64,000 nucleotides of DNA from Candidatus Thorarchaeota archaeon (GTDB taxonomy: Archaea; Asgardarchaeota; Thorarchaeia; Thorarchaeales; Thorarchaeaceae). This document shows positions 1 through 64,000 of this stretch, piece after piece (position 1 is the first letter of the stretch; each line of letters starts with the position of its first letter). The stretch covers positions 15,788 through 79,787 of the forward strand of contig JAOUFI010000003.1 in assembly GCA_029858305.1 (NCBI GenBank), given 5' to 3'. The notes beneath the pieces were generated by a model. That model saw nothing but the letters and a program-made list of their open reading frames with translations, ran no database searches and was not told where the DNA came from. Position numbers and translations under genes: made by a program.

Positions 1-1138
1 GAAGAGGAAGTCGACATCGAATAAGCGGTTCGAGAAATCTAACTCCAGCAAGATTCATACAGATATCAGTTAATGTATCCGAGGGCATGACTGTATCAGC
101 GACTCTAAGAACTTGAAGTGCAGTTTCCAGCTCAAGACCATATTCAGATCTCCACTTTCGTTCATAAAGGGACAAAGAAGCATTTTTTGTCAAATGGTTT
201 ACAACGTTCTCTCCGGCTATCTGACCACCGCATAATGCAGTCGGAATTCCACCTCCATTCGAAGCCATCACATGACCAGCTGCATCTCCGACTAGTATCA
301 CATTGTTTGACCAAGTTGTTTTAAGTGGGCCACCAACAGGGATAATCGCGCCTACTCTTTGCAGTATCTTTGCGTTTTTCGTTTTTTGAGCCAAAGTATT
401 GAATGCAAACCGTTCAATATACCTCTTCAGTGGAGTCATATCGCCTCCGATGCTTCGTCGCATCCCGAAACCAATATTGGCTATGCCCTCACCCTTAGGT
501 ATGACCCATGCATATCCTCCTGGTGCAATCGAACTGCCAAAATACATCTCAACAATAGTTGGATCAATATCAACATCGCTCATGACATATTGTAGTGCTG
601 GGCTTAGATCTGATTCAGGCTGGATGAATCTAGGACCAAGGGAACGAGCCACAACTGACTTTGACCCATCAGCTCCAATAACTAACCTTGAGTTTATTGT
701 TTGTACTGAATTCTTTGTTTTGACTTTCAATTCGTTCGTTATGGAGCGATTAATTACCGTAGAATCTAACTGAATCTCAGCACCAACATTTTCAGCTGAA
801 TCTGCAAGATATTGATCATATCGAGATCTATCAACAATGTTCGCTTCGAAAGGAAACTCGAAAGATTTTCCGTTTGGAGAAATCAGTCTTATGACTTGGG
901 TCTGGTTTGTTATAAACTCCGCTGGTACATTAACAGCTTTGGACATCCTCGTCGAGTTAGGAAAAAGTCTTCGTGCCTCTGATGGTGTAGGAATGAGCTC
1001 TCCACATTGCACTGGCGCACCAACTTTGCGGCGACGATCAAGAACGAGAGTATGCAGATCATTTCTTGCTGTCACTTCTGCTGCAGATGTCCCAGCTGGT
1101 CCAGCGCCAATCACTGCGACATCATATATGATCTTCAT
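1..1138 (-). CDS. Geranylgeranyl reductase family FAD-dependent oxidoreductase (3' end runs off the window)
   Basis: Not in the ORF track because it is truncated. Manual translation from ATG at 1138 gives MKIIYDVAVIGAGPAGTSAA (GxGxxG), VQCGE, VIGADG and APGGYAWVIPKG, all typical GGR motifs. The frame is still open at position 1. Confidence 0.85.
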   Translation of the reverse strand, partial: MKIIYDVAVIGAGPAGTSAAEVTARNDLHTLVLDRRRKVGAPVQCGELIPTPSEARRLFPNSTRMSKAVNVPAEFITNQTQVIRLISPNGKSFEFPFEANIVDRSRYDQYLADSAENVGAEIQLDSTVINRSITNELKVKTKNSVQTINSRLVIGADGSKSVVARSLGPRFIQPESDLSPALQYVMSDVDIDPTIVEMYFGSSIAPGGYAWVIPKGEGIANIGFGMRRSIGGDMTPLKRYIERFAFNTLAQKTKNAKILQRVGAIIPVGGPLKTTWSNNVILVGDAAGHVMASNGGGIPTALCGGQIAGENVVNHLTKNASLSLYERKWRSEYGLELETALQVLRVADTVMPSDTLTDICMNLAGVRFLEPLIRCRLPL

Positions 1139-1203
1139 ACTAGAGTATACTCCATGGATTCAACTAAGAAATCGATGGGCACAGGTATAAACCCTTCTTG
1201 CTA

Positions 1204-1242
1204 GAAAAAAAGAAAGTTGGTCAGACATTCAATCCGACCAAC
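1204..1242 (-). terminator. Hairpin plus U-tract downstream of ccmF
   Basis: GTTGGTC...GACCAAC inverted repeat (1216-1242), followed on the minus strand by a T-rich run. Confidence 0.5.
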
Positions 1243-1261
1243 ATCGACTTTTTCAAGAACT

Positions 1262-3334
1262 TTAATTTTCAACAGCTAGTTCCTCAGAGTCTTCAGGAAT
1301 GTCTTCATAGAGATCCTTCTCTTTTCCCTTAAAAGCCCTAAGAAGGGCCTGAGTTTCAATTCCAAACATTGGAAGCATTGCTGAGATCATCAAGAATGCA
1401 CCCAGCCAAACGAAAGACACGAGAGGAAGTATTTTTGTATGAACTGTCACTTGGTATATGTTTGGTGCAACGAGTGTAAAACCAGTGACTGCGATGAATA
1501 TATCTCGAAATGCGTTTGTCTGCAGGTATACTTGGTGAGTTATCATGTTCCAATCAGGATTGCCCGTGATTACAGCATAGCCTATTCCTACTATTATACT
1601 ATTATTTGAACTATCTATTTCAATAACCTGTAATGTCACAACCATATTGAAATCTCTCTCATTCACCCAGTATTGTAAATTGATGTCAGTCACTTGAATG
1701 TAGGTGCCTGGCGCAATCTCTTGAACACTGTTTTCTACAAAACCAGCATTACTTTCATACACGACGTGCTCGCTCATGAAGACACCTAGAAGTAGTATGA
1801 TAAGTCCAAGGTGAAGCATTAGACGACCTATTTCACGAGTACTCACAATCTTGTCCTTTCCTATCATCTGCCTGACGAATGCAATTACAAGAAATGCAAT
1901 TGCTCCGACCGCAGGCAACACAAGTAGGTTAGCTGGCCAGAAGTTCGTGGGCAAAGGTCCAGCTCCACCAAACACTGAAAGACCTGCCATTATGCCACCA
2001 ATGGTGAATAGAGAAAGCATAATGATTAGTCGTACACGGTTGTTCAGAAATCTAGATTTCAAGCAGAAGAATGCTGAACCTACAAGAAACACACATGCAG
2101 CATAGAATCCATATTGAAAGAACTCAATTCCTATTCCAATTTGATTGTCTGCTAGATTGGCAGGATCAAGAATTGCCATGCCCAAATTGAAAACCGCTGG
2201 ATATGCGACACCAACTGTGGATGTTGCTGCTACTATGAGCAGACCGATGAAAGCTGTTTTGATTGAGAGTAATCGAATATCTTTCTCCTTGAAAAAGCCA
2301 AATACTTCTTCAGTTTCATCATCAGACATATCACGATAACCAGAATATGTAGTTACAAGCGATCCAAGTATCAAGGTGAAAAGAAGCGTCGCAAGCATGG
2401 TCCAGCTCACGATGGAAATTCCAAAACCATGGACAGAATTCAGAATTCCACTCCTTGTAACCCATGTTGCGAAAATAACGGTGACATAAGCCATGACAAG
2501 AAATGAGTCACGTAAGACATCATTCTTCCTGAAAATAGGTCTTGCATGATAATATGCAGTTAATAGTAGCCATGGTATTAGTGATGTTGTTTCGACCGGG
2601 TCCCATGCCCAATAGCCACCCCATCCCAAGACAATATAAGCCCAATACCCACCAATCGCGATACCAGCTGAGAGCATCAACCAAGCAAAGACTGTTGTGA
2701 AGCGCACATAGGCATTGATCACTGGAATTGGCTCCTTATTACGCTCCTCGCTGCGAAGGGTGAATCCCGCAATCTTTATTGAAAAAGGCACTAAAATCAA
2801 TGCATATGCAATGAATATAATCGGTGGATGAATCACGTTCCAGATAGTGGAAAGTAGTGGATTTAGCCCATGTCCATCCGACGGAACTATTCCTTCGATT
2901 AATCTAAAGGGATCAGCTGCTAATGCATTCACAGCAACAAGGACAGATGAGACCACCATGATAATAGCTGCTCGGTATACGAGCTTATCATCTTCGTATC
3001 CTCGACTTAGTAGTCTAAATCCAAAGTACAGAATGAATGATAGAAATGTCCAAAAGATGAGCGACCCTGATTGTCCAGCCCACAAAGCCGAGATTTTCAA
3101 CAAAAGACTTGCCTCGATATTTGTTACTTGGGTAACATATTCGTATTGAAACTGATTTAGGAAAATCATTGTGCCCATCCATAGCAGAGTTCCTGTTGCA
3201 GCTATAAAACCAATAAAGGAAGCAATGATTGAATACCGTTCATAGTTCTCAATTTTTGGACCCACCACCAGAATGAGGGCATCCAAAATTCCTGCTACAA
3301 TCGTAGCAATTAGTAATATTGTACCAATATCCAT
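1262..3334 (-). CDS. ccmF: Cytochrome c heme lyase CcmF (System I)
   Basis: Polytopic membrane protein with WAGQSGS, GLNPLL..IHPP, WGGYWAWDPVE (WWD motif), SVHGF and HLG motifs. Confidence 0.93.
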   Translation of the reverse strand: MDIGTILLIATIVAGILDALILVVGPKIENYERYSIIASFIGFIAATGTLLWMGTMIFLNQFQYEYVTQVTNIEASLLLKISALWAGQSGSLIFWTFLSFILYFGFRLLSRGYEDDKLVYRAAIIMVVSSVLVAVNALAADPFRLIEGIVPSDGHGLNPLLSTIWNVIHPPIIFIAYALILVPFSIKIAGFTLRSEERNKEPIPVINAYVRFTTVFAWLMLSAGIAIGGYWAYIVLGWGGYWAWDPVETTSLIPWLLLTAYYHARPIFRKNDVLRDSFLVMAYVTVIFATWVTRSGILNSVHGFGISIVSWTMLATLLFTLILGSLVTTYSGYRDMSDDETEEVFGFFKEKDIRLLSIKTAFIGLLIVAATSTVGVAYPAVFNLGMAILDPANLADNQIGIGIEFFQYGFYAACVFLVGSAFFCLKSRFLNNRVRLIIMLSLFTIGGIMAGLSVFGGAGPLPTNFWPANLLVLPAVGAIAFLVIAFVRQMIGKDKIVSTREIGRLMLHLGLIILLLGVFMSEHVVYESNAGFVENSVQEIAPGTYIQVTDINLQYWVNERDFNMVVTLQVIEIDSSNNSIIVGIGYAVITGNPDWNMITHQVYLQTNAFRDIFIAVTGFTLVAPNIYQVTVHTKILPLVSFVWLGAFLMISAMLPMFGIETQALLRAFKGKEKDLYEDIPEDSEELAVEN

Positions 3335-3355
3335 AGTAGTTTCACCTGAGCAATC

Positions 3356-5530
3356 TTATCTCGTTCTACTTGATCCTCGCCGCCTCGCTCTTCTTTTTGC
3401 GTCTTTCTTTCCTTCGCGTTGGGCTTCTCTATATCTTCCCCTCTTCCTCTGAACATAGATATAGCCCACACCCGGTGCAGATACGAGCCCTAGTGTTGTA
3501 ACAATCTGAAAAGCTGTCCATGGTGATATATAGAAAACGGGTCCAATTACTGTGAGTATATAGAGCCTGCTTTCACCGACATTACCAGACTCATCCATCA
3601 CCAGAAAGAAGAATGCTATTTGATCATTTGCGTTGAATTGTCCAAGTCCAGTGCGCCATATTATTATCTCATCTTCAATCCCTATTGGCGTCATATTTTT
3701 GACTATATATGAGCCTCCATTCAGTTTCCACCAAATCTCACAAGAATTCGTATGGCTTTGTACTGGAAACTCGTAGGTTTCTATGTCTATTATAATATCA
3801 TCACCTGCTCGGACATCACCAGTAGGATAGATGGCGCGAAGCTCGACTGTAGGGGGAAATGTGTCAGTACGTACAATGAAATAGTAAATCCCAGCAATGA
3901 AAACACGACCTGTTGTATCATTGGCAAAGACCTCGAAATTCACTTGAGTGCTATCCTCGAAAGATTCAATCGAATTGTTGTAGACTCCTCCAATCTGTGG
4001 ATTTGCCAATAAAGGAAGAATTCCTCGCGTCTCAACACCACCTAAGTTCATTGTATAATTGACAAATACAGTGTCTATGCCATCAGCATCAAGTGCACTT
4101 ACAGAAAAATCAACATTATCCTGAGGCCGAGGATTTGTTGGCGATATCCTGACACGACTGACAATGGGTAGCCCGTAGCCCCATATGCGTTCCAAACCAA
4201 CTATAGCTTGGGCTTGCACCGCAGTATAATGAATTTCCCATTCGGGAGAAAAGACCTGCCATTCCTGGTTACTATTAGCTAGAAAACCCTCATGGTCATA
4301 GTCCCACAGCCAATTCAAAACAAGCTCTAGAGTATCAACAATCAGTCTAATAACATAGATTGAATCGCTTACTTCATACAAATCCTCAAGTGCCGTTGTC
4401 ATCTGGAACTGAATCTCAGTATACTTGTAGTACTTCACATCTTCATCTTCGAGGGGATCATACGGAACACCATCAACCGTTTCTGTATACCAACCACCAT
4501 TCGGGCCGTCCCAGTTATTGGTGAGGAGCACTTCAAAGATCTGGTTAGCCGCAGCAAGATATGTCGCGTTTCCGGTTACATTGTATCCATTTACTAGTGC
4601 TCTAATCGCCATCGCATTAAGGTCAGTTACGATTGAATGCCCGACGCTAGCTCCAGCAGGCACAACAACAGTCCCGCCGCTACGATCTACTACCAGCTTT
4701 ATGCCCATTAACTCCATTTCATAGTAGTACTTCATATGAAGTAACATGAATGACATTGCGCTATCTGCCATATCAACAAGTGTTGCATTTCCTAACGAAA
4801 AACCAGCATCATAGAGGACCGCGGCTCCAAGAGCAAGGTGATCAAGTCTTTTTCCGTCATTTGGATATGCTTCATCAAAGGATGAAGACACATTCAATGA
4901 ACCATTTCTCATTGTATAGTAAAAGAAACCTCCGTAGATTGGATCATAGAGCATATCGGCAAGACAACTCACAGCACTCGCCTTTTCATCTGTGAAATCA
5001 AGAGACGAGTTTGTAGACTCTGCAATTTCAAGAGCCCAATAGGCATATGCTTGGACTCCTGGTCTCTTTGTTTGCCTTACTTCAATTCCTGAGAATTCAT
5101 TGACATAATAACCGGAATATATAGGATCCATGAAGGTGCTGACCATTCTATTTGCTGCCCTACTCATCGCAATTCGGTAGGTTTCATTGTTTAAGACTTG
5201 GTACGCTTTTGATAGAGCGGATATTGCCCAGTAGTAGCTGGCAAGACTAGTCTCCTCAAGAGGACCTATCGTTTGATTGGCACCGCCATCATGAAAGACT
5301 CTTCCTGTTGTCACATTCATGTGATGATTAATCATAATATCGGCAGTAACCTCTAAATAATCACGGTATGAAGATATGTTGTACTCTGGTTCTTGCGATA
5401 ATACTATTGACCTTGCGCTTTGATTGATATCCAATCTATACTCAGGAGTATCAGCTAGATTTGCACCCTGAGCTGGTGCGTTCAACATTAAAGTGGCTAA
5501 TATTATCGTGACGATGATTATTTTCTTCAT
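3356..5530 (-). CDS. Secreted, C-terminally anchored protein: AGE/GH76-like (alpha/alpha)6 barrel plus Ig-like domains
   Basis: Signal peptide MKKIIIVT (ATG 5530; ORF track starts at 5563), repeated DPIYGGF / WDGPNGGW helical-barrel motifs, beta-rich C-terminal part, TM helix and basic tail. Confidence 0.55.
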   Translation of the reverse strand: MKKIIIVTIILATLMLNAPAQGANLADTPEYRLDINQSARSIVLSQEPEYNISSYRDYLEVTADIMINHHMNVTTGRVFHDGGANQTIGPLEETSLASYYWAISALSKAYQVLNNETYRIAMSRAANRMVSTFMDPIYSGYYVNEFSGIEVRQTKRPGVQAYAYWALEIAESTNSSLDFTDEKASAVSCLADMLYDPIYGGFFYYTMRNGSLNVSSSFDEAYPNDGKRLDHLALGAAVLYDAGFSLGNATLVDMADSAMSFMLLHMKYYYEMELMGIKLVVDRSGGTVVVPAGASVGHSIVTDLNAMAIRALVNGYNVTGNATYLAAANQIFEVLLTNNWDGPNGGWYTETVDGVPYDPLEDEDVKYYKYTEIQFQMTTALEDLYEVSDSIYVIRLIVDTLELVLNWLWDYDHEGFLANSNQEWQVFSPEWEIHYTAVQAQAIVGLERIWGYGLPIVSRVRISPTNPRPQDNVDFSVSALDADGIDTVFVNYTMNLGGVETRGILPLLANPQIGGVYNNSIESFEDSTQVNFEVFANDTTGRVFIAGIYYFIVRTDTFPPTVELRAIYPTGDVRAGDDIIIDIETYEFPVQSHTNSCEIWWKLNGGSYIVKNMTPIGIEDEIIIWRTGLGQFNANDQIAFFFLVMDESGNVGESRLYILTVIGPVFYISPWTAFQIVTTLGLVSAPGVGYIYVQRKRGRYREAQREGKKDAKRRARRRGSSRTR

Positions 5531-5614
5531 TCTTTTTCTTTCCTTGTGAAATGTTTCGCGCAATTGCGATGTGCTTTTAAAATTCGGGTTGTGGCTGTAT
5601 CGGATTGCCTAGAG

Positions 5615-5652
5615 CTGAAAGAAAAAGGGGTTCCAGATGCCGAAGCATCTGG
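5615..5652 (-). terminator. Hairpin with cUUCGg tetraloop plus U-tract after the multiheme cytochrome gene
   Basis: Minus strand reads CCAGATGC-TTCG-GCATCTGG (5652-5633), then AACCCCTTTTTCTTTC. Confidence 0.65.
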
Positions 5653-5686
5653 TATTGCCCGTACGTGTGTTTGTTTCTCGCAGCGT

Positions 5687-7060
5687 CTATCGACGTCTGC
5701 CAACCAATACTCCTAGGAGCAAGCCAACAAGAATACCACCAGCGGCTCCACCAACAATAATCAGAGTGTCTGCGCTAAATCCAGCAGGTGCTGGTAGATT
5801 CTCATAGTAGTATGCCTTAGCATCTAGGAGATCTCTAAACGCAGAATTGATCGCATCAAATGTCTCCATTGGATCGTGGAAACCAGATGAACCATCATAG
5901 CCGTAATAGCCAACAGTGGTTGAAGCAGCGTCAATCTCATCTTGCACATAGTTGGCAAGAGTGATATTTGCGCCAGCTGTCGCATTGTAAGCTGCTACTG
6001 CTGTTTCGAGGGCTGATGCTTCAGCTTCGAAATCTGCTACGAGGGCATCGTATGATGACATAATCTCTTCTAGTTGGTTGATAGCCCACGCTTCTTGTCC
6101 TTCATGGCACTCAGGTGCCTGACCACAGGCGTCTTCTGGGAGAACAGCAAAGGTATGGTTCATTTCAGGTCCATGTGAACCTTGTACAAAACCATGACAA
6201 TCTGTACACTCAACAATGCCGGTCAAGTCATGTGCGCCACCCGTCCATACATTGATGGTCGTGTGACGGGCTGAATTACCGTGGCAGAGACCACAGAGTT
6301 CTGTGGAATTCTCAGCCCATATCTGAGCTGGGTTCACTACCTGTGCGTCATGGATAGCGTGACATGCGGGACAAGTGATAGCGTTGTAGTTGCCTTCGGG
6401 ATCAAGGTCATCGTCTTCACCGAAGAAGCCGTTGTAACCGAGGAATCCCTCAGCTGACATGCAGTGCATACAGTCTGATCCTGCATGGCTACTTGTTCTT
6501 AGATCTGTAAGTGAGTTGGCATGAGCCGATTCGGTGTAACCTTCGAGGCCACCGTGCCCTTCATGGATGTGACAAGAGGCACAAACACTACCATTTACTG
6601 AGTAGTATGGTGTGGATGTGTCATGACATGTCAGACAGTTGGTTCCAAATCCATCATGTGTATATGGATAGTCCGTGGCGTTACGCTCCGGAGTCCAACC
6701 AATTGCATGACACTGAGCACATGTCGCGTTCCAAGCCAAATAGGTTCGTTCGCGAGCACCATTGACCGTGACGTTGCCTGATGTTTCATTATAGTATATT
6801 AGGTAACCTGAGTGGGTGGTCATATTCCAATATTCCCATGTCTGGTTATGACATTCACCTGTCAGGCATGAAACACCATTTTCTTGGTCAGGGGTTGCGA
6901 GTTCATGCGCCTCACGTACTCTGTCAACGGATAATGTGACAGGTATTCCAGATCCCGTTGGTCCTAGGAGAATGGCGAAACCGATTAGGCAGAGGAACAG
7001 GTAATAACCCGCTACCATCCGCTTATTGACCCCAGGGGTCTCTTCAGTGTAGTACACCAT
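5687..7060 (-). CDS. Membrane-anchored multiheme c-type cytochrome (c552/NrfA-HAO-like C-terminus)
   Basis: Six CxxCH (CAQCH, CLTCH, CASCH, CPACH, CGLCH, CTDCH) plus CLTGECH, CGQAPECH and CMHCM. C-terminal helical region with DGSSGFHDP. N- and C-terminal hydrophobic helices. Confidence 0.9.
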   Translation of the reverse strand: MVYYTEETPGVNKRMVAGYYLFLCLIGFAILLGPTGSGIPVTLSVDRVREAHELATPDQENGVSCLTGECHNQTWEYWNMTTHSGYLIYYNETSGNVTVNGARERTYLAWNATCAQCHAIGWTPERNATDYPYTHDGFGTNCLTCHDTSTPYYSVNGSVCASCHIHEGHGGLEGYTESAHANSLTDLRTSSHAGSDCMHCMSAEGFLGYNGFFGEDDDLDPEGNYNAITCPACHAIHDAQVVNPAQIWAENSTELCGLCHGNSARHTTINVWTGGAHDLTGIVECTDCHGFVQGSHGPEMNHTFAVLPEDACGQAPECHEGQEAWAINQLEEIMSSYDALVADFEAEASALETAVAAYNATAGANITLANYVQDEIDAASTTVGYYGYDGSSGFHDPMETFDAINSAFRDLLDAKAYYYENLPAPAGFSADTLIIVGGAAGGILVGLLLGVLVGRRR

Positions 7061-7420
7061 TGGTTTTCACCAAACTCTAAGTTTAGGGTTTGTAACTTCC
7101 CGACGTATCGCAATAAAAAGATGTTCCTTCTAAGGGTATATTAACTATAGATTTTCTTACAAGTTGTAATATTTTGGTTTCAAAATGGTATATAAATTAT
7201 TATCACGCAAAATAAAAAATGCGACTTTAGATATTCTCAGTTACAAAAATGACTGTATTTTGCTTATTATAACAGTCAAATTGAAATCATTTAGTGTTTC
7301 AGTAGGATATATAGATGTATGTTCCGTAACATTTTAAGCAGGGTCGATTACTGACGGAACCCAATAACAAGGAGATATTTCTCGGATAAAACCGAGAATA
7401 TACGATTCGGTGGCCACCAT
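7061..7420. promoter_or_regulatory. AT-rich divergent promoter region with several palindromes
   Basis: TTACAA-G-TTGTAA (7157-7169), ATGTT-CCGT-AACAT (7319-7332), TTCTCGG-N6-CCGAGAA (7379-7398), TATA-like TATAAA near 7191. Confidence 0.55.
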
Positions 7421-8617
7421 ATGAAACGTAAAGTCAGAATTGGACTTGTTCTAGTTGCGGCAATAGTCATTATTATGCTTGCAGCAGGCAATGCCTTTGC
7501 TCATAGCGAATACGAAGTAGACTGTTCAACATGCCACGATGTTTCATCAGGCATGTCAATAACCACAGTATCGACAATAAACACAGGCCCAGGAGAAACT
7601 TTTCAGGTTGACGTTGTTGCGACTGGGTTGGCTCAAGATGTCTTTGTGCTACGCATACCGACTGATGTGGCCGATAATGACCAATTCACAATAAATGTGC
7701 CAGCGAACACAGAGAATCCAGGACTTGTTGAAGACAATGATGCACTAGACTTGGATTCGAACAACAATGGAATTCATGCAATCTACAATATTACAGCTCC
7801 CGCATTTTCTGGAACATACACACTAATCATCTGGGCAGCTCAACATACTGACAATGGAATCAGTAGATCAATAACTGTAAATGTGATTGAGGGAGGTCCA
7901 GGTCCGTCAATTGGAGCACCATCAACAACGCCACAAGTTCCACTTGCGAACGAAGAATTCACTGTCACGGTTACTATTTCATCCTCAGATACTATAACCT
8001 ATGTCAGACTGCAGTATAGTATTGATGGTGGGATTAATTGGCTGAATGTTACAATGTCTGAGTCAGGTGGTTTATATTCTGGTACAATACCCGGATTACC
8101 GAATAATCAGGAAGTGCACTGGCGAATCGTGGCAGCTGATTCTTCTGGAGAGAGAGTTAGTGCTACCTTAACATTCACTGTCGGCGTAATTCCGATAGAG
8201 CCTATAGAGATTCCCCAATTTCATTATGGATGGTTGCTAGGGGCGCCAGCTTTGGTTATTGCCTACATTGGCACGGCTCTCGAGTATTATGATGAAGAGC
8301 GATTCACGAGAATCCATGGTATGATGCTAGGCATCGCTTATGTATTAACATCCATTAACGTTGTAAGTCTAGTAATGGAACCTGCAGGCGTTTGGGCCGC
8401 GATGAATCCTGTCTATCTGTTCGATCTGAGTAACATGCTCATATTCATGCATGCTTGGCATATCTGGCTTGGCATAATCAGCATGGTTCTGGGCACTCTT
8501 GCACTCATAACACATCTTGGAGGGTGGAAGACATGCAATCTTGGATTACCAGCAGTTGTGCTATGGACTATTCTGGGAATAATGGGCTTCTATCTAGGAG
8601 AGGTATTTGTTCCGTGA
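7421..8617 (+). CDS. Exported mono-heme c protein with Ig-like domains fused to a His-rich 4-TM (cytochrome b-like) domain
   Basis: Signal peptide ending AFA, CSTCH immediately after it, beta-rich middle, four C-terminal TM helices with QFH, RIHG, MHAWH and ITH. Confidence 0.6.
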   Translation: MKRKVRIGLVLVAAIVIIMLAAGNAFAHSEYEVDCSTCHDVSSGMSITTVSTINTGPGETFQVDVVATGLAQDVFVLRIPTDVADNDQFTINVPANTENPGLVEDNDALDLDSNNNGIHAIYNITAPAFSGTYTLIIWAAQHTDNGISRSITVNVIEGGPGPSIGAPSTTPQVPLANEEFTVTVTISSSDTITYVRLQYSIDGGINWLNVTMSESGGLYSGTIPGLPNNQEVHWRIVAADSSGERVSATLTFTVGVIPIEPIEIPQFHYGWLLGAPALVIAYIGTALEYYDEERFTRIHGMMLGIAYVLTSINVVSLVMEPAGVWAAMNPVYLFDLSNMLIFMHAWHIWLGIISMVLGTLALITHLGGWKTCNLGLPAVVLWTILGIMGFYLGEVFVP

Positions 8618-8627
8618 GGTGATTGAA

Positions 8628-10088
8628 ATGTCAAATACTGATATAGAAACTACAATCACACAAACTCCCGAGAAAGCAACAATAATAGAGATGCTGAAGG
8701 GAGTAGTGGGAGAAGAGAGAGTTTCAGACTCTGAGTTAGAAAGAGTGGTCTATAGTGGAGATCCTGCAGTACTACCTCAGTATCACTACAGATGGAAGAG
8801 AAAATACCTTGCTGATTACGCTGTCCGAGTTGAAAGTGAAGAAGAGATAGAAGGTATTCTGAAAATCGCACGTGAACATAACATACCTGTTGTCCCCAGA
8901 GGTGGAGCCTCAAGCTGTATGAGTTCTTCAAGCCCTAGCCGTGGAGGAATATCTCTCGATCTCAAGCCAATGAACAAGATACTAGAGATTAACAAAAAGG
9001 GTATGTTCGTAAGAGTCGAACCCGGAGTCACGTTCGAAGGACTTGCAAATAGCTTAGATAAAGAAAATCTCACTTTAGGTATCTATCCATCCAGTGCAAA
9101 GTCTGCAGTTATCGGAGGCTGGATTGCATGTGGAGGCAGAGGTGGAATCGGCACTCCATTCTATGGTGGACTTAAGGACCATATCTTGTCATTATCCGTC
9201 ATAGGAGGAGATGGCGAAGTCAAGTTGTTAGAGGGAGATGATATCGACATCCTTCTACATTCCTATGGAATATTGGGTGTCATCTTTGAAATCAAACTGA
9301 AGGTACATGAGAACGTTCGTGAATACAAGTCATTTAGTTATGGATTTAGAACAACCGATGAACTCTGCAATGCAATGGTGGAAATCACTAAGCTTGAGGT
9401 CAAGCCAATTTATCTAAAAATTGCAGATGACGAGCTGCAGAAATTCAGCAATCCACTCGAAATCGGTAAGTACGTTCTATCAGTGACTTATGTCGATACA
9501 CCATCAGATATCCCGCTCGAGGACTTGAAGTCGATCACTGGAAAATATGATGGCGTGTATATCAGCGATGAATTCTCCAAGAAGGAGTGGGATTTGAGGT
9601 ATGATGCAGAATTCAATCCCAAAGAACATACAGAGACCTTGATGTTTCAAGAATTCTGGATGCCTGTTGAAAAAGTATCTAAGATGCTTTCAAAATATGA
9701 ATCATATCGACGTTCGCACAGGATTCCAGCCCTATGGTTTGGGATGCTTGGTTCTCATAACGAAATGAGACTAGAACTCATGGCAATGATAGATGCAGCT
9801 CAGTACCTCAAATTCATCTCAAGTAAGGGAATCTTGCACAAGATGATGAAGAGAGCAATCAAATTGGGAGGAGGACCATATACGATCGGTCTTCAGAATT
9901 CAATATACATGTCTCGTGCCTATCCAGCACGATTGACAGAGATGCAAGAGGCGAAGAAGAAGTGGGACCCTAACGGAATCATGAATCCGGATAGAGTCAC
10001 AAGTTGTTTGACATCATTCAGAAGAATAGATGTGCTCTTCTTGCTTGCTACTGCGTTTCGAAGACTCTCAAAATATGTAGGTGGGTGA
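8628..10088 (+). CDS. FAD-linked oxidoreductase, GlcD/VAO (FAD_binding_4) family, copy 1
   Basis: VVPRGGAS, RVEPGV, YPSSA..IGG, GILGVI, DPNGIMNP. ATG at 8628 follows GAGGTGA. Confidence 0.85.
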   Translation: MSNTDIETTITQTPEKATIIEMLKGVVGEERVSDSELERVVYSGDPAVLPQYHYRWKRKYLADYAVRVESEEEIEGILKIAREHNIPVVPRGGASSCMSSSSPSRGGISLDLKPMNKILEINKKGMFVRVEPGVTFEGLANSLDKENLTLGIYPSSAKSAVIGGWIACGGRGGIGTPFYGGLKDHILSLSVIGGDGEVKLLEGDDIDILLHSYGILGVIFEIKLKVHENVREYKSFSYGFRTTDELCNAMVEITKLEVKPIYLKIADDELQKFSNPLEIGKYVLSVTYVDTPSDIPLEDLKSITGKYDGVYISDEFSKKEWDLRYDAEFNPKEHTETLMFQEFWMPVEKVSKMLSKYESYRRSHRIPALWFGMLGSHNEMRLELMAMIDAAQYLKFISSKGILHKMMKRAIKLGGGPYTIGLQNSIYMSRAYPARLTEMQEAKKKWDPNGIMNPDRVTSCLTSFRRIDVLFLLATAFRRLSKYVGG

Positions 10089-10097
10089 ATCGTTACA

Positions 10098-11222
10098 ATG
10101 AATATCGATAATCTTTCAGAAATACTACGGAATTGTGGTTCATGTAATTATTGTAGAGACACATGTCCTATGTATATCGAGCTAAAATCGGAGCTTGACA
10201 GTCCAGGAGGAAAACTACGAGCTCTACGAGCATATGCCACTAAAATGAGGAATCCACCAATCGAGCTCCTACAGAGACTCTACTGTGCAGACTGTCGTCG
10301 TTGTGAAGCAATATGTCCTGCTGGAGTCCCTGTCACAACCATCTGGCATGATGCCAAGAAACAACTACTAAAAACAGGAGCAGAGATGACAGAGTCACTT
10401 CAGAAAGTCCTCGATTGGATAGAGAAAGAAGGGACACCCTTCATCGGATATGAATCTGATGATAGAACTTTATGGGCTGAAGATCTAAAGCTTCCTCCAG
10501 AATCAAATACAGCGATATTTTCAGGTTGCATGGGTTCATTCTGGTATCCAGATCAACCTGAAACAGTAGTCGACATGTTGCATAAATTAAATGTCAATGC
10601 AGGCTATGTGCCCAGCGAAGTCTGTTGTGGTCTATTCAACTACTGGGCAGGTGATGATGAGGGATTCGAAAAAGTAGTTCGCAAGAATTACGAGATGTTC
10701 AAGAAAGCAGGAGTCGACCATATTGTCACCGGTTGCGGTGGTTGCTATGGCACACTGGCAGAACATTATCCCCACATAATTCCCGACTTTGATATCAAGA
10801 TTCTGCATACAGTAGAAGTCTTGGCGGATATGGTTCGCAACGGAGTTCTCACGTTCGAAGAGTTGGAAGGGAGCTATACTTATCACGATAGTTGTCATCT
10901 CGGAAGAGCTTTGGGTATCTATGAACCCCCAAGAGAGATCATAAAGGCGATTCCCGGACTTGAGTTCGTTGAGATGAAAAACAGCAGAGAAAGTTCGAAC
11001 TGTTGTGGTGGTTTCCTTTCAGTTCTCGATCCAGATTTAGCTGAATCTGTAGGAAGACGGAGAGTTGCAGAAGCAGAAGAACTAGGAGTTGATGGGATTA
11101 TCACGACATGCGTGTCGTGTTATAAGAACCTCAGCTATAATGCAAGGGAAACAAAGCTGAAAGTCATTCAGCTTGATGAACTAATACTAGATAAAGCTAG
11201 ATCCTCTCAAGTAGGGGGGTAG
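10098..11222 (+). CDS. Fe-S oxidoreductase, HdrD/GlcF-like (2x4Fe-4S plus two CCG domains), copy 1
   Basis: CGSCNYCRDTCP, CADCRRCEAICP, VCCG..GCGGC, YHDSCHLG..NCCGG..CVSC. Confidence 0.9.
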   Translation: MNIDNLSEILRNCGSCNYCRDTCPMYIELKSELDSPGGKLRALRAYATKMRNPPIELLQRLYCADCRRCEAICPAGVPVTTIWHDAKKQLLKTGAEMTESLQKVLDWIEKEGTPFIGYESDDRTLWAEDLKLPPESNTAIFSGCMGSFWYPDQPETVVDMLHKLNVNAGYVPSEVCCGLFNYWAGDDEGFEKVVRKNYEMFKKAGVDHIVTGCGGCYGTLAEHYPHIIPDFDIKILHTVEVLADMVRNGVLTFEELEGSYTYHDSCHLGRALGIYEPPREIIKAIPGLEFVEMKNSRESSNCCGGFLSVLDPDLAESVGRRRVAEAEELGVDGIITTCVSCYKNLSYNARETKLKVIQLDELILDKARSSQVGG

Positions 11223-11241
11223 GAAGAGTTACATAGAAACA

Positions 11242-12585
11242 ATGGAGATGTTAGTTATGAGCAAAGAAAAAGGCACACGAGTTGTTGTCGTAGGTGGCGG
11301 AATTTCAGGATTCAGTTGTGCACTAGAATTGAAAGGTCTGAAGGCACGTTGTACGATTCTTGAAAAAGAGAAGACTGTCGGTGGTCGAGCAAGATCCTAC
11401 ACAGAATCGGGATATGTATTTGACCAAGGTCTGCACTTTTTCGTAGGTGGCTTCAAATCACTTATCCCAATTCTTGAGAGAAGTGGAGTAAAAATGACCA
11501 CTGTCGGTGAGGGTGCAGTATGGTTGAAGGATGGGAATAGGCATCTCATCCGTAGATCAGCTGTTGAGCTCGCAAAATTCGGACTTCTTCCTACAGCCGA
11601 TAGGGCTAAACTAGGATTACTAGTTCAGGAGAATATAAAGCGAAAGGAAGCCGAGTTCAAAGAACTTGACAAAATGACCTTTTCTGAATATGCCGAGGAT
11701 AAGAAGATTCCAGAGTCTATTCAGAATGATTTCTATGAACCTCTTATTAAAACAGTCACCTTCATGCATCCAGATGAGGTTTCTGCAGGACAATATCTAT
11801 ACTCAGAACACTTGAGATTTGCATATGAGGATGGCTTTAGTGCTATGTATCCAGAACGTGGAGGATTAGGGAGTGTAGCATATACCCTGATGCTTCAAGC
11901 ACGCAACTTTGGAGTAGAGCCACAAGTCAACTGTGCTGTCAAGCAAGTAATAATCGAGGATAGTAAAGTCGTTGGTGTTGATTATGAACAGGATGGGGAG
12001 AGCAAACACCTCGATACCGATGCTGTTGTGATAACTGTTCCAATTGACCTCTTGCCCAACTTTGTGAAAATGAGTGATTTGCCAAAAGAGTTTACACAGA
12101 AGATTTCAAAATTCGAATATACTCCCTCTACTGTTGCTTACTTCGGTCTGAAGTCAAGAGTTTTGGATTTCAATGTTGGAGCCTTTGTACCAGGAAGAAA
12201 AATCAACATTGTTGCTGAAGCAAAGAGAGTATCAGGAGTTTTGGCACCAATTGGTGAGTCCCTCTTAACAGTAACCGGTATTGATAAAGAACTTCTCAAA
12301 ATGAGTGATGAGGAAGCTACTCAAGAAATACTTGATGAGCTAGAGATTCTTATTCCCGGAGTAAAAGATAAGGTCACATGGAAGAAGAGTTGGAAAATCT
12401 GGAAATCAGTTCTTAAGCAGCCACCAGGAATCATGGATGACCGCTTGAAGTCTAACCGAACAGGTATACAAGGACTCTATGTTGCTGGTTCATATGCGAA
12501 CTGCGGCATGTATTATGCCTCTATGGAAGCAGCTTCTAGATCCGGTATTGCTTGCGCGGGCGAGATGATTGAGGATCTTAAGTGA
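11242..12585 (+). CDS. FAD-dependent oxidoreductase, amine oxidase / phytoene desaturase / HpnE-like family
   Basis: VVGGGISG, EKEKTVGGRARS, FDQGLHFF, C-terminal GLYVAG..YASMEAASRSG. Confidence 0.75.
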   Translation: MEMLVMSKEKGTRVVVVGGGISGFSCALELKGLKARCTILEKEKTVGGRARSYTESGYVFDQGLHFFVGGFKSLIPILERSGVKMTTVGEGAVWLKDGNRHLIRRSAVELAKFGLLPTADRAKLGLLVQENIKRKEAEFKELDKMTFSEYAEDKKIPESIQNDFYEPLIKTVTFMHPDEVSAGQYLYSEHLRFAYEDGFSAMYPERGGLGSVAYTLMLQARNFGVEPQVNCAVKQVIIEDSKVVGVDYEQDGESKHLDTDAVVITVPIDLLPNFVKMSDLPKEFTQKISKFEYTPSTVAYFGLKSRVLDFNVGAFVPGRKINIVAEAKRVSGVLAPIGESLLTVTGIDKELLKMSDEEATQEILDELEILIPGVKDKVTWKKSWKIWKSVLKQPPGIMDDRLKSNRTGIQGLYVAGSYANCGMYYASMEAASRSGIACAGEMIEDLK

Positions 12586-12601
12586 CTCTAAGTTCAAATT
12601 G

Positions 12602-12640
12602 ATATAGCCAAGGGTGAGACTACCCTTGGCATAACTATAT
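12602..12640. other. Intercistronic stem-loop
   Basis: GCCAAGGGT-GAGACT-ACCCTTGGC perfect 9-bp stem (12607-12630) with an ATATAG/CTATAT extension. No strong U-tract. Confidence 0.5.
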
Positions 12641-12676
12641 ACTGCAAGTATGAAATTCAGGACTAGATAGATTCCT

Positions 12677-13885
12677 GTGGTGTACTTTGAGATGACCAAA
12701 CTGGACTTCATTGAGAGATACGGGCAAGAAAACGAACCGTATATCTGCGCATCATGTGGGAACTGCACTCTTGTGTGTCCAGTTTACAGCGAATTGAAAT
12801 GGGAATCCTACGGTCCCAGAGGAAAGCTCCATGTCGTTAAATCGATAATCGAAGGAGAAGGTGAATTTGGAAAGGATTTCGCTCACAAAATATTCCTCTG
12901 CAATCTTTGTGAGCATTGTACTTCTGTTTGCACAACTGGTATTAGTCTTGACAGATTTTGGGAAGTAGCTAGAGCAGAGGTCAGAGAGAGGGGTCTCTTG
13001 CCAGCACCAGCACAATTCGTTCTAAAGTCGGTCAAAGAACGTGGCGACATCATGTGGATGGGTTCTGCGGATAGACTCCTTTGGATGGAAGGTATTGATG
13101 AGCTGGTCAAAGATCGCATCCTGAAAAAAGCCAAAGTTGCGTATTTTCTTGGTTGCAATGTTTCATTAAAATCGCAGCTACATGATGTTGCACAATCAAT
13201 GGTTAAAATCATGGACTATGCTGGTATCGACTTTACCCTACTAGGTGAGAAAGAAGTATGTTGTGGTGCTCCTCTGAGTTGGGCTGGAAATCTTAAAGAC
13301 ATCAATGAAATGGCTGAGAAGAATCTGTCACTGATTCGTGAACTAGGTGTTGAAACTGTAGTTTTTAGCTGCCCCTCCTGTATTCAGACATGGTCGGAAT
13401 ACAGCAAATCTGTAAAAGAAGACAAGAGTATTGAGCTGTTGACAGCATCTCAATTCATCAACCGTCTAATTCGAGAGAAACGACTTCATTTCGAAGAACA
13501 ACCTATGATTACGACAACATTTCATGATCCATGCATATCTGCGAGGGTCTTGAAAGCGACTGAGGAACCGAGAGAGATAATGGATGAGATTCCCGGAGTA
13601 TATCATGTCGAAATGAATCCATCCCGACAAAACACGAGGTGCTGTGGCGCTCATGGTTTACTTGATGTTGTTGATCCAGTTCTTTCATCAAGAATTGCTG
13701 AAAGACGCCTTAGAGATGTTACTGTTACCCCGGCCACTCGAATTGTCACTGAGTGTCCGCGATGCATTCTAGCATTTGACCTAGCAAAATTTACAACTGG
13801 TTATGAGATGTTGGTACAAGATATTACACAACTTGTAGAAGGTGCTTTGTCGCCAAAAGAACAGGGAGGTGGCAAAGACCACTGA
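12677..13885 (+). CDS. Fe-S oxidoreductase, HdrD/GlcF-like, copy 2
   Basis: CASCGNCTLVCP, CNLCEHCTSVC, VCCG..CPSC, FHDPC..RCCG..ECPRC. Confidence 0.9.
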   Translation: MVYFEMTKLDFIERYGQENEPYICASCGNCTLVCPVYSELKWESYGPRGKLHVVKSIIEGEGEFGKDFAHKIFLCNLCEHCTSVCTTGISLDRFWEVARAEVRERGLLPAPAQFVLKSVKERGDIMWMGSADRLLWMEGIDELVKDRILKKAKVAYFLGCNVSLKSQLHDVAQSMVKIMDYAGIDFTLLGEKEVCCGAPLSWAGNLKDINEMAEKNLSLIRELGVETVVFSCPSCIQTWSEYSKSVKEDKSIELLTASQFINRLIREKRLHFEEQPMITTTFHDPCISARVLKATEEPREIMDEIPGVYHVEMNPSRQNTRCCGAHGLLDVVDPVLSSRIAERRLRDVTVTPATRIVTECPRCILAFDLAKFTTGYEMLVQDITQLVEGALSPKEQGGGKDH

Positions 13886-15603
13886 AAATCAATGAACTCC
13901 AAATTGGTGACATCGTTGGGGCTGACAATGTATCCACGACTCCAGAAACTTGCATGATATATTCAAAAGATGTGACAAGTCTGCCTGATCTAGCTCATCA
14001 AATTGTGAGTCCGAGATTTGATGTGGTGACTCAGCCTGTGGATGTGCTATCACTTCAAAATCTAATCATCTATGCCATAGAGAACGGGATACCTATTGTA
14101 CCTCGGGGGAATGGCACCTCTGGCTGGGGTGGGGCAATTCCCACCAGAGGAGGTCTTTGTATCTCTCTTTCAGCAATGTCGGGAATTTTGTATTTTAACG
14201 AATTTGAGTCTGCTGTGACAGTGGAAACTGGAATTACTTGGAGAGATCTGTTGGCATTCTTGGAACGACTTGGGTTTACATTGCCGGTTTACCCATCAAG
14301 TGCCACTGCAGCTACAGTAGGGGGTTTTGTCGCCAGTGGAGGTCTTGGAATAGGCTCAACTCGTAATGGAGACATTCTGAAGCAGGTTATTGGAATCGAA
14401 GCCATCTTACCAAATGGGAAAATTGTCAGATTAGGTAGATTATTGTTGGATTCGAAAACTGATCCACTCAGGGAGAAAGTTGAGGAAGGCAACTCCTGGT
14501 TAAGTGAGAAGCTATCTGATGCTGGACTTGGCTCTCCAGAACAAGAAACCAAGCTTTTCACTGGGACATATGGCACACTTGGCATCATAACTAAAGTTAC
14601 ACTCAAGACAATACCCAACCTCCAGCTCATCCCCTTTTCATGCTCATTTGATCGTATGACTGACCTAGTAAGAGCAGCTGATAGAATACTCTCTGAGGTC
14701 AAACCATACTACATGAGATTTCTTGCAGATAATTACACTTCTAAATTAAGAGCCTTGAGTGAATATGAAAATGAGAGTGGAAAGTATATTCTCACAGGAG
14801 CTCTTCTTGATACTATCTACCAAAATGAGGATAACATTGAGATAATCAAGACTGTAACAAACGAGGAAAAAGGATATGTACTAGATGATAAGCGATCATG
14901 GTTTTATTGGTCTGAAAGGCTCTATCCTTTGAGAATCAAGCGACATGGACCAAGCCTTGTTCCTGCAGAAATGCTCGCGCCTATGAACATGCTTCCAGAA
15001 ATACTTGAAAAGACAAAGGCAGAACTTCGAAATTCAAAGGTAGCAATTGAGGGGACACTAAGCAACGATGGCACAACATCATTCATGGTCTGGATTTTGG
15101 ATGATGAGAGAAAAAAAGTTTCATTCACCATTGGCTGGTACAGATCTTTTCAGATTGCATCACTCGCTGAAAGGTTCGGAGGGCTCCCATATGCAGTAGG
15201 GCTTTGGAACGGGAGGCATGCAAGAAAATTCTATGGAAATGACTCTTATAAAAATCTCAAAGTAATGAAGAAGAAACTTGATCCATCTAACATAATGAAT
15301 CCGCTGAAGGTCTTTGGAGGTAGAGTTACGATTGGTCGTGAATCAATGCTCCTCGGATTTCTATTGGGATTTATTGTAACAATGATTGGAGGATGGTTAT
15401 TGCCAGGATTACTTAATCTTGATTGGCTGAATCAATTTCTAAGCTTGAGTCTGGTACAGTTCTTATATTTCCCTAATCTGTGGCTTCTTGGACTAGCTGG
15501 AGGTTTGATAGCAGTCATGATAATCCGATTCATGAGATTAAGCCAGGCACTCGCAATTGGAATTCCAATTCTTAGGATTCTGAGTAAACTGCTTCGACGA
15601 TAG
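13882..15603 (+). CDS. FAD-linked oxidoreductase, GlcD/VAO family, with C-terminal TM helices, copy 2
   Basis: VPRGNGTSGWGG, YPSSATAATVGG, GTLGIITK, DPSNIMNP, hydrophobic C-tail. The ORF track starts at 13954. An in-frame CTG at 13882, after GGAGGTGG and overlapping the upstream TGA, restores a DIVG segment shared with copy 3. Confidence 0.85.
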   Translation: MKINELQIGDIVGADNVSTTPETCMIYSKDVTSLPDLAHQIVSPRFDVVTQPVDVLSLQNLIIYAIENGIPIVPRGNGTSGWGGAIPTRGGLCISLSAMSGILYFNEFESAVTVETGITWRDLLAFLERLGFTLPVYPSSATAATVGGFVASGGLGIGSTRNGDILKQVIGIEAILPNGKIVRLGRLLLDSKTDPLREKVEEGNSWLSEKLSDAGLGSPEQETKLFTGTYGTLGIITKVTLKTIPNLQLIPFSCSFDRMTDLVRAADRILSEVKPYYMRFLADNYTSKLRALSEYENESGKYILTGALLDTIYQNEDNIEIIKTVTNEEKGYVLDDKRSWFYWSERLYPLRIKRHGPSLVPAEMLAPMNMLPEILEKTKAELRNSKVAIEGTLSNDGTTSFMVWILDDERKKVSFTIGWYRSFQIASLAERFGGLPYAVGLWNGRHARKFYGNDSYKNLKVMKKKLDPSNIMNPLKVFGGRVTIGRESMLLGFLLGFIVTMIGGWLLPGLLNLDWLNQFLSLSLVQFLYFPNLWLLGLAGGLIAVMIIRFMRLSQALAIGIPILRILSKLLRR

Positions 15604-15826
15604 ATTCAAACCATCATGTTTGCCTTAGCAAAAGATTGAAGTAAACAATGTAGTTTGCATCTCTAATCCTAGATGTATATTTGTATATTGAAGTTTCAAA
15701 TGATATCCAAGAATGTAGTTTAACCAATATGCTCAAATATGAGACATATGTTCCAAAACGAAACTTAGCCAAGGTATTTCAACTAGGTAAAGGTACAAAA
15801 AGAAACCAAAATAGGGTGCAAATGGA

Positions 15827-16423
15827 ATGAAACGAAACCGTGTATCGAGAGTCGCCGTCGCCATTGGCTTCTTGCTATTATTAGTTGCTACTGCTGCGGG
15901 ATCAGTCGGAGCTTTTCCAAGCCAGACAAACGAATGTGGAACAACTGGCTGTCATGATACGCTCGGAACTTTGACTATTGCCTCTAATTCGACGAGCATG
16001 AGTGCAACAACAGGAGAACCTTTTGCTCTTCTTCTAGATGCAGGAAATGGTGCGGATTGGATAGCTATCAGGAATGGGTGGGCGGATAATTCTCAATTCT
16101 TGATTTCTGTAGAGGAGGTAGAGGATGGTTCTGCGAATGACACAAATACAGCCTCAGGAGCAATATCTGTCGAGGTAACATTCACACCATTATCCTCTGG
16201 TGATTTGACAATTCGTATTTGGACAGCTGCTGGAGGCGATTTAGCATCTTCATTAGATATCACTGTCACAGTGACAGGTGAATCAATAACAACAACAACA
16301 CCACCGCCCAACAATGAAGCAGATTTACTTTGGACCTGGAGAATAATGATGATAATACTACCTGTTTCAGTAGGTGTAGTTCTTCTGATTCTAGGTTTTA
16401 CTGTATTCAAGAGGAGATCATGA
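15827..16423 (+). CDS. Exported, membrane-anchored putative mono-heme protein (CX4CH), paralog of the N-terminal part of 7421..8617
   Basis: Signal peptide, CGTTGCHD, ADNSQF..VED segment matching ADNDQF..VED of 7421..8617, Thr/Pro linker, C-terminal TM and KRRS. Confidence 0.55.
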   Translation: MKRNRVSRVAVAIGFLLLLVATAAGSVGAFPSQTNECGTTGCHDTLGTLTIASNSTSMSATTGEPFALLLDAGNGADWIAIRNGWADNSQFLISVEEVEDGSANDTNTASGAISVEVTFTPLSSGDLTIRIWTAAGGDLASSLDITVTVTGESITTTTPPPNNEADLLWTWRIMMIILPVSVGVVLLILGFTVFKRRS

Positions 16424-16437
16424 AGTAGGTGATATGA

Positions 16438-16941
16438 ATGGCATTACATCCAGTTTTTGTTCACTTCCACACTGGAATCCTAGCAGCTGCGGCCGCTCTA
16501 GCATTGATCAGTCTAATCTTGCGATTCTTGTTTCGGGATAACATTCGCACTCCTGGGACACGGCTAGCTCGACTGTTTCATTATATTGATGTGTTTATCT
16601 TCATAGGTAGCATAATCGGCTTCATCGGATTAATTGCAGGTATGATGACAGGATTCATGGAACCAGATTATTCTCTAGCAACACTTGAAGCATTACCGGC
16701 TATGAGGTTCAAAATTCTCTGGTCCATAGTATGTGTTGAAATATACCTCTTCCTAATGGTTGTCCGAGCTAGACTAGGAGATCGGGTTTGGGTAGGCACG
16801 GCTAGCTCCCTAATCTACGGTATTCTTGTTATAGTCGGTGGTCTGCTCATAATCATTATTGCTGCACTTGGAGGAATTGCAGTATATGGAGAATCCATAC
16901 TATCACCCATCCTTGATTGGTTGGGACTACCATGGCCATGA
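16438..16941 (+). CDS. 4-TM membrane protein, DUF2231-like (HPxxVHF)
   Basis: N-terminal LHPVFVHFH, four hydrophobic helices, LGGIAVYG near the C-terminus. Confidence 0.6.
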   Translation: MALHPVFVHFHTGILAAAAALALISLILRFLFRDNIRTPGTRLARLFHYIDVFIFIGSIIGFIGLIAGMMTGFMEPDYSLATLEALPAMRFKILWSIVCVEIYLFLMVVRARLGDRVWVGTASSLIYGILVIVGGLLIIIIAALGGIAVYGESILSPILDWLGLPWP

Positions 16942-16956
16942 TAAGGAGATTCAGTC

Positions 16957-18135
16957 ATGACAAAACCCTATGAACCTCTCAAAATTGAGGGACTTGATAT
17001 TGAACCAACAGTGTGTGCGAGATGTGGTTTCTGCACCTTCGTGTGCCCAGCATATCTTGACACACTTTGGGATTCTCAATCACCGAGAGGAAAGCTATAC
17101 CAACTGAGAGACCTTATTAAAAATAAGAAGAAAATCCCTGCTGACTTTGCAGCCAGGATATTCAATTGTACCTTGTGTGGAGCATGCCAGGAAATTTGTC
17201 AGACAAACATACCTCTTTTGAGATTCTGGCAACTTACGAGAGAAGAGATTGGCAATCTTGAAGAATGGCCAGAAATCGTGAATTATATCGATACCGCCTT
17301 ACAAGAGACCCAAAACATCATGGAAATGGACCAGGATGACAGAACTCTCTGGACCGATATGGTTGATGACCTTGTAGAAAAGAGAACTGGAATCAAAGCT
17401 GAAGTTGCGTATTTTGCAGGCTGCAACATTTCATTCAAAGGCACCCTCGCTCATCTTGGTGAGAATACGATAAAAGTAATGGATGCAGCAGGTGTCGATT
17501 TCACAATACTTGGCAGCGAGGAGTTCTGCTGCGGCAATCCATATTTTGTAGCTGGTGGCTTCGATAAAGCTCGAGAGCTTGCAATGCATAATCTAGCAGC
17601 GCTCAAGGAATTAGGCGTGAAGACGGTTGTATTCAACTGCCCTGGATGTCATCGAGCCTTTGCAGAGGAATATCCCCATCTACTCGGAAAGGATTCGGTA
17701 GAGGGATTAGAGTTTCTGCCTTTCTCCGAGTTTACCCTAAGACTTCTCAAAGAAGGAAAAATCAAGTTCACAAAGAATTACCCTCACACAGTCGCATGGC
17801 ATGATCCATGTGAACTTGGACGTCATCAGAATATCTACAATCCTGCTCGAGAAGTCCTTAATGCAATTCCCGGACTCAAACTGCGGGAGATGAAGCATGC
17901 AAGAAACAAGGCAAGATGCTGTGGCGGTGGAGGACTGCTGAAGGGGACTAATCCAATGATGTCGGTGAGAATATCGGGTCGGAGAGTTGAAGAAGCGGAA
18001 AAGACCGGAGCAGAATTCATAGCTAGCGAATGTCCATCGTGTACGATGTCATTCAATGACGGAATTGAGCACAAGAATTCCAAAATGAAATTCAAGGATT
18101 TGTCACAGATTGTCGTGGAAGCTCTTGGATTATAG
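16957..18135 (+). CDS. Fe-S oxidoreductase, HdrD/GlcF-like, copy 3
   Basis: CARCGFCTFVCP, CTLCGACQEIC, FCCG..CPGC, WHDPCELG..RCCGGGG..ECPSC. Confidence 0.9.
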   Translation: MTKPYEPLKIEGLDIEPTVCARCGFCTFVCPAYLDTLWDSQSPRGKLYQLRDLIKNKKKIPADFAARIFNCTLCGACQEICQTNIPLLRFWQLTREEIGNLEEWPEIVNYIDTALQETQNIMEMDQDDRTLWTDMVDDLVEKRTGIKAEVAYFAGCNISFKGTLAHLGENTIKVMDAAGVDFTILGSEEFCCGNPYFVAGGFDKARELAMHNLAALKELGVKTVVFNCPGCHRAFAEEYPHLLGKDSVEGLEFLPFSEFTLRLLKEGKIKFTKNYPHTVAWHDPCELGRHQNIYNPAREVLNAIPGLKLREMKHARNKARCCGGGGLLKGTNPMMSVRISGRRVEEAEKTGAEFIASECPSCTMSFNDGIEHKNSKMKFKDLSQIVVEALGL

Positions 18136-18146
18136 GTGGTGAAGAG

Positions 18147-19868
18147 ATGTTACGAAAACAACATTTCCAGAAACTTGCAGATATTGTGGGTGAAGATTAT
18201 TTCTCTGCTGAAGGATATATGACTCACCTCTACTCACACGACATAGCAGCGCTCCCAGGAATTGTAAACGATGTTCTCAATCCCCATGCGGAAGCAATAG
18301 CGCAACCAACTACCTCTGAAGTTGTATCAAATCTGCTGAAATACTGTAAAGAGAATAATATCCAGGTTGTCCCGCGAGGACATGGTACATCTGGATATGG
18401 TGGAGCGTTGCCTACCAAGGGTGGCCTGGTTGTTGAAATGACCAGGATGAATGAGATATACAATATTGACAAAGGTAGCATGACAATTGAGGTAGGTGCC
18501 GGTATCATTTGGGGGAAACTGCTAGAACTCCTCGAGGATGAAGGCCTCTCTGCGGCTGCGTATCCATCAAGTGCACCTTCTAGTACTGTAGGCGGCTGGA
18601 TTGCAGCTGGGGGCTCAGGCATCGGCAGTACAAAATACGGGGGAATCAGGGAGCAAGTAGTAGAATTGGAAGTTGTCTTGCCTGATGGAGAGATCATAAG
18701 GACAAGTCAATCAGAAGATTCTGTATTCAATGAAGGAAAAACAAAACCATTCTTTGGTGGTGATGACTCATTCTATTGGGAATCTGAAGAAAGCTCTGCC
18801 CCCAATAAAGAGTCTACTTCATTATTTGTAGATAGCAATGGCACCTTGGGAATAATAACGAAGGTGGTAATGAAGGTCATTCCGCTTCGCAAAATTAAGC
18901 CTTTAACAATATCATTCCCGAATAAAGAACAGACAATGGGTGCAATGCAGGCTATTCTTCGCATCACACAGCCTTTCTACCTTCACTTCATAACAGACGA
19001 ATTCTTTGGTATGTTGAAGGAGGTAGGAAAAGCCCCTGATGTGGCGGGTGAATGGTTAGTTCTCTGTGCTTTAGAGGGAACAGATGAAGAGAATGACGAG
19101 GTTGCAGGAAAAATCGCTGAAGCAATGGCGATGTATCATGGGACAGTTGAGTCAGACGAGATAGGACATCATGAATGGGATGAACGGTTCTATCCCATGA
19201 GAATTAAAAGACTGGGTCCAAGTCTTGCACCTTCCGAGGTCTATGTACCCTTGGAGAGAATGGTCGATTTCATCGACCACTGCTACAAGCACTTCAAGGG
19301 GGAGAGAATGGCGATGGAAGGAGCTGTCAATCACCGAAATGAAGTTGCGGTACTCACTTGGTTCTTGGATGATGAACGCCGGAGAATTCCATTTTTGTTT
19401 GGATGGTATCGTTCTCTAGATGTCATCAACATTGGCATAAAGAATGGAGGACGTGCCTATTCCATAGGTATGTGGAATGTAGCTCATTCACGCAAGTTCT
19501 ACGGAAAAGAAGACTACACAAAGATGGCAAAACTCAAACAGAGAACAGATTCTAAGAATTACCTCAATTCGCATAAAGTATTCCCAGGACCGCTATATCT
19601 GAGTACAAGAATAGGATTACTAATCATGTTTGCAGCCGCATTCGTGGTGCCTATCGTAATCATGTTTGCATGGTGGTTAGCTCCAAGTGTAGTTGCGGCT
19701 TATGTTCCATGGGTCGTTGTCAATGACATTGCTAGCTTCTTGCTATGGTTCATAGTCGGACTGGGAGTCGGATTTGTGGTCCAAGAATTTGCCAATCTCA
19801 TACCGATATCGGTCGTACTTTCGATTGGATTACCATTCCTCAGATTGGGAAGGAAGATATTTCACTAA
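18147..19868 (+). CDS. FAD-linked oxidoreductase, GlcD/VAO family, with C-terminal TM helices, copy 3
   Basis: VPRGHGTSGYGG, YPSSAPSSTVGG, GTLGIITK, hydrophobic C-tail. Close paralog of 13882..15603. Confidence 0.85.
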   Translation: MLRKQHFQKLADIVGEDYFSAEGYMTHLYSHDIAALPGIVNDVLNPHAEAIAQPTTSEVVSNLLKYCKENNIQVVPRGHGTSGYGGALPTKGGLVVEMTRMNEIYNIDKGSMTIEVGAGIIWGKLLELLEDEGLSAAAYPSSAPSSTVGGWIAAGGSGIGSTKYGGIREQVVELEVVLPDGEIIRTSQSEDSVFNEGKTKPFFGGDDSFYWESEESSAPNKESTSLFVDSNGTLGIITKVVMKVIPLRKIKPLTISFPNKEQTMGAMQAILRITQPFYLHFITDEFFGMLKEVGKAPDVAGEWLVLCALEGTDEENDEVAGKIAEAMAMYHGTVESDEIGHHEWDERFYPMRIKRLGPSLAPSEVYVPLERMVDFIDHCYKHFKGERMAMEGAVNHRNEVAVLTWFLDDERRRIPFLFGWYRSLDVINIGIKNGGRAYSIGMWNVAHSRKFYGKEDYTKMAKLKQRTDSKNYLNSHKVFPGPLYLSTRIGLLIMFAAAFVVPIVIMFAWWLAPSVVAAYVPWVVVNDIASFLLWFIVGLGVGFVVQEFANLIPISVVLSIGLPFLRLGRKIFH

Positions 19869-19946
19869 TACATATCTGATGAATCCGAATCATGTAGACA
19901 GACTAAAAAGATAGTCAGTGGGACATCAGAACAGAAGATGATGTAG

Positions 19947-20627
19947 ATGTCGGCAAAAGCAGTCGTTGTGAGAAATCTCACTCGAAGATACGGTTACAGA
20001 GTGGCATTAAAAGATATATCACTAGATTTCTCAGAGAATGGGATTCAAGGATTATTTGGAGCTAATGGAGCAGGAAAAACAACACTAATGCGAATCATAT
20101 CAACGCTGCTACGCCCTCATAGTGGAACAATCTCCGTTATGGGATTTGATCCGCAAGAAGAACCAGAAGAAGTGAAGAAGTATCTTGGTTTGGTGGGTGA
20201 CAAAACGCTTCTATACGATGAACTATCAGGCATTGAAAATCTTCGATTCTATTCCAAGCTCTATGGATTGCATCGCGACTTCTTTGAAACTCAAGTTGAG
20301 GAATTATCTCAACGTTTTGCCATCAAAACCTGGCTTGAGGAACCTGTGAAGAATTTATCAACAGGGCTCAAGAAAAGACTGGATATTGTTCGAAGCTTGA
20401 TTCACAATCCTATGCTACTACTTCTGGATGAGCCATTCAGCGGACTAGATAAAGATACTACTGAGGATTTTTGGGACTACCTCAATGAACATAGAAACAC
20501 AAGAACAACAATTGTGACAACTCACAATTTAGCCCTTGGTGCTAATTTGTGCGACGAATTTGTCACTCTCAGGAAAGGAGTAGTAATTAATCAAGGTCCA
20601 ATTTCTCAGTTTGATCAGACACTCTGA
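19947..20627 (+). CDS. ccmA: Heme exporter ABC ATPase CcmA
   Basis: GANGAGKTT, LSTG, LLLLDEP. Directly upstream of ccmB and ccmC. Confidence 0.85.
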   Translation: MSAKAVVVRNLTRRYGYRVALKDISLDFSENGIQGLFGANGAGKTTLMRIISTLLRPHSGTISVMGFDPQEEPEEVKKYLGLVGDKTLLYDELSGIENLRFYSKLYGLHRDFFETQVEELSQRFAIKTWLEEPVKNLSTGLKKRLDIVRSLIHNPMLLLLDEPFSGLDKDTTEDFWDYLNEHRNTRTTIVTTHNLALGANLCDEFVTLRKGVVINQGPISQFDQTL

Positions 20628-20636
20628 GGTGATATT

Positions 20637-21317
20637 ATGACGTCAGGCCTAGGCGCAGCATTAGCAATCGCAAAGAAAGACATCATCATTCAGTTACGTA
20701 AGAAGTTTGAAGCATTCTCAATGTTCCTATTTGCCCTCATCGCAGTCCTCGCATATTCCTTTGCGTTGGTTTCACAAGGATCTATACCAGCAGATGTAGG
20801 TAGTGCAATGCTGTGGGTCATCATTTTCTTCATGGGGATGTTTGGCTTCGCTCCCATTTTCCTCTCCGAGTCAGAAACTGGCACATTACGCGGTCTCGCT
20901 ACTGCGCCGATTCCCGCATGGGCGGTCTATGTTGGTAAGGTGATCTATGGTTTTGTTCTGATGGGAATAGTTGAGGTCTTTCTGGTACCGATTATTTCTA
21001 TACTGTTTGGTTTTTCTTTTCTAAATGATATTCCACTTACTGTTGCTGTACTCGTAGTTGGAACACTAGATTTGTCAGCAGTTGGTTCAATGGCCTCGGC
21101 TCTAGTAATGCCTTCAGAGGCAAAAGCAACAGTATTCCCCCTTGTCTATTTCCCTACTGCAACGTCAGGTCTAATTCTCCTCATTGAAATCACCAAGATC
21201 ATTGTATTGGGTCCAGGCGTTGTGCCGATTATGTTACTATTTGAAATACTTCTTGCTCATCTGATTGCAATGCTGACACTATCGGCTTCTGTGTTTCACT
21301 TTGCACTTTCACCTTGA
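20637..21317 (+). CDS. ccmB: Heme exporter permease CcmB
   Basis: Six TM helices, KKDI..LR, E.ETGTL..L, VYVGK. Lies between ccmA and ccmC. Confidence 0.85.
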   Translation: MTSGLGAALAIAKKDIIIQLRKKFEAFSMFLFALIAVLAYSFALVSQGSIPADVGSAMLWVIIFFMGMFGFAPIFLSESETGTLRGLATAPIPAWAVYVGKVIYGFVLMGIVEVFLVPIISILFGFSFLNDIPLTVAVLVVGTLDLSAVGSMASALVMPSEAKATVFPLVYFPTATSGLILLIEITKIIVLGPGVVPIMLLFEILLAHLIAMLTLSASVFHFALSP

Positions 21318-21385
21318 ATGCGTGTCTTCAGCAAAACGTTCATATTGCAAGTAGTAGGGGAATCAGCAGTTCGAGTTGAAAAGCC

Positions 21386-22054
21386 GTGAGCAATACCAGA
21401 CTGATATTTCTCGCAGTAGCAGCAGTGATATCATTACTCTATGTCTACATGACATGGATCTTTTCCCCGCCAGATGCGATACTTGGAGAAAACGTTCGCA
21501 TTTTCTTCCAGCACATTGCACCCGCTCTTGTCGCATACGGATTATTTGGAGGGACGTTACTGTGCGGAGTGATGTATCTGTGGAAGGGAGATCTAAAATA
21601 TGACATCATCGGAGCAGTATCAATCAAACTTGGACTGTTGTTCACTACGATTACCCTATTGAGTGGAATGTTGTGGGCTAATGCAGCATGGCATTCACCT
21701 TGGAATTGGGATCCCCGCGAAACGACCACTCTCATCTTATGGATTGCATATGCATGTATTCTGGCATATCGAGCTTCTGTAACCGATAGGGAAGCGAGAG
21801 CTCAATTTGGTTCCATTTTCGGAATTGTCGCGTTCCCGATGGTGTTATTGAGCTATCTTTCAATTCGAATATGGAATACTCTTCATCCAATCGTAATTGA
21901 TGAATCTGGATTCCATATGGGAATCGAACACATGATGACTCTGTTCGTAGCTATGATTGCTGTCACAATGATTGCACTGATTATGGTCGAGCTAGCGTAC
22001 AAAGTTGATTCAGCATATGAAAAGTTGATGAGAATAAGAATGTCAAGGAGTTAA
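21386..22054 (+). CDS. ccmC: Heme chaperone-loading protein CcmC
   Basis: RIFFQH, GMLWANAAWHSPWNWDPRE (WWD motif), WNTLHP. Confidence 0.92.
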   Translation: MSNTRLIFLAVAAVISLLYVYMTWIFSPPDAILGENVRIFFQHIAPALVAYGLFGGTLLCGVMYLWKGDLKYDIIGAVSIKLGLLFTTITLLSGMLWANAAWHSPWNWDPRETTTLILWIAYACILAYRASVTDREARAQFGSIFGIVAFPMVLLSYLSIRIWNTLHPIVIDESGFHMGIEHMMTLFVAMIAVTMIALIMVELAYKVDSAYEKLMRIRMSRS

Positions 22055-22058
22055 GAAT

Positions 22059-22199
22059 ATGCAACAGTTTGAACTATTCATCGTAGCCACAATATTTTGG
22101 GGTGGTATTTTCATTTTCCTATTATACCTTCTAATGAGAATGGCTGGAATCGAGAAACAACTCAAAGTTGTAGAAGCACAGATCGATGGAGAACAATAG
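22059..22199 (+). CDS. ccmD: CcmD-like small membrane protein (46 aa)
   Basis: Manual translation MQQFELFIVATIFWGGIFIFLLYLLMRMAGIEKQLKVVEAQIDGEQ*: one TM helix plus a charged helix, exactly between ccmC and ccmE, preceded by GGAG. Below the ORF-track cutoff. Confidence 0.75.
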   Translation: MQQFELFIVATIFWGGIFIFLLYLLMRMAGIEKQLKVVEAQIDGEQ

Positions 22200-22201
22200 A
22201 A

Positions 22202-22588
22202 ATGAGAAAGAAAACTCGGATGGCACTTGTTGCAGTCATCTTGGTAGTTACTATTAGTATTGTCGGATATCAAATGTTGAATCTTTATGTCGACCCCTAC
22301 CTGAGTGTAGATGCCGTAGTCGAGCATCCTGAATCATTTATGGGTCGTACAATACAGGTCAAAGGAGAGCTTCAGGCAGGATCTCTGACCATTGGTCAAG
22401 ATAATGTGACATTAGTATTAGTGGGAGATAATCACACGATCATAGTGCTGTTGCTAGGTGAAGTTCCTGATATGGTGGATGGTCAAGATATTGTTGCGAT
22501 TGGTACGCTAGAATCAGCCACTCTCATAAGAGCAACTCAGATTCTAACTTCATGCCCAAGTAAGTACGAAGCCCCAACTACAACATAG
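22202..22588 (+). CDS. ccmE: Heme chaperone CcmE (CxxxY type)
   Basis: N-terminal anchor MRKKTRMALV, Y.SVD, IQVKG, C-terminal SCPSKYE. True start is ATG 22202, not 22097. Confidence 0.9.
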   Translation: MRKKTRMALVAVILVVTISIVGYQMLNLYVDPYLSVDAVVEHPESFMGRTIQVKGELQAGSLTIGQDNVTLVLVGDNHTIIVLLLGEVPDMVDGQDIVAIGTLESATLIRATQILTSCPSKYEAPTTT

Positions 22589-22593
22589 AGAGT

Positions 22594-23220
22594 CTATTTC
22601 CATTCATCCCCAAAACGAGCCTTATGACCAGGAGGTCTCGGCTCATGCAACCAAGGAACTGGTTCTTTCACTAATATTGATGCCAACTGTGCAACACGTT
22701 TTCCCATCTGTGATGCCATGGCCATCGCCTCAGTGTCTGCCCTGATATCACCAGGATTCAATGCGAATCCAATTGGCCAATAGACGCCGCCAGGTAGAAT
22801 CATTTCTTTCACCATCATATAGAAGATAATTGTAGATAGAGAATGATCCACACCAGACCTCCGACCTACGGCAAACCCACAGCCTACTTTTCCTTCTAAA
22901 TGAAGAAATCTACCTGTTCGGTCTATTAAATTCTTCAAAGGTGTAGCTACAGAAGCGAAATGGTCTGGAGAACCAAAAATAATACCATCAGCAATTGCCA
23001 TTCTTTCTGCAACCTGATTCAGATCATCATCTTGGACACATTTGCCGAGTGGAGTGCATTCGTTGCAATGTTTGCATTCTCTGATATCAAGGCTTGCAAG
23101 GCCGATGAATTCAATCAATGCATCTTCCTTTCTTGCAGATTCAAGAGCAGTTTCAATGAGTGTTGATGTATTGCTATTTGTTCTAGGGCTGCCAGAGATT
23201 CCAAGAATTCGTGTTTTCAA
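22594..23220 (-). CDS. Iron-sulfur flavoprotein / flavodoxin family protein
   Basis: GISGSPR..SNT, CKHCNEC...KC, DDL, IIFGSP, LKNLIDR. Confidence 0.85.
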   Translation of the reverse strand: MKTRILGISGSPRTNSNTSTLIETALESARKEDALIEFIGLASLDIRECKHCNECTPLGKCVQDDDLNQVAERMAIADGIIFGSPDHFASVATPLKNLIDRTGRFLHLEGKVGCGFAVGRRSGVDHSLSTIIFYMMVKEMILPGGVYWPIGFALNPGDIRADTEAMAMASQMGKRVAQLASILVKEPVPWLHEPRPPGHKARFGDEWK

Positions 23221-23589
23221 ATCAGGTACCTCGATGTTAAAGAATTCGGTTCAAAGGCGTACTTAATTGTTGTTTTTTAATCCGTATATTGTTATTGAGT
23301 ACGAAAAGTAACTATAGCAGGTTCTATGTGCAAAAAAAATTACATTCTGTAAAGAAATCATGAATGAAAACAGCCATTATTGAAAGAAATGTGAAAATCG
23401 CCTTTTTGACCTTTGAGCGCTTCCGACTTTTAGTGGAAACTAAAAAATCAACCTTTGGAATAAGAGAAAGCTTCTGGTTTCTTGGGATGGGGGAAATTGC
23501 CCATCTCGTCCTAATAAGGAGGTGCAAATTGACTTGGCGATGCTATTATTAGAGAGTCAGATAAATCTAAAAGAAGTAGGGAAGCCACT

Positions 23590-26190
23590 TTGACCAAGCA
23601 AACTCCTATGCAGCGGCAGTATCTTCAGCTGAAGAGACAATACCCAGACTGCATACTAATGTTCCGTCTTGGCGATTTTTATGAGATGTTCAATGAAGAT
23701 GCAAAAGTGGCTAGTAAAGCACTTGACATTGTTCTCACTGCACGAGGAGAAGGAGTCAATCGTTGGCCTTTATGTGGAGTTCCCTATCATGCTGTAGATG
23801 GATACGTTGCCAAACTACTGCAACAAGGCTTTACCGTAGCCGTTGCAGAGCAGGTTGAAGATCCCTCACAGGCCAAGGGTCTTGTAAAAAGGGATGTTGT
23901 AAGAGTAATAACTCCAGGCACTGTTCTTGAGAGCTCTATGCTTGAAGATTCATCAAATAACTATCTGACAGCAATGATCGAGGAGGGTGGTATCACAGGA
24001 GTTGCATCTGTCGATGTTTCCACCGGGGAATTCCTTGCAGCACAAATAGAAGGTTCTCTAGACAGCGAAGCAGTGATGAATGAGATTGGGAGGCTGGGGC
24101 CTTCTGAAATTTTGCTGCCTGATGGATTGGCGAAGTCAAGTATTTGCAAAGTTTTGCAAGAAACTGGGATTCATATAACATTAAGAAATGCTCTAGATTT
24201 CTCAGCATCGAATGCTGAAGATTTGCTTAAAGAGCAATATGGAGTTTCCATAATCGATGGCTTTGGAATTGCTGACAAACAGATAGCTCTTGGAGCTGTT
24301 GGAGCTGTGCTTGTGTATCTACAAGACGTTCACAGAACAAGTAAGATCTCTCTCTCAGGACTCAGGACTTATACTGTCGAAACCCACATGGTCGTAGATA
24401 GCCAGACCCAGAGAAATCTAGAGCTTATCAAAAACGCTAGAGATGGAACTCCGCGCGGCACACTTCTCAGTATATTGTCAAAGACAGTCACACCTATGGG
24501 AAAACGCAAATTAAAACAATGGATTCTACAGCCACTAAGAGATGTTGCAGCAATTGAGATGAGATTGGATGCTGTTGAGGAGTTGGCACGAAACGCGCTT
24601 ATTCGGCAAGGGATTGCAAGCAGCCTCAGAGATGTTGGAGACCTTGAGAGAGCAACAAGTAGAATTGTCTTTGGAACATCTAGTGCAAGAGATCTCCTCG
24701 GACTGAGAAATTCTCTATCCAGACTACCAGCGTCTAAAGAAGCTCTTGCATCATGTTCGAGTAAGATGATGAGGGATTCCGCGAATTCTATTGATCCCTT
24801 AACTGAGCTTCATCTCACGCTCAAAGAAGCCATTCTGGATGATCCTCCTGTCTCAGTTAGAGATGGTGGGATGATTAAGAAAGGATTCAGTCGGGACCTT
24901 GATTCTTTGAAGGAAACAATTTCATCTGATAAAAAATGGATAGCATCGCTTCAAGAAACTGAGAGAAGAAGAACAGGTATTAAATCGTTGAAGGTCGGAT
25001 TCAATAAGGTCTTTGGTTACTACATTGAGATCACTCGTTCGAACCTCAACATGGTGCCTGAAGAATATGAGAGAAAACAGACGCTTGCCAATGCGGAGAG
25101 ATTCATTACACCTGAGCTCAAGGAGAAGGAATCTGCAGTTCTCGCAGGAGAGGAGCGTATCAATAAACTCGAGTTTGAAATCTATGAGGAACTACGAGAA
25201 AGGGTTCGAGAGGCATCAGCTAAATTACGTCAGAATTCCAATGCAATAGCTATTACTGATGTCTTGGTATCTCTATCTGAAGTTGCTGTAACGAGAAGAT
25301 ATTGCCGACCATCTCTTAAGACAGACACTCGGATTAAGATTGTAGATGGCAGGCATGCCTCACTAGAGGTGATGCTTGGTCCGAATGAGTTTGTGCCAAA
25401 TAGTATTGAGATTGGTGATGGTGGTACTACGCTAATTATCATCACAGGTCCAAATATGGCTGGAAAATCAACTTGGATGAGGCAATGTGCCATCATCGTG
25501 CTCCTTGCACAGATGGGTTCCTTCGTACCCGCTAAGAGTGCTGAGGTAGGTCTCGTCGATAGGATTTTCACTCGAGTCGGAGCGTTCGATGACCTCACAG
25601 CGCGTCAGAGTACTTTCATGGTTGAAATGATAGAAACAGCGAATATACTCAATAATGCCACTGAGAAAAGCCTAGTCATCCTTGATGAGATAGGTCGAGG
25701 GACATCGACTTTTGATGGAATGGCTCTGGCTTGGGCAGTCGCTGAACGCATTATTCAAATGAGAACACGTACCCTCTTTGCTACTCACTTCCATCAACTC
25801 ACCGATATGGCAGCACAGTTTCATGGTGTAAAGAATGTGCATACCTTAGCGAAAGAGTCAGGGGACACAATAATATTCATACATAGAGTTGTGGACGGTG
25901 GAACGGACAAGAGCTATGGAGTCCATGTTGCCGCTCTAGCAGGAGTTCCTGAATCGGTCGTGAAACGAGCTAGTCAAATCCTCCAGAAGATTGAGAAGGA
26001 GAACAGGCTCACTGTGAGAGATACTATCCCTGATTTTAAATCGACAGAACAGACTAGCTTAGAGTCCTTAGTTATAGAGGACCCTCTTGTTGATAGAATA
26101 AGGCACATAGATCTTGATAGAACTACTCCAATCGATGCACTTATGCAATTGAGGGAGATACAAGAGGAAGCAAAGAAAAGAAAGGACTGA
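23590..26190 (+). CDS. mutS: DNA mismatch repair protein MutS (MutS1)
   Basis: TPMQRQY, FRLGDFYEMF, ITGPNMAGKST, STFMVEM, DEIGRGTST, ATHFH, SYGVHVA. Confidence 0.97.
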   Translation: MTKQTPMQRQYLQLKRQYPDCILMFRLGDFYEMFNEDAKVASKALDIVLTARGEGVNRWPLCGVPYHAVDGYVAKLLQQGFTVAVAEQVEDPSQAKGLVKRDVVRVITPGTVLESSMLEDSSNNYLTAMIEEGGITGVASVDVSTGEFLAAQIEGSLDSEAVMNEIGRLGPSEILLPDGLAKSSICKVLQETGIHITLRNALDFSASNAEDLLKEQYGVSIIDGFGIADKQIALGAVGAVLVYLQDVHRTSKISLSGLRTYTVETHMVVDSQTQRNLELIKNARDGTPRGTLLSILSKTVTPMGKRKLKQWILQPLRDVAAIEMRLDAVEELARNALIRQGIASSLRDVGDLERATSRIVFGTSSARDLLGLRNSLSRLPASKEALASCSSKMMRDSANSIDPLTELHLTLKEAILDDPPVSVRDGGMIKKGFSRDLDSLKETISSDKKWIASLQETERRRTGIKSLKVGFNKVFGYYIEITRSNLNMVPEEYERKQTLANAERFITPELKEKESAVLAGEERINKLEFEIYEELRERVREASAKLRQNSNAIAITDVLVSLSEVAVTRRYCRPSLKTDTRIKIVDGRHASLEVMLGPNEFVPNSIEIGDGGTTLIIITGPNMAGKSTWMRQCAIIVLLAQMGSFVPAKSAEVGLVDRIFTRVGAFDDLTARQSTFMVEMIETANILNNATEKSLVILDEIGRGTSTFDGMALAWAVAERIIQMRTRTLFATHFHQLTDMAAQFHGVKNVHTLAKESGDTIIFIHRVVDGGTDKSYGVHVAALAGVPESVVKRASQILQKIEKENRLTVRDTIPDFKSTEQTSLESLVIEDPLVDRIRHIDLDRTTPIDALMQLREIQEEAKKRKD

Positions 26191-26228
26191 TTACTGTCTT
26201 TAATTGTAAATCACAAACCCATAATCCA

Positions 26229-27632
26229 TCAGCCAGTTTCTATGGCTTTCTTTGGAGCCCTTAGCTCTGCTTCAAGTTCTTCAATGTTCACTCTTGGTTC
26301 TATGCTCTTGGTCGCGAGTATTCCAAGTATAACAAAGTTGAGAATAATAGCTCCAAGTATTAGCGGGATACCTTCGTAATATGTATAGATGAAACCTGAA
26401 AAGATAGGTGCAATTGTACCAACAAGCAGGACTAGAAGCGTTGACAGCCCCAGCATCTTCCCTAAGTCTGCTCGCGGCAGGGATTTCTGGATATAGGCAC
26501 CCATAGTGGTTGCCCAGAGATTGTCATTTGTCGATTTCATCGCCGTGGCAATGAACGCAAGCGAGAGAATTACTCCGAGACCGGGATAGATGCTATCAAG
26601 CGTGGCAACCCATTCCACTGGTGCAACATATTTTACATATTGTGCAATGATCAAGAGACCAAGTGCAAGAGGCATCACAGAATACACTGCAATTGTAATT
26701 CTCTTTCCACCTTTCTTATCAAATGAACGTCCGAGTAGAAGTGTTAATGGTACAGACAATGCAAGGGTGATCAGCATCATGAGGAAAATCTGACCAATAT
26801 TAAACTCCAGAGTTTCATTAACATAGAATAAGCTTGAGAAACCATACATGTTATCACTCAGGGCATCTATCATCATAACTGCAACAAAGATAGGAAACAC
26901 TCTAATCAGTAGTTTCAGGCCTCGCTTACTCTCTGAAATAAAATCCCTGATGATTGATGCGTTTCGATCCCTCTCTGGTATTGGGGTTGATTCCAACCAT
27001 ATCAACCGAATAATGGTAGTAGCTAGGAATCCAACTGCACCGATAAAAAAGATCGTTCGCATTATCTGAATAAATGCCCATCCATTGTTGAACATTATAC
27101 CCATGGCTAAGAGAGGACCTAGACCGAATAGAGCTCCCAGAGTGAAAAGACTGACCGCGACCCCTCCATATTTTCTATCGATGACTTGATAGATGTAAGC
27201 AGTACCCCCTTGACCTGTAAAGTTTGACGTTGCAAGTGTAAGGAGCCCCATTGCAACAATCTCGATTCGATCAGCAAATGAGAGAATGAGAAAACCAATC
27301 CCGTTTATCACCATGGTAATGATCGCGAGGTTTCTACGATTGTAGTTATCTGCAAGATAACTTGCAACCAGTGTCCCTATGAGCGTCACTATGGTCATTG
27401 AAGAAAAGAGAATACCTAGAATGAGGTAGGGGATTCCCAAGTCTCGAAGAAAGAGACTCAGGAAGTTCCAAACAACATTTAGACTTGCCATTATCCAGTT
27501 TGTTATTATGAAGACTCTGAAGTTCTTGTTTGCCATCAGACTCCTGACTGAGTGACTCCAAGAATCATCGGCAACTTGCTCAAGAGGTACTTGGGGAGTT
27601 ACTGTAGTCACATCAATCGGGTCTTCGCTCAA
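26229..27632 (-). CDS. MFS transporter
   Basis: About 12 TM helices, YLADNYNRR loop motif, GRSFDKKGGK in the second half. Confidence 0.85.
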   Translation of the reverse strand: MSEDPIDVTTVTPQVPLEQVADDSWSHSVRSLMANKNFRVFIITNWIMASLNVVWNFLSLFLRDLGIPYLILGILFSSMTIVTLIGTLVASYLADNYNRRNLAIITMVINGIGFLILSFADRIEIVAMGLLTLATSNFTGQGGTAYIYQVIDRKYGGVAVSLFTLGALFGLGPLLAMGIMFNNGWAFIQIMRTIFFIGAVGFLATTIIRLIWLESTPIPERDRNASIIRDFISESKRGLKLLIRVFPIFVAVMMIDALSDNMYGFSSLFYVNETLEFNIGQIFLMMLITLALSVPLTLLLGRSFDKKGGKRITIAVYSVMPLALGLLIIAQYVKYVAPVEWVATLDSIYPGLGVILSLAFIATAMKSTNDNLWATTMGAYIQKSLPRADLGKMLGLSTLLVLLVGTIAPIFSGFIYTYYEGIPLILGAIILNFVILGILATKSIEPRVNIEELEAELRAPKKAIETG

Positions 27633-27750
27633 AAGATTTCATTCTTCCATGGTGGCTGTTTTCTTGCTTAAGATAATCAAATTGACTTATGCAAGTTTAA
27701 TGAATATGATGATGAAGGCATCGAGATGAGTGCGAAATACACAGAATCGT

Positions 27751-28893
27751 TTATTTTGCCGAAAGAATTTCATGTGCTTTCTTTAGTTGCTCTATAATGT
27801 CAATACCTTGTGGACACTTCTCTAAGCACTCTCCACATTCTTCACACGCAGAAGCATCCTTTCCTTGAGCCCATGGAGTTTTGCCAATCGTTGAATAATA
27901 GGATTTTGCCTTTGCCTGATCCCCATAGATCTGATAGCGTTGCAACGATTCAAAAATGAAGTTGATATTGACTTCATTTGGACAAGGTTGACAATACTTG
28001 CATTGAGTACAGACAAGGTCACACAACTCTTTGAATCTCTTTGCAATACCGTCAATTGATTTCTTTTCTGTCTTAGTTAGTACATTATAATCAGCACTCG
28101 AAGTGATGCTTAGGTTATCATTCAGCATATCGCCAGAGCCCATTCCTGATAGTGCAACTGAAACATTCGGATTACTCAGAACAAACTTGAACGCCAAATC
28201 CACGTAATTCTCGCGTCCGGGTGTCAGCCACTCCTTCATTTCTTCTGGCAGATTTTTTCCTGCAAGACGCCCACCACCTACAGATCCCATAGTCGCTACA
28301 GCTAGACCTTTTCTACCTGCATAATTGATCATCTCATGATTGACTTGGTCCACTATATTGTATTGCACAAGCATTAGCTCAAAATACCCAGAGTCAATAA
28401 TTTCTTTTAGAACTTCAGGCGTATCATGGAAGGAGAATCCTAGATGCTTTATTTTTCCATCCTCTTTTGCCTTCATGGCGCGTTCCAGTAAATTGAGTCC
28501 CAGCACCTTCTCTTCAAACGTCTTTTTATTTAAGGCATGAAACAAATAGAAATCCACGCTCTCTTCATCTAATCGTTGAAGCTGTTCATCCAGATACTGA
28601 TCAAAGTGCTCCTGCTTTGTGAACTCCTGCCGACCTACAGGGCATTTAGTTACCAGCGTGACACGTTCGCGATACCCATCTTTTAATGCCATTCCCAAGA
28701 CTACTTCGCTTTCACCACCGTGATAGGTCCAAGCAGTATCCACATACGTAATACCATTGTCAATTCCTTTTCGAATTAGCTTAATAGCTTCTAGTCTATT
28801 GATTTTACCATCTTCAGTTATTGGAAGACGCATACAACCAAATCCAAGTGCTGATACTTTAGTTCCTAGTTTTCCCAGCATTCTATATTGCAT
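27751..28893 (-). CDS. Aldo/keto reductase with C-terminal 4Fe-4S dicluster
   Basis: LGFGCMRLP, YVDTAWTYH, GFSFH, CTQCKYCQPCP, CEECGECLEKCP. Confidence 0.92.
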   Translation of the reverse strand: MQYRMLGKLGTKVSALGFGCMRLPITEDGKINRLEAIKLIRKGIDNGITYVDTAWTYHGGESEVVLGMALKDGYRERVTLVTKCPVGRQEFTKQEHFDQYLDEQLQRLDEESVDFYLFHALNKKTFEEKVLGLNLLERAMKAKEDGKIKHLGFSFHDTPEVLKEIIDSGYFELMLVQYNIVDQVNHEMINYAGRKGLAVATMGSVGGGRLAGKNLPEEMKEWLTPGRENYVDLAFKFVLSNPNVSVALSGMGSGDMLNDNLSITSSADYNVLTKTEKKSIDGIAKRFKELCDLVCTQCKYCQPCPNEVNINFIFESLQRYQIYGDQAKAKSYYSTIGKTPWAQGKDASACEECGECLEKCPQGIDIIEQLKKAHEILSAK

Positions 28894-29194
28894 GTTTTTT
28901 CAACTCGCGAGATGTTTTTGCTATGCAACTTGCGCTTGTTAAATTCACGGTTTCTCGTGAGAGTTCATAATAAACCCATCAAGATGTGAATTGAATTCAA
29001 TTGCAAAAGAAGTCATTATCCAAACATCGAGCACCTCTTTTTAATTCTTGCCTGGACTGTTTCACAATACACAATAAATGAAAACCAACAGATTTTATTT
29101 AGAGTAGGATATGAGTTGGATACCAAATCATCTGAGAAACACCTAATTTGGAATGAGCTGCTTAGAATGGTTTGGTCATTGGAGGATTGAAAAC

Positions 29195-29752
29195 GTGAGT
29201 CCTATAGAGATTCTTAGTGTGTTAGGCGCCTCTTTTCTCCTCTTCCGAATCTGGCTTGTTGAAATGAAGTTGCCTGATGAACTCCAATTTAGACGTAGAT
29301 ACTTCAGTCGTTTTTTCTCATATTATACAGGTTTCGCTCTCGTTTTTGGGCTTAGTTTCTATCCGTTTAATGTGATGGTAATGATCGCCTTCCCAATTAT
29401 ACTTGTGACATCTATTTGGGACATCAACTTCTACCGCAGGTTCAAGACTCAGACATATTGGACCAAAAACCGTGCTTGGGTGTTAATTGAAAGACTCACT
29501 TTACACCCTCCTGTAGTCATAGTAGCTTTATTCATGATTTTTAATGATGCAAGAAATTACATCCAGCCCCCCAATCTCCTCATGATGATAGTAAGTGCTC
29601 TTATCCTCTTTCTTCCATTCTTCCTACTTGATGCACGGTGGACACGACGTTACAAATGGCCTGAGGCTGTAATTGTAATTGGACTAATGGTCGCATCTGG
29701 TGCATCGTTACTACTTGCAGAAGCAATTCTTTGGGGTGTTCCATTTTGGTAG
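29195..29752 (+). CDS. Hypothetical integral membrane protein (~6 TM)
   Basis: Hydrophobic helices, ERLTLHPP motif. GTG 29195 follows GGAGG (ORF track starts at 29153). Confidence 0.6.
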   Translation: MSPIEILSVLGASFLLFRIWLVEMKLPDELQFRRRYFSRFFSYYTGFALVFGLSFYPFNVMVMIAFPIILVTSIWDINFYRRFKTQTYWTKNRAWVLIERLTLHPPVVIVALFMIFNDARNYIQPPNLLMMIVSALILFLPFFLLDARWTRRYKWPEAVIVIGLMVASGASLLLAEAILWGVPFW

Positions 29753-31032
29753 CTGAAAGCCAAAAGACATCTGATTCATTCTTGGAATACTTCAAGAAAT
29801 CTCGGCTACTCAAAATTGGCCTTGCTTTCAATCTCATTTACTTTGTTGGTGCAATTTTTGGTTTGATTTACTTTTTCTTTGAGGGAACAGTTCTTGAAAC
29901 TGTCTATACTGTAGACTTTCGTGTTTTCTATGAGGCTGGCCAAGTATTCATAAGCTCTCCAAGCGAAATCTACTCCGTTAATCCAAATGGATTGCCATTC
30001 AGATACTTCCCCTCATTTGCCGCATATATGGCTATATTCACAGGTATTCCATTACTAACACTCTACTTGATCAACATCACGCTGATGATGATTTGTAATC
30101 TGGGCATAGTCTATTTTGTATATCAAGTGAGCCAACAAAAGGGAGTATCCACTTCCACAAAGAATTTTGAAAGAACACTTCTCTTTGTTTTCATTGCACC
30201 TCAGCACATTGTCAATATCATGTTTGGACAAATCACACAGCTGGCTATACTTCTAGCATTGATCGTGCTGTTTCTATTGCAGTCTTCAAATCATGACTCG
30301 CTGGGGTGGTTTTTTGTTACAGGTATACTAATCGGACTAGCAGCAACCCTCAAACCTTTCTTTCTAGTATTCATTCCTTTTATGGTTCCAATAACTGCAA
30401 TGGACAGGGTACGTTTCAGTGTAGCTTTTAGACAATTAGTTGGAGTAGCTCTTGGATTCATGCTAGTAATGCTTCCAAATATTGTGTATTTCTTCACATA
30501 CCCTTCCGCATTGGATGGTTTCATCAGAGTGAATCTTTTTGAAGATCTAACTGGTCAACACAGCACAAGCATTACCAAACTAGTAATAGCCTTTGTACCA
30601 TTCTCTGACACGAATCTATTACAAATTATTATTATTCTAATTTTAGGTGGGTTCCTATTCTTCAGAAGTTATGTCCGGTTTGTCAAGACTCCTCCCAATC
30701 AGAAAGATTATCTAAGACACTTTGTAGAGATGACATTTCTCATTCTTCTTGTCTATCCCGATTCATGGTTTCTCTTTCTTGCTATTTGGTATGCATTCTT
30801 GGCGCCATCAATGCTTCATCTATATAATTCTGATTCAGTTTCAGAAATGAATTTGCGGAAACTAGATTATCTATGGTCAGGTGCAAACAATTTACTAGCT
30901 TTCTTTTCTATTGGGATTATTCTACATTACCTAATACTCGGATTTGACCCAATTATCCCAATATGGCTGACAATCCTATTCATTCTATATGACCGTATCT
31001 CACAATTAGATACTATTTCTACAACTTCATAA
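29731..31032 (+). CDS. GT-C membrane glycosyltransferase, GT87/DUF2029-like
   Basis: VDFRVFYEAG, PFRYFPSFA, FGQIT, LAATLKPF; polytopic. Confidence 0.8.
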   Translation: MGCSILVAESQKTSDSFLEYFKKSRLLKIGLAFNLIYFVGAIFGLIYFFFEGTVLETVYTVDFRVFYEAGQVFISSPSEIYSVNPNGLPFRYFPSFAAYMAIFTGIPLLTLYLINITLMMICNLGIVYFVYQVSQQKGVSTSTKNFERTLLFVFIAPQHIVNIMFGQITQLAILLALIVLFLLQSSNHDSLGWFFVTGILIGLAATLKPFFLVFIPFMVPITAMDRVRFSVAFRQLVGVALGFMLVMLPNIVYFFTYPSALDGFIRVNLFEDLTGQHSTSITKLVIAFVPFSDTNLLQIIIILILGGFLFFRSYVRFVKTPPNQKDYLRHFVEMTFLILLVYPDSWFLFLAIWYAFLAPSMLHLYNSDSVSEMNLRKLDYLWSGANNLLAFFSIGIILHYLILGFDPIIPIWLTILFILYDRISQLDTISTTS

Positions 31033-31084
31033 TTGGCATACCGTATGATTCTTATCAAAGAATAGCGGATAATCTACGATTGTT

Positions 31085-31906
31085 ATGACCGAAGACATAA
31101 GCTTGGAGAACTCGTCTGGCTCACCGATTTCTTTTTCATATTTGAAAAAATTCAATATCTATGCCGGTGTTCTTCATCTAATAACTGGAATACTCATGCT
31201 ATTCTTGGGTTTAAATTTGGAGTGGGAGCAGGATGTTTATGCCTTCTATCTCGATTTTCAAATACTTCCTGTTGATCCATTCTTCGTAGTGCAACCGACA
31301 CCTGTTGTCATATTCACACTTTCATACATCGGAGTGATTCTGGCATCATTCCCGTTAATGTCAGCTCTAGCTCATTTCTTAATCGCGTTTCCACTGAAAG
31401 ACAAGTATGTGGCAAATCTCCAGAAAGGTATGAACCCATACAGATGGTATGAGTATGCAGTATCAAGCTCAGTGATGATTTTCCTGATCACATTCCTCTT
31501 GGGAATTTGGGATATATGGTCACTTGTGATGATTGTTGTTCTGAATGCTATGATGATTATGTTCGGATATCTAATGGAGTATGTTAATCAGTATACAGAG
31601 AAAACTACCTGGAAACCTTTCATATTAGGATGCATTTCTGGTGGAACACCTTGGGTTGTCTTATTCGGATATTTCGCGGCCGCAATTAGTGCTGCAGAAA
31701 CCAATCCTCCAACCTTTGTGTACATTATCATATTCATGTACCTAATCCTCTTCAACATCTTTGCACTGAATCAATTCCTGCAATACAAACGAGTCAGTAA
31801 ATGGAAAGACTATCTCTATGGAGAACGAATGTACATTATTCTAAGCTTGATTGCGAAAACTCTACTTGCATGGATTGTTTTTGCTGGAATATTTGCACCA
31901 TTCTAA
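31085..31906 (+). CDS. heR: Heliorhodopsin
   Basis: Seven TM helices, TM1 His (GVLHL), TM2 His (SALAHF), NPYRWYEYAVSSSVM (counterion Glu), FALNQFLQY, YLYGERMYIILSLIAKTLLAW (SLxAK retinal Lys). Confidence 0.95.
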   Translation: MTEDISLENSSGSPISFSYLKKFNIYAGVLHLITGILMLFLGLNLEWEQDVYAFYLDFQILPVDPFFVVQPTPVVIFTLSYIGVILASFPLMSALAHFLIAFPLKDKYVANLQKGMNPYRWYEYAVSSSVMIFLITFLLGIWDIWSLVMIVVLNAMMIMFGYLMEYVNQYTEKTTWKPFILGCISGGTPWVVLFGYFAAAISAAETNPPTFVYIIIFMYLILFNIFALNQFLQYKRVSKWKDYLYGERMYIILSLIAKTLLAWIVFAGIFAPF

Positions 31907-31922
31907 TAAGATTAAACCAAAA

Positions 31923-31960
31923 GAGAGTATAATTGATTGAATCAGCAGCATTATACTCTC
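31923..31960. other. 11-bp inverted repeat downstream of heliorhodopsin
   Basis: GAGAGTATAAT...ATTATACTCTC. Confidence 0.5.
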
Positions 31961-32161
31961 ATTCCATTTCTTATTTGACTGATTACGATTTGACTTGCTT
32001 ACATTTTAGTATATTGAACTCATTATTCCTATCGAACATATTTGAAGTATTTTGAACCTTTAAATTACAAATAGAGCGTTATGAGCAGATATTAAAATTT
32101 AGATTTTTATGTTACGAAATCTTGCTTATTAATAATAAAATATTGTTAATTTTGTGATTCA

Positions 32162-33217
32162 ATGATGAAGTACGCTATTCTTAACAAAGCGCTTCTTGGA
32201 ATGGTACTACTATTGCTGGTATCATCCATAGTGGTTGTCAGTGCAACAACAACAACTGAGGATGAAACCACAGAGACTGAAACCACGACAGAAGACGAAA
32301 CTACAACCTCTATCAACGATGATGATTCCAATGACCGTGAAGTGACCGTCATGACGACATCTACACATGCTGAAATTGAATCAAAGCTTGAATCAGGAGG
32401 TACTGAAGACTCCTTCAAGATCGAAGTCGATGTTGGTGTTAACGGCGTTGAGTTCAAAATCGCATTTGAAGCTGAAACGGCAACAAATGAAACCGAAAGA
32501 GAGTTTGAGGTCGATTTCAGCCAGCTAGTTGAGTTCATTGATGAGAACAGCAATGGTGTCTATGATGATTCAGTAGATACTGATGTTCAGACACTAGAGC
32601 TGAATAGTTTTGAACCAATCGCATACACGACTGAGAACATTTCAGGGATCACCGTACATGTGTTTGATGTTTCAACTACCGATGGCATCTTTGGTGCAAG
32701 GATTTATGCGACTGGAGATTTCACCAATATCAACGGCAGTCTCATTGCTCCTACTCAGGTGAAGATTGATGTGTTCATTCACGACTTCAATTTCACAGAC
32801 GTGGATTCACAGCTCGCCTTGAAGGTGGAACTCAGTAGTGAGTTGGAAACCTCTTTCAATGACCAGACCGAGGATGAAGAGGATGGGAGAGCCACCGATG
32901 AAGCAGCAGTTGACATTCTCATGACAGACACCAATGGTTTCTTCTCTTGGAAGGAATCTGCTGAAATCGATGGAATCGCCCATCAGGTCAACTCTAGCAT
33001 TCATGAAGTCTCAGCAACAGAACAAGAAATCTATCTGAACTACCCACAGGGTAGCGAGATAGTTCATGATCCTAAGATTGGTTTTGAGAATCTCCTTATC
33101 ATGGGGGGGAATCCCTTGCCAATTGCGGACTTCATTGCTGACAACTTGCTTCCTATCTCCATTGGCCTTGCTATTGTCGTTATTGGATTAGTTGTAGTGG
33201 CTAAGCGAAGGTCGTAG
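32162..33217 (+). CDS. Acidic exported beta-rich surface protein with C-terminal TM anchor
   Basis: Signal peptide, T/E-rich linker, DENSNGVYD, YPQGSEIVHDPKIG, TM and KRRS. Confidence 0.7.
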   Translation: MMKYAILNKALLGMVLLLLVSSIVVVSATTTTEDETTETETTTEDETTTSINDDDSNDREVTVMTTSTHAEIESKLESGGTEDSFKIEVDVGVNGVEFKIAFEAETATNETEREFEVDFSQLVEFIDENSNGVYDDSVDTDVQTLELNSFEPIAYTTENISGITVHVFDVSTTDGIFGARIYATGDFTNINGSLIAPTQVKIDVFIHDFNFTDVDSQLALKVELSSELETSFNDQTEDEEDGRATDEAAVDILMTDTNGFFSWKESAEIDGIAHQVNSSIHEVSATEQEIYLNYPQGSEIVHDPKIGFENLLIMGGNPLPIADFIADNLLPISIGLAIVVIGLVVVAKRRS

Positions 33218-33235
33218 TTTAATCATCGTGGATAT

Positions 33236-33270
33236 GGAGAAGAGATAGAATCTCTTCTCCTAATTTTTTC
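33236..33270. terminator. Hairpin between convergent genes
   Basis: GGAGAAGAGAT-AGA-ATCTCTTCTCC followed by TAATTTTTTC. Confidence 0.65.
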
Positions 33271-33278
33271 TATAAAGC

Positions 33279-35168
33279 CTAGATGATGCCGAAGTCATCC
33301 AATTCCGTGGTGGAATCCTGCTTCAGAGCCAATTGATATGCTGGTTGCATCATCTCAGCAGTACTCTTCTTTGTGAGCCTAAATGGCGCCTCCGTCTGCC
33401 GAATCAAGCCTCTCTCCACGAACTCCCTCATATCTATTGGTAGCCAGATTTCACTGAAGTGATCCTTTAGATCGTAGTGTGTAATCTCATCCTCTTTTTC
33501 GAGTAATCTCTTGACTGGTTCGATAAAGGTCTTCAAGTGTTCATCTAGGTAGCATTCCATCTTCTCCAAAACAGTTTCAACGAGGTCAAATGTTTTCTTT
33601 GGAGCATGAACAAACTCAGTGAATATTGAATTGAAGAATTCTGGATTGAACTCCAATGCTTGAGCAGTAGACTCTCGTAACGGAATTGCCCTATTCAGAA
33701 GAACCTCAATGTTTGCCATGCGACGTATTCCAGAGGTCATGAAGTTGAGTGCGAAGTGAGGGTCATCTTTTACATCGAGCGCTTTGTATGCCTTGTTGAT
33801 CAGGTCCTTGCAAAAGACATAGTTGAGCAATAACAAGTTCTCAAGGTCTCTGGAGCCTATGTTCTGGAGGTCTTCATAGAGATCATGAATCGTGTCATCT
33901 CTAGTGAACAGTAACGTACTCTTTGAGAAGTACGAATGGAAAATGCTTCCATCTCTTACTCTGTGAACCAATTTTCGAAAGGCATCTCGTGTGAAGAGAT
34001 AGGTATCAACATAGACATCCTTCTCAACTAGCGCCTTGTAATGCTGATAGATGTCGTCTCTTGTAACAATAAGTACATCGAGGTCTGACTTTTCCCAGAC
34101 TGTATCGTAGGATAGACTTCCCGCGAGCATGAGTGAAAGGACATATTCATCAGTCTTCACCTTCTGCACTAATTCTTCAGCTGCCACTCTATAATCATCC
34201 TGTACTTGCTTGCGTTCCACCTTCGAAGGTCCAACTAGAGTTGGTATAACCTCATCAGGAAGGAACGACTTCCAATTGAAGTGATACTGAGCCTCATTAT
34301 ACTCAACCACTCCTTTCTTGGTGATTTTAACTGGATTGATAGTCCGACGGAGAATTCGACGCCTGTGCAAGTGCTCAAGGTCTATGGTTTCCCAGCCACC
34401 CTGAGCGAATCTATCGTTTATCTCTGTCTGCGTAGCCGTACCTTCATTCTCGGAGATGAAGTCTAGTACAGGCTTGTAAATGTCAAGGTCAAGTGTATCA
34501 AGAAACTCATACGATTTCCTTAACGTTCGTTCAAGAGATTCGTGCGTCACTTTTGTATCAATGAAACCATCAAAAAGCTCGGGAAAGAGGTCTGGTTTGA
34601 GCTCCCTTCCTCGAAGGATGACTTCTCTGGGGGGGTAGATATCATTCAAGTAGCACAACAAGTATCCTAATTCGCTTAGGGCATGTATAAGAAAATGAAA
34701 ACTGTGCGGGAGGTCTCTCTTGATATAGAGATACTTCTCTGACTTTGAGAGGTCGTATCGCACGGCAAGGTCGTATCCCATCTGTTGTAGCTGACGGTCT
34801 CGTGTACCAACATTCTTGTTCAGGTTTTTGTAGAAATCAGTCAGTGAGCAATCTCGTGAGAAGACCAATTTACTATATGTCAAGAATTGCAGCAGTCCAA
34901 GACCTCTTGGTGATTGAACATGTCGCATAAAGTCATCACGACTATAGATTTGCACGTCGATTGGAACTCCAAATTCGACAAGTCTTGCTGTGCGGTGCTT
35001 TCCATCATCTGTTATGACGAAAGCATTTATGTTAGACCGCTCGGTGACCTCATCGTAAGCCATACTTCCGTAGACGATGATTCCCAGGACGTGTGTGTCC
35101 TTCTTCGCTCGGGCGATGAAGCTTGACAAAGCATCATCGAACTGCTTCCGTACTTGCGGATCTTCCAT
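33279..35168 (-). CDS. Tandem-duplicated Pol-beta-type nucleotidyltransferase-like protein
   Basis: Two homologous halves: YGSMAYDEVTERSNIN and AGSLSYDTVWEKSDLD (GS..DxD), each followed by a helical domain. ATG 35168 follows GGAG (ORF track starts at 35177). Confidence 0.75.
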   Translation of the reverse strand: MEDPQVRKQFDDALSSFIARAKKDTHVLGIIVYGSMAYDEVTERSNINAFVITDDGKHRTARLVEFGVPIDVQIYSRDDFMRHVQSPRGLGLLQFLTYSKLVFSRDCSLTDFYKNLNKNVGTRDRQLQQMGYDLAVRYDLSKSEKYLYIKRDLPHSFHFLIHALSELGYLLCYLNDIYPPREVILRGRELKPDLFPELFDGFIDTKVTHESLERTLRKSYEFLDTLDLDIYKPVLDFISENEGTATQTEINDRFAQGGWETIDLEHLHRRRILRRTINPVKITKKGVVEYNEAQYHFNWKSFLPDEVIPTLVGPSKVERKQVQDDYRVAAEELVQKVKTDEYVLSLMLAGSLSYDTVWEKSDLDVLIVTRDDIYQHYKALVEKDVYVDTYLFTRDAFRKLVHRVRDGSIFHSYFSKSTLLFTRDDTIHDLYEDLQNIGSRDLENLLLLNYVFCKDLINKAYKALDVKDDPHFALNFMTSGIRRMANIEVLLNRAIPLRESTAQALEFNPEFFNSIFTEFVHAPKKTFDLVETVLEKMECYLDEHLKTFIEPVKRLLEKEDEITHYDLKDHFSEIWLPIDMREFVERGLIRQTEAPFRLTKKSTAEMMQPAYQLALKQDSTTELDDFGII

Positions 35169-35186
35169 CTGCAACAACTCCTACTC

Positions 35187-38018
35187 TCAGGAAGATACCA
35201 CAACACTTTGGAGGAACTTGCCAGTGTAAGACTTCTCACACTTGATTATGTCTTCTACGGTGCCCTCCGCGATGACCTCTCCACCTTCGGCTCCACCTTC
35301 AGGGCCAAGATCTATCACCCAGTCCGCGGACTTGATGATATCGAGGTGGTGTTCAATGACGATAACAGTGTTTCCCGCGTCCACAAGCCTATTGATGGTC
35401 TTCAGAAGCATCTGGATGTCCTGCATATGAAGACCCACACTGGGTTCATCCATAATGTACAGATTATCCTTCAGCTTCTTCAGTTTTCCAAGCTCCTTTG
35501 CAAGCTTGATTCTCTGGCTTTCGCCTCCTGACAAAGTTGGCGCAGGTTGTCCAAGTTTGAGGTATCCCAGCCCAAGCTCCATCATGGTCTTTGTCTTGTG
35601 TCGGATGAGTCGTACATCCTTGAAGAACTCGCAAGCCTCCTCAACACTCATGTTTAGGACATCTCCAATGTTCTTCCCATTGTACTTGATTTCAAGTACT
35701 TCTTCAGAGAAGCGAGCCCCCTTACACACGGGGCAGACAGTCTGTATATCGGGCATGTACTGCAATTCTATGCGAACAAGTCCCTCGCCGTTACACTCCA
35801 CACATCGCCCTTCAGTAGAGTTATAGCTGAATCGCCCAATGCTGTATCCACGTTCCTGTGCCATCTTGGTGTGAGTATAGAGACTCCGTATCTTGTCAAA
35901 AAATCCAACATACGTTGCTGGCGTCGACCTTGAATGCCTTCCAATGGGTGACTGGTCCACAATCCTGACATCAGAGATATTCTCAATTCCTTCGAGTCTC
36001 TCGAGTTTTCCAGGGAGGATACGAGGGTCATTCATATCATGAAGGAGCTTGTTCCCAAGGACATCCTCGATCAAGGTGCTCTTGCCCGAACCGCTCACTC
36101 CGGTGATACAAATGAAGACACCGAGGGGGAACTCCACTGAGATATTCTTCAAGTTGTTCTCCGTGGCTCCAACAACCTTCAGAGTCTTTCCATTCGGCGC
36201 TCGTGCTTTGCCGAGGTACGGAATGCTCTTCGTCCCAACGATATACTTTCCAGTCAAGAACTTGGGATTGTTGAGAATCTCTTCCAGCTGACCCTGAGCG
36301 ACAATCTTCCCTCCGTGCAGACCAGGTCCAGGTCCTATCTCTATGATATTATCAGCCTGTTTGATAGTTGCAAGATCGTGTTCAATAACTATCACAGTAT
36401 TGCCCGTGTCCCTTAGGCGTTTCAGAATGTCCACTATTCGGTTACTATCTCTCATGTGGAGACCTATACTAGGTTCATCAAGCACGTACAGCATTCCCAT
36501 TAGTTCAGAACCCAGTTGAGTCGAGAGCTTGATTCTCTGAGCCTCGCCCGCGCTTAGAGTCCTTGCTCGCCTGTTGAGTCGGAGGTAATAGAGACCAATG
36601 TCTATGAGGAGTTGGATACGTTTCCGCAACTCACCAATGACCTGATTCCCTGCCTTCTCTACATCTTTGGGGACTTTTATGGAATCTGCAAACTCCAGTA
36701 ACTGATTGATAAACAGCTCACCAAGTTCGTCGATATTCCTCCCATCCACAGTGACAAGGATTCTCTGCTTGATGAGCTTCTGTCCCTTACAGTCTGGACA
36801 GAGATGCTCTGCCATTATCTTCCTATACCACTCATAGTGTTCACCCTTCTTCCGGTCATGCTTGTAGAACCTGTCAATATAATTGCAGACACCCATGTAC
36901 CGGACCTTCTTTCCCACATCACGATGCCTGTATTTGTTAGGCCAATCCGGAGGCTCTTGAAGTATGAACTCCTCCTTGATACCCCATAGTATCTGATGCT
37001 GAATATCCTCTGGAAGTTCTCCAAACGGAGTGTCCATATCGAACCCCAAATGCTGGCTAACGCTGTACATCCAATACTTGGCATACCACGCAAGAGCCCC
37101 GTGTTTCAGGCTCTTCTTTGGGTCAACGATGATAAGCCTAGACTCCGCCTTCAGGAGTGTACCAACACCAAGACAAGTGGGACAGGCATTCTCTGGCAAG
37201 TTTGCTGAGAATGCTCCAGGAAGAAGTTTGTGCATAATGATATGATGGTCTTTACACCCAAAGCCCTTGTAGAACTTCTCCAATACATCATCAGTGACAT
37301 TTTCATCTAGTTCGAACCGGATGAATCCGCTACCAACATTCTTAGCGTTCTCTATAGAAATCGCAAATTGATGATACAAGTCTTGCTTAATGATGATTCT
37401 ATCGACAAGAACCTCAATCCGATAGTCTTTGTCCTCATCCAGCTCTATCTTGTCATTGATGCTGAATGGTTCACCATCGATTCGAATCCGTTTGTACCCT
37501 TTTTGTCGTATCTCATCGAACAGGTAAGGATAGTCCTCATCATAGAACTTGTTCACTGGAGCAAGAATCTCAACACTTGTCCCCTCAGGTAAAGTCATGA
37601 GGTGATCAACAATTTGGTTTGCATTACGTGTGTGGACCTTCCTATTGCAGTAAGGACAATGAGCTTGCCCTAGAACTGAGAAGAGAATTCTCATGTAGCT
37701 TGAGATATCAGTCATTGTCGATACAGTAGACCTTGGATTAAGAGTCCCAGTCTTTTGTTCGATTGCGACGACTGGTGACAATCCAATGATGGAGTCTACA
37801 TCAGCACGCTCTAGCATGGGCAACATGGTTCGAGAAGTTGCTGACATTGATTCGAAGAACCTGCGCTGCGCTTCACTGAAAATAACGTCAAAAGCTAGCG
37901 AAGTTTTTCCCGACCCCGATAAACCCGTGATGACGGTCAGTTTATCGCGGGGGATATCCACATCGATATTTTGTAGATTATTTGTCCTAGCACCCTTTAC
38001 ACTAATGTATTCTCTCAT
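35187..38018 (-). CDS. uvrA: Excinuclease ABC subunit A-like ATPase (UvrA, divergent)
   Basis: [53 protein letters not shown], zinc motifs CPYC, CPTC/CPDC, CVEC/CPVC. Confidence 0.92.
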
Positions 38019-38219
38019 TCATTCATGCCTCCCTACATCAGTTCAACCCAGTGCCTCCCTATGACAGGTTACAACGACCCTATGAGAGTTATCGGGCCTG
38101 ATGATAGCTTGAGGTTTCTCACGATATGAGAAAGTGTTCTGAGCGGGACTCGAATCGTATTTAGAAGGTTCGATTTCAGCAGGATATTCGAATAATTAAA
38201 AGGAGGAAGTCAATGAGTG

Positions 38220-38235
38220 TTGACTTATTGGTCAA
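38220..38235. promoter_or_regulatory. Palindrome upstream of the ArsR-like gene (candidate operator)
   Basis: TTGAC-TTATTG-GTCAA. Confidence 0.3.
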
Positions 38236-38282
38236 GTACCGTAGGATTATATCTCTCTAAAACAAGTCATTCCTGATGAACA

Positions 38283-38735
38283 ATGACTTCTGATGAAGTG
38301 TTTGAAGCAATATCGCACCCGATGAGAATTGCTATTCTGAAGGAATTGGCTAAGAAACCAATTCGATTTGCTGATCTCAAACGGAAATTAAGAATCAAGA
38401 GTGGCGGACTCTTGGACTTTCATCTCAAGAAAATGGAGGCAGTAATAATCACTGATAAGGACGGGCTCTACACACTGAATAATCGAGGATTCGCTGCTCT
38501 TCGTGCAGTTCACATTGTTACAAATTATGGCTGGCAGAGAAGATCATGGTGGCTTAATGTATTGATGATGTTTATGCTTAACATCTACTTCTTCTTTACA
38601 GCGTTTGAATTTTACATCTTTGTAGCAATTCCGACATTTGGTTGGCTTCTTTTCTATAGTTACTGGACCTTTGTGAAGCGAAGAGTTAGTCTAAGAAGTA
38701 ATGGTGCAGACCAAGAAAATGTGGAGGTATCATGA
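38283..38735 (+). CDS. ArsR-like winged-helix regulator with two C-terminal TM helices
   Basis: VFEAISHPMRIAIL, FADLK..GLLDFHLKK, YTLNNRG, then hydrophobic helices. Confidence 0.8.
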   Translation: MTSDEVFEAISHPMRIAILKELAKKPIRFADLKRKLRIKSGGLLDFHLKKMEAVIITDKDGLYTLNNRGFAALRAVHIVTNYGWQRRSWWLNVLMMFMLNIYFFFTAFEFYIFVAIPTFGWLLFYSYWTFVKRRVSLRSNGADQENVEVS

Positions 38736-38806
38736 TTTGAAATTTTGGCGTTGTTGTGAAATAATATATTCATTCTGTCGAAAAAATTTGTACTCGAAGG
38801 AGAATC

Positions 38807-39592
38807 TTGAATTTGGTAGCTGTCAGTGTTGAGAGACTTGTAAAATCGTTTGGAAGTCTGGTAGCAGTAAATAATGTCACGTTCGAAGTACGCGAGGGTG
38901 AAATCTATGGATTACTTGGACCTAATGGGGCAGGCAAAACGACGACAATAAAGTGCCTAATGGGACTCTTGGATCCTGATAGTGGTTCAACCCATATTTA
39001 CCATGTGAATTCTCTAGAGAATCCAATTGAGGCCAAGAAACTTGTAGGCTATGTGCCCGAAGAGCACCAGCTCTATGACTCACTGACTCCGCGTGAACTG
39101 TTCGAATTCATTGCTTCAATTAGACAACTTCCTAAAGATAAAACTAACAAACGCATTGGAGAGATGGTGAAAGCACTCGATTTCGAGAAGTATTATGATT
39201 CAATGATTGTGACACTCTCGCAGGGGAACAAACAGAAGACAATGCTAATCTCTGCTTTACTTCATGCGCCAAAGCTCCTTATTCTTGACGAACCATTCTC
39301 GGGACTTGATGTAAGGACATCTAAGATAATCAAAGACATCATCCAGATTCATGTGGACAATGGAGGCTCCGTTCTTCTGTCTACGCATGTCATGGAAGTC
39401 GCTCAGGGACTTTGTGATCGAGTAGGGATTATTGACGATGGCGTATTGGTAGGTGAGGGAACACTATCTGAACTCAGAGCTCAGGCAAAAGAAGAGAGTG
39501 CTACTCTTGAGAAATTATTCCTCCGCCTTACAGAGCAGGAAGAGGAGGTCCAGGTCGGTGTCGATGCTCTTCGGGAGGCACTCTCAGAATGA
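38807..39592 (+). CDS. ABC transporter ATP-binding protein
   Basis: GPNGAGKTT, LSQGNKQK, LILDEP. Confidence 0.92.
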   Translation: MNLVAVSVERLVKSFGSLVAVNNVTFEVREGEIYGLLGPNGAGKTTTIKCLMGLLDPDSGSTHIYHVNSLENPIEAKKLVGYVPEEHQLYDSLTPRELFEFIASIRQLPKDKTNKRIGEMVKALDFEKYYDSMIVTLSQGNKQKTMLISALLHAPKLLILDEPFSGLDVRTSKIIKDIIQIHVDNGGSVLLSTHVMEVAQGLCDRVGIIDDGVLVGEGTLSELRAQAKEESATLEKLFLRLTEQEEEVQVGVDALREALSE

Positions 39593-41232
39593 ACTTCAGA
39601 GAGCGCTGGAGATTAGCAGGCATCATTGCACTACAGATGAGATTCGATGGGTTTCTCAAGAACAATCCTGGAAATATGGCTCGGATAAAGGAAAATCCTG
39701 AGAAAATCTCGAGAAGTATTCGATCTTCAAGCAGGGTGAACAGCATTCTGAGTGTCTTCATGATTATCATGTTGGCAGCACTCACTATTGGTGTCACTGG
39801 TTTCGATGCCTCAATTGGAGACCTCAATGTCCGACTTGCTGTAGGATTTTCATTCTTCATGGTTCTTGCCTTTGTCTTAATTTTCCTCCTAAATCTCACA
39901 ACTACAACTGGATTCTTTACATCCGGGGCTATGAAATTGCCAAGTATTTTACCTCTTAGTAGAAAGGAACTTGAGAGCCTTGCAGTACTTGCATTTACAC
40001 GCGTCTTCATTGCTCCAGCTATCCTCACCGTTACATTGTTCCCAGCGGCGTGTTTTGTTCTATTTGGGCCATTAGCAGGTTTTGTTGCGCTTATTGGATG
40101 TCTTGCCACGGTCTCAGTATCTCTACGTTCGTTGATTGGGTTCTCACGATGGTTCGAAACCAAGATGCTCTCATCAGATGAGTCGAAGATTGGGACTATA
40201 GTGAGGATAGCAGCCACTATAGGGCTTGTTGTTGGAATCATGAGTGTCTATATGCTGTCCAGCTACATCCCGTATATTGTTCAAGGAGTTATCATGTTCG
40301 CAGAATCTTTCAATGGAACATACTTGGTGCTCTCAGTCCTTTTTCCATTCTCATTTGGTTTCTTAGCCTCAGCTGTGACGCCAGGAGTAACTTTTCAAGA
40401 TTTGATGATTCCTTTGGTTTCAGGGGGTATGTCCCTCCTATATGGTTTGATTGCATTAGTATTCTATAGACAAAGCGGAAAATTGCTAAGGGGTCTTGCT
40501 ATTGGAGGAGTTTCAACAGGAAGAACTGGGCCACTGAGAGAAATTAGCATCGAAACGCGAACGCCCATAATAGCAGTAATTCGAAAAGATTTGAAGATGG
40601 CTACAAAGAGTGTTGGATCAGCAATCGTCTATGCAATTCCAATCTTTCTGATGATCATGTTGTATCCAATGATAAGAGGGATGTCACAAGACGGGCCGCT
40701 CCACAGCATCACTGCAATGACTGCGATAGCATATGCTAATCTCTTTGGGGGACTAACCGTGGTCTCAGTGATGATGTTTGATACACAAGGGGCGTCTATT
40801 CATGAGGGATTGCCCCTGAGTTCAAGACTAGTCCTTAAAGGAAAAACTGCAATCTCTATCATTCCATACACCATGACAATGCTGTTTATCGCCCTCTTGC
40901 TCTCTTTGTTTAATCCAATTACACCACTTGTCATCCTTATACCAATTTTAGCTATACCACTCGGATATGCAGTACCGATGTCTGTCGGAGCAGCCATGTA
41001 TCGCTACAAGGGAGGTGGTCGTGCTGTAGCTATCAATCTAGCTGCTGACCAAAAAATGGCGTTGATCGCAGGATTTGTAGGAGCAGTTGTAGGACTTGGG
41101 CCTCTTCTCGGATTTGGGATTGTCATGATAATGACAGGTTCACAGATTTTCAGTTTAGCAACTCAAGCACTTGTCACATTTGGCATCGTTTTAATGGCAC
41201 ATTTCCAGATTCCAAAGCTCCTCAAGGATTGA
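39589..41232 (+). CDS. ABC-2 type exporter permease (duplicated, ~14 TM)
   Basis: ATGA overlap with the ATPase gene, polytopic, RKDLK and LPLS motifs. Confidence 0.75.
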   Translation: MNFRERWRLAGIIALQMRFDGFLKNNPGNMARIKENPEKISRSIRSSSRVNSILSVFMIIMLAALTIGVTGFDASIGDLNVRLAVGFSFFMVLAFVLIFLLNLTTTTGFFTSGAMKLPSILPLSRKELESLAVLAFTRVFIAPAILTVTLFPAACFVLFGPLAGFVALIGCLATVSVSLRSLIGFSRWFETKMLSSDESKIGTIVRIAATIGLVVGIMSVYMLSSYIPYIVQGVIMFAESFNGTYLVLSVLFPFSFGFLASAVTPGVTFQDLMIPLVSGGMSLLYGLIALVFYRQSGKLLRGLAIGGVSTGRTGPLREISIETRTPIIAVIRKDLKMATKSVGSAIVYAIPIFLMIMLYPMIRGMSQDGPLHSITAMTAIAYANLFGGLTVVSVMMFDTQGASIHEGLPLSSRLVLKGKTAISIIPYTMTMLFIALLLSLFNPITPLVILIPILAIPLGYAVPMSVGAAMYRYKGGGRAVAINLAADQKMALIAGFVGAVVGLGPLLGFGIVMIMTGSQIFSLATQALVTFGIVLMAHFQIPKLLKD

Positions 41233-41292
41233 AAGCGCGATTGAGTCCCTTGAGCGAAGATTAAAATCGAGCATCTGTAATCAAAACACAAG

Positions 41293-41949
41293 ATGAAGCC
41301 ATTACTTACTCCATCAATACTAGCAGCAAACTTCGCAAATCTTGAGGAAGACATCAGAGCAGCTGAGAGAGGTGGTGCGGACTATTTTCATCTGGACATA
41401 ATGGACGGTCATTTTGTCCCAAACATATCTTTTGGACCGTGGATAGCCAAACAGATGAAGAAGATTACGGATAGACCTCTTGACGCACATCTGATGATAA
41501 CAAATCCCAGAGAGTACATTCCAAAGTTTATTGACGCTGGCGTAGAGCTGATCTATCCTCATGTAGAGGCATCATATGATGTCTACAGAACCGTACAGAT
41601 GATTACGGACTATGGAGCAAGAGCAGGCATTACACTCAATCCAGCCACACCGGTTTCTTCTTTGGAGGGCGTAATCGACCTTATCGACTCGGTTTTAATT
41701 ATGTCAGTTTGTCCAGGTTTCGGGGGGCAGAAATTCATCCCCTCATCGATGAAGAAAATAACCGATCTTCGAGCTCTTCTCGATGAAATCAAACCGAGTG
41801 TTCGCATTGCAGTTGATGGTGGTGTGACTCTTGAGAACATTCGAGACCTTCGCAAAGCTGGAGCTGATTTCTTCATTGCAGGTTCAGCAGTGTTCAAAGC
41901 ACCTGATATCGAAGAGAGAGTACGTGCAATGAAGAAGGCCATGGAATAG
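41293..41949 (+). CDS. rpe: Ribulose-phosphate 3-epimerase
   Basis: PSILAANF, HLDIMDGHFVPN, DAHLM, MSV.PGFGGQ, VDGGV. Confidence 0.96.
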   Translation: MKPLLTPSILAANFANLEEDIRAAERGGADYFHLDIMDGHFVPNISFGPWIAKQMKKITDRPLDAHLMITNPREYIPKFIDAGVELIYPHVEASYDVYRTVQMITDYGARAGITLNPATPVSSLEGVIDLIDSVLIMSVCPGFGGQKFIPSSMKKITDLRALLDEIKPSVRIAVDGGVTLENIRDLRKAGADFFIAGSAVFKAPDIEERVRAMKKAME

Positions 41950-42056
41950 AATTTTATATACACGATTTTTCTCCCAACCCTACGTTTTAAATCATGAATG
42001 AATGTTAGACAACCTAGTAACAACTTAATCTAGGTCGAAATAGGAGAGAACTATAA

Positions 42057-42707
42057 TTGAAATTCTTCATAGATACTGCCAATGTTGATGAGATTCGAAA
42101 GGCTCATGAGAGAGGAATGGTTGATGGTGTTACCACAAACCCATCACTGGTTGCAAAGGAAGGAAGAGATTTTCGCAAGATTATTGATGAGATTGCATCG
42201 TTTGTAGAAGGACCGATCAGTCTTGAGGTCATCAGCGAAGATTCAGAAGGAATGATGAAAGAAGCCAGAGAGCTAAACAGCTGGATTGACAATGCAGCCA
42301 TTAAGATACCCATGACCTGGGAAGGTCTGAAGGCAGTCAAGCAGTGCGCAGATGAGGGTATCCAGACAAACGTCACACTATGCTTCAGCGCAAATCAGGC
42401 ACTTCTTGCAGCCAAAGCAGGAGCAACCTTCGTTTCTCCATTCATTGGTAGACTTGATGATGTTGGGCAAACAGGGATGGACTTGATTGAGAGCATTGGT
42501 CAAATCTATGCGAATTATGGAATTGATACAGAGATTATTGTTGCCAGTATCAGGCATCCGATCCATGTCTATGAAGCAGCACTTATTGGAGCAGATATTG
42601 CTACAATTCCTCCTGCAGTTCTTGATAAAATGGTGAACCATCCACTCACAGATGTTGGTATCAAGAAGTTCCTAGAAGATTGGGAAAAGGTAAAGAAAGC
42701 AAAGTGA
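42057..42707 (+). CDS. tal: Transaldolase / fructose-6-phosphate aldolase (TalC type)
   Basis: [45 protein letters not shown]. Confidence 0.93.
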
Positions 42708-42893
42708 TTGCTATCTGTGTTTAATTAAGAACATTAAAGGTAAAGAAGTGGAAAGAGGGGATGAAGAGCTCCTCTTTATTTTGATTACAGCGCCTTGCCA
42801 ATTGCTATTAAGATGAGAGGAATTATACCGTAAAGATTAATGACAAGAATGATATGCCGTTGCGTTGTCTATCAACACTCTGTGGGAAGGCCT

Positions 42894-44447
42894 ATGAAGA
42901 TCGAAGCTGACCTTGTTATCTTTAATGGGAACATCATCACTATGGATCCTCAAAAACCGAATGCCTCAGCTATGGCGGTGAAGAGCTATAAGGTCCTTGC
43001 AGTCGGTGAAGAAGATGCGGTAATCGATCTTGTTCCGGATGCAAAGCGGGTCATCGATCTTGGAGGTAAAACAGTCGTTCCAGGTTTCATTGATTCACAC
43101 ACTCATCTAACTAGTAGTGGCGTTAAAGAAGCCCATATCAAATTGAACGAGGCCAAATCAATTGATGAGGCTTTACAAAAAATTAGAGAAGAATTGCATC
43201 GTTACTCCAATGAAGAGTGGATACTAGGGTATGGTTGGGATGAAAGCGAGTGGCCGATTAAACGGTATATTGACGGTAAGGATTTAGATAATGTTAGTAT
43301 GACCCAACCAATTATGGTAACAAGAGTAGATGGCCATCTTGCAGCGGTGAATATGATAGGACTGAAGAAACTCGGGATACCATTGAATCAAGAAGGAGTT
43401 CAGAAAGACAAGAAAGGAAAACCAACTGGCATTTTGAAGGATATTGAGGAAGTCTGGGAGAAGGTGAGACCAAGTCCAGAGAAGATACAAAAAGGTGTCA
43501 AAGCAGGGAATAAAATTGCTAATGGGCTAGGTATCACCACTGCTGTTGATAATGCAAGCAGTGGAACTTTGAAGTATATTCGTGAAGTGGAAACTATGGA
43601 TAAACTCACTACACGGATGATAGTGAATTTCCCTGTTGAGCAGATTGACCATCTTATCGCCCTTGGCATGACCTCAGGAATGGGCAGTCCACTCGTAAAA
43701 ATTGGGGGCGTCAAGATATTTACTGATGGGTCCATTGGTGCAATGACCGCAGCAGTATCGAGAGGATACAAAACAGATCCCAAGAACAAAGGGATGCTAC
43801 TCTTTTCAAAAGCCAAATACAGCAAAATCGTGCGAAAAGCTGTTGAGAATAATATTCAGACTGTTACGCATGCTATTGGAGATGAGGCCATTGAGATGGT
43901 CATAACAACCTTCGAAGACATTGAAGACAAAAGCATACTACGCGACCAACGCCATCGAATTGAACATGCTGAGCTGATAAATGAGTACCAAATTCGGAGA
44001 GCTGTAAGTCTTGGCCTTATCCTTTCGATGCAGCCCAACTTCGTAGGGCGTTGGCAACATGAGGGAGGTCTTTATGATTCGAGGCTGGACGAAGAAACTG
44101 TTCGTGGAATGAACATGTTCAGGGTTGCACTAGATAATGGTGCCAGATTGTGTTTTGGTTCTGACGGAATGCCGTACGGACCTCTCTATGGCATCTGGTC
44201 AGCAACAACTCACCCCAACGAGAGAGTTAAACTCACAGTTGAAGAAGCATTACGATGCTATACAATGGAGAGTGCGTATTCTGTTTTCCAAGAGAGCACA
44301 CTAGGCAGTTTGACTGTCGGTAAGAGAGCTGACTTTGTTGTACTATCAGAGAATATTCTGGAGATACCACCAGATAGAATCAAAGATGTAGATATTGATA
44401 TGACAGTTGTTGGAGGTATCGTCGAATATTCCGCAGCGAAACTCTGA
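42894..44447 (+). CDS. Amidohydrolase 3 family (YtcJ-like)
   Basis: PGFIDSHTH, KIFTDGSIG, HAIGD, HRIEH, FGSD, GKRADFVVL. ATG 42894 preferred over 42840. Confidence 0.9.
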   Translation: MKIEADLVIFNGNIITMDPQKPNASAMAVKSYKVLAVGEEDAVIDLVPDAKRVIDLGGKTVVPGFIDSHTHLTSSGVKEAHIKLNEAKSIDEALQKIREELHRYSNEEWILGYGWDESEWPIKRYIDGKDLDNVSMTQPIMVTRVDGHLAAVNMIGLKKLGIPLNQEGVQKDKKGKPTGILKDIEEVWEKVRPSPEKIQKGVKAGNKIANGLGITTAVDNASSGTLKYIREVETMDKLTTRMIVNFPVEQIDHLIALGMTSGMGSPLVKIGGVKIFTDGSIGAMTAAVSRGYKTDPKNKGMLLFSKAKYSKIVRKAVENNIQTVTHAIGDEAIEMVITTFEDIEDKSILRDQRHRIEHAELINEYQIRRAVSLGLILSMQPNFVGRWQHEGGLYDSRLDEETVRGMNMFRVALDNGARLCFGSDGMPYGPLYGIWSATTHPNERVKLTVEEALRCYTMESAYSVFQESTLGSLTVGKRADFVVLSENILEIPPDRIKDVDIDMTVVGGIVEYSAAKL

Positions 44448-44458
44448 GGTGTGATAAT

Positions 44459-46273
44459 ATGGGGAAGGTCAGAGTACTGACCGAGGATCTTGTGTCCTTG
44501 ATTTCAGCTGGAGAGGTCATCGAGAATCCTTCTTCTATCGTAAAGGAATTGATTGAGAATTCATTGGATGCAGGAGCAGACATGGTAGATGTAATGATCG
44601 AAGGAGGAGGAATAAAGACAATCTCGGTTTCAGATAATGGAAGTGGTATCCTCAAGGAGGATTGTCGAATCTGTCTCCAACGTTATTCGACAAGTAAAAT
44701 CAGTACGAGAGCTGATCTTGATAGGATAGTTACTTATGGATTCAGAGGGGAAGCGCTTGCAAGCATCGCTTCCGTTGCTGATATAAAGATTGTAACGCGA
44801 ACAGAGGAAGAAGAAACAGGAACACTCATTCAGTCTAGGTTTGGAAAAAAACCAACCTACAGCGAGATATCACGTCCAAGAGGGACAACTGTAGAGGTCA
44901 GGGATCTGTTCAGAAATATTGCAGCTCGCCGAAAGCATCTAGCTGATGCAAAGGTAGAATCACAGAGAATCCAGGAGGTTGTGATGAAACATGCAGCTAT
45001 TCGTCCGGAGATCGGTTTTCGTCTAATTAGAGATGGAGAAACCATCATCGACAGCCCCCCTAGTCAGACAGCAACAGATAGGATTGCATCTTTATGGGGC
45101 AGTGAAATTGCGAAGGCTCTAATCGATGTCGACTTCGCTGTGGATAATGTAAGAATCCATGGTTTTGTTGCAAGACCTCCCGTATCTCGAGGTAATAGGT
45201 CTCGCGAATATTTCTCAGTGGTCAAGAGACCGGTAACTGATGAGAAGATGAGCCAAGCTCTTGAGTCTGTTTTTTCTACAACCTTGATGAAAGGACAATA
45301 TCCAATATGCGCGCTAGATGTTTCAATCGATCTCTCGAAAGTTGATGTCAATGTACATCCAACAAAGAGGGAAGTAAGGATTCTTGACATCAATGAAGTT
45401 TGCACAATTTTGAAAAAAGCGGTTCGTTATTCTTTCGGAGAGCGCGATTTACCGGAAGAGGTAACATCCTTAGAAGATACGATTGGTGAATCTCTTCAGG
45501 CAATCTCAACCGATATTGTACAAAGTACTACGCCGAGCATGAGCCCAATCTCCCATGAGGATCAGATAGCAGCAGTGCCACTAGTTGAGCAAATGCTACT
45601 CAAGCCGATATCTGATGATGAGCATGAATCTCTCGATGTTGCCATATTAGGCGGAGTCTTCAGAATAATCGGACAGATTCACAATCTCTACATCCTTCTT
45701 GAATTCGATGATGGGCTCTTGATTGTGGATCAGCATGCTGCTCATGAGAGAGTTCTTTATGAGCAACTGCGAAAAGAAATGAATGATGGAACAATAGCCA
45801 TTCAAGAACTACTCCAACCCTTTGTACTTAGCTTGAGTCGAAAAGATGCAGAACAGATACTAGGAATCTCAGATATTCTCGATGATATTGGATATACAGT
45901 GAGTAGCTTTGGTGGAAATGATATTTCAATCTCTACACTCCCGGAAATCTTTGGCAGAATAGCATCCGAAAAGGAGCTAATGGCTCTAGTAGACAGGATT
46001 ATTGATCTTGGGCAGCATACTGCACGAGAAACCTTCATGGATGAATTAGTCAAAGTAACAGCCTGTCATTCTGCTATACGCTCCGGTCAGCCACTCAATA
46101 CTGAAGAGATTCGTAATCTTCTTGTAGATTTGTCAAAGACGAAAAGTAAGTACAATTGTTGTCATGGCAGACCTTCCATGCTCAAGATACTAAAAGATGA
46201 TATCGATCGCAGTGTTGGTAGGATGGGACCTGATGCTATTAGTAGATATAGAGCAAGGCATGGTTTGAAATAG
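44459..46273 (+). CDS. mutL: DNA mismatch repair endonuclease MutL
   Basis: ISAGEVIE.P..VKELIENSLDAG, YGFRGEAL, VDVNVHPTK, DQHAAHER, ACH, CCHGRP. Confidence 0.97.
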   Translation: MGKVRVLTEDLVSLISAGEVIENPSSIVKELIENSLDAGADMVDVMIEGGGIKTISVSDNGSGILKEDCRICLQRYSTSKISTRADLDRIVTYGFRGEALASIASVADIKIVTRTEEEETGTLIQSRFGKKPTYSEISRPRGTTVEVRDLFRNIAARRKHLADAKVESQRIQEVVMKHAAIRPEIGFRLIRDGETIIDSPPSQTATDRIASLWGSEIAKALIDVDFAVDNVRIHGFVARPPVSRGNRSREYFSVVKRPVTDEKMSQALESVFSTTLMKGQYPICALDVSIDLSKVDVNVHPTKREVRILDINEVCTILKKAVRYSFGERDLPEEVTSLEDTIGESLQAISTDIVQSTTPSMSPISHEDQIAAVPLVEQMLLKPISDDEHESLDVAILGGVFRIIGQIHNLYILLEFDDGLLIVDQHAAHERVLYEQLRKEMNDGTIAIQELLQPFVLSLSRKDAEQILGISDILDDIGYTVSSFGGNDISISTLPEIFGRIASEKELMALVDRIIDLGQHTARETFMDELVKVTACHSAIRSGQPLNTEEIRNLLVDLSKTKSKYNCCHGRPSMLKILKDDIDRSVGRMGPDAISRYRARHGLK

Positions 46274-46424
46274 CTCTGAGTACTTTCCATAGATTGACGA
46301 AGGTGCATACTGATAAGAGAATCTAACCATAGAAAGAATGGCAGTCGATGAGGCTAACAATACTGTCAGAGCCTTGAGCGATGATGAAACGGTGAGCAGC
46401 TGAGACTTGCCACCCTATACACTC

Positions 46425-47462
46425 TCATCTGAGCAATTCATCAACAAGTAAGTCGATTTTGGGAATAATAATCCCTGTTAAATCTTCGAGTCTATCGCGT
46501 ACACCTTTTATGTGGTCCACTCTTGACTTAATCATCTCTATGGCATCTGGTCGCATTCCCAACTCATCAGCGCCCAGACTCAATGACGTAGAAATATCAA
46601 AAAGACGTCTAAGAATTGCTGTTACTTCAAAGAATTCAATTTGTTCAACCGGTTTCTGCGCAGCTTTTTCATAGTTTTTGAGAATATCTTCACGCAACTT
46701 CATACTACCAAAGGTCCCAGATAATAGTAAAGTCCAAGCGAGATCCTTACGATAGTCATCAATGCTTGAAGCTCCCCAATCTATTACGTACGGCTTATCA
46801 CTACTATCAAGAAGAATGTTGAATGGATGATAATCTCCGTGTGTAATGGATGGTGTAACACTAGAAATACCATCAACTCGTTTCATTAGCCACTCATATA
46901 TTGGAGTCAATTCTTTCTTTTGATACTCCTTGAGTGCAATCTTATACCGAGTAAGACGGGAGAAAACTAGACCACGCGTATCGGACAAGGATTGCTTCTC
47001 TGAGTCAGTTGCAAAAGATGTCCAATCTAATCGATGCAAATTCACAAAGAGTCTACAGAAAATTTCCATCCACCTTTTATATTCAAATTCAGAGGCACCT
47101 AGTTTTTCATCAAGAAGCAATCCATCAATTCGCTCCATGAGTATGAATGGATTACCAATAACGCCAGCATCTTTCTCAACGAGATAAACCTCTGGAACAG
47201 GATATCCCAAATTGTAAAGTTGCTTCATCTTTGAAAATTCGGCTAGCGCCTTTGCAGTTGCACCTTTACCAGGGAATATTCGAGCGATAATGCCTTGATC
47301 GTGCGATTCGCCATTAGATTGCCAATTAAGGTCGAGAGAGATGATTTCTGTTTCCCACCCACTGGTAATATTACGAAGATTGTTGACTTGGAGATTGTTT
47401 CTATCTGAATAGTATTGGCGAATGTAGTTAATTAACGGTGCAGATTCCATGAAAATACACAT
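46425..47462 (-). CDS. Aminoglycoside phosphotransferase (APH) family kinase
   Basis: GYPVPEV, PFILMERIDG, HGDYHPFNIL, VIDW. Confidence 0.88.
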   Translation of the reverse strand: MCIFMESAPLINYIRQYYSDRNNLQVNNLRNITSGWETEIISLDLNWQSNGESHDQGIIARIFPGKGATAKALAEFSKMKQLYNLGYPVPEVYLVEKDAGVIGNPFILMERIDGLLLDEKLGASEFEYKRWMEIFCRLFVNLHRLDWTSFATDSEKQSLSDTRGLVFSRLTRYKIALKEYQKKELTPIYEWLMKRVDGISSVTPSITHGDYHPFNILLDSSDKPYVIDWGASSIDDYRKDLAWTLLLSGTFGSMKLREDILKNYEKAAQKPVEQIEFFEVTAILRRLFDISTSLSLGADELGMRPDAIEMIKSRVDHIKGVRDRLEDLTGIIIPKIDLLVDELLR

Positions 47463-47546
47463 ATTATTACACTAAATTAGTTATTCCTATCGACAACAAA
47501 AAAGAAAGGAAGAGAGAGGGCTTTCCAAGAAGACCTCTCTATAGGT

Positions 47547-49799
47547 TTACTTTTTCTTGGTCGACTTCTTCTTTGGCTTAGGTGCAGGTGCTGAAGATCG
47601 TCGCCTCATGACTAATGCGATGATAACTATCAATGCGATAGCTGCACCGCCAATTATGAGTAGAGTCGTTAAATCAAGTGGGAATCCGCCTCCACCTGGA
47701 GCTAGCATGTATGTAATCTCATTTTGCCAGAGCTCAACTCTATCCTCATAGGTTGAATCATCCTCATCAGTTCCGAAGTTATCGATTAGAAAACCATTGA
47801 AGAGAGTCTGTTTGACGTTGCTTACCACAATAGCTGCATTTCCATCTTGGACATCCACAGATATGCCTGCGAGTGCAGTAAAACCGGGTCGAACTGTCAT
47901 AGCATCTCCATCATCACCGAAAAGCACTACGGATGTGTAATTATGCCCTCCATGATCATTTGGTTCTGTGAAGATAGGATGAGAGGCATCCCAAATATAC
48001 ATTGATGGAGTCCCAGAAAGCGAGGAGGAGTATTCTACGCCTAACTTTGACCAGAGTGGATGTGTTGGATTGTCATCCAAGTTCCAGTAGGTCATGATCA
48101 ACTTTCCGCCGTCATCTGCGTATGCATAGAGTTCATCCAGAATGATAAGTTCCTGCAAATGGTTCACTGCATTGTAGATTATGAGATCCCATGTCTTAGA
48201 ATCAATGAAGTCATCCAAGTATGAACGATTTGTGAACACCTGAAATGAAAGTCCCAAATCAAGTAATGCACGAGCAGCTGAGCACGTGATCCCTTGATAG
48301 TCATCGAATAGAAGTATCTCAGCATCATTGGAAGATAGCCAAACCAGGACGTTAAGTGCAAATCGTAGGTTATATCCTAGAGTTATCCCGCTACTATCGA
48401 AGATATTCATGTCTGCAGAGAGTATTGCACGACCTTGGCCAAATTCCTGCGCTGCTACAACAGGATCTGCACCTTCAAACCAAATCGCAGTTGCGTTTGC
48501 TAGGACAACTAGATGATTTCGGTTACCCATTGCAAGGCTATTGCAGCTCTCTACTGTGACGTGTGATCCAGGAGTAGCGGATATAGATCCCAAGATATTA
48601 TTTGTTCCAAGACTCATGTCAAAATTCTGCAATAGTGAGTTAATAGCTAAATCACCAGGATTCGGACCTGGAAAGTCGTGTCTATCACCCAAGACGAGTA
48701 GACTACCACCGCCACTTACCCATTCTTCAACAACTTGAATCTCAGAAGAAGTGTAGTTCAGATCTGGCCATGGAAGCACAAGTATGTCATAGTCAGCCAA
48801 CCTCTCGGAGGTGAAATTAGCCGTCGATGTAGGATAGAACTTGTCATATGTGAAGGTGTGATTGACTGCAAGATTTCTAAATTGTGCAAAATTGCTTATT
48901 GGATCGGTAAGGGTTGAAAACTCACCATCCCAACTATCCACAGATAATCGAGGTTGGTGTGATAAGTCATAGGCAACTCGACCCCTGGGTCTAGGGATGA
49001 GCCATTCGACGGAGTCCACAATTATGCTCTCAAAATCTGCAGGAATAGAGGATCCATCACCAGGAAGTTGTACAATTTTTCCACCCTTATTGCCATTATT
49101 CACTGCAAATGCAGTAACAAATAAGGGAGCTGAATTAATGCTCAACATTTCTGTGACATCATAATTGACATCCATATCTTCGAGAACAAGAGTTGAAGTA
49201 GTCATCCAATTTGCAGTTCTTTCACTGACAGTATCATTGATATGATAATCTTTCATTGTTGAGTGACGTGATGTGACATTCTGTGTATCAGAAGAAAGAT
49301 ACATCCAGTGTGTGATAAGACCATCATCAATCATTCCATATTCAAGAAAGCCTTCGTAGAAGAGATAACTTAGAGGGCTATTGAAACTCAATATCGAGCC
49401 TCCGCCCAGCCAGAATTCTTTCACAAGCAATGAGATACTTTCTCGTGGAAGATTATTCACCAGAATGAAGACATCATAGTCTATTGTGAGCAGTTCGTGG
49501 TTGAGGATGTCTGCTGTTGTAAGTCTTGTCACAGAATGACCAGCATCTTCAAGGAGTGTTTCCAACTCATCAAGATGATTTGTTAGGTTCTCTGCATTTG
49601 AATATGCAGGAACAGTTACATTATCTTCGTCATAGAGTGCAACCCTAGCATCGCGCGACATCTGTGCGGGTACAGCTAGAGATTGCATTACTACATTATC
49701 ATTCAATCCAACAAGAGTTGTTGGTACGATGAACATTGAAGTCAGAAATATCGATATCAATATGATAGGTAGGACGCGGTTCAAAACCTCACCTCTCAA
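47547..49799 (-). CDS. Large exported, C-terminally anchored protein with repeated DUF4350/class-I glutamine amidotransferase-like domains
   Basis: Signal peptide, three repeats of the pattern YD..I...GG.L (FWLGGGSIL, WVSGGGSLL, YADDGGKL), TM and basic tail. Confidence 0.65.
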   Translation of the reverse strand: MRGEVLNRVLPIILISIFLTSMFIVPTTLVGLNDNVVMQSLAVPAQMSRDARVALYDEDNVTVPAYSNAENLTNHLDELETLLEDAGHSVTRLTTADILNHELLTIDYDVFILVNNLPRESISLLVKEFWLGGGSILSFNSPLSYLFYEGFLEYGMIDDGLITHWMYLSSDTQNVTSRHSTMKDYHINDTVSERTANWMTTSTLVLEDMDVNYDVTEMLSINSAPLFVTAFAVNNGNKGGKIVQLPGDGSSIPADFESIIVDSVEWLIPRPRGRVAYDLSHQPRLSVDSWDGEFSTLTDPISNFAQFRNLAVNHTFTYDKFYPTSTANFTSERLADYDILVLPWPDLNYTSSEIQVVEEWVSGGGSLLVLGDRHDFPGPNPGDLAINSLLQNFDMSLGTNNILGSISATPGSHVTVESCNSLAMGNRNHLVVLANATAIWFEGADPVVAAQEFGQGRAILSADMNIFDSSGITLGYNLRFALNVLVWLSSNDAEILLFDDYQGITCSAARALLDLGLSFQVFTNRSYLDDFIDSKTWDLIIYNAVNHLQELIILDELYAYADDGGKLIMTYWNLDDNPTHPLWSKLGVEYSSSLSGTPSMYIWDASHPIFTEPNDHGGHNYTSVVLFGDDGDAMTVRPGFTALAGISVDVQDGNAAIVVSNVKQTLFNGFLIDNFGTDEDDSTYEDRVELWQNEITYMLAPGGGGFPLDLTTLLIIGGAAIALIVIIALVMRRRSSAPAPKPKKKSTKKK

Positions 49800-49914
49800 A
49801 TTTGGAAGGATTATTCTGTTATAAATCCACTAAAAAAATCATTCTCCTTTCAGATTTTATTTGTCAGCAGGCTGAATTTATATTGAGGACTTCAAGTTCA
49901 TATCATGACTACAA

Positions 49915-50433
49915 ATGTTCGACTTGCTATTCGTACTCTTGATAGAAGCGAGTGTCATTATCATAGTTGTATGGATAACCTGGTCAGCAATAGTTGGCGC
50001 ACCGTGGCTACCCACTCCAAAGAGCAGAGTAAGAAGTATGCTCGAATTTGCAGGTGTTAATCAAAATGACAGGGTGTACGACCTAGGCTCTGGAGATGGT
50101 CGAATCATCGTGATGGCTGCAAAAGAATTCGGAGCACAATCCACTGGCATTGAAGTCGATCCCCTTCGAATCTTATGGACGAAACTAGCAATCAGGCGCA
50201 ACAAACTTGGAAACAAAGTCAACGTTATTCGCGGAAATTTCTTCAACATCAACATCGAGGATGCGACTGTCGTCACACTGTACCAAGGACACGAAATTAA
50301 CAAGAAAATACGTGACAAACTCTCTGTCGAACTTAGACATGGTACTCGTGTTGTGTCATACCGCTTCATCCTCGAAGGGTGGAGTCCAGTAAAGACAAGT
50401 GAGGAAAAATCAGTTTATCTATACATTGTGTAA
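49915..50433 (+). CDS. Class I SAM-dependent methyltransferase, FAM173/aKMT-like, with N-terminal TM
   Basis: GAPWLPTP, VYDLGSGDGRI, GIEVDP, ATVVTLY, GTRVVS..F. Confidence 0.85.
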   Translation: MFDLLFVLLIEASVIIIVVWITWSAIVGAPWLPTPKSRVRSMLEFAGVNQNDRVYDLGSGDGRIIVMAAKEFGAQSTGIEVDPLRILWTKLAIRRNKLGNKVNVIRGNFFNINIEDATVVTLYQGHEINKKIRDKLSVELRHGTRVVSYRFILEGWSPVKTSEEKSVYLYIV

Positions 50434-50658
50434 AGACTCTCTGTTGAAAACCTCCTTGCTTAGTAGTTTATGCAGTGTCTCACGAATCGAAATGATGAAC
50501 GAGTCAAGACCTACATTGATAACTTGCGGAAAAAGTCCAGATGAGGTATAATATCCCTTATAGCACATTAATGAACTTCTAAACATCTCTCAAAAAGCGA
50601 AGACTTTTACTATGATTTGTTGATAGATGTTTAGGCAAAAAGAAACACTTGCAATAAC

Positions 50659-51102
50659 ATGACTAGTGGACATGCTGAGCTGCAGGATAGGGTTCCGATG
50701 AGCACAACGTGGTTCATTGCTAAAGAGTACCTTAAGAGATTGGAAATAGATTTCGAAGAACACGGACGCACAACGTTCAGTGTACATCCAGAAAAGCATA
50801 TTGAAACTAAGGTGATTGAGGTCTTCCCAGGTAAGAACTGGATTACCCTCACAACTCGTCTAATGGATCTCGATGAGCTACCTCCTAAGGGTAGGAAAGT
50901 AGTCTATGAAAAATTGCTCAAGGCGAACGCAACTCTTGTAGAGGTCAATTTTGGGATTGACAAAAAGAACTGCTTAACATTAAGAAATGCAGCACCTGTA
51001 ACAGGCATCTCATATGACGTCTTCAATTGCACATATGAGGCTCATCTTGCTGCGATTAAATTTTTCTTTGAGAAAATGAAAGACCAGTTGCTCCAAGAGT
51101 AG
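50659..51102 (+). CDS. Hypothetical protein, YbjN/CesT-like fold suspected
   Basis: About 135-147 aa with the pattern WITL...YEKLLKAN..VNFGID; C-terminal helix. Confidence 0.5.
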   Translation: MTSGHAELQDRVPMSTTWFIAKEYLKRLEIDFEEHGRTTFSVHPEKHIETKVIEVFPGKNWITLTTRLMDLDELPPKGRKVVYEKLLKANATLVEVNFGIDKKNCLTLRNAAPVTGISYDVFNCTYEAHLAAIKFFFEKMKDQLLQE

Positions 51103-51256
51103 ATTGCAATGTATTAGCCAGCTAATATGCAAGAAGAAACAGAGGCGTGCACGAAACCCTGTCTATACCTACACCGATTGAAATAATACAAGAGCAAAAG
51201 GGCGGCTCGATTTACAAAAAGGGATGGAAAGGCGGAAACAATCCCACACTATCAAA

Positions 51257-54067
51257 TTATCCCAAAGTAAACTGCAAATACTGCACGATGATTGGAGTCA
51301 CATATGCCTCAATTATCGCGGCTATGATTAAGAAGAAGACAATTAATGCGAATGTTCTCCATGTGCGTTCGTCGCTGAGAAGTGCTCTTGTCTGAGTTGG
51401 CAAGAGACTCCAATCCCTTGATTGCACTGTTTTACTTAAACCCCTAGCAACACGTATTGACAATGCTGCAGCTAGAAGGAAAACTGGAATCTCGATAATT
51501 GCGTGAGGTATAATGCCCGCGAGGAATTCCCAAGCGTTTCCCCCCCAAGTGAGTTTGATAATTGCAATTCCACTGATTGTCAATGCAGTGGAGAGGACTT
51601 CTGCAATGGCAACAGACATGAAACTGAATTTTACATATGTTATGAGGAAGTCCTCTGATTTCACATCATCATGCTTTGAATTAATTAAACGATATGCTCC
51701 TGCAATGAGAACTGGTAGTGCAATGATAGCAATAAGAGTAAATTGATCGTCATATACAAAATACTCGATTGCAAAGATGAAGATGAACAGTGGGAACCAC
51801 CAAGCACCTATCCCTTTGCCTTGGAGATACTGAACCATGATATAGCCCAATATGAGTAAGACTGGTATTCCAAAAATTAACAACGAACTCAAGCCTAGTT
51901 GCGTACTGAATCCCCAAATTGAATCATATGGATTGAATAAGCCACTCATGGCATTGAATTGCGTAAGAAGGATAGATGCTGCCGCCAAGATTACTAACCC
52001 GACAACACTTGCAAGTCCCATATTTGACTCACTCTTTGTTTTCTCAGCTCTAGTGAACCATAAAACGGCAGACCAAAAAACAGGTCCAATCACCAACATG
52101 AGCAGTGTTCGAATGATATTATGTTCGGCTATAATCACGAACCAACCACCAGGATCTAATAGAGAGAGACGATCAACAGGTGGTGGAAGAACACCTTCGA
52201 GCCCATCGGGCTTCCCTATTTTTTCCAAAAGCGCTTGGAGTAAATCCCTCACTAGATCAGGATTCTGTATAATGTATGCCAACATCCAAACTCCAAAGAT
52301 GGATATAATCAAGCCTCCAACAAACATAAGCATAGAATCAATAATGTCCCGTTTCTCAACATGCAGAAGTGGACTGGATTTGTCACCAGTTGTTTCTCGC
52401 CATTTATTGCGATTTTCAAAGAAATAGAGAATGAACAACGCAGTGAAGACATAGATGGGAAGACTCACTATGAACTGTGATGCAAGTCTCCATAACAACT
52501 CAACATCCGTTGGAAGGTCTGGTACGGGTCTTAATCTATTGAAGATCTCTCCTGCATATGTTGCCGGAGTAACTGAAGCGCCTAGGATGTAATCCATGTC
52601 TGGAAGAATAAAGTAAGTTGCAACGGAAACTGTGACTCCTGAAAAGAATGCAAAGGTTTCAGATCCACCCTTTCCTTTTCCTCTGACAAAGTACCCGAGT
52701 AATCCGATTAAAATCATCGCTGCAAAGGGAATGGCTAACATCAACAATGTCCAAGTTGTTGGAGGAATGAGTGACAAGTTATTCATTGGAACTGATGCTT
52801 CAGGATAGAAACTGGTTGGAGTTGAAATAGAATTCAGAATATATGATACCACACCGTCAACACTACCAGGAAATATCAGGAATCGGTTATCACTAAACAA
52901 TCCGTATGCAAAGAAGCTCTGAGTGGCATAATTTAGTGTCGAGGCAAATGCAGCTCCTATAAAGGCGCCCGTGACAACTACTCCAGTCCCAAGACTTGCA
53001 AGTATATTCTTAATTGCGGCAGTCTTGTTACTCAGGCGGATTTTCGAGTGTGCACCTGACAAGCCATCGATTACTCTCTTATAGAAGATTGCAGAGAAGT
53101 CTTCAGCATAGGGGAGTACAATCACTGCGAAGATGATTGGTGGAGCTGCTAGTAATAGTCCATATCCGTAATATAGGGTAAGAATCGTAAAAGCATTTGA
53201 CACATCTGAAGTAAGAACAGTCAATGCTTGTTCAGCCAAGAGATAGAGTGTAATTAGAATATTGAGTCGAAAGAACCATCCGAGAACACCGCGCATCATC
53301 TCAGCTCCAAGGTCGCGTTGTCCTAGATGTAGACCAGCAGCCTTAGCTATTCTGTTTGATGCAGGATATCCAAATCGATAAATCCAGGTCAGAAAAATAG
53401 CAATGTTAAGTAAATAGTTACCTGCCTCTCGATAGAGCGGATTATCAGTTAGGTAATATATGAAGTTTTGAAGACTGCCAGTGTAAACTGTAATTGATGG
53501 TACAAGGGTTGCTAATCCAATGATGACATAGTCTTTCCAGGCTTGATGCCATGCTTTTTGCTGTACTTTGGGATCAAGAGGATTAGGCTCTAGTCCCTCG
53601 AAGGTGATGTTGTTTAATCGGTCTCGAAAGCCAGAATAACCATCACTCTCGGGCTCTTTTCCAATAATTCTCTTAATGAGATTCTTGAAAACCATCTTTA
53701 GCGGATCTTGGAAATAGAGTTTGGCGGCAAGAACAAGTATACCAAACAACACAGCAACGAAGGACACCATTATCCAAATCAGATATTCCTGGAGGGAGAC
53801 AAAGAACTGGAACAACATATCTGTTATCAATATCCATGACAGCGTTGAAGTATCCACTTCTGCATTGAAGCCTATTGGGTATGATAGAGGCTGTATAGCA
53901 ATTGTCAACAAGAACCATGTGATTGTCTTTACGTACATCAAGATGATGAAGGATTCAATGAGCTTACTCTTCCTCTTTCCAAAGAAAAGAAGATAGATAA
54001 AAGTGACAATCAACGGTGGCACAAACTCTAACACAATCGTTAGCAAAGTAAGGTCTTCCAGAGCCAT
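51257..54067 (-). CDS. Very large polytopic membrane protein with C-terminal SpoIIM/DUF95-like domain
   Basis: Roughly 20 TM helices. C-terminal GIIPHAIIEIP and AAIIEAYVTP are SpoIIM-type motifs. ATG 54067 is the likely start (ORF track starts at 54175). Confidence 0.7.
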   Translation of the reverse strand: MALEDLTLLTIVLEFVPPLIVTFIYLLFFGKRKSKLIESFIILMYVKTITWFLLTIAIQPLSYPIGFNAEVDTSTLSWILITDMLFQFFVSLQEYLIWIMVSFVAVLFGILVLAAKLYFQDPLKMVFKNLIKRIIGKEPESDGYSGFRDRLNNITFEGLEPNPLDPKVQQKAWHQAWKDYVIIGLATLVPSITVYTGSLQNFIYYLTDNPLYREAGNYLLNIAIFLTWIYRFGYPASNRIAKAAGLHLGQRDLGAEMMRGVLGWFFRLNILITLYLLAEQALTVLTSDVSNAFTILTLYYGYGLLLAAPPIIFAVIVLPYAEDFSAIFYKRVIDGLSGAHSKIRLSNKTAAIKNILASLGTGVVVTGAFIGAAFASTLNYATQSFFAYGLFSDNRFLIFPGSVDGVVSYILNSISTPTSFYPEASVPMNNLSLIPPTTWTLLMLAIPFAAMILIGLLGYFVRGKGKGGSETFAFFSGVTVSVATYFILPDMDYILGASVTPATYAGEIFNRLRPVPDLPTDVELLWRLASQFIVSLPIYVFTALFILYFFENRNKWRETTGDKSSPLLHVEKRDIIDSMLMFVGGLIISIFGVWMLAYIIQNPDLVRDLLQALLEKIGKPDGLEGVLPPPVDRLSLLDPGGWFVIIAEHNIIRTLLMLVIGPVFWSAVLWFTRAEKTKSESNMGLASVVGLVILAAASILLTQFNAMSGLFNPYDSIWGFSTQLGLSSLLIFGIPVLLILGYIMVQYLQGKGIGAWWFPLFIFIFAIEYFVYDDQFTLIAIIALPVLIAGAYRLINSKHDDVKSEDFLITYVKFSFMSVAIAEVLSTALTISGIAIIKLTWGGNAWEFLAGIIPHAIIEIPVFLLAAALSIRVARGLSKTVQSRDWSLLPTQTRALLSDERTWRTFALIVFFLIIAAIIEAYVTPIIVQYLQFTLG

Positions 54068-54263
54068 TAGTGTACACTCCGGTGTGCTGTGAAGAAATAC
54101 AAGTCCATTCCTATCAAAAAAAGGTTCGTTGCACAGACTTTGGTCTTGACATTGTTTGTTTATACTCATATGCACCGTCGTACCGAAAGTTTAAAGATGA
54201 AAGAATTAGCTATTGTGAATCACACAACAATCGGAAAAGAAACCGTGAGTTGAGGTGCATTCA

Positions 54264-54815
54264 ATGGAGATTTCACAAGAATTAGCAGATGCAATAAATG
54301 ATCAGATTAATTTCGAACTTTATAGCGCATACATTTACCTGTCAATGGCGGCTTGGTTTGAAGAACACAAATTGCCAGGGATGGGTCACTGGATGGAAGT
54401 ACAGGTTGACGAAGAATTCAACCATGCAATGAGGTTCTATAGACATATTGTTGAACGTGGCGGACGCGTTTTGATGAAGGCAATAGCTGGTCCAGAAACT
54501 GATTGGACATCTCCTCTGGATATCTTTGAAACTGCATACAAACATGAACAAGTAGTTACAGAGAGAATCTATAAGATTGGCGACGTCGCTGACAAACAAA
54601 GAGACAGATCGGCACAAAACATGCTCAATTGGTACTATAATGAGCAGACAGAGGAAGAGAAGAATACCTCAGAAATCCGAGATCAACTCAAGATGATTGG
54701 GGATAATATACAAGCCCTTCTGATGCTAGATGCAAAGTTGGGAGCCAGACCTCCAGCTGGTCCTGTGCCCCTTACTTCAATTATGCCTAACCCAGCCCCT
54801 GCAGGGGCTCCATAA
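54264..54815 (+). CDS. ftnA: Non-heme ferritin
   Basis: NDQINFELYSAYIY, EEFNHA, HEQ.VT, EQTEEE ferroxidase residues. ATG 54264 follows GAGGTG. Confidence 0.93.
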   Translation: MEISQELADAINDQINFELYSAYIYLSMAAWFEEHKLPGMGHWMEVQVDEEFNHAMRFYRHIVERGGRVLMKAIAGPETDWTSPLDIFETAYKHEQVVTERIYKIGDVADKQRDRSAQNMLNWYYNEQTEEEKNTSEIRDQLKMIGDNIQALLMLDAKLGARPPAGPVPLTSIMPNPAPAGAP

Positions 54816-54831
54816 GTCGTATTTTATATAC

Positions 54832-54878
54832 AAAAAAGCCGGTGGTAGATAACTATCCCGGCAATTTTCCATTTTTTG
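54832..54878 (+). terminator. Hairpin and T-runs after ferritin
   Basis: GCCGG..TAG..CTA..CCGGC (54838-54862) flanked by an A-run and T-runs. Confidence 0.55.
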
Positions 54879-54940
54879 GCCATCATTGACCGAGACGCAT
54901 ACTCTTTATGTTAGAGTTTCACTCATTTTTTCTAGTGTGA

Positions 54941-56941
54941 GTGAATATTATGCTGCCAGAAGAGATTGTCAAGGTAGTAGTCGATACTGTGTCAGGAATT
55001 CGCGCGAAGGAATATGTATCATCGATTGCATCTTTCCATCGGATTCAAGCGACATCAGGACTGCATGATGCCATTATGTATCTGAAGCATGAAATAGCAG
55101 GATTTCCAAACGTAGAGCTAAAGCTCTATGAGTATCCAGCAGATGGAAAGACGACCATTGGTACATGGGAGGCCGTCCACGGTTGGAATGCAAAATCTGG
55201 GAAATTACATCTCATTGAACCAGAAGAAATGCTTTTGGCTGATTATACTGCTGAACCTATTTCATTGATTGCGCACTCTACTTCAACTGATTTTGAGGGC
55301 GATGTTGTCTATATTGGTAAAGGCCTGAGCCCTGAGGACTATAAAGGCAAAGATGTGAAGGGCAAGATTGTTCTAACAGAAGGTACGGCAAGGATGGTTC
55401 ACCGAGTGGCATGTATCAAATATGGTGCTGCAGGACTACTAACTTTCGTACCACCTTCAGGTAACGATGAGATTGCAAGCTTAAGACGTTACGATGCAAT
55501 CTGGCCATCGGGAGACGAAATAGATAGGACACGATTCGGATTTTCACTCACCCAAGCGGATGGATTGAAGCTTAAAGGTTGGCTAAACGACGGTAAGACT
55601 GTTAAAATCAGAGCAAAGGTAGATGCTAGTATTTCTGATGGTAAGACCGAGGTCTTGTCAGCAGTGATACCAGGGCAAGATACATCAAAAGAGTTTTGGC
55701 TTGCAGCACATATTTGTCATCCAAAACCTGGGGCTAATGATAACGCCTCAGGAAGCGGATCACTGATGGAAGCACTTCGAGTCATCTCGTGCTTAGTAAA
55801 TGAGGGAAAGATTCCAAAGCCCATGTATTCCATTCGATTCATCTGGACACCAGAGTGGTCAGGAACCATTTATTTCATCGACAGGGAGAAAGAGATACTA
55901 AAGCGTTGCAAGGGAATGTTGAACATGGATATGGTAGGTGCAGATCCTGCTAAATCTGGCTCTACGCTCAATCTTTACAGAACTCCATATACACTGCCGA
56001 GTACACTGAATAATGTTGTACGATATTGGCTAAAGACAGAAGCAGGAAGGAAGGATGATAGAACACAAAATGGCACTATGACTCCACTTCCGTATAATTA
56101 CGATAGTTATGCTGCTGGTAGTGATCATTTCATGCTCACTGACAGCACTCTGGGTATTCCAGCAGTGATGTTGAATCAATACCCAGATAGATTCTATCAC
56201 ACCTCAACAGATACTACCGATAAGATTGACACACGACAGATGGCCTACGCAACACGCGTGGCATTACTGTCAGCACTTTCCCATGTTCTACCCAAATATG
56301 TGTATGAAGAAAAACTCCTGATTGAATGTCGGAATGAATTTGTTGAACTCATGGAGAAGGTGACGATAAACGGAGTGACTGAACTATCCAGATGTCTTGG
56401 AAACCCAGAAAAAATCTACCCACGTGTCCTAAGATGGCTTGGACTGATTCACGATTTGGGACAATCAACATTAGATAGGGCAGCCGTTGAGTGGTCTCTC
56501 ATTAGTGAGCAGGAGGCAATTCGACAGGCACTCAAGACTAGTCTACAGATGACCTATACAACAGAGATGGTAATTGCTAGAAAGGCTTACGAAGGAGCAT
56601 GCGCAGAGGTTGGTCTTGAAGCTATGCAGGAAGACCAGATAGTTCTTGATCCTGAGAGTATCGGCGTAGAGGTCAAACGAATCTACCACTACGCACTAAA
56701 TCCTACATTCTTACTTCTCAAGTTGGGAGATAAGGCTGAGCACTACTCAGAGATGCGTCACAAGGAAGAGCATTCATGGGATAGATTCGATGAGATGCTT
56801 AACATGGCTACAGATTGGATAAAACTCGATAATGTTTGGGACATGTTATGTCTCCAATTTGGTAACATAGATTCTGGTGAACTCCTGAAAATCGTTGATG
56901 ACTTCACCGAGGCAGGCATTATCGAATCAAGGAGAGTGTAG
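54941..56941 (+). CDS. M28-family metallopeptidase with PA domain (DUF4910-like)
   Basis: DVKGKIVL (PA domain), AHICH, GANDNASG, WTPE, NMDMVG, SDH, FYHTSTD. Confidence 0.88.
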   Translation: MNIMLPEEIVKVVVDTVSGIRAKEYVSSIASFHRIQATSGLHDAIMYLKHEIAGFPNVELKLYEYPADGKTTIGTWEAVHGWNAKSGKLHLIEPEEMLLADYTAEPISLIAHSTSTDFEGDVVYIGKGLSPEDYKGKDVKGKIVLTEGTARMVHRVACIKYGAAGLLTFVPPSGNDEIASLRRYDAIWPSGDEIDRTRFGFSLTQADGLKLKGWLNDGKTVKIRAKVDASISDGKTEVLSAVIPGQDTSKEFWLAAHICHPKPGANDNASGSGSLMEALRVISCLVNEGKIPKPMYSIRFIWTPEWSGTIYFIDREKEILKRCKGMLNMDMVGADPAKSGSTLNLYRTPYTLPSTLNNVVRYWLKTEAGRKDDRTQNGTMTPLPYNYDSYAAGSDHFMLTDSTLGIPAVMLNQYPDRFYHTSTDTTDKIDTRQMAYATRVALLSALSHVLPKYVYEEKLLIECRNEFVELMEKVTINGVTELSRCLGNPEKIYPRVLRWLGLIHDLGQSTLDRAAVEWSLISEQEAIRQALKTSLQMTYTTEMVIARKAYEGACAEVGLEAMQEDQIVLDPESIGVEVKRIYHYALNPTFLLLKLGDKAEHYSEMRHKEEHSWDRFDEMLNMATDWIKLDNVWDMLCLQFGNIDSGELLKIVDDFTEAGIIESRRV

Positions 56942-56944
56942 TCT

Positions 56945-57433
56945 GTGCAAGACGACCACTGGATGTATAATACGGTCGTCTTTGCAGGCACATTCGATAG
57001 ACTACACGAAGGACACAAGCATATAATGCGTACAGCCTTCAAATTAGGTCGAAAGGTAGGCATTGGATTAACAACAGATAAGATGTTGAGTTCAAAGAGT
57101 CAAAGGGAGAGTATCCAGTCTTATGAGGAACGACATAGAGAGATAGAGAAATTTCTCAGGGAAGAATGTGATGTTGACAGAGCTTCAATATTTCCGATTG
57201 ATACAAAAGAGGGAGGTGGAGACACCTTAGAGATTCTTGATGCATTAATTGTTTCAGATGAGATTGGAGTTGTGCAGAATGCATTTGATATCAACCAACT
57301 CAGAATCAATAATGGGCTGCGGCGATTTCACATCGTGATAATACCCATGGTGCGATCGCTTGATGGCCGTCCTCTCTCTTCATCAAGGATTCGAGCTGGC
57401 GAAGTTTTCGACGAGGAGAACCTCATCTATTAA
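56945..57433 (+). CDS. coaD: Phosphopantetheine adenylyltransferase (archaeal/eukaryote type)
   Basis: AGTFDRLHEGH, IGLTTD, ALIVS.E, INQLR..NGL, LSSSRIRAGE. Confidence 0.9.
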   Translation: MQDDHWMYNTVVFAGTFDRLHEGHKHIMRTAFKLGRKVGIGLTTDKMLSSKSQRESIQSYEERHREIEKFLREECDVDRASIFPIDTKEGGGDTLEILDALIVSDEIGVVQNAFDINQLRINNGLRRFHIVIIPMVRSLDGRPLSSSRIRAGEVFDEENLIY

Positions 57434-58692
57434 TCGGGAAACGGAATTGAAGAAAAATACTGAGCCTTGAAGGCAGGATTATCACTCATCTCCACATAGT
57501 TGAGTTGTCTGATAAGCTTCTCAATTTTACTCCTATTATTAGGGATCATCAACAAATCTGCCCCTAGGCTTGCTCCTTTGCTATATTGCATAATTTTTGC
57601 CCTGTCAAATCTAGGAAACATGCCAATTCTGTAGGCGTCTTCAATCTGTAAACCAGAGCCAAAAACACCCGTCAAATAGAGAGATTGCACATCCATAGTA
57701 TCCAATTCTGATTCATGAAGAAGAACATCCAATACTCCTCGAATTGCGGCTTTTGATTGTTGAAGCATTCGAACATCGGGCTGTGATATCACAATTGGTT
57801 GACCTGTTGCGGATATCTTGTTGTCAGCAAGGATATAGTAAGCAATGTCGCCATCAAGATTTAGCCATCTTGAATTTAATTCTCGGTTGAACGAACCTCT
57901 TGAGAGTATAATCTTCTTTTCTAGCATTTCTGACAAAGCAGATATTGCTCCAGTACCACAAATGCCACTCGGTTTCCCTCCACACATGACCTCAATCGTA
58001 GGCTTGAATGTTCGGCGATCAATCTCTAAATCGCTGATAGCGCCACAATGCCCGGGCATTCCACATTCCATTGACATACCCTCAAAAGCTGGACCTGATG
58101 CTGCTGAGGCAATCAAGCTCCCCATTGAAGATTTGACAGCGATTTCTGTGTTCGTACCAACATCAATTGCAATATGATTGGTTCTTGATTCGAAAAATCC
58201 ACTAGCAAGCAACATAGCAGATGCATCAGCCCCAACAAAGGATTCGACAAGGGGAGGAGAATAGCATTCTGCTTCATCTAAGATAGAAATCCCAACATTT
58301 GCTGCACATATTCGTATGGGATTTTTATCGTTTGCAATAAAGGGTGCCTTTGAGAGGGAGTTGACTGCAAGGTCGAAGAATAAATGGTGCATTACCGTGT
58401 TTCCTACAACGGTGACTTGAGTCACTAAGGATGGTTTGAGTTGTTGGTATTTGAGAATTGATGTAATGCCATCTGCTACAGATGCTCTTATGAGATTAGT
58501 GAGTTGTTTTGCATTTTCCTTTTTTCTTATCGCATGACTGATTCTAGAGATGATATCAGCTCCAAATTGCATCTGAGGATTTTGTACAATTTGTTCAGAA
58601 ACTACATGCAGGTCACTTAGTCTTACAAGATGAAGGGTAACATGAGTAGTGCCTATATCTACAGAAATTCCATATGTATTAGAAGGTGGCAA
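57430..58692 (-). CDS. ASKHA ATPase, RACo/RamA-like corrinoid reactivation family (DUF4445), without ferredoxin domain
   Basis: VDIGTT, NPQ..FGADIISRI, VGNTVMHH, FVGAD, DVGTNTEI, GPAFEG, GICGTG, QQSKAAI. Confidence 0.87.
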   Translation of the reverse strand: MPPSNTYGISVDIGTTHVTLHLVRLSDLHVVSEQIVQNPQMQFGADIISRISHAIRKKENAKQLTNLIRASVADGITSILKYQQLKPSLVTQVTVVGNTVMHHLFFDLAVNSLSKAPFIANDKNPIRICAANVGISILDEAECYSPPLVESFVGADASAMLLASGFFESRTNHIAIDVGTNTEIAVKSSMGSLIASAASGPAFEGMSMECGMPGHCGAISDLEIDRRTFKPTIEVMCGGKPSGICGTGAISALSEMLEKKIILSRGSFNRELNSRWLNLDGDIAYYILADNKISATGQPIVISQPDVRMLQQSKAAIRGVLDVLLHESELDTMDVQSLYLTGVFGSGLQIEDAYRIGMFPRFDRAKIMQYSKGASLGADLLMIPNNRSKIEKLIRQLNYVEMSDNPAFKAQYFSSIPFPD

Positions 58693-58727
58693 GTATCAAC
58701 ATCTCACAGGGGATGCGGTTCATGGGA

Positions 58728-59177
58728 CTAGCGAACGATCATCACAGGACACGATGCACTCTTAGAAACCTTATCACTGATAGATCCAGTGAATAGACGC
58801 TTTATCCCACTGACTCCTCTTGAGCCAATAATGATGAGACTAATTCCTCTCTCGCTCGCAATGTCGATAATTTGAGCTGCAGGGTCGCCATGAGATATCA
58901 TATCAATGACTTCGCATCCGCAACTGTTAGCCAGCTTTTTCGCGCGTTCAAGTATATCCTCTCCTAGATTCTGAAGGGAGATGAATGGCTGGTCTGAAAC
59001 AGTGTCATGGTATGGTGTTGCAGAAACTACCATGGGTACCACATGAAGTAGAATAACCTCTGCACCCAAAGGAGGTCCCATAGCACAGGCGTATCGTACT
59101 GCTTTCTCAGAATGCGCAGATCCATCCACGGCGACAAGGATGCTCTTTATCGTGATGGGTTCGTTGCTTTCGCTCAT
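58728..59177 (-). CDS. Universal stress protein
   Basis: ILVAVDGS, GDPA..I, IIIGSRG, GSISDKV...CPVMIVR. Confidence 0.93.
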   Translation of the reverse strand: MSESNEPITIKSILVAVDGSAHSEKAVRYACAMGPPLGAEVILLHVVPMVVSATPYHDTVSDQPFISLQNLGEDILERAKKLANSCGCEVIDMISHGDPAAQIIDIASERGISLIIIGSRGVSGIKRLFTGSISDKVSKSASCPVMIVR

Positions 59178-59337
59178 CTAACACCCTCTGTTGTTTGTCA
59201 GATAGTCCTTCAACCTTATCTCTCTTTCTCAAGATGGTCTCTTTTCAAGTACCAAATACACTCGGTTGCTTTGAGTGAAAGACCCAAATTCAATATCGAT
59301 TCTAGATTTCATATTAGACCATCAAGAGGATTGAGAT

Positions 59338-59697
59338 ATGGACCTCTACAAAATCAAAACAGAAGATGACGTGAAACGTGCGACTTTAGAGATACCGGGA
59401 TATACTGAGTTCGATAGCAGAGTCTATGCTGCAACTTTTCGGATTCCCAAAGGTAAGATCAGCACTTATGGTAGGATTGCCAAAATGATTGGCAAACCTA
59501 AAGCGTACAGAGCGGTAGCGAATTCTCTGCATAAGAATCCACTCTTCCCAGTTGTTGCCTGTCATCGCGTCGTAAAGGAAGATGGTAGTTTTGGTGGTGA
59601 CAGGAATAGAGCTCAAGGACGATGTAAGCACTGTCAGGAAGAGGGCGTTCCAATTAATAACGGAAAGGTGAAGATGAGTAAAGATATTGTCTTCTGA
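59338..59697 (+). CDS. ogt: O6-alkylguanine DNA alkyltransferase (MGMT) domain protein
   Basis: IPKGKISTYG.IA, AYRAVA, NP..VVACHRVV (active-site Cys retained). Confidence 0.85.
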   Translation: MDLYKIKTEDDVKRATLEIPGYTEFDSRVYAATFRIPKGKISTYGRIAKMIGKPKAYRAVANSLHKNPLFPVVACHRVVKEDGSFGGDRNRAQGRCKHCQEEGVPINNGKVKMSKDIVF

Positions 59698-59781
59698 TTC
59701 TTTCTTATGGCACGGAGTTTAACATATGCGTCCTCATCATACTAGACACTCGAACACTAATTGATGACAAGAGACATCTCT

Positions 59782-60246
59782 CTAAAGATACTTGGTTTCA
59801 GCTTTATGCAAATACCCGCAAGAGGAGCATCTGTATTTCAACGGTCCCACCCACTCTACTAATTCTGAATCCATTCTTGCACCACATTGACTGCAGAAAG
59901 GCTCTATTTCATAGGATACTGTGGGTTCCCGATATCCTGATTCCTGTATGCTAGAAGAGGGTGTATCATCATATTGAGTTGCTACAACTGGATCTCTTTG
60001 AATCGAACCTATTTTGCGGGGTTTCCTCACCCATCCGATTATAATGAACAAAAGAAACAGGAACCCAAATCCAGCAAAGGCAAATGGAACCCAAATAAAC
60101 AGAGACGGATGTGGTCCTGGACCCCAATCAGGCCAAGAATTAGCGAAGTCAATGAAAGAGAATCCCATAGTAATTGCCATGGTGATCCAAATAATCAAAA
60201 ATCCAACTATCATAATGCGAGCACAATTCGATTCTTTTGACTGCAA
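59782..60246 (-). CDS. Hypothetical 2-TM protein with C-terminal zinc ribbon
   Basis: Two TM helices, CSQCG...CSSCG. Confidence 0.65.
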   Translation of the reverse strand: MQSKESNCARIMIVGFLIIWITMAITMGFSFIDFANSWPDWGPGPHPSLFIWVPFAFAGFGFLFLLFIIIGWVRKPRKIGSIQRDPVVATQYDDTPSSSIQESGYREPTVSYEIEPFCSQCGARMDSELVEWVGPLKYRCSSCGYLHKAETKYL

Positions 60247-60406
60247 TTCTTTGTGGCTCCCAACTCACTAGATCGACCTTACCATTTCCCTAACAGATTC
60301 TCCGTCTGACATCTTATAGATATTTTTACCCCAGTCTGAAAGAGTTAGATGTAGAATAGAAAATGGATTGTTTGGGATACAGTTCATATCTCTTTGACCG
60401 ATTGGA

Positions 60407-61933
60407 TCATTTAAGTGATTCAAAACGTGTGGATCCTCGAATGATCTTTTTCAGAGTCACAATAAGATTGTCCTTGTGGATTCTAACCTGCTCCATTGAG
60501 TCGCGGTCGCGAATAGTGACTGTACCATCTTCCAATGTCGTATAATCGATTGTGATACAGAAGGGTGTACCAATCTCATCCTGACGCCTGTACCTCCGAC
60601 CTATTGAACCTCCCACATCAAATTGTGCGACGAAACCAGCCTCCATGACCGATTCGAATATCTCACGAGAGGGTACAAGTAGTTCATCCTTCCCCATGAG
60701 AGGGAACACGGCAATCTGTATGGGAGCAACCTCGGGAGGGAATTTGAGCCAGTCTGTGTCACGAATCTCACTCTCAGGTTGGAAAGAATTATCAAGTAGG
60801 CAAAATAGTGGCCTCTCGATACCGAAAGCAATCTCAAGCACATTTGGTACTACAGGTTGCTTGTTCACGCTTACACTTAGTTTTTCCTTCGAGAACTCCT
60901 GATGGCGAGTAAGATCGTAATTACCACGGTCGTGAATACCGCAACATTCTACCCAACCAAAACTCTCCGTATGCACTTCTACATCCCATGCATCTTTCGC
61001 ATAATGTGCTCGTTCTGTGGGGAAGTGCTGTCTAAGTCGCAGCTTCTCTTCGGAAAATCCCATGTTCTTGAAGATGGAATATGTGAGGTGGACGCACCAG
61101 GCATATGCAGGGTTCTGAAAGTGACCTTTCCTAATTGCTTCTGACATCTTCATCTTCAGAGGTTTACTGTCACCTTTTTGCTGGGTCTGGTATGGTAGCA
61201 GCGGGAGTACATCGTTCTTGATATCTTCAAACTGTGGCCAGTTCTTCTCATCCTCTTCAAGAATAAAGATCTGGCCTTCGGTTTGCGTGAATTCGCGTAG
61301 ACGGAGCATACCCTGCCTTGGTGAGATTTCATTTCGGTACGCCTTGCCAATCTGAAAAACAGACATTGGAAGTTTGTCTCTAAAGAAAGTCAGAAAACGT
61401 CGAAAGAGCAGATATGTCGTAGTCGCGGTCTCTGGTCGGAGATAGGCTTCCTGATCTAGACCAAGCCGAGTCTTCAGCATGAGGTTGAATGATTCAACCG
61501 CACCCAGTGGACTTTTGCATGAAGGACATGTGATTTTGTGGGTTTTGATAATCTCGGTTAATTCATCAATTGATTTTCCTGAAATTTTGGTGCCCTGTAA
61601 TTGTTCCTCAATAAGATTATCAGCTCGGTAGATCTGTTCGCACTTAGTGCATTGTGTTATTGGATCAATAAATCCATCCAAGTGACCCGATGCCTTCCAG
61701 ACCATTGCTGGAGACACGGTTGGACATTCTACCTCCCAGAAGTTCGCACGAACAAAAGAGGCACGAATTTGATTCTCAAGTCGATTCTTCAGAAGTTTTC
61801 CAAGTGGACCCAGGTCGAAGAATCCAGAGCTGCCACCATATATCTCAGGGCTAGGACCCCAGAAGAATCCACGTTTCTTTGCCAAGCCAGTGATAATCTC
61901 ATTAAAGTCTCGCTCTGAACTCATTGTACTCAA
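60407..61933 (-). CDS. glyS: Glycine--tRNA ligase (alpha2, archaeal/eukaryotic type)
   Basis: KRGFF, EIYGG, ASGH, YLRPETA, QIGKAYRNEISPRQG, ERAHYA, GSIGRRYRRQDEIGTP. Confidence 0.96.
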   Translation of the reverse strand: MSTMSSERDFNEIITGLAKKRGFFWGPSPEIYGGSSGFFDLGPLGKLLKNRLENQIRASFVRANFWEVECPTVSPAMVWKASGHLDGFIDPITQCTKCEQIYRADNLIEEQLQGTKISGKSIDELTEIIKTHKITCPSCKSPLGAVESFNLMLKTRLGLDQEAYLRPETATTTYLLFRRFLTFFRDKLPMSVFQIGKAYRNEISPRQGMLRLREFTQTEGQIFILEEDEKNWPQFEDIKNDVLPLLPYQTQQKGDSKPLKMKMSEAIRKGHFQNPAYAWCVHLTYSIFKNMGFSEEKLRLRQHFPTERAHYAKDAWDVEVHTESFGWVECCGIHDRGNYDLTRHQEFSKEKLSVSVNKQPVVPNVLEIAFGIERPLFCLLDNSFQPESEIRDTDWLKFPPEVAPIQIAVFPLMGKDELLVPSREIFESVMEAGFVAQFDVGGSIGRRYRRQDEIGTPFCITIDYTTLEDGTVTIRDRDSMEQVRIHKDNLIVTLKKIIRGSTRFESLK

Positions 61934-62051
61934 CCATCCTGCATGGTCAGTGGTATGTGAAATAAACCCTATGGTAGTAGTCTCGTTTATTCGAGGGACA
62001 TTCTTTTATGGAAATGCCGATGTTGAGTATTAATACTATCGAGGTCTAAAG

Positions 62052-63314
62052 ATGGTCGAAGATTCGAAGCTCTCAGGATTTTTCAAACTATCACGAGATG
62101 AACGTGTGAAGAAGCTCATGGAAGTCACTGGGCTAGGAGAAGAGGATCTCGAACCACTTATCAATCCGGGCAAGGTAGACCTAGATATTCTCGACCATAT
62201 GATTGAGAATGTTGTTGGTGCGATGACTCTTCCTCTGGGCATTGCAACCAACTTCAAGGTCAATGGGAAAGACTACTTGATTCCTATGGCGCTTGAGGAA
62301 CCATCAGTTGTAGCTGCAGCAAGCAATGCTGCAAGAATGGCAAGAGAACTAGGAGGATTCACTGCGACTGACACAGGACCTATTATGATTGCGCAGATAC
62401 AGGTTGTTGAAGTTCCCACTCCACATGCCGCAAAGAATAGGATCATGGAAAACAAGGAAGAATTATTGAAATTCGCGAATGAGCAAGATCCAATCCTCGT
62501 CCGTTTTGGAGGAGGTGCAAGAGACCTCAGGGTTCGTATAATTGAATCCTCTGTAGGTGAGATGCTCGTCACCGAACTCATTGTCGATACTCGGGATGCC
62601 ATGGGCGCGAATGCGGTCAACACGATGGCTGAAGCTTTAGCTCCTCGAATCGAGAAACTGACTGGTGGAAGAGTGATTCTGAGAATCCTCTCTAATCTCG
62701 CTGAGTTCAGACTTGTGCGTGTAAGAGCGACCTTCGATAAGGAGTTGCTAGGTGGCGAAGAGGTCGTAAGAGATATCATTACAGCCTGGGCTTTTGCTGA
62801 GGCGGACCCCTATCGATGTGCTACGCATAACAAGGGTATCATGAACGGGATTGATGCGGTTGTTATTGCCACAGGCAATGATTTCAGAGCAATCGAGGCA
62901 GGAGCCCATAGCTATGCATCTGTTGGTGGATACAGTTCACTCACAAAATATGAGAGGGATATAGATGGTAACTTGGTTGGCTCAATTGAAATTCCCATGG
63001 CAGTCGGACTTGTGGGTGGTGCGACAAAAGTCCATCCTGTTGCCCGAGCATGTGTGAAGATACTCGGAGTAAAAACAGCACTTGAATTAGGTCACATTAT
63101 TGCCAGTGTTGGATTAGCACAGAATCTAGCAGCTCTGAGGGCTCTAGCTTCAGAAGGAATTCAGAAGGGGCATATGGCACTCCATGCTCGAAACGTTGCT
63201 GCTACAGCTGGCGCTCGCGGAGATCAAATAGATGTTATCGCAGAACGACTTGTTATGGAGAAGAATGTTAAAGTCGAGAGAGCAAAAGAACTCCTTGACG
63301 AGATAACCAATTAA
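62052..63314 (+). CDS. mvaA: Hydroxymethylglutaryl-CoA reductase, class II
   Basis: MIENVVG, EEPSVVAAAS, DAMGANAVNT, ILSNL, THNKGIMNG, NDFRAIEAG, GIQKGHM.LH. Confidence 0.95.
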   Translation: MVEDSKLSGFFKLSRDERVKKLMEVTGLGEEDLEPLINPGKVDLDILDHMIENVVGAMTLPLGIATNFKVNGKDYLIPMALEEPSVVAAASNAARMARELGGFTATDTGPIMIAQIQVVEVPTPHAAKNRIMENKEELLKFANEQDPILVRFGGGARDLRVRIIESSVGEMLVTELIVDTRDAMGANAVNTMAEALAPRIEKLTGGRVILRILSNLAEFRLVRVRATFDKELLGGEEVVRDIITAWAFAEADPYRCATHNKGIMNGIDAVVIATGNDFRAIEAGAHSYASVGGYSSLTKYERDIDGNLVGSIEIPMAVGLVGGATKVHPVARACVKILGVKTALELGHIIASVGLAQNLAALRALASEGIQKGHMALHARNVAATAGARGDQIDVIAERLVMEKNVKVERAKELLDEITN

Positions 63315-63472
63315 GAAACACTCTCAGATTCCAATTTTCTTTATCAACATTGGACAGTAAATGATGCAATAGTACCTTGCCGTTCGTAGCATGCTTTTGC
63401 ATCAAGAAGTTTTTAGCCTAATAGTTCACTAACAAGAGCGTGAAGTAATCACGTTGGAGCGGTGAGTTGAAG

Positions 63473-64000
63473 ATGGCAATCATTCATGAAGATAGGTTTT
63501 CAGTTACCTGTGCTAATTGCGGTGCAAGGTATACCTATCGCTCGGAGAACATAAACGCGAACGGTCAAGTGCAGTGTCAAAACTGCGGAAAGTGGGTAAC
63601 AGCCGTTGGAGTACCATTAGCAGGAGAGCGACCTCCGGTTGGCGAATTGGAGTCCTATATTCCATGGAATAAAAGAGAACCAAAAGTGGAGAATGAGATT
63701 CCAAGATTGCTTGCTCACGGGTTCATCTATTCAATACTTTCGCTGGCTATTTCTTTCATTTTCATGATGATGGTGGTCATTTTTGCGATTTTCGGCGGAT
63801 TCATAGGAATTATCATTGCACTACTCGTATTGGCAGAAATGATAGGCGGTGTAAATATAGCATTGGCTGATGCCGTGTGGCAAATCAAGTGTAGATCAGG
63901 CCAGGTAAGTCTGCTCGGGCATGGCGGTCTATTGTTTTTATTCCTATTAATTACTGGCATACTGGGATTGCCACTAGCATTCAGTTTGGCGATGATGGGA
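63473..64000 (+). CDS. Hypothetical zinc-ribbon plus multi-TM protein (3' end runs off the window)
   Basis: Manual translation MAIIHEDRFSVTCANCGARYTY...VQCQNCGKW followed by hydrophobic helices. Not in the ORF track because it is truncated. Confidence 0.7.
   Translation, partial: MAIIHEDRFSVTCANCGARYTYRSENINANGQVQCQNCGKWVTAVGVPLAGERPPVGELESYIPWNKREPKVENEIPRLLAHGFIYSILSLAISFIFMMMVVIFAIFGGFIGIIIALLVLAEMIGGVNIALADAVWQIKCRSGQVSLLGHGGLLFLFLLITGILGLPLAFSLAMMG

What the first reader, a model, noticed from the sequence alone, without database searches (positions are those of the whole stretch)
1262..22588. Self-contained ~21 kb cytochrome c / flavo-FeS electron-transfer island in a probable Asgard archaeon
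Seen: a full System I maturation set (ccmF on one flank, ccmABCDE on the other) brackets a membrane-anchored multiheme cytochrome, two exported mono-heme proteins, two His-containing 4-TM modules, three GlcD-like + HdrD/GlcF-like pairs and a PDS/HpnE-like flavoenzyme, all around one divergent promoter region. Established: HdrD/GlcF CCG proteins usually couple to membrane carriers, and archaeal System I* uses CxxxY CcmE. Inference: this is a trans-membrane wire linking cytoplasmic flavin/FeS (thiol-disulfide or organic substrate) chemistry to outside-facing c-hemes (respiration or extracellular electron transfer), carrying its own maturation machinery. I know of no characterised system with this layout. 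It is the best candidate for a new system in this window.
Basis: partly seen in the sequence, partly recalled or inferred. Interest (0 to 1): 0.88.

Follow-up and report, generated by a model that had tools for sequence, protein, structure and literature searches.

The report
Asgard cytochrome–flavoenzyme membrane electron island
A Thorarchaeota (Asgard) genome carries a conserved 22-kb gene block that joins cytoplasmic flavin/iron-sulfur dehydrogenases to histidine-rich membrane modules, surface c-type cytochromes and their own heme-attachment genes, which looks like a quinone-free way to move electrons across the cell membrane.

Summary
Window 1262-23220 encodes CcmF, an exported (alpha/alpha)6-barrel protein (p735), a heptaheme cytochrome, two exported monoheme proteins, two unrelated His-rich 4-TM modules, three GlcD-like/HdrD-like pairs, a PDS/HpnE-like flavoenzyme, CcmABC, a CcmD-sized ORF, CcmE (CxxxY) and an FMN reductase.

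The organism is a Thorarchaeote by the labels of homologues. The block is syntenic in 10 of 10 same-genus and 3 of 3 other-genus loci fetched. It is replaced by an empty GGR-MutS junction in 4 of 4 genomes that lack it. It also holds every credible c-type cytochrome of the genome.

A minimal version sits next to ccm genes in a second, deeply diverged Asgard lineage: a heme/Ig/4-TM protein, then GlcD, then HdrD. GlcD follows in 21 of 21 loci and HdrD in 20 of 21. So the flavoenzyme-cytochrome link is real.

The "wire" itself (cofactor binding, complex formation, direction, substrate) remains inferred. The layout principle resembles Tmc/Hmc/DsrMK/HdrDE, so it is a new variant, not a new kind. 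It is not self-contained: no ALAD was found in 0 of 11 ccm-bearing Asgard genomes and no quinone pathway was found in G000. Interest 0.72.

The parts
1262..3334 (-). CcmF/NrfE-family heme lyase (690 aa, about 13 TM segments)
   Evidence: PF01578 7.6e-28. TIGR00353 4.3e-54, below its cut-off. WGGYWAWDP motif in the translation. Orthologues 63-71% identical in relatives.
3356..5563 (-). p735: exported protein with an (alpha/alpha)6 barrel, two Ig-like domains and a C-terminal TM helix. The likely start is M12 (5530).
   Evidence: AF2 model, pLDDT 75.1. Foldseek matches to N-acylglucosamine/cellobiose 2-epimerases, E 1.8e-12, TM-score by target 0.66-0.77. It travels with MHC and CcmF in Thor, f18 and f33 loci.
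5687..7060 (-). MHC457: membrane-anchored heptaheme c-type cytochrome of the NrfA/c554/OcwA lineage
   Evidence: 6 CxxCH plus CLTGECH. Of 8 same-genus orthologues, 4 have 7 CxxCH and 4 have 6 CxxCH plus one or two Cx4CH; a 25%-identical f18 homologue shows 6 CxxCH. PF14522 2.6e-9. PDB 6i5b_A at 5.3e-9. It is the only multiheme protein in G000. RNA-library contigs lie over it.
7061..7420 (.). Divergent intergenic region between the two arms, with sequence blocks invariant in 8 species
   Evidence: Alignment A8, 70% mean column identity, with long invariant runs. No function was tested.
7421..8617 (+). c398: signal peptide, CSTCH heme-c motif, two Ig/FN3-like ectodomains, and a 4-TM module with invariant histidines
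   Evidence: A1 (55 sequences): invariant C35, C38, H39, H268, H299, H344, H347, H365. AF2 pLDDT 83.6 with four TM helices. Ig/FN3 fold matches. No Pfam family for the TM part. The family has only 62 clusters among 1.84e9 representatives.
8607..10088 (+). GlcD1: FAD-linked oxidase/dehydrogenase, soluble
   Evidence: PF01565 4.8e-33 and PF02913 1.4e-9. TIGR00387 at 129.8 bits against a cut-off of 567.9. PDB matches ADPS, LctD and LDHD.
10098..11222 (+). HdrD1: HdrD/GlcF-type protein with 2 ferredoxin motifs and 2 complete CCG motifs
   Evidence: PF02754 6.1e-35, two stretches. 18 Cys in the canonical pattern, all invariant in A3, including the distant lineage.
11242..12585 (+). PDS/HpnE-like amine-oxidase-fold flavoenzyme, the most conserved gene of the block
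   Evidence: PF01593 1.9e-40. TIGR03467 at 117.8 bits, below its cut-off of 283. PDB 5mog at 1.2e-17. 89-92% identity within the genus.
12677..13885 (+). HdrD2: HdrD/GlcF-type FeS/CCG protein
   Evidence: PF02754 6.3e-30. 18-Cys pattern.
13954..15603 (+). GlcD2-TM: FAD-linked oxidase with a C-terminal TM tail
   Evidence: PF01565 3.3e-31. TM segments at 460-537. The tail has no conserved His or Cys.
15827..16423 (+). c198: exported monoheme protein (Cx4CH), homologous to the N-terminal part of c398, with a C-terminal TM anchor
   Evidence: Motif. Motif kept in 12 of 12 orthologues, 7 as Cx4CH and 5 as CxxCH. c198 loci match c398 residues 1-177 at 30-38% identity.
16438..16941 (+). 4-TM DUF2231-like protein with invariant H4, H9, H11 and H48
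   Evidence: PF09990 at 20.1 bits, below its cut-off of 26.4. Some orthologues carry a precomputed PF09990 assignment. A2 invariants.
16957..18135 (+). HdrD3: HdrD/GlcF-type FeS/CCG protein
   Evidence: PF02754 9.8e-35. 18-Cys pattern. PDB 9ojn_A at 3.4e-33.
18147..19868 (+). GlcD3-TM: FAD-linked oxidase with a C-terminal TM tail
   Evidence: PF01565 2.6e-40. PDB LctD 7qh2_C at 3e-29. Orthologues in 16 of 24 same-genus genomes.
19947..22054 (+). ccmA (19947-20627), ccmB (20637-21317) and ccmC (21386-22054)
   Evidence: PF00005 and TIGR01189 at 109.4 bits, below its cut-off of 131.6. PF03379 8.8e-20. PF01578 1.1e-27.
22059..22199 (+). 46-aa single-TM ORF at the ccmD position
   Evidence: ORF. 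67-80% identical copies in relatives. No Pfam CcmD match in 0 of 4 copies. The identification is by position only.
22202..22588 (+). CcmE with a C-terminal CPSKY (CxxxY) heme-binding motif
   Evidence: PF03100 4.2e-12, 46.7 bits, above its cut-off of 24.6. C and Y invariant in 12 sequences.
22594..23220 (-). FMN reductase-family flavoprotein with four conserved Cys (C49, C52, C55, C61), part of the block
   Evidence: PF03358 5.8e-27. Adjacent to ccmE or ccmF in all island loci. Not detected at the empty sites. Cys conservation.

Best explanation
The block is a single functional system for moving electrons across the cytoplasmic membrane without quinones.

Its repeated unit has three parts:
1. 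A GlcD-type FAD dehydrogenase in the cytoplasm. Two of the three are tethered by C-terminal TM tails.
2. An HdrD/GlcF-type protein with two [4Fe-4S] sites and two CCG cluster sites.
3. A histidine-rich 4-TM module that probably binds heme b. It is either fused to an outside-facing monoheme-c/Ig ectodomain (c398) or encoded next to one (c198).

I think the most likely direction is outward. An organic substrate, probably a D-2-hydroxyacid-like compound, is oxidised in the cytoplasm. Electrons then pass FAD, the FeS clusters, membrane heme and the surface monoheme, and reach the heptaheme OcwA/NrfA-family cytochrome MHC457. MHC457 would act as terminal reductase for an external acceptor such as a mineral, humics, a soluble oxidant or a partner cell. 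The ccmABC(D)EF genes attach heme to the three cytochromes, using heme that the cell must scavenge.

Shown here: gene content, cofactor motifs and their conservation, synteny, co-inheritance, absence of other cytochromes, no quinone or oxidase genes found.

Inferred: heme-b binding, physical complex, direction, substrate, acceptor.
For: Operon-like layout:
- 15 co-directional genes from 7421 to 22588, with gaps mostly of 3-20 nt, opposite a divergent arm.

Synteny in the Thor family:
- The full order is kept in 10 of 10 same-genus loci and in 3 of 3 loci from three other genera.

Minimal unit in a second Asgard lineage:
- The heme/Ig/4-TM gene is followed by GlcD-like in 21 of 21 loci and by HdrD-like in 20 of 21. 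CcmF lies within 5 kb in 19 of 21, and another ccm gene lies within 10 kb in 18 of 21.
- Identity to the Thor proteins is only 27-34% for GlcD-like and 29-33% for HdrD-like, so the linkage is old.

Fourth module:
- The fourth GlcD/HdrD pair, present in 7 of 10 genus loci, brings its own 136-aa copy of the same 4-TM module.

Co-occurrence in family f1 (86 genomes, my tally from the rows):
- c398 orthologue and CcmE both present: 32.
- c398 only: 3.
- CcmE only: 6.
- Neither: 45.
- 0 of 30 genomes in the other eleven f1 genera have CcmE.

Empty site:
- GGR and MutS lie 0.25-1.1 kb apart in 4 of 4 same-genus genomes without the system.

Cofactor motifs:
- Invariant CxxCH and five invariant His in c398.
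- H299, H344 and H347 are invariant across all three architectures.
- By the AF2 helix boundaries, H268 and H344/H347 lie near the outer face, and H299 and H365 near the inner face.
- All three HdrD-like proteins keep 2 ferredoxin and 2 CCG motifs.

Context in the genome:
- MHC457 is the only multiheme protein in G000 and matches OcwA (6i5b) at 5.3e-9.
- No MqnA/D, MqnC, NrfD, COX1 or cytochrome bd hit in G000.

Expression hint:
- RNA-library contigs cover MHC457 in two runs of one study. In one of those runs, short contigs also cover pieces of GlcD1, HdrD1/PDS, the 4-TM gene and GlcD3-TM.
Against: - No cofactor binding or subunit contact is demonstrated.
- The 4-TM folds are generic four-helix bundles (Z 11.7, non-diagnostic) with no Pfam family.
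- In the DUF2231-like module, three of the four invariant His sit together at the N-terminus of TM1. That is not the classical bis-His pattern across a membrane.
- H365 is missing in the stand-alone and second-lineage forms, so an inner-face heme site is uncertain.
- ALAD was found in 0 of 11 ccm-bearing Asgard genomes and HemC in 0 of 5. The system depends on external heme.
- G004 shows no DUF2231 gene between c198 and HdrD3.
- G024 (99% complete) keeps c398, GlcD1, HdrD1 and CcmF but has no CcmE, and only a remnant of MHC457.
- The GlcD-like scores are far below every equivalog cut-off, so the substrate is a guess.
- Exporting electrons from a cytoplasmic donor does not by itself build a membrane potential.
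- The RNA evidence is contigs only, from one study, and DNA carry-over is not excluded.
- Relatives are not independent samples.
Confidence: 0.55

Rival explanations
1. Same complex, opposite direction. Surface cytochromes take electrons from an outside donor (reduced humics, Fe(II), a partner cell). The electrons pass inward through the 4-TM modules, and the two noncubane CCG clusters of the HdrD-like proteins, or the flavoenzymes, reduce a cytoplasmic disulfide or organic acceptor. Inward electron flow with proton consumption inside would conserve energy as a redox loop.
For: - All three HdrD-like proteins keep both complete CCG motifs. That is the catalytic set of HdrD/HdrB for disulfide reduction (passages of 10.1101/2023.08.03.551783).
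- The best NCBIfam hit of HdrD1 and HdrD3 is the thiol:fumarate reductase subunit TfrB, although below its cut-off.
- HpnE-like enzymes can act reductively (recalled, not tested).
- Inward flow is the energy-conserving direction (inference).
Against: - GlcD/VAO-family flavoenzymes are dehydrogenases or oxidases in the characterised cases matched here: LctD, LDHD, glycolate oxidase.
- GlcF-type CCG proteins also accompany substrate-oxidising GlcD.
- MHC457's structural relative OcwA is a terminal reductase (abstract and passages of PMC6703420).
- No candidate disulfide carrier was identified.
Confidence: 0.2
2. The genes are co-located but work as separate systems. The GlcD/HdrD pairs would be ordinary membrane-associated 2-hydroxyacid dehydrogenases whose 4-TM neighbours are only anchors. 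The cytochromes and ccm genes would serve an unrelated surface function, for example detoxifying nitrite, peroxide or oxygen.
For: - GlcD plus GlcF-like pairs exist without cytochromes. G000 has 18 GlcD-like matches, most of them outside the block.
- Families f18 and f33 have MHC, p735 and ccm with no GlcD/HdrD in the 20 kb fetched.
- OcwA-family cytochromes reduce soluble compounds too (passages of PMC6703420).
Against: - In c398 and in the second lineage, the heme-c ectodomain and the 4-TM module are one polypeptide, and that gene directly abuts GlcD/HdrD in 21 of 21 distant loci.
- The invariant His residues in the TM helices and the invariant cytoplasmic loops of c398 are not expected of a passive anchor.
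- The block is gained or lost whole.
Confidence: 0.12
3. The block is a decaying relic that no longer makes working cytochromes, because the organisms cannot make heme.
For: - ALAD in 0 of 11 genomes and HemC in 0 of 5.
- G024 shows partial decay.
- The block is absent from about a third of the genus.
Against: - Open reading frames and cofactor motifs are intact and under clear constraint across five genera and a second lineage.
- RNA-library contigs cover several genes.
- Heme auxotrophs that still use cytochromes are known in bacteria (recalled).
Confidence: 0.05

Closest known systems
TmcABCD / HmcABCDEF / DsrMKJOP of sulfate reducers, and HdrDE of cytochrome-containing methanogens
   Same: The architecture principle is the same: an outside-facing c-type cytochrome (Tmc, Hmc, DsrJ), an integral-membrane heme module, and a cytoplasmic HdrD-like FeS/CCG protein that together carry electrons across the membrane. 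NCBIfam sees TmcB, HmcF and DsrK similarity, all below their cut-offs. Source for the known systems: passages of 10.1101/2023.08.03.551783.
   Different: - The membrane modules here are 4-TM proteins of an unassigned family and a DUF2231-like family, not NarI/HdrE/DsrM-type cytochrome b.
- The CCG proteins have two CCG motifs like HdrD, not one like TmcB, HmcF and DsrK.
- A GlcD-type flavoenzyme is an obligatory neighbour.
- No quinone pathway was found.
Glycolate oxidase GlcDEF and related D-lactate / D-2-hydroxyacid dehydrogenases (LctD, LDHD, yeast D-lactate:cytochrome c oxidoreductase)
   Same: An FAD_binding_4 plus FAD-oxidase_C enzyme is paired with a GlcF-type protein carrying 2 ferredoxin and 2 CCG motifs. 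Delivery of electrons from a GlcD-family enzyme to cytochrome c recalls the yeast enzyme (recalled, not tested).
   Different: - Scores are far below the GlcD and GlcF equivalog cut-offs (for example 129.8 against 567.9 bits).
- No GlcE was identified in the block.
- Two of the enzymes have TM tails.
- The partner is a heme/4-TM protein, not the quinone pool.
- The substrate is unknown.
OcwA (PDB 6i5b), cell-surface terminal reductase of Thermincola potens; NrfA/c554 multiheme family
   Same: MHC457 residues 103-342 align to OcwA 177-438 at E 5.3e-9, with weak NrfA matches at 264-405. Both are surface-exposed in organisms without an outer membrane (abstract and passages of PMC6703420).
   Different: - Seven heme motifs rather than nine.
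- N- and C-terminal membrane anchors.
- Archaeal host.
- No activity data.
- The code 6i5b was seen only as a co-occurrence in the OcwA paper; the passage itself was not displayed.
Streamlined archaeal Ccm machinery (CcmABCEF, CcmE CxxxY) as characterised in Methanosarcina acetivorans
   Same: CcmA, B, C, E and F are present, CcmE has CxxxY, and no CcmH or CcmI lies in the block (passages of PMC9084895).
   Different: - All ccm genes are clustered with their client cytochromes, whereas in M. acetivorans they are scattered over four loci.
- CcmF is a single 690-aa protein, not split.
- A conserved 46-aa TM ORF occupies the ccmD position, although that paper states ccmD is absent from archaeal genomes.

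Membership tests
Archaeal System I (Ccm) cytochrome c maturation | CcmA, CcmB, CcmC, CcmE and CcmF homologues present | tested here: met
   Pfam hits above their cut-offs for CcmB, CcmC, CcmE and CcmF. CcmA is an ABC ATPase scoring 109.4 bits on TIGR01189, below its cut-off of 131.6.
Archaeal System I (Ccm) cytochrome c maturation | CcmE heme-binding motif is CxxxY rather than HxxxY | tested here: met
   CPSKY at the C-terminus. C and Y are invariant in 12 sequences.
Archaeal System I (Ccm) cytochrome c maturation | Absence of CcmD, CcmH and CcmI | tested here: inconclusive
   No CcmH or CcmI lies in the block, but the genome was not searched for them. A 46-aa TM ORF sits at the ccmD position, with no Pfam CcmD match in 0 of 4 copies.
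Glycolate oxidase GlcD / D-2-hydroxyacid dehydrogenase | FAD_binding_4 plus FAD-oxidase_C domains | tested here: met
   All three proteins.
Glycolate oxidase GlcD / D-2-hydroxyacid dehydrogenase | Score reaching the curated equivalog cut-off (TIGR00387, 567.9 bits) | tested here: not met
   129.8, 108.0 and 144.1 bits.
Glycolate oxidase GlcD / D-2-hydroxyacid dehydrogenase | Conserved substrate and metal-binding residues of the cap domain | tested here: inconclusive
   phmmer aligns mainly the FAD domain. No structure-based comparison was made.
HdrD / GlcF-type CCG iron-sulfur protein | Two CxxCxxCxxxC ferredoxin motifs and two complete CCG motifs | tested here: met
   18 Cys in the canonical pattern in all three proteins. 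Invariant in A3.
HdrDE heterodisulfide reductase | Partner is an HdrE / NarI-type dihaem cytochrome b | tested here: not met
   The neighbouring membrane proteins match no NarI/HdrE-type family. They give only a sub-threshold DUF2231 hit, or nothing.
TmcB / HmcF / DsrK | Single CCG motif, and a score above the equivalog cut-off | tested here: not met
   Two CCG motifs. TmcB scores 112.3 against 735 bits, DsrK 77.1 against 400, HmcF 76.0 against 750.
DUF2231 (PF09990) | Score above the Pfam gathering threshold | tested here: inconclusive
   The window protein scores 20.1 bits against a cut-off of 26.4. Several orthologues carry a precomputed PF09990 assignment.
NrfA / c554 / OcwA multiheme cytochromes | Sequence homology to a solved member across the heme core | tested here: met
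   6i5b_A at E 5.3e-9 over 240 residues. NrfA entries at E 0.02-0.12.
NrfA / c554 / OcwA multiheme cytochromes | Heme packing and catalytic heme environment | not tested
   MHC457 was not modelled.
FMN reductase (PF03358) | Score above the Pfam cut-off | tested here: met
   94.6 bits against a cut-off of 24. That the four-Cys motif resembles iron-sulfur flavoproteins is recalled, not tested.

The most novel reading that the evidence does not exclude
Two Asgard lineages, Thorarchaeia and a second one labelled Promethearchaeota, Hod- or Hermodarchaeota, possess a lineage-specific, quinone-independent conduit for extracellular electron transfer.

- It is built from a previously undescribed heme-c/Ig/4-TM protein family plus GlcD/HdrD-type enzymes.
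- It is loaded with scavenged heme.
- In the second lineage the heme would mostly be attached through a single cysteine (XXXCH).

Such a conduit would let otherwise fermentative Asgard archaea hand electrons directly to minerals or to bacterial partners. That is a concrete molecular basis for the electron-donating syntrophy invoked in models of eukaryote origins.
Probability: 0.27. Interest if true: 0.9.

Novelty: new variant of a known kind. Interest (0 to 1): 0.72.

Why it matters
Thorarchaeia and most other Asgard archaea are usually read as fermenters or acetogens that dispose of electrons as hydrogen or formate. One paper I read states that its Helarchaeota MAGs have no multiheme cytochromes (PMC9723726, abstract and passages).

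A conserved, unit-inherited system that ties cytoplasmic dehydrogenases to surface cytochromes would give some Asgard archaea a direct electron outlet. That bears on how they partner with bacteria, and it makes the question testable with specific genes.

The finding also raises three side questions:
- A new membrane heme-module family, with only 62 clusters among 1.84 billion representatives.
- A possible archaeal CcmD analogue.
- Cytochrome-bearing archaea that apparently cannot make heme.

In the searchable library I found no paper describing ccm genes or c-type cytochromes of Asgard archaea. DUF2231 appears in only one, unrelated paper. Subscription journals and supplementary files were not searchable and may hold such annotations.

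Tried and rejected
- **Complex prediction.** Complex prediction on HdrD1 plus the c398 4-TM domain, with 2 heme and 2 [4Fe-4S], returned no answer (ipSAE 0.01 and 0.00, mark 0.32). It says nothing either way.
- **Fold of the 4-TM domain.** Foldseek on the whole c398 model returned only Ig/FN3 tandems. VIA-align gave designed four-helix bundles and COX3 at Z about 11-12, below the tool's own bar for helical bundles. No known heme-protein fold could be assigned.
- **Protein atlas.** Nothing usable for p735. For the 4-TM domain there was a 0.76 lead to DUF420, which Pfam did not confirm (E 0.96 in one of five sequences).
- **Homology of the two 4-TM modules.** Rejected.
- **TTGTAAC heptamer as a regulator site.** There are 14 matches in the window against 6.2 expected, but only 2 lie in the intergenic region. 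Dropped.
- **Active-site reading of GlcD1.** PDB alignments cover only the FAD domain well.
- **RNA.** Parts of the block without RNA-contig cover are not evidence of silence. Depths were not used to rank genes.
- **Habitat.** Runs with small shares were not used to name a habitat.
- **Not done.** CcmH and CcmI were not searched for in the genome. MHC457 and the GlcD proteins were not modelled. No phylogeny was built, so loss versus transfer of the block is unresolved.

Full report
**What is in the sequence**

Minus strand:
- CcmF, 1262-3334.
- p735, 3356-5563, a 735-aa exported protein.
- MHC457, 5687-7060, with 6 CxxCH plus CLTGECH and TM segments at both ends.

Plus strand, after a 360-bp divergent spacer, fifteen co-directional genes follow with gaps mostly of 3-20 nt:
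- c398, GlcD1, HdrD1, a PDS/HpnE-like flavoenzyme, HdrD2, GlcD2-TM.
- A 223-nt gap.
- c198, a 4-TM protein, HdrD3, GlcD3-TM.
- CcmA, CcmB, CcmC, a 46-aa single-TM ORF, and CcmE ending in CPSKY.

An FMN reductase (22594-23220, minus strand) closes the block, before MutS. GC content is even across the region.

**Corrections to the observation**

- The 'ccmD' is positional only. No Pfam CcmD match was found in 0 of 4 copies, although the ORF is 67-80% identical in relatives.
- The c198 heme motif is Cx4CH here. Across 12 orthologues it sits at one position, as Cx4CH in 7 and CxxCH in 5.
- Among the 8 same-genus MHC457 orthologues, 4 have 7 CxxCH and 4 have 6 CxxCH plus one or two Cx4CH. A 25%-identical f18 homologue shows 6 CxxCH. 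MHC457 is therefore a heptaheme cytochrome.
- The two 4-TM modules are unrelated (hhalign probability 0.07%).

**Organism**

Homologues of c398 and of the 4-TM protein are almost all labelled 'Candidatus Thorarchaeota archaeon' by NCBI. The window lies on a 102,661-bp contig of a 3.04-Mb MAG that is 88.9% complete.

**Conservation in the Thor family**

- GlcD3-TM has orthologues (E below 1e-200) in 16 of 24 same-genus genomes. None of 16 other genomes of the phylum scores better than 4e-33.
- In 10 of 10 same-genus loci fetched, the gene order matches the window as far as the contigs reach.
- 7 of those 10 carry a fourth GlcD/HdrD pair before ccmA.
- One of them, G004, shows no DUF2231 gene.
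- Three loci from three other genera (g19, g22, g25) keep the same order at 46-81% identity.

**Distribution across the phylum**

- Across 400 genomes, full-length c398 orthologues (E below 1e-100) occur in 35, counting G000. All 35 are in the window's own family f1, in genera g1, g16, g19, g22 and g25. None occur in the 314 genomes outside f1.
- CcmE (PF03100) occurs in f1 only in those same five genera, and in 0 of 30 genomes of the other eleven f1 genera.
- My tally from the rows for the 86 f1 genomes: both present 32, c398 only 3, CcmE only 6, neither 45. Related genomes are not independent, and many of these assemblies are fragmented.

**Gain or loss as a unit**

In 4 of 4 same-genus genomes without the system that I fetched (five were searched), GGR and MutS are neighbours with 0.25-1.1 kb between them. 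Everything from CcmF to the FMN reductase is therefore present or absent together.

G024 (99% complete) is an intermediate. It keeps CcmF, c398, GlcD1 and HdrD1, has a 32-residue remnant of MHC457, runs straight into MutS after HdrD1, and has no CcmE anywhere in the genome.

**A second lineage with a minimal unit**

In family f9, CcmE lies a few kb from weak hits to c398 domains. Three loci show the following:
- A 280-343-aa protein with a signal peptide, an N-terminal motif, an Ig-like part and the same 4-TM module.
- A GlcD-like gene, then an HdrD-like gene.
- Beside these, a 570-aa CcmF, a large exported protein, and ccmA, B, E and C.

A pattern scan of species-representative genomes returned 21 loci, labelled Promethearchaeota, Hodarchaeota or Hermodarchaeota. 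In these loci:
- GlcD-like follows the heme/4-TM gene in 21 of 21.
- HdrD-like follows in 20 of 21. The exception ends at a contig edge.
- CcmF lies within 5 kb in 19 of 21.
- Another ccm gene lies within 10 kb in 18 of 21.

Identities to the Thor proteins are about 27-34%. This is the strongest evidence that the flavoenzyme/FeS pair and the heme/4-TM protein work together.

The fourth Thor pair comes with a separate 136-aa copy of the same 4-TM module, which repeats the pattern.

In families f18 and f33, MHC-like, p735-like, CcmF and other ccm genes are linked, with no GlcD/HdrD in the 20 kb fetched. The MHC/p735/ccm part can therefore also stand alone.

**The membrane modules**

*c398 family.* In 55 sequences, C35, C38 and H39 are invariant, along with five histidines of the TM part and two cytoplasmic loops, YYxEE and GWKTxN.

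The AF2 model (pLDDT 83.6) shows a signal helix, two beta-sandwich domains and helices 270-290, 292-318, 339-366 and 375-392. With the ectodomain outside:
- H268 and H344/H347 lie near the outer face.
- H299 and H365 lie near the inner face.
- This would fit one or two bis-His hemes. That is an inference.

Across the fused, stand-alone and second-lineage forms, H299, H344 and H347 are invariant. H268 is kept wherever that position is covered. H365 is not kept.

A profile search of 1.84 billion representatives finds only 62 clusters, most of them 260-317 aa with the module at the C-terminus. Pfam assigns nothing to it.

*DUF2231-like protein.* It keeps H4, H9, H11 and H48.

*GlcD TM tails.* They have no conserved His or Cys and look like plain anchors.

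**The soluble parts**

- All three HdrD-like proteins have exactly 18 Cys: two ferredoxin motifs and two complete CCG motifs. These are invariant even in the second lineage. That matches HdrD/GlcF rather than the single-CCG TmcB, HmcF and DsrK.
- The GlcD-like proteins match LctD, LDHD, glycolate oxidase and alkyl-DHAP synthase, mainly in the FAD domain. They score far below the equivalog cut-offs, so the substrate is open.
- MHC457 matches PDB 6i5b at 5.3e-9. That code occurs in the OcwA structure paper, which describes a surface terminal reductase of the NrfA/c554 family.
- p735 is an (alpha/alpha)6 barrel of the epimerase/glycosidase type, followed by two Ig-like domains and a TM helix. Its role is unexplained.

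**Genomic context**

- MHC457 is the only multiheme protein in G000. No other credible c-type cytochrome lies outside the block.
- G000 gave no hit for MqnA/D, NrfD, COX1 or cytochrome bd, and only 19.7 bits for MqnC.
- ALAD was found in 0 of 11 ccm-bearing Asgard genomes. These are G000, five Thor genomes including a single-contig 3.16-Mb one, three from f9, one from f18 and one from f33.
- HemC was found in 0 of 5.
- The control genomes responded as expected in each of these searches. These organisms seem unable to make heme.

**Expression**

RNA-library contigs of two runs from one study cover MHC457 at about 93-98% likeness. In one run, short contigs at 97-99% likeness lie on GlcD1, HdrD1/PDS, PDS, the 4-TM gene and GlcD3-TM. 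In the other run, one contig lies on c398. This is a hint only, because these are contigs and DNA carry-over is not excluded.

The divergent spacer has long blocks that are invariant in 8 species.

**Interpretation**

The evidence supports one co-inherited system in which cytoplasmic flavin/FeS enzymes are coupled, through His-rich membrane modules, to surface c-hemes matured by the adjacent ccm genes.

- Outward flow to an external acceptor through MHC457: 0.55.
- Inward flow to a cytoplasmic disulfide or organic acceptor: 0.20.
- Independent functions: 0.12.
- Relic: 0.05.

The principle is that of Tmc/Hmc/DsrMK/HdrDE combined with GlcDF. The components and the host lineage are new, so I class it as a new variant of a known kind.

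**Literature**

- Searches for Thorarchaeota with cytochrome c and heme (passages of two papers read) found no description of this system.
- The same was true for Asgard/Thorarchaeia with multiheme, Asgard with extracellular electron transfer (passages of PMC9723726), and Asgard with ccm terms.
- DUF2231 gave one unrelated paper.
- PMC9084895 (passages) supplied the description of the archaeal Ccm machinery.

Noticed in passing
L034:12605-13636, L036:17418-18284, L038:18384-19226; proteins P0240-P0295: In the non-Thor lineage the heme/Ig/4-TM proteins keep a 'CH' dipeptide about 10-15 residues after the signal peptide, but the upstream Cys varies: CxxCH, CxCH, Cx4-5CH, or most often none (XXXCH, about 20 of the 62 clusters, read by eye). 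Large exported proteins in the same loci start with a similar GHxSCH-type motif. This suggests single-thioether heme attachment or another CH-ligated cofactor.
   Followed up: partly
whole genomes G000, G002, G004, G014, G346, G355, G281, G292, G234, G110, G399: ALAD (PF00490) was found in 0 of 11 ccm-bearing Asgard genomes, and porphobilinogen deaminase in 0 of 5. Cytochrome-bearing Asgard archaea appear unable to synthesise tetrapyrroles.
   Followed up: partly
window 22059-22199: A conserved 46-aa single-TM ORF lies between ccmC and ccmE, at the position of bacterial ccmD. A paper I read in passages (PMC9084895) states that ccmD is absent from archaeal genomes. The ORF has no Pfam CcmD match.
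   Followed up: partly
window 3356-5563; also L049:6361-8361 and L044:7352-8527: An exported (alpha/alpha)6-barrel protein (epimerase/glycosidase-like fold) with two Ig-like domains and a TM anchor is linked to the multiheme cytochrome and CcmF in three Asgard families. Why a sugar-enzyme-like fold travels with a cytochrome is unexplained.
   Followed up: partly
L042 (G024:C297:8001-27772): A partly decayed copy of the block in a 99%-complete genome. CcmF, c398, GlcD1 and HdrD1 are kept, MHC457 is reduced to 32 residues, everything from the PDS-like gene to the FMN reductase is gone, and there is no CcmE in the genome.
   Followed up: partly
window 31085-31906: A heliorhodopsin gene (PF18761, E 4.8e-90) lies about 8 kb downstream of the block.
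   Followed up: no
window 27751-28893: An aldo/keto reductase is fused to a 4Fe-4S dicluster domain, next to an MFS transporter at 26229-27632.
   Followed up: no
G000:C148:4152-5516 (upstream of the window): A further 669-aa FAD-oxidase paralogue is conserved in nearly all same-genus genomes, including those that lack the block. It is a GlcD-like enzyme that is not tied to the cytochromes.
   Followed up: no
L031 (G004:C24) about 13457-15221: In G004 no DUF2231 gene is detected between a shortened c198 (171 aa aligned) and HdrD3 (aligned from residue 11). This may be a deletion or an assembly artefact.
   Followed up: no

Follow-up and report, generated by a model that had tools for sequence, protein, structure and literature searches.

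The window, a stretch of 64,000 nucleotides from a Candidatus Thorarchaeota archaeon, was subjected to ORF analysis, which placed on its minus strand a uvrA gene followed by a gene for a nucleotidyltransferase (NTase) composed of two halves. The features of the pair are as follows (positions counted from the first letter of the window).

35187..38018, minus strand: uvrA paralog, 943 aa (TIGR00630, Pfam, alignment to 9gxk, UvrA tree)
37530..37550, minus strand: K-F-Y-D-E-D-Y, residues 157-163 of the UvrB-binding domain, at the place of RGRKGEY in 9gxk
37245..37256, minus strand: C-K-D-H, residues 255-258, second half of zinc module 1, with C-x-x-H in place of C-x-x-C
36543..36557, minus strand: first ABC signature L-S-A-G-E, residues 488-492 (sequence, comparison of linked UvrAs)
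35178..35186, minus strand: spacer of 9 nt from the uvrA stop to the NTase TTG, with GGAG inside (18 nt if counted to the ATG at 35168)
33279..35177, minus strand: fused two-half NTase, 632 aa from TTG or 629 aa from the ATG at 35168
34230..35168, minus strand: N-half with inactive motif, comprising NTase domain, helical domain and winged helix (fold match to 4ebj)
35025..35069, minus strand: degenerate catalytic motif of the N-half, G-S-x9-S-N-I-N, with Asn in place of both Asp
33282..34229, minus strand: C-half with intact motif, comprising NTase domain, helical domain and winged helix (Pfam, match to 3c18)
34077..34121, minus strand: intact catalytic motif of the C-half, G-S-x9-S-D-L-D, followed by a conserved L-V-E-K-D

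The database version of the fused NTase has 629 aa, the length obtained with the ATG start. The first-pass annotation, made from the sequence alone, had described uvrA followed within ~20 nt by a ~630-aa protein; this agrees with the 943 aa of UvrA, followed after 9-18 nt by 629-632 aa.

The gene pair and its genomic context

The GC3 values of uvrA (0.517, z +3.14) and the NTase gene (0.491, z +2.52) were the two highest among the 45 window ORFs that reach 150 aa, for which the mean was 0.386 (sd 0.042). Gene GC was 0.466 and 0.440, respectively, compared with 0.371-0.387 in the flank at 29.7-31.9 kb, and the earlier impression of a GC-rich block is thus confirmed. The NTase was present in just 7 of the 27 other genomes of the genus. 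Given the GC3 values, this patchy distribution and a UvrA clade common to Asgard archaea and bacteria (see below), horizontal movement of the pair, which had already been suspected, is plausible.

The genome holds three UvrAs, of which the window protein is the third. A canonical uvrB-uvrA-uvrA'...uvrC set, with the two uvrA genes in tandem, is located on contig C32. The genome search found uvrB and uvrC on that contig only and not on C148, the contig of the window, in keeping with the earlier statement that the window contains neither gene; the window uvrA is not the only one of its genome. UvrB plus another full UvrA were both present in four of the five other carrier genomes examined, and no uvrB or uvrC was found beside the pair in 16 Asgard loci with wider flanks.

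Among 400 Asgard genomes, UvrA (79-88% identical) was located directly upstream of the NTase in all 15 two-half loci; in one of these, the edge of the locus leaves just the last 26 UvrA residues in view. In the single-half loci (NTase of ~315 aa) the UvrA start lies directly downstream in 12/12 cases, and the stop and start codons of single-form pairs are shared or abutting. With flanks of 8-10 kb, a full-length UvrA adjoined the NTase at 16/16 loci. Of 80 metagenome loci, 22 were too short to judge the linkage; UvrA was downstream at 54 of the 58 informative ones (locus GC 0.43 to 0.72), at most 250 nt away on the same strand in 50 and at 516-1783 nt in 4. The other four informative loci had an NTase without a downstream UvrA despite at least 600 nt of room. 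The UvrA of locus L113 had 100% identity with a protein bearing the name Chthonomonadaceae bacterium. Three layouts were found in Asgard archaea and bacteria: a single NTase followed by UvrA; a fused NTase followed by UvrA (as in L159, where the C-half is dead); and UvrA followed by a fused NTase, as in the window. UvrA and the NTase form one conserved, co-inherited operon, and the two-gene module proposed at first reading is borne out by the gene-neighbourhood survey; we have little doubt that it is a real functional unit. Full-text literature searches found no paper on the UvrA-NTase gene pair.

Around the pair, five of the 12 single loci in Asgard archaea have, immediately upstream, a gene for a regulator with an ArsR-HTH and a GyrI-like ligand-binding part (Pfam scans of three of these five regulators were positive in all three). 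The 31 bacterial flanking genes included three for proteins of glyoxalase/bleomycin-resistance type, two for TetR regulators, one for a MOSC/YiiM protein and one for a TPMT/TehB-like methyltransferase. These regulators and flanking genes hint at a small-molecule target of the module, but such detoxification-type neighbours are sparse and anecdotal. In L089 the pair is followed immediately by DNA polymerase I, and no third conserved gene was found across the bacterial loci.

The NTase-linked UvrA subfamily

The window UvrA scored 1090.3-1090.5 bits on TIGR00630, above the cut-off of 729.8, and 1130.8 on the stricter equivalog NF001503, slightly below the NCBI cut-off of 1147. Residues 2-940 aligned to the solved UvrA 9gxk with 949.7 bits. 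Pfam detected both the UvrB-binding domain (UvrA_inter, residues 133-236, E 3.6e-25) and the insertion domain (UvrA_DNA-bind, residues 294-388, E 3.2e-14). The protein has the full-length class I architecture and is a member of the NTase-linked UvrA subfamily. Its assignment to class II (DrrC, Ecm16, UvrA2) was rejected because the UvrB-binding domain is present. The suggestion of a DrrC-type paralog is not supported either, as the protein is not truncated and keeps both the UvrB-binding and the insertion domain.

The two ABC modules are intact, with Walker A motifs GLSGSGKT and GVSGSGKS and signatures LSAGE and LSGGE; D514/E515, H547, D857/E858 and H890 are invariant across alignment A4. The LSAGE signature, noted at first reading, is a lineage-specific substitution: it occurs in just three of the five double-linked UvrAs, whereas S/A-G-G-E is present in the 36 others among the 41 linked UvrAs compared, and it is therefore not a mark of the NTase-linked family.

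The marks of the subfamily lie elsewhere. At the KFYDEDY site, all 44 rows of A4 have K[IVFL][YFH]xE.., the form in the linked subfamily being KIYGEDY and its counterpart in 9gxk RGRKGEY. Column 161 holds E in 41/41 linked UvrAs and G in 29/29 canonical ones. Residue 258 is H in 40 of the 41 linked proteins (42 of 44 rows in A4) and C in all 29 canonical ones. Zinc module 1 of the window UvrA is thus of the C3H type (C121, C124, C255, H258); modules 2 (C279, C282, C407, C410) and 3 (C739, C742, C762, C765) each have four invariant Cys. Per-window conservation over residues 121-240 was 0.49-0.72 in linked and 0.54-0.61 in canonical UvrAs. Since the UvrB-binding domain is conserved, the linked UvrA may still feed ordinary excision repair.

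In a tree of 57 UvrAs, all 16 linked Asgard UvrAs fell in one half with a support of 100, apart from the 23 canonical Asgard UvrAs; the trees were quick IQ-TREE runs with support by SH-aLRT only. The first-pass annotation had called this UvrA divergent. The clade of the linked UvrAs is common to Asgard archaea and bacteria, and the same groupings were seen in the UvrA and the NTase tree. The NTase fusions arose about three times. The NTase-linked UvrAs are a distinct subfamily, marked by E161, H258 and KIYGEDY.

The two-half nucleotidyltransferase

The two halves of the NTase share 28% identity over 304 residues (E 3e-34). Each consists of a kanamycin-nucleotidyltransferase-like NTase domain, a helical domain and a winged helix, and each terminates in P.(K/R)(I/L)TKK..........Y. 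The AF2 model (pLDDT 91.1, pTM 0.89) showed NTase, helical and helix-strand-strand parts in either half, in agreement with the two homologous halves of the first-pass description. Antibiotic NTases do not characteristically have such a winged helix; its presence here could mean that the target is a nucleic acid or a protein, which speaks against a small molecule.

The catalytic motifs of the halves differ, and the sequence bears out the reported SNIN in the N-half and SDLD in the C-half. In the clade of the window NTase plus P0067, both Asp are kept in 0/43 N-halves and 41/43 C-halves. Exactly one intact and one degenerate motif was found in all 10 cluster representatives of the fused form, so the pseudo-dimer with one dead site, noted at first for this protein, is a feature of fused forms at large. 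L052 and L053 have single NTases that form a group sister to the fused clade; their motif is S-N-L-D, with the first Asp lost, which is awkward if catalysis is essential.

Pfam placed Polbeta at residues 334-428 (E 3.2e-10). The best fold match (VIA) was 3c18_A, with Z 18.0 over 277 of 290 residues (model residues 325-615), and the profile of A1 matched 3c18 at E 3.1e-8; Atlas feature neighbours included YgxA-like clusters at 0.89-0.92. The C-half matched ANT(4')-Ia (6nmk, 6un8, 6p06, 1kny) with Z 14.4-14.6 over 236-241 of 252-253 residues, as expected from the earlier proposal of a KNTase-like enzyme. The N-half matched ANT(4')-IIb (4ebj) with Z 12.8 (model residues 3-312), LinB was matched with Z 11.1, and Foldseek matches to KNTase-like structures had E values of 3e-9 to 6e-7. 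In its helical domain the NTase is similar to the HEPN protein 2hsb (Z 10.7), and the score for MntA was 16.5 against a cut-off of 60. Membership of the Hailong HalB family (NF051895) was rejected, at 22.3 bits against a cut-off of 190.

Proposed function and comparison with known systems

Overall, we lean slightly towards a UvrA-guided nucleotidylation module, in which the operon pairs a complete UvrA of a distinct subfamily with a YgxA/kanamycin-NTase-like NTase. The NTase would work as a dimer for which a single catalytic centre is enough, and this points to a target or partner that is asymmetric. Recognition of distorted or ligand-bound DNA would fall to the UvrA paralog. The NTase may dock via its winged helices onto DNA or onto the altered UvrB-binding domain of UvrA, and would transfer a nucleotide to something at the site found by UvrA. 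The most likely target, itself a doubtful choice, would be a small-molecule genotoxin bound to DNA; less likely candidates are UvrA itself and a DNA end. We tentatively extend this to a new DNA-surveillance system of bacteria and Asgard archaea, in which UvrA passes lesions or ligands to a KNTase-like dimer and not to UvrB, with nucleotide tagging of the genotoxin or lesion; one live site per dimer would suffice because the complex is asymmetric.

In principle, the linked UvrA could load UvrB in an accessory branch of excision repair, the NTase regulating UvrA/UvrB by nucleotidylation or processing DNA ends at lesions, with targets other than small molecules. The completeness of this UvrA (UvrB-binding and insertion domains, Walker A motifs, signatures, three zinc modules) is consistent with such a role, as are the similar conservation of the UvrB-binding domain in canonical UvrAs, the UvrB of its own genome and of four of the five other carriers, winged helices suited to binding DNA or protein, and the DNA polymerase I in L089. 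However, the UvrB-binding domain is changed throughout the subfamily (KIYGEDY; C-x-x-H at the domain base), uvrB and uvrC never adjoin the pair in the 16 Asgard loci, and the nearest characterised fold relatives of the NTase are neither polymerases nor protein AMPylases but NTases acting on small molecules; we regard a repair branch as rather unlikely. It is improbable that the genes are merely co-regulated and physically uncoupled, an antibiotic NTase beside a UvrA that repairs or displaces drug damage. The KNTase/ANT/Lin-type fold and the GyrI-like and TetR ligand-sensing regulators beside some loci would suit two separate resistance genes, but stop and start overlap in single-form pairs, the UvrA and NTase trees are congruent, the linkage outlasts a change of gene order and three independent fusions, and the one-live-site rule suggests an asymmetric complex.

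Defence against phages or plasmids, with the UvrA-like ATPase sensing foreign or modified DNA and the NTase making a nucleotide signal or tagging the invader, is quite improbable. PADLOC gave weak matches of the NTase (PDC-S09, E 2.9e-8; CBASS cyclase, E 5e-4) and a mad3 match on the C-terminal half of UvrA (E 1.3e-77), HalB is among the NTase fold matches (Z 9.5-10.4), and the distribution within the genus is patchy. The mad3 match, however, reflects general UvrA-type ABC similarity, the NCBIfam score for HalB is that given above, and the pair is surrounded by metabolic or variable genes, with no conserved effector or other defence genes. A lineage coincidence of functionally unrelated neighbours is scarcely credible with adjacency at 15/15 and 12/12 Asgard loci and at 54/58 informative metagenome loci.

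UvrA is among the best-studied DNA-damage sensors, and its known partners are UvrB and Mfd. If the UvrA-guided nucleotidylation module is real, a UvrA subfamily hard-wired to an NTase of the antibiotic-modifying type would represent a new output of damage sensing or a new resistance to DNA-binding toxins, in a pair that spans many bacteria and the archaeal relatives of eukaryotes. With their repeated combination of one live and one dead site, the fused enzymes are a clean experiment of nature on half-of-sites design. The system looks open to direct testing, with cultured bacteria among the names on database matches: the NTase has a match named Paenibacillus sacheonensis and the UvrA type, separately, one named Oceanirhabdus sp. 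W0125-5.

The window UvrA resembles class I UvrAs (9gxk, 3zqj, 2r6f) in length, domain set, end-to-end alignment, and ABC and three zinc modules. It differs from them as a third copy away from uvrB/uvrC, in a separate clade and with an NTase partner, with C-x-x-H in zinc module 1 and a KIYGEDY-type motif where 9gxk has RGRKGEY. Class II UvrAs lack the UvrB-binding domain, which the window protein keeps; the class II structures 2vf7 and 7sh1 align only from its residues 269 and 278 onward. DrrC, Ecm16 and D. radiodurans UvrA2 are likewise extra UvrA-family ATPases outside the uvrABC genes, and no NTase partner has been described for class II proteins. UvrA-like class II proteins are reported to confer drug resistance (PMC9328131, PMC10192343); a possible role against DNA-binding compounds, suggested for the window pair at first reading, would be a further point in common. 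The P. gingivalis operon uvrA-PG1037-pcrA (PMC3747172) has a second UvrA paralog co-transcribed with a non-Uvr gene and tied to stress resistance, and is in this respect like the window pair. There, however, the partner is not an NTase but a SWIM zinc-finger protein of 67 kDa, after which comes the PcrA helicase; the word nucleotidyltransferase has 0 occurrences in that paper.

The fold match to the YgxA-like 3c18 (PF14540, PF22339, PF18576) spans the NTase domain, helical domain and winged helix. At E <= 0.01, PF14540 (NTF-like), PF22339 (YgxA-like_sub_bind) and PF18576 (HTH_52) had no match in the window NTase, the Pfam matches of which are Polbeta and NTP_transf_2 only; PF22339 is recorded for 8 of the 72 listed NTase homologs. 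The literature search found no paper on the function of YgxA-like/3c18 proteins, and 3c18, being uncharacterised, sheds no light on that of the window NTase. The MNT-HEPN pair consists of small separate proteins, with an R-x4-6-H RNase motif in HEPN; here, the domains are joined to each other and to a winged helix in a single 315-aa unit. ANT(4')-Ia, ANT(4')-IIb, LinB, ANT(6) and AadA have in common with the window NTase the NTase and helical substrate domains and, in the C-half, G-S...D-x-D, but the identity to ANT(4') is only 10-12% and each half is extended at its C-terminus by a winged helix. KNTase is a homodimer with active sites formed at the interface, whereas the window NTase holds two subunits in one chain, one site of which is dead, and its gene is tied to UvrA.

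The gene pair and its neighbours in the window

The pair consists of a uvrA paralog and a gene for a kanamycin-nucleotidyltransferase-like protein (NTase), which is composed of two homologous halves (the fused or double form).

Genes of the pair and the genes placed divergently upstream of uvrA (window coordinates)
33279-35177, minus strand: fused NTase, ORF of 632 aa from a TTG start
35187-38018, minus strand: uvrA paralog, ORF of 943 aa
38283-41232, plus strand: genes for a DUF7347/ArsR-like winged-helix protein (150 aa), an ABC ATPase (261 aa) and a 547-aa protein, assessed with Pfam

An alternative NTase start, ATG at 35168, lies three codons inside the TTG-started ORF, and the database version of the protein has 629 aa. 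Between the uvrA stop and the NTase start lie 9 nt if the TTG is used, or 18 nt if the ATG is used, and this spacer includes GGAG. The UvrA scores 1090 bits against TIGR00630 (cut-off 729.8), has the UvrB-interaction domain (133-236) and the insertion/DNA-binding domain (294-388) by Pfam, and can be aligned to the solved UvrA 9gxk from residue 2 to residue 940 (949.7 bits); it is a complete UvrA. The N-half and C-half of the NTase are 28% identical across 304 residues (E 3e-34). Their catalytic motifs are GS...SNIN and GS...SDLD, respectively, and each half is closed by a P.(K/R)(I/L)TKK...Y tail. The first-pass annotation had described the two-ORF layout, the LSAGE first signature of the UvrA, the two-half NTase, the SNIN and SDLD motifs and the shared tail, and was borne out in every detail. 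The source is an Asgard archaeon, and close homologs of both proteins bear Thorarchaeota names. Two copies of TAGGGAGGCA, about 20 nt apart, are found directly 5' of the uvrA start codon (window about 38025-38062, minus strand).

The 547-aa protein encoded upstream has no Pfam match. A similar arrangement is seen at locus L049, where the DUF7347 and ABC ATPase clusters are followed by a 552-aa ORF about 4 kb from the pair; locus L048 has a DUF7347 gene. These three genes are not counted in the UvrA-NTase module and may form a separate regulated exporter. A heliorhodopsin gene (31085-31906, plus strand; PF18761, E 4.8e-90) is located some 1.4 kb away from that for the NTase, inside the low-GC flank that the first-pass annotation had used for comparison.

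Conservation and origin of the pair

NTase relatives were found in 40 of 400 Asgard genomes, the window's own included, at E <= 1e-10. The two-half form is present in 15 genomes; the match is split in genome G085 and broken by an in-frame TAA stop in G081 and G086, whose NTases look like decaying copies. A UvrA 79-88% identical to that of the window ends just upstream of the two-half NTase at 15/15 loci, one of them showing only the last 26 residues of the UvrA at the locus edge. Three further NTase fragments that lie at a contig end or contain stops (G359, G348 and G365) show no UvrA and were left out as uninformative. In G081, uvrA and the fused NTase gene are separated by an alpha/beta-hydrolase gene (L051:9855-10691, minus strand). 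Single-half NTases have 311-325 aa, and a UvrA starts just downstream in 12/12 Asgard loci, with stop and start codons shared or abutting. These UvrAs are 42-60% identical to the window copy across the portion contained in these short loci, and 50-54% identical at full length. With flanks of 8-10 kb, a full-length UvrA was adjacent at all 16 Asgard loci (4 double, 12 single).

Outside these genomes, metagenomes were scanned with an alignment of 22 single-form NTases and 80 loci were kept. A same-strand UvrA was found at most 250 nt downstream in 50 of these and 516-1783 nt downstream in 4; 4 loci had no UvrA although 600 nt or more were available, and 22 were too short to tell. When the latter are excluded, UvrA is downstream in 54 of 58 informative loci, with GC from 0.43 to 0.72. 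The association suspected from the window is thus conserved in double and single Asgard forms and in metagenomes. At metagenome locus L113 the UvrA matches, with 100% identity, a protein named Chthonomonadaceae bacterium, and the pair occurs in bacteria too. Among 1.84 billion representatives, the NTase family gave 1598 matches at E <= 1e-3, 550 at E <= 1e-10 and 184 at E <= 1e-30, with names that include Paenibacillus sacheonensis and Chthonomonadales.

Horizontal acquisition, raised by the first-pass annotation as a possibility, was assessed from composition and distribution. The GC3 values of uvrA (0.517, z +3.1) and the NTase gene (0.491, z +2.5) are the two highest of the 45 ORFs in the window; this could also reflect codon bias. 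Of the 27 other genomes in the genus, many of which are incomplete, only 7 carry the NTase, and the clade of linked UvrAs is common to bacteria and Asgard archaea. Overall, outlier GC3, patchy distribution and shared clade fit a transfer of the pair as a unit.

The linked UvrA as a subfamily

In the genome assembly (3.04 Mb, 205 contigs, 88.9% complete), three UvrA genes exceed the family cut-off: two on contig C32 and that of the window on contig C148, the latter with the lowest score of the three.

uvr genes on contig C32 (loci L001, L002, L009 and L011)
39657-41606: uvrB
41699-44452 and 44590-47352: two tandem copies of uvrA, directly after uvrB
52317-54029: uvrC, about 5 kb beyond the tandem uvrA

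The window copy is therefore not the genome's only uvrA, but a third one, separate from a uvrB-uvrA-uvrA...uvrC set. The tandem copies are two different full-length genes, assigned to two distinct canonical clades by the UvrA tree.

Homologs were searched with residues 100-420 of UvrA, and the tree was built from 57 rows (IQ-TREE quick search, with SH-aLRT as the only support). All 16 NTase-linked Asgard UvrAs lie within one half (support 100), together with bacterial UvrAs named Anaerolineae, Planctomycetota, Chthonomonadaceae, Oceanirhabdus and Thermotogota. The other half holds 23 canonical (ordinary UvrABC-type) Asgard UvrAs, both C32 copies included, and clostridial and spirochaete UvrAs. 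A column-by-column comparison set 41 linked UvrAs (5 double-linked, 11 single-linked, 25 from metagenomes) against 29 canonical proteins. Within the UvrB-binding domain, column 161 holds E in 41/41 linked versus G in 29/29 canonical proteins; column 258 is H in 40/41 versus C in 29/29. Zinc module 1 of the linked UvrAs reads C-x-x-C...C-x-x-H, which is kept in 42 of 44 rows of an alignment of linked-type UvrAs, and all 44 rows have the K-I-Y-G-E-D-Y motif, in the general form K[IVFL][YFH]xE, at the place of R-G-R-K-G-E-Y in 9gxk; the window copy reads K-F-Y-D-E-D-Y. The two ATPase sites are intact, as are zinc modules 2 and 3, and the UvrB-binding domain is as highly conserved as in canonical UvrAs; a list of UvrB-contact residues was not found in the accessible part of PMC11985968. 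Judged by sequence, the NTase-linked UvrAs are a subfamily of their own.

Two readings of this UvrA were rejected. LSAGE is present in the window copy, but was seen in just 3 of 5 double-linked UvrAs; it is therefore a local quirk and not a mark of the linked family. Nor is the protein of the DrrC type: the window UvrA has the full N-terminal insertions, with UvrB-interaction and insertion domains recognized by Pfam, whereas DrrC/Ecm16-type structures can be aligned to it only from residue 269-278 onward.

Double-length UvrA-like proteins, with open frames of 1631-1969 aa, were observed at L060:266-5161 (minus strand) and on G091:C48, G019:C14 and G032:C110. The genomes concerned also hold an NTase-linked UvrA, and at L060 the double-length gene is two genes away from it.

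The nucleotidyltransferase and the proposed function

The AF2 model of the fused NTase has a pLDDT of 91.1 and a pTM of 0.89, and Foldseek and VIA-align agree on its NTase fold matches. The best is 3c18, an uncharacterised 'nucleotidyltransferase-like protein' that covers the whole C-half including the winged helix (Z 18.0, 277/290 residues). It is followed by ANT(4')-Ia, the kanamycin nucleotidyltransferase (Z 14.4-14.6, 236-241 of 252-253 residues), ANT(4')-IIb against the N-half (Z 12.8), LinB (Z 11.1) and, for the helical domain, a HEPN protein (Z 10.7). In the Atlas, the neighbours of an NTase half are bacterial clusters of 312-aa Pol-beta NTases and the YgxA-like family (NTF-like, YgxA-like_sub_bind and HTH_52); no paper on YgxA function was found in open-access text. 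The label 'KNTase-type' is thus right as a statement on the fold; membership of an antibiotic-NTase family goes beyond the fold evidence.

In the main clade of fused NTases, to which the window protein belongs, and Hermodarchaeota P0067, both catalytic Asp are kept in 0 of 43 N-halves and in 41 of 43 C-halves (P0061 and P0062 have SDIG). A distant clade of five proteins is reversed, with a live N-half and a dead C-half. An exhaustive search yielded ten two-stretch representatives, each with exactly one intact G-S...S-D-x-D and one degenerate motif; 3 have a dead N-half and 7 a dead C-half. In a quick-search tree of halves and single forms, the N-halves and C-halves of the main clade form separate groups (support 100 each), which indicates a single ancient duplication. 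In P0067 the two halves group as sisters (100), indicating a separate, younger duplication, and the halves of the reversed clade fall among single forms from bacteria (96). These groupings suggest about three independent fusions. Since a reversed-type fused NTase gene is followed by UvrA at metagenome locus L159, the UvrA link extends to independent fusions. Helical-domain residues conserved in single forms, compared to tell a cis from a trans active site, favoured neither: E171, Q186 and A187 are also lost from the dead N-half of the main clade, and K142 and Q186 from the live N-half of the reversed clade. The kanamycin nucleotidyltransferase is a dimer with active sites at the interface. We read these patterns as a probable dimeric working unit in which only one catalytic centre would be needed. 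Awkward for the reading of one live site per dimer is the S-N-L-D motif of the single NTases at L052 and L053, which form the sister group of the fused clade. A hidden second NTase subunit was looked for in single-form loci and not found: at a best E of 0.045, the ~300-aa neighbours c2 (ArsR + GyrI-like regulator) and c6 (no Pfam match) fail the half-profile.

Immediately upstream of the pair, 5 of 12 Asgard single-form loci have a gene from one and the same cluster, of which all three members scanned have an ArsR-type HTH and a GyrI-like small-molecule-binding domain. Among 31 same-strand neighbours of bacterial pairs, three are of the glyoxalase/bleomycin-resistance type, two TetR, one MOSC/YiiM, one a TPMT/TehB-like methyltransferase and one DNA polymerase I; the other 22 are off-theme or without Pfam family. 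No third conserved gene was found in the bacterial loci, whose flanks are variable. On these gene-context hints, the best reading of the pair is a UvrA-guided nucleotidylation module, the putative target of which would most likely be a DNA-bound small molecule. The main rival is an accessory role of the pair in ordinary excision repair.

Two further gene associations were observed. One Asgard genus encodes, immediately 3' of the linked UvrA and in the same orientation, a 304-315-aa protein that lacks a Pfam match and is unrelated to the NTase half-profile (L057:6058-6987, L058:13884-14798, L059:6033-6980). Just downstream of the fused NTase, two small RING-finger-domain proteins are encoded in each of two genomes of family f13, at L050:6477-7575 and L051:6424-7465 (both minus strand), assigned by Pfam for L050 and by the same BLAST cluster for L051.

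Matches to the pair in PADLOC and NCBIfam were all either below threshold or generic, with no known defence system or named family, and no description of a UvrA-NTase pair was found in open-access full text (subscription journals and supplements being outside this scope). A survey of HEPN proteins (PMC3710099) has UvrA only in its reference list. The uvrA-PG1037-pcrA operon of Porphyromonas gingivalis is a different system: according to the accessible part of PMC3747172, the partner of UvrA in that operon is a SWIM zinc-finger protein.
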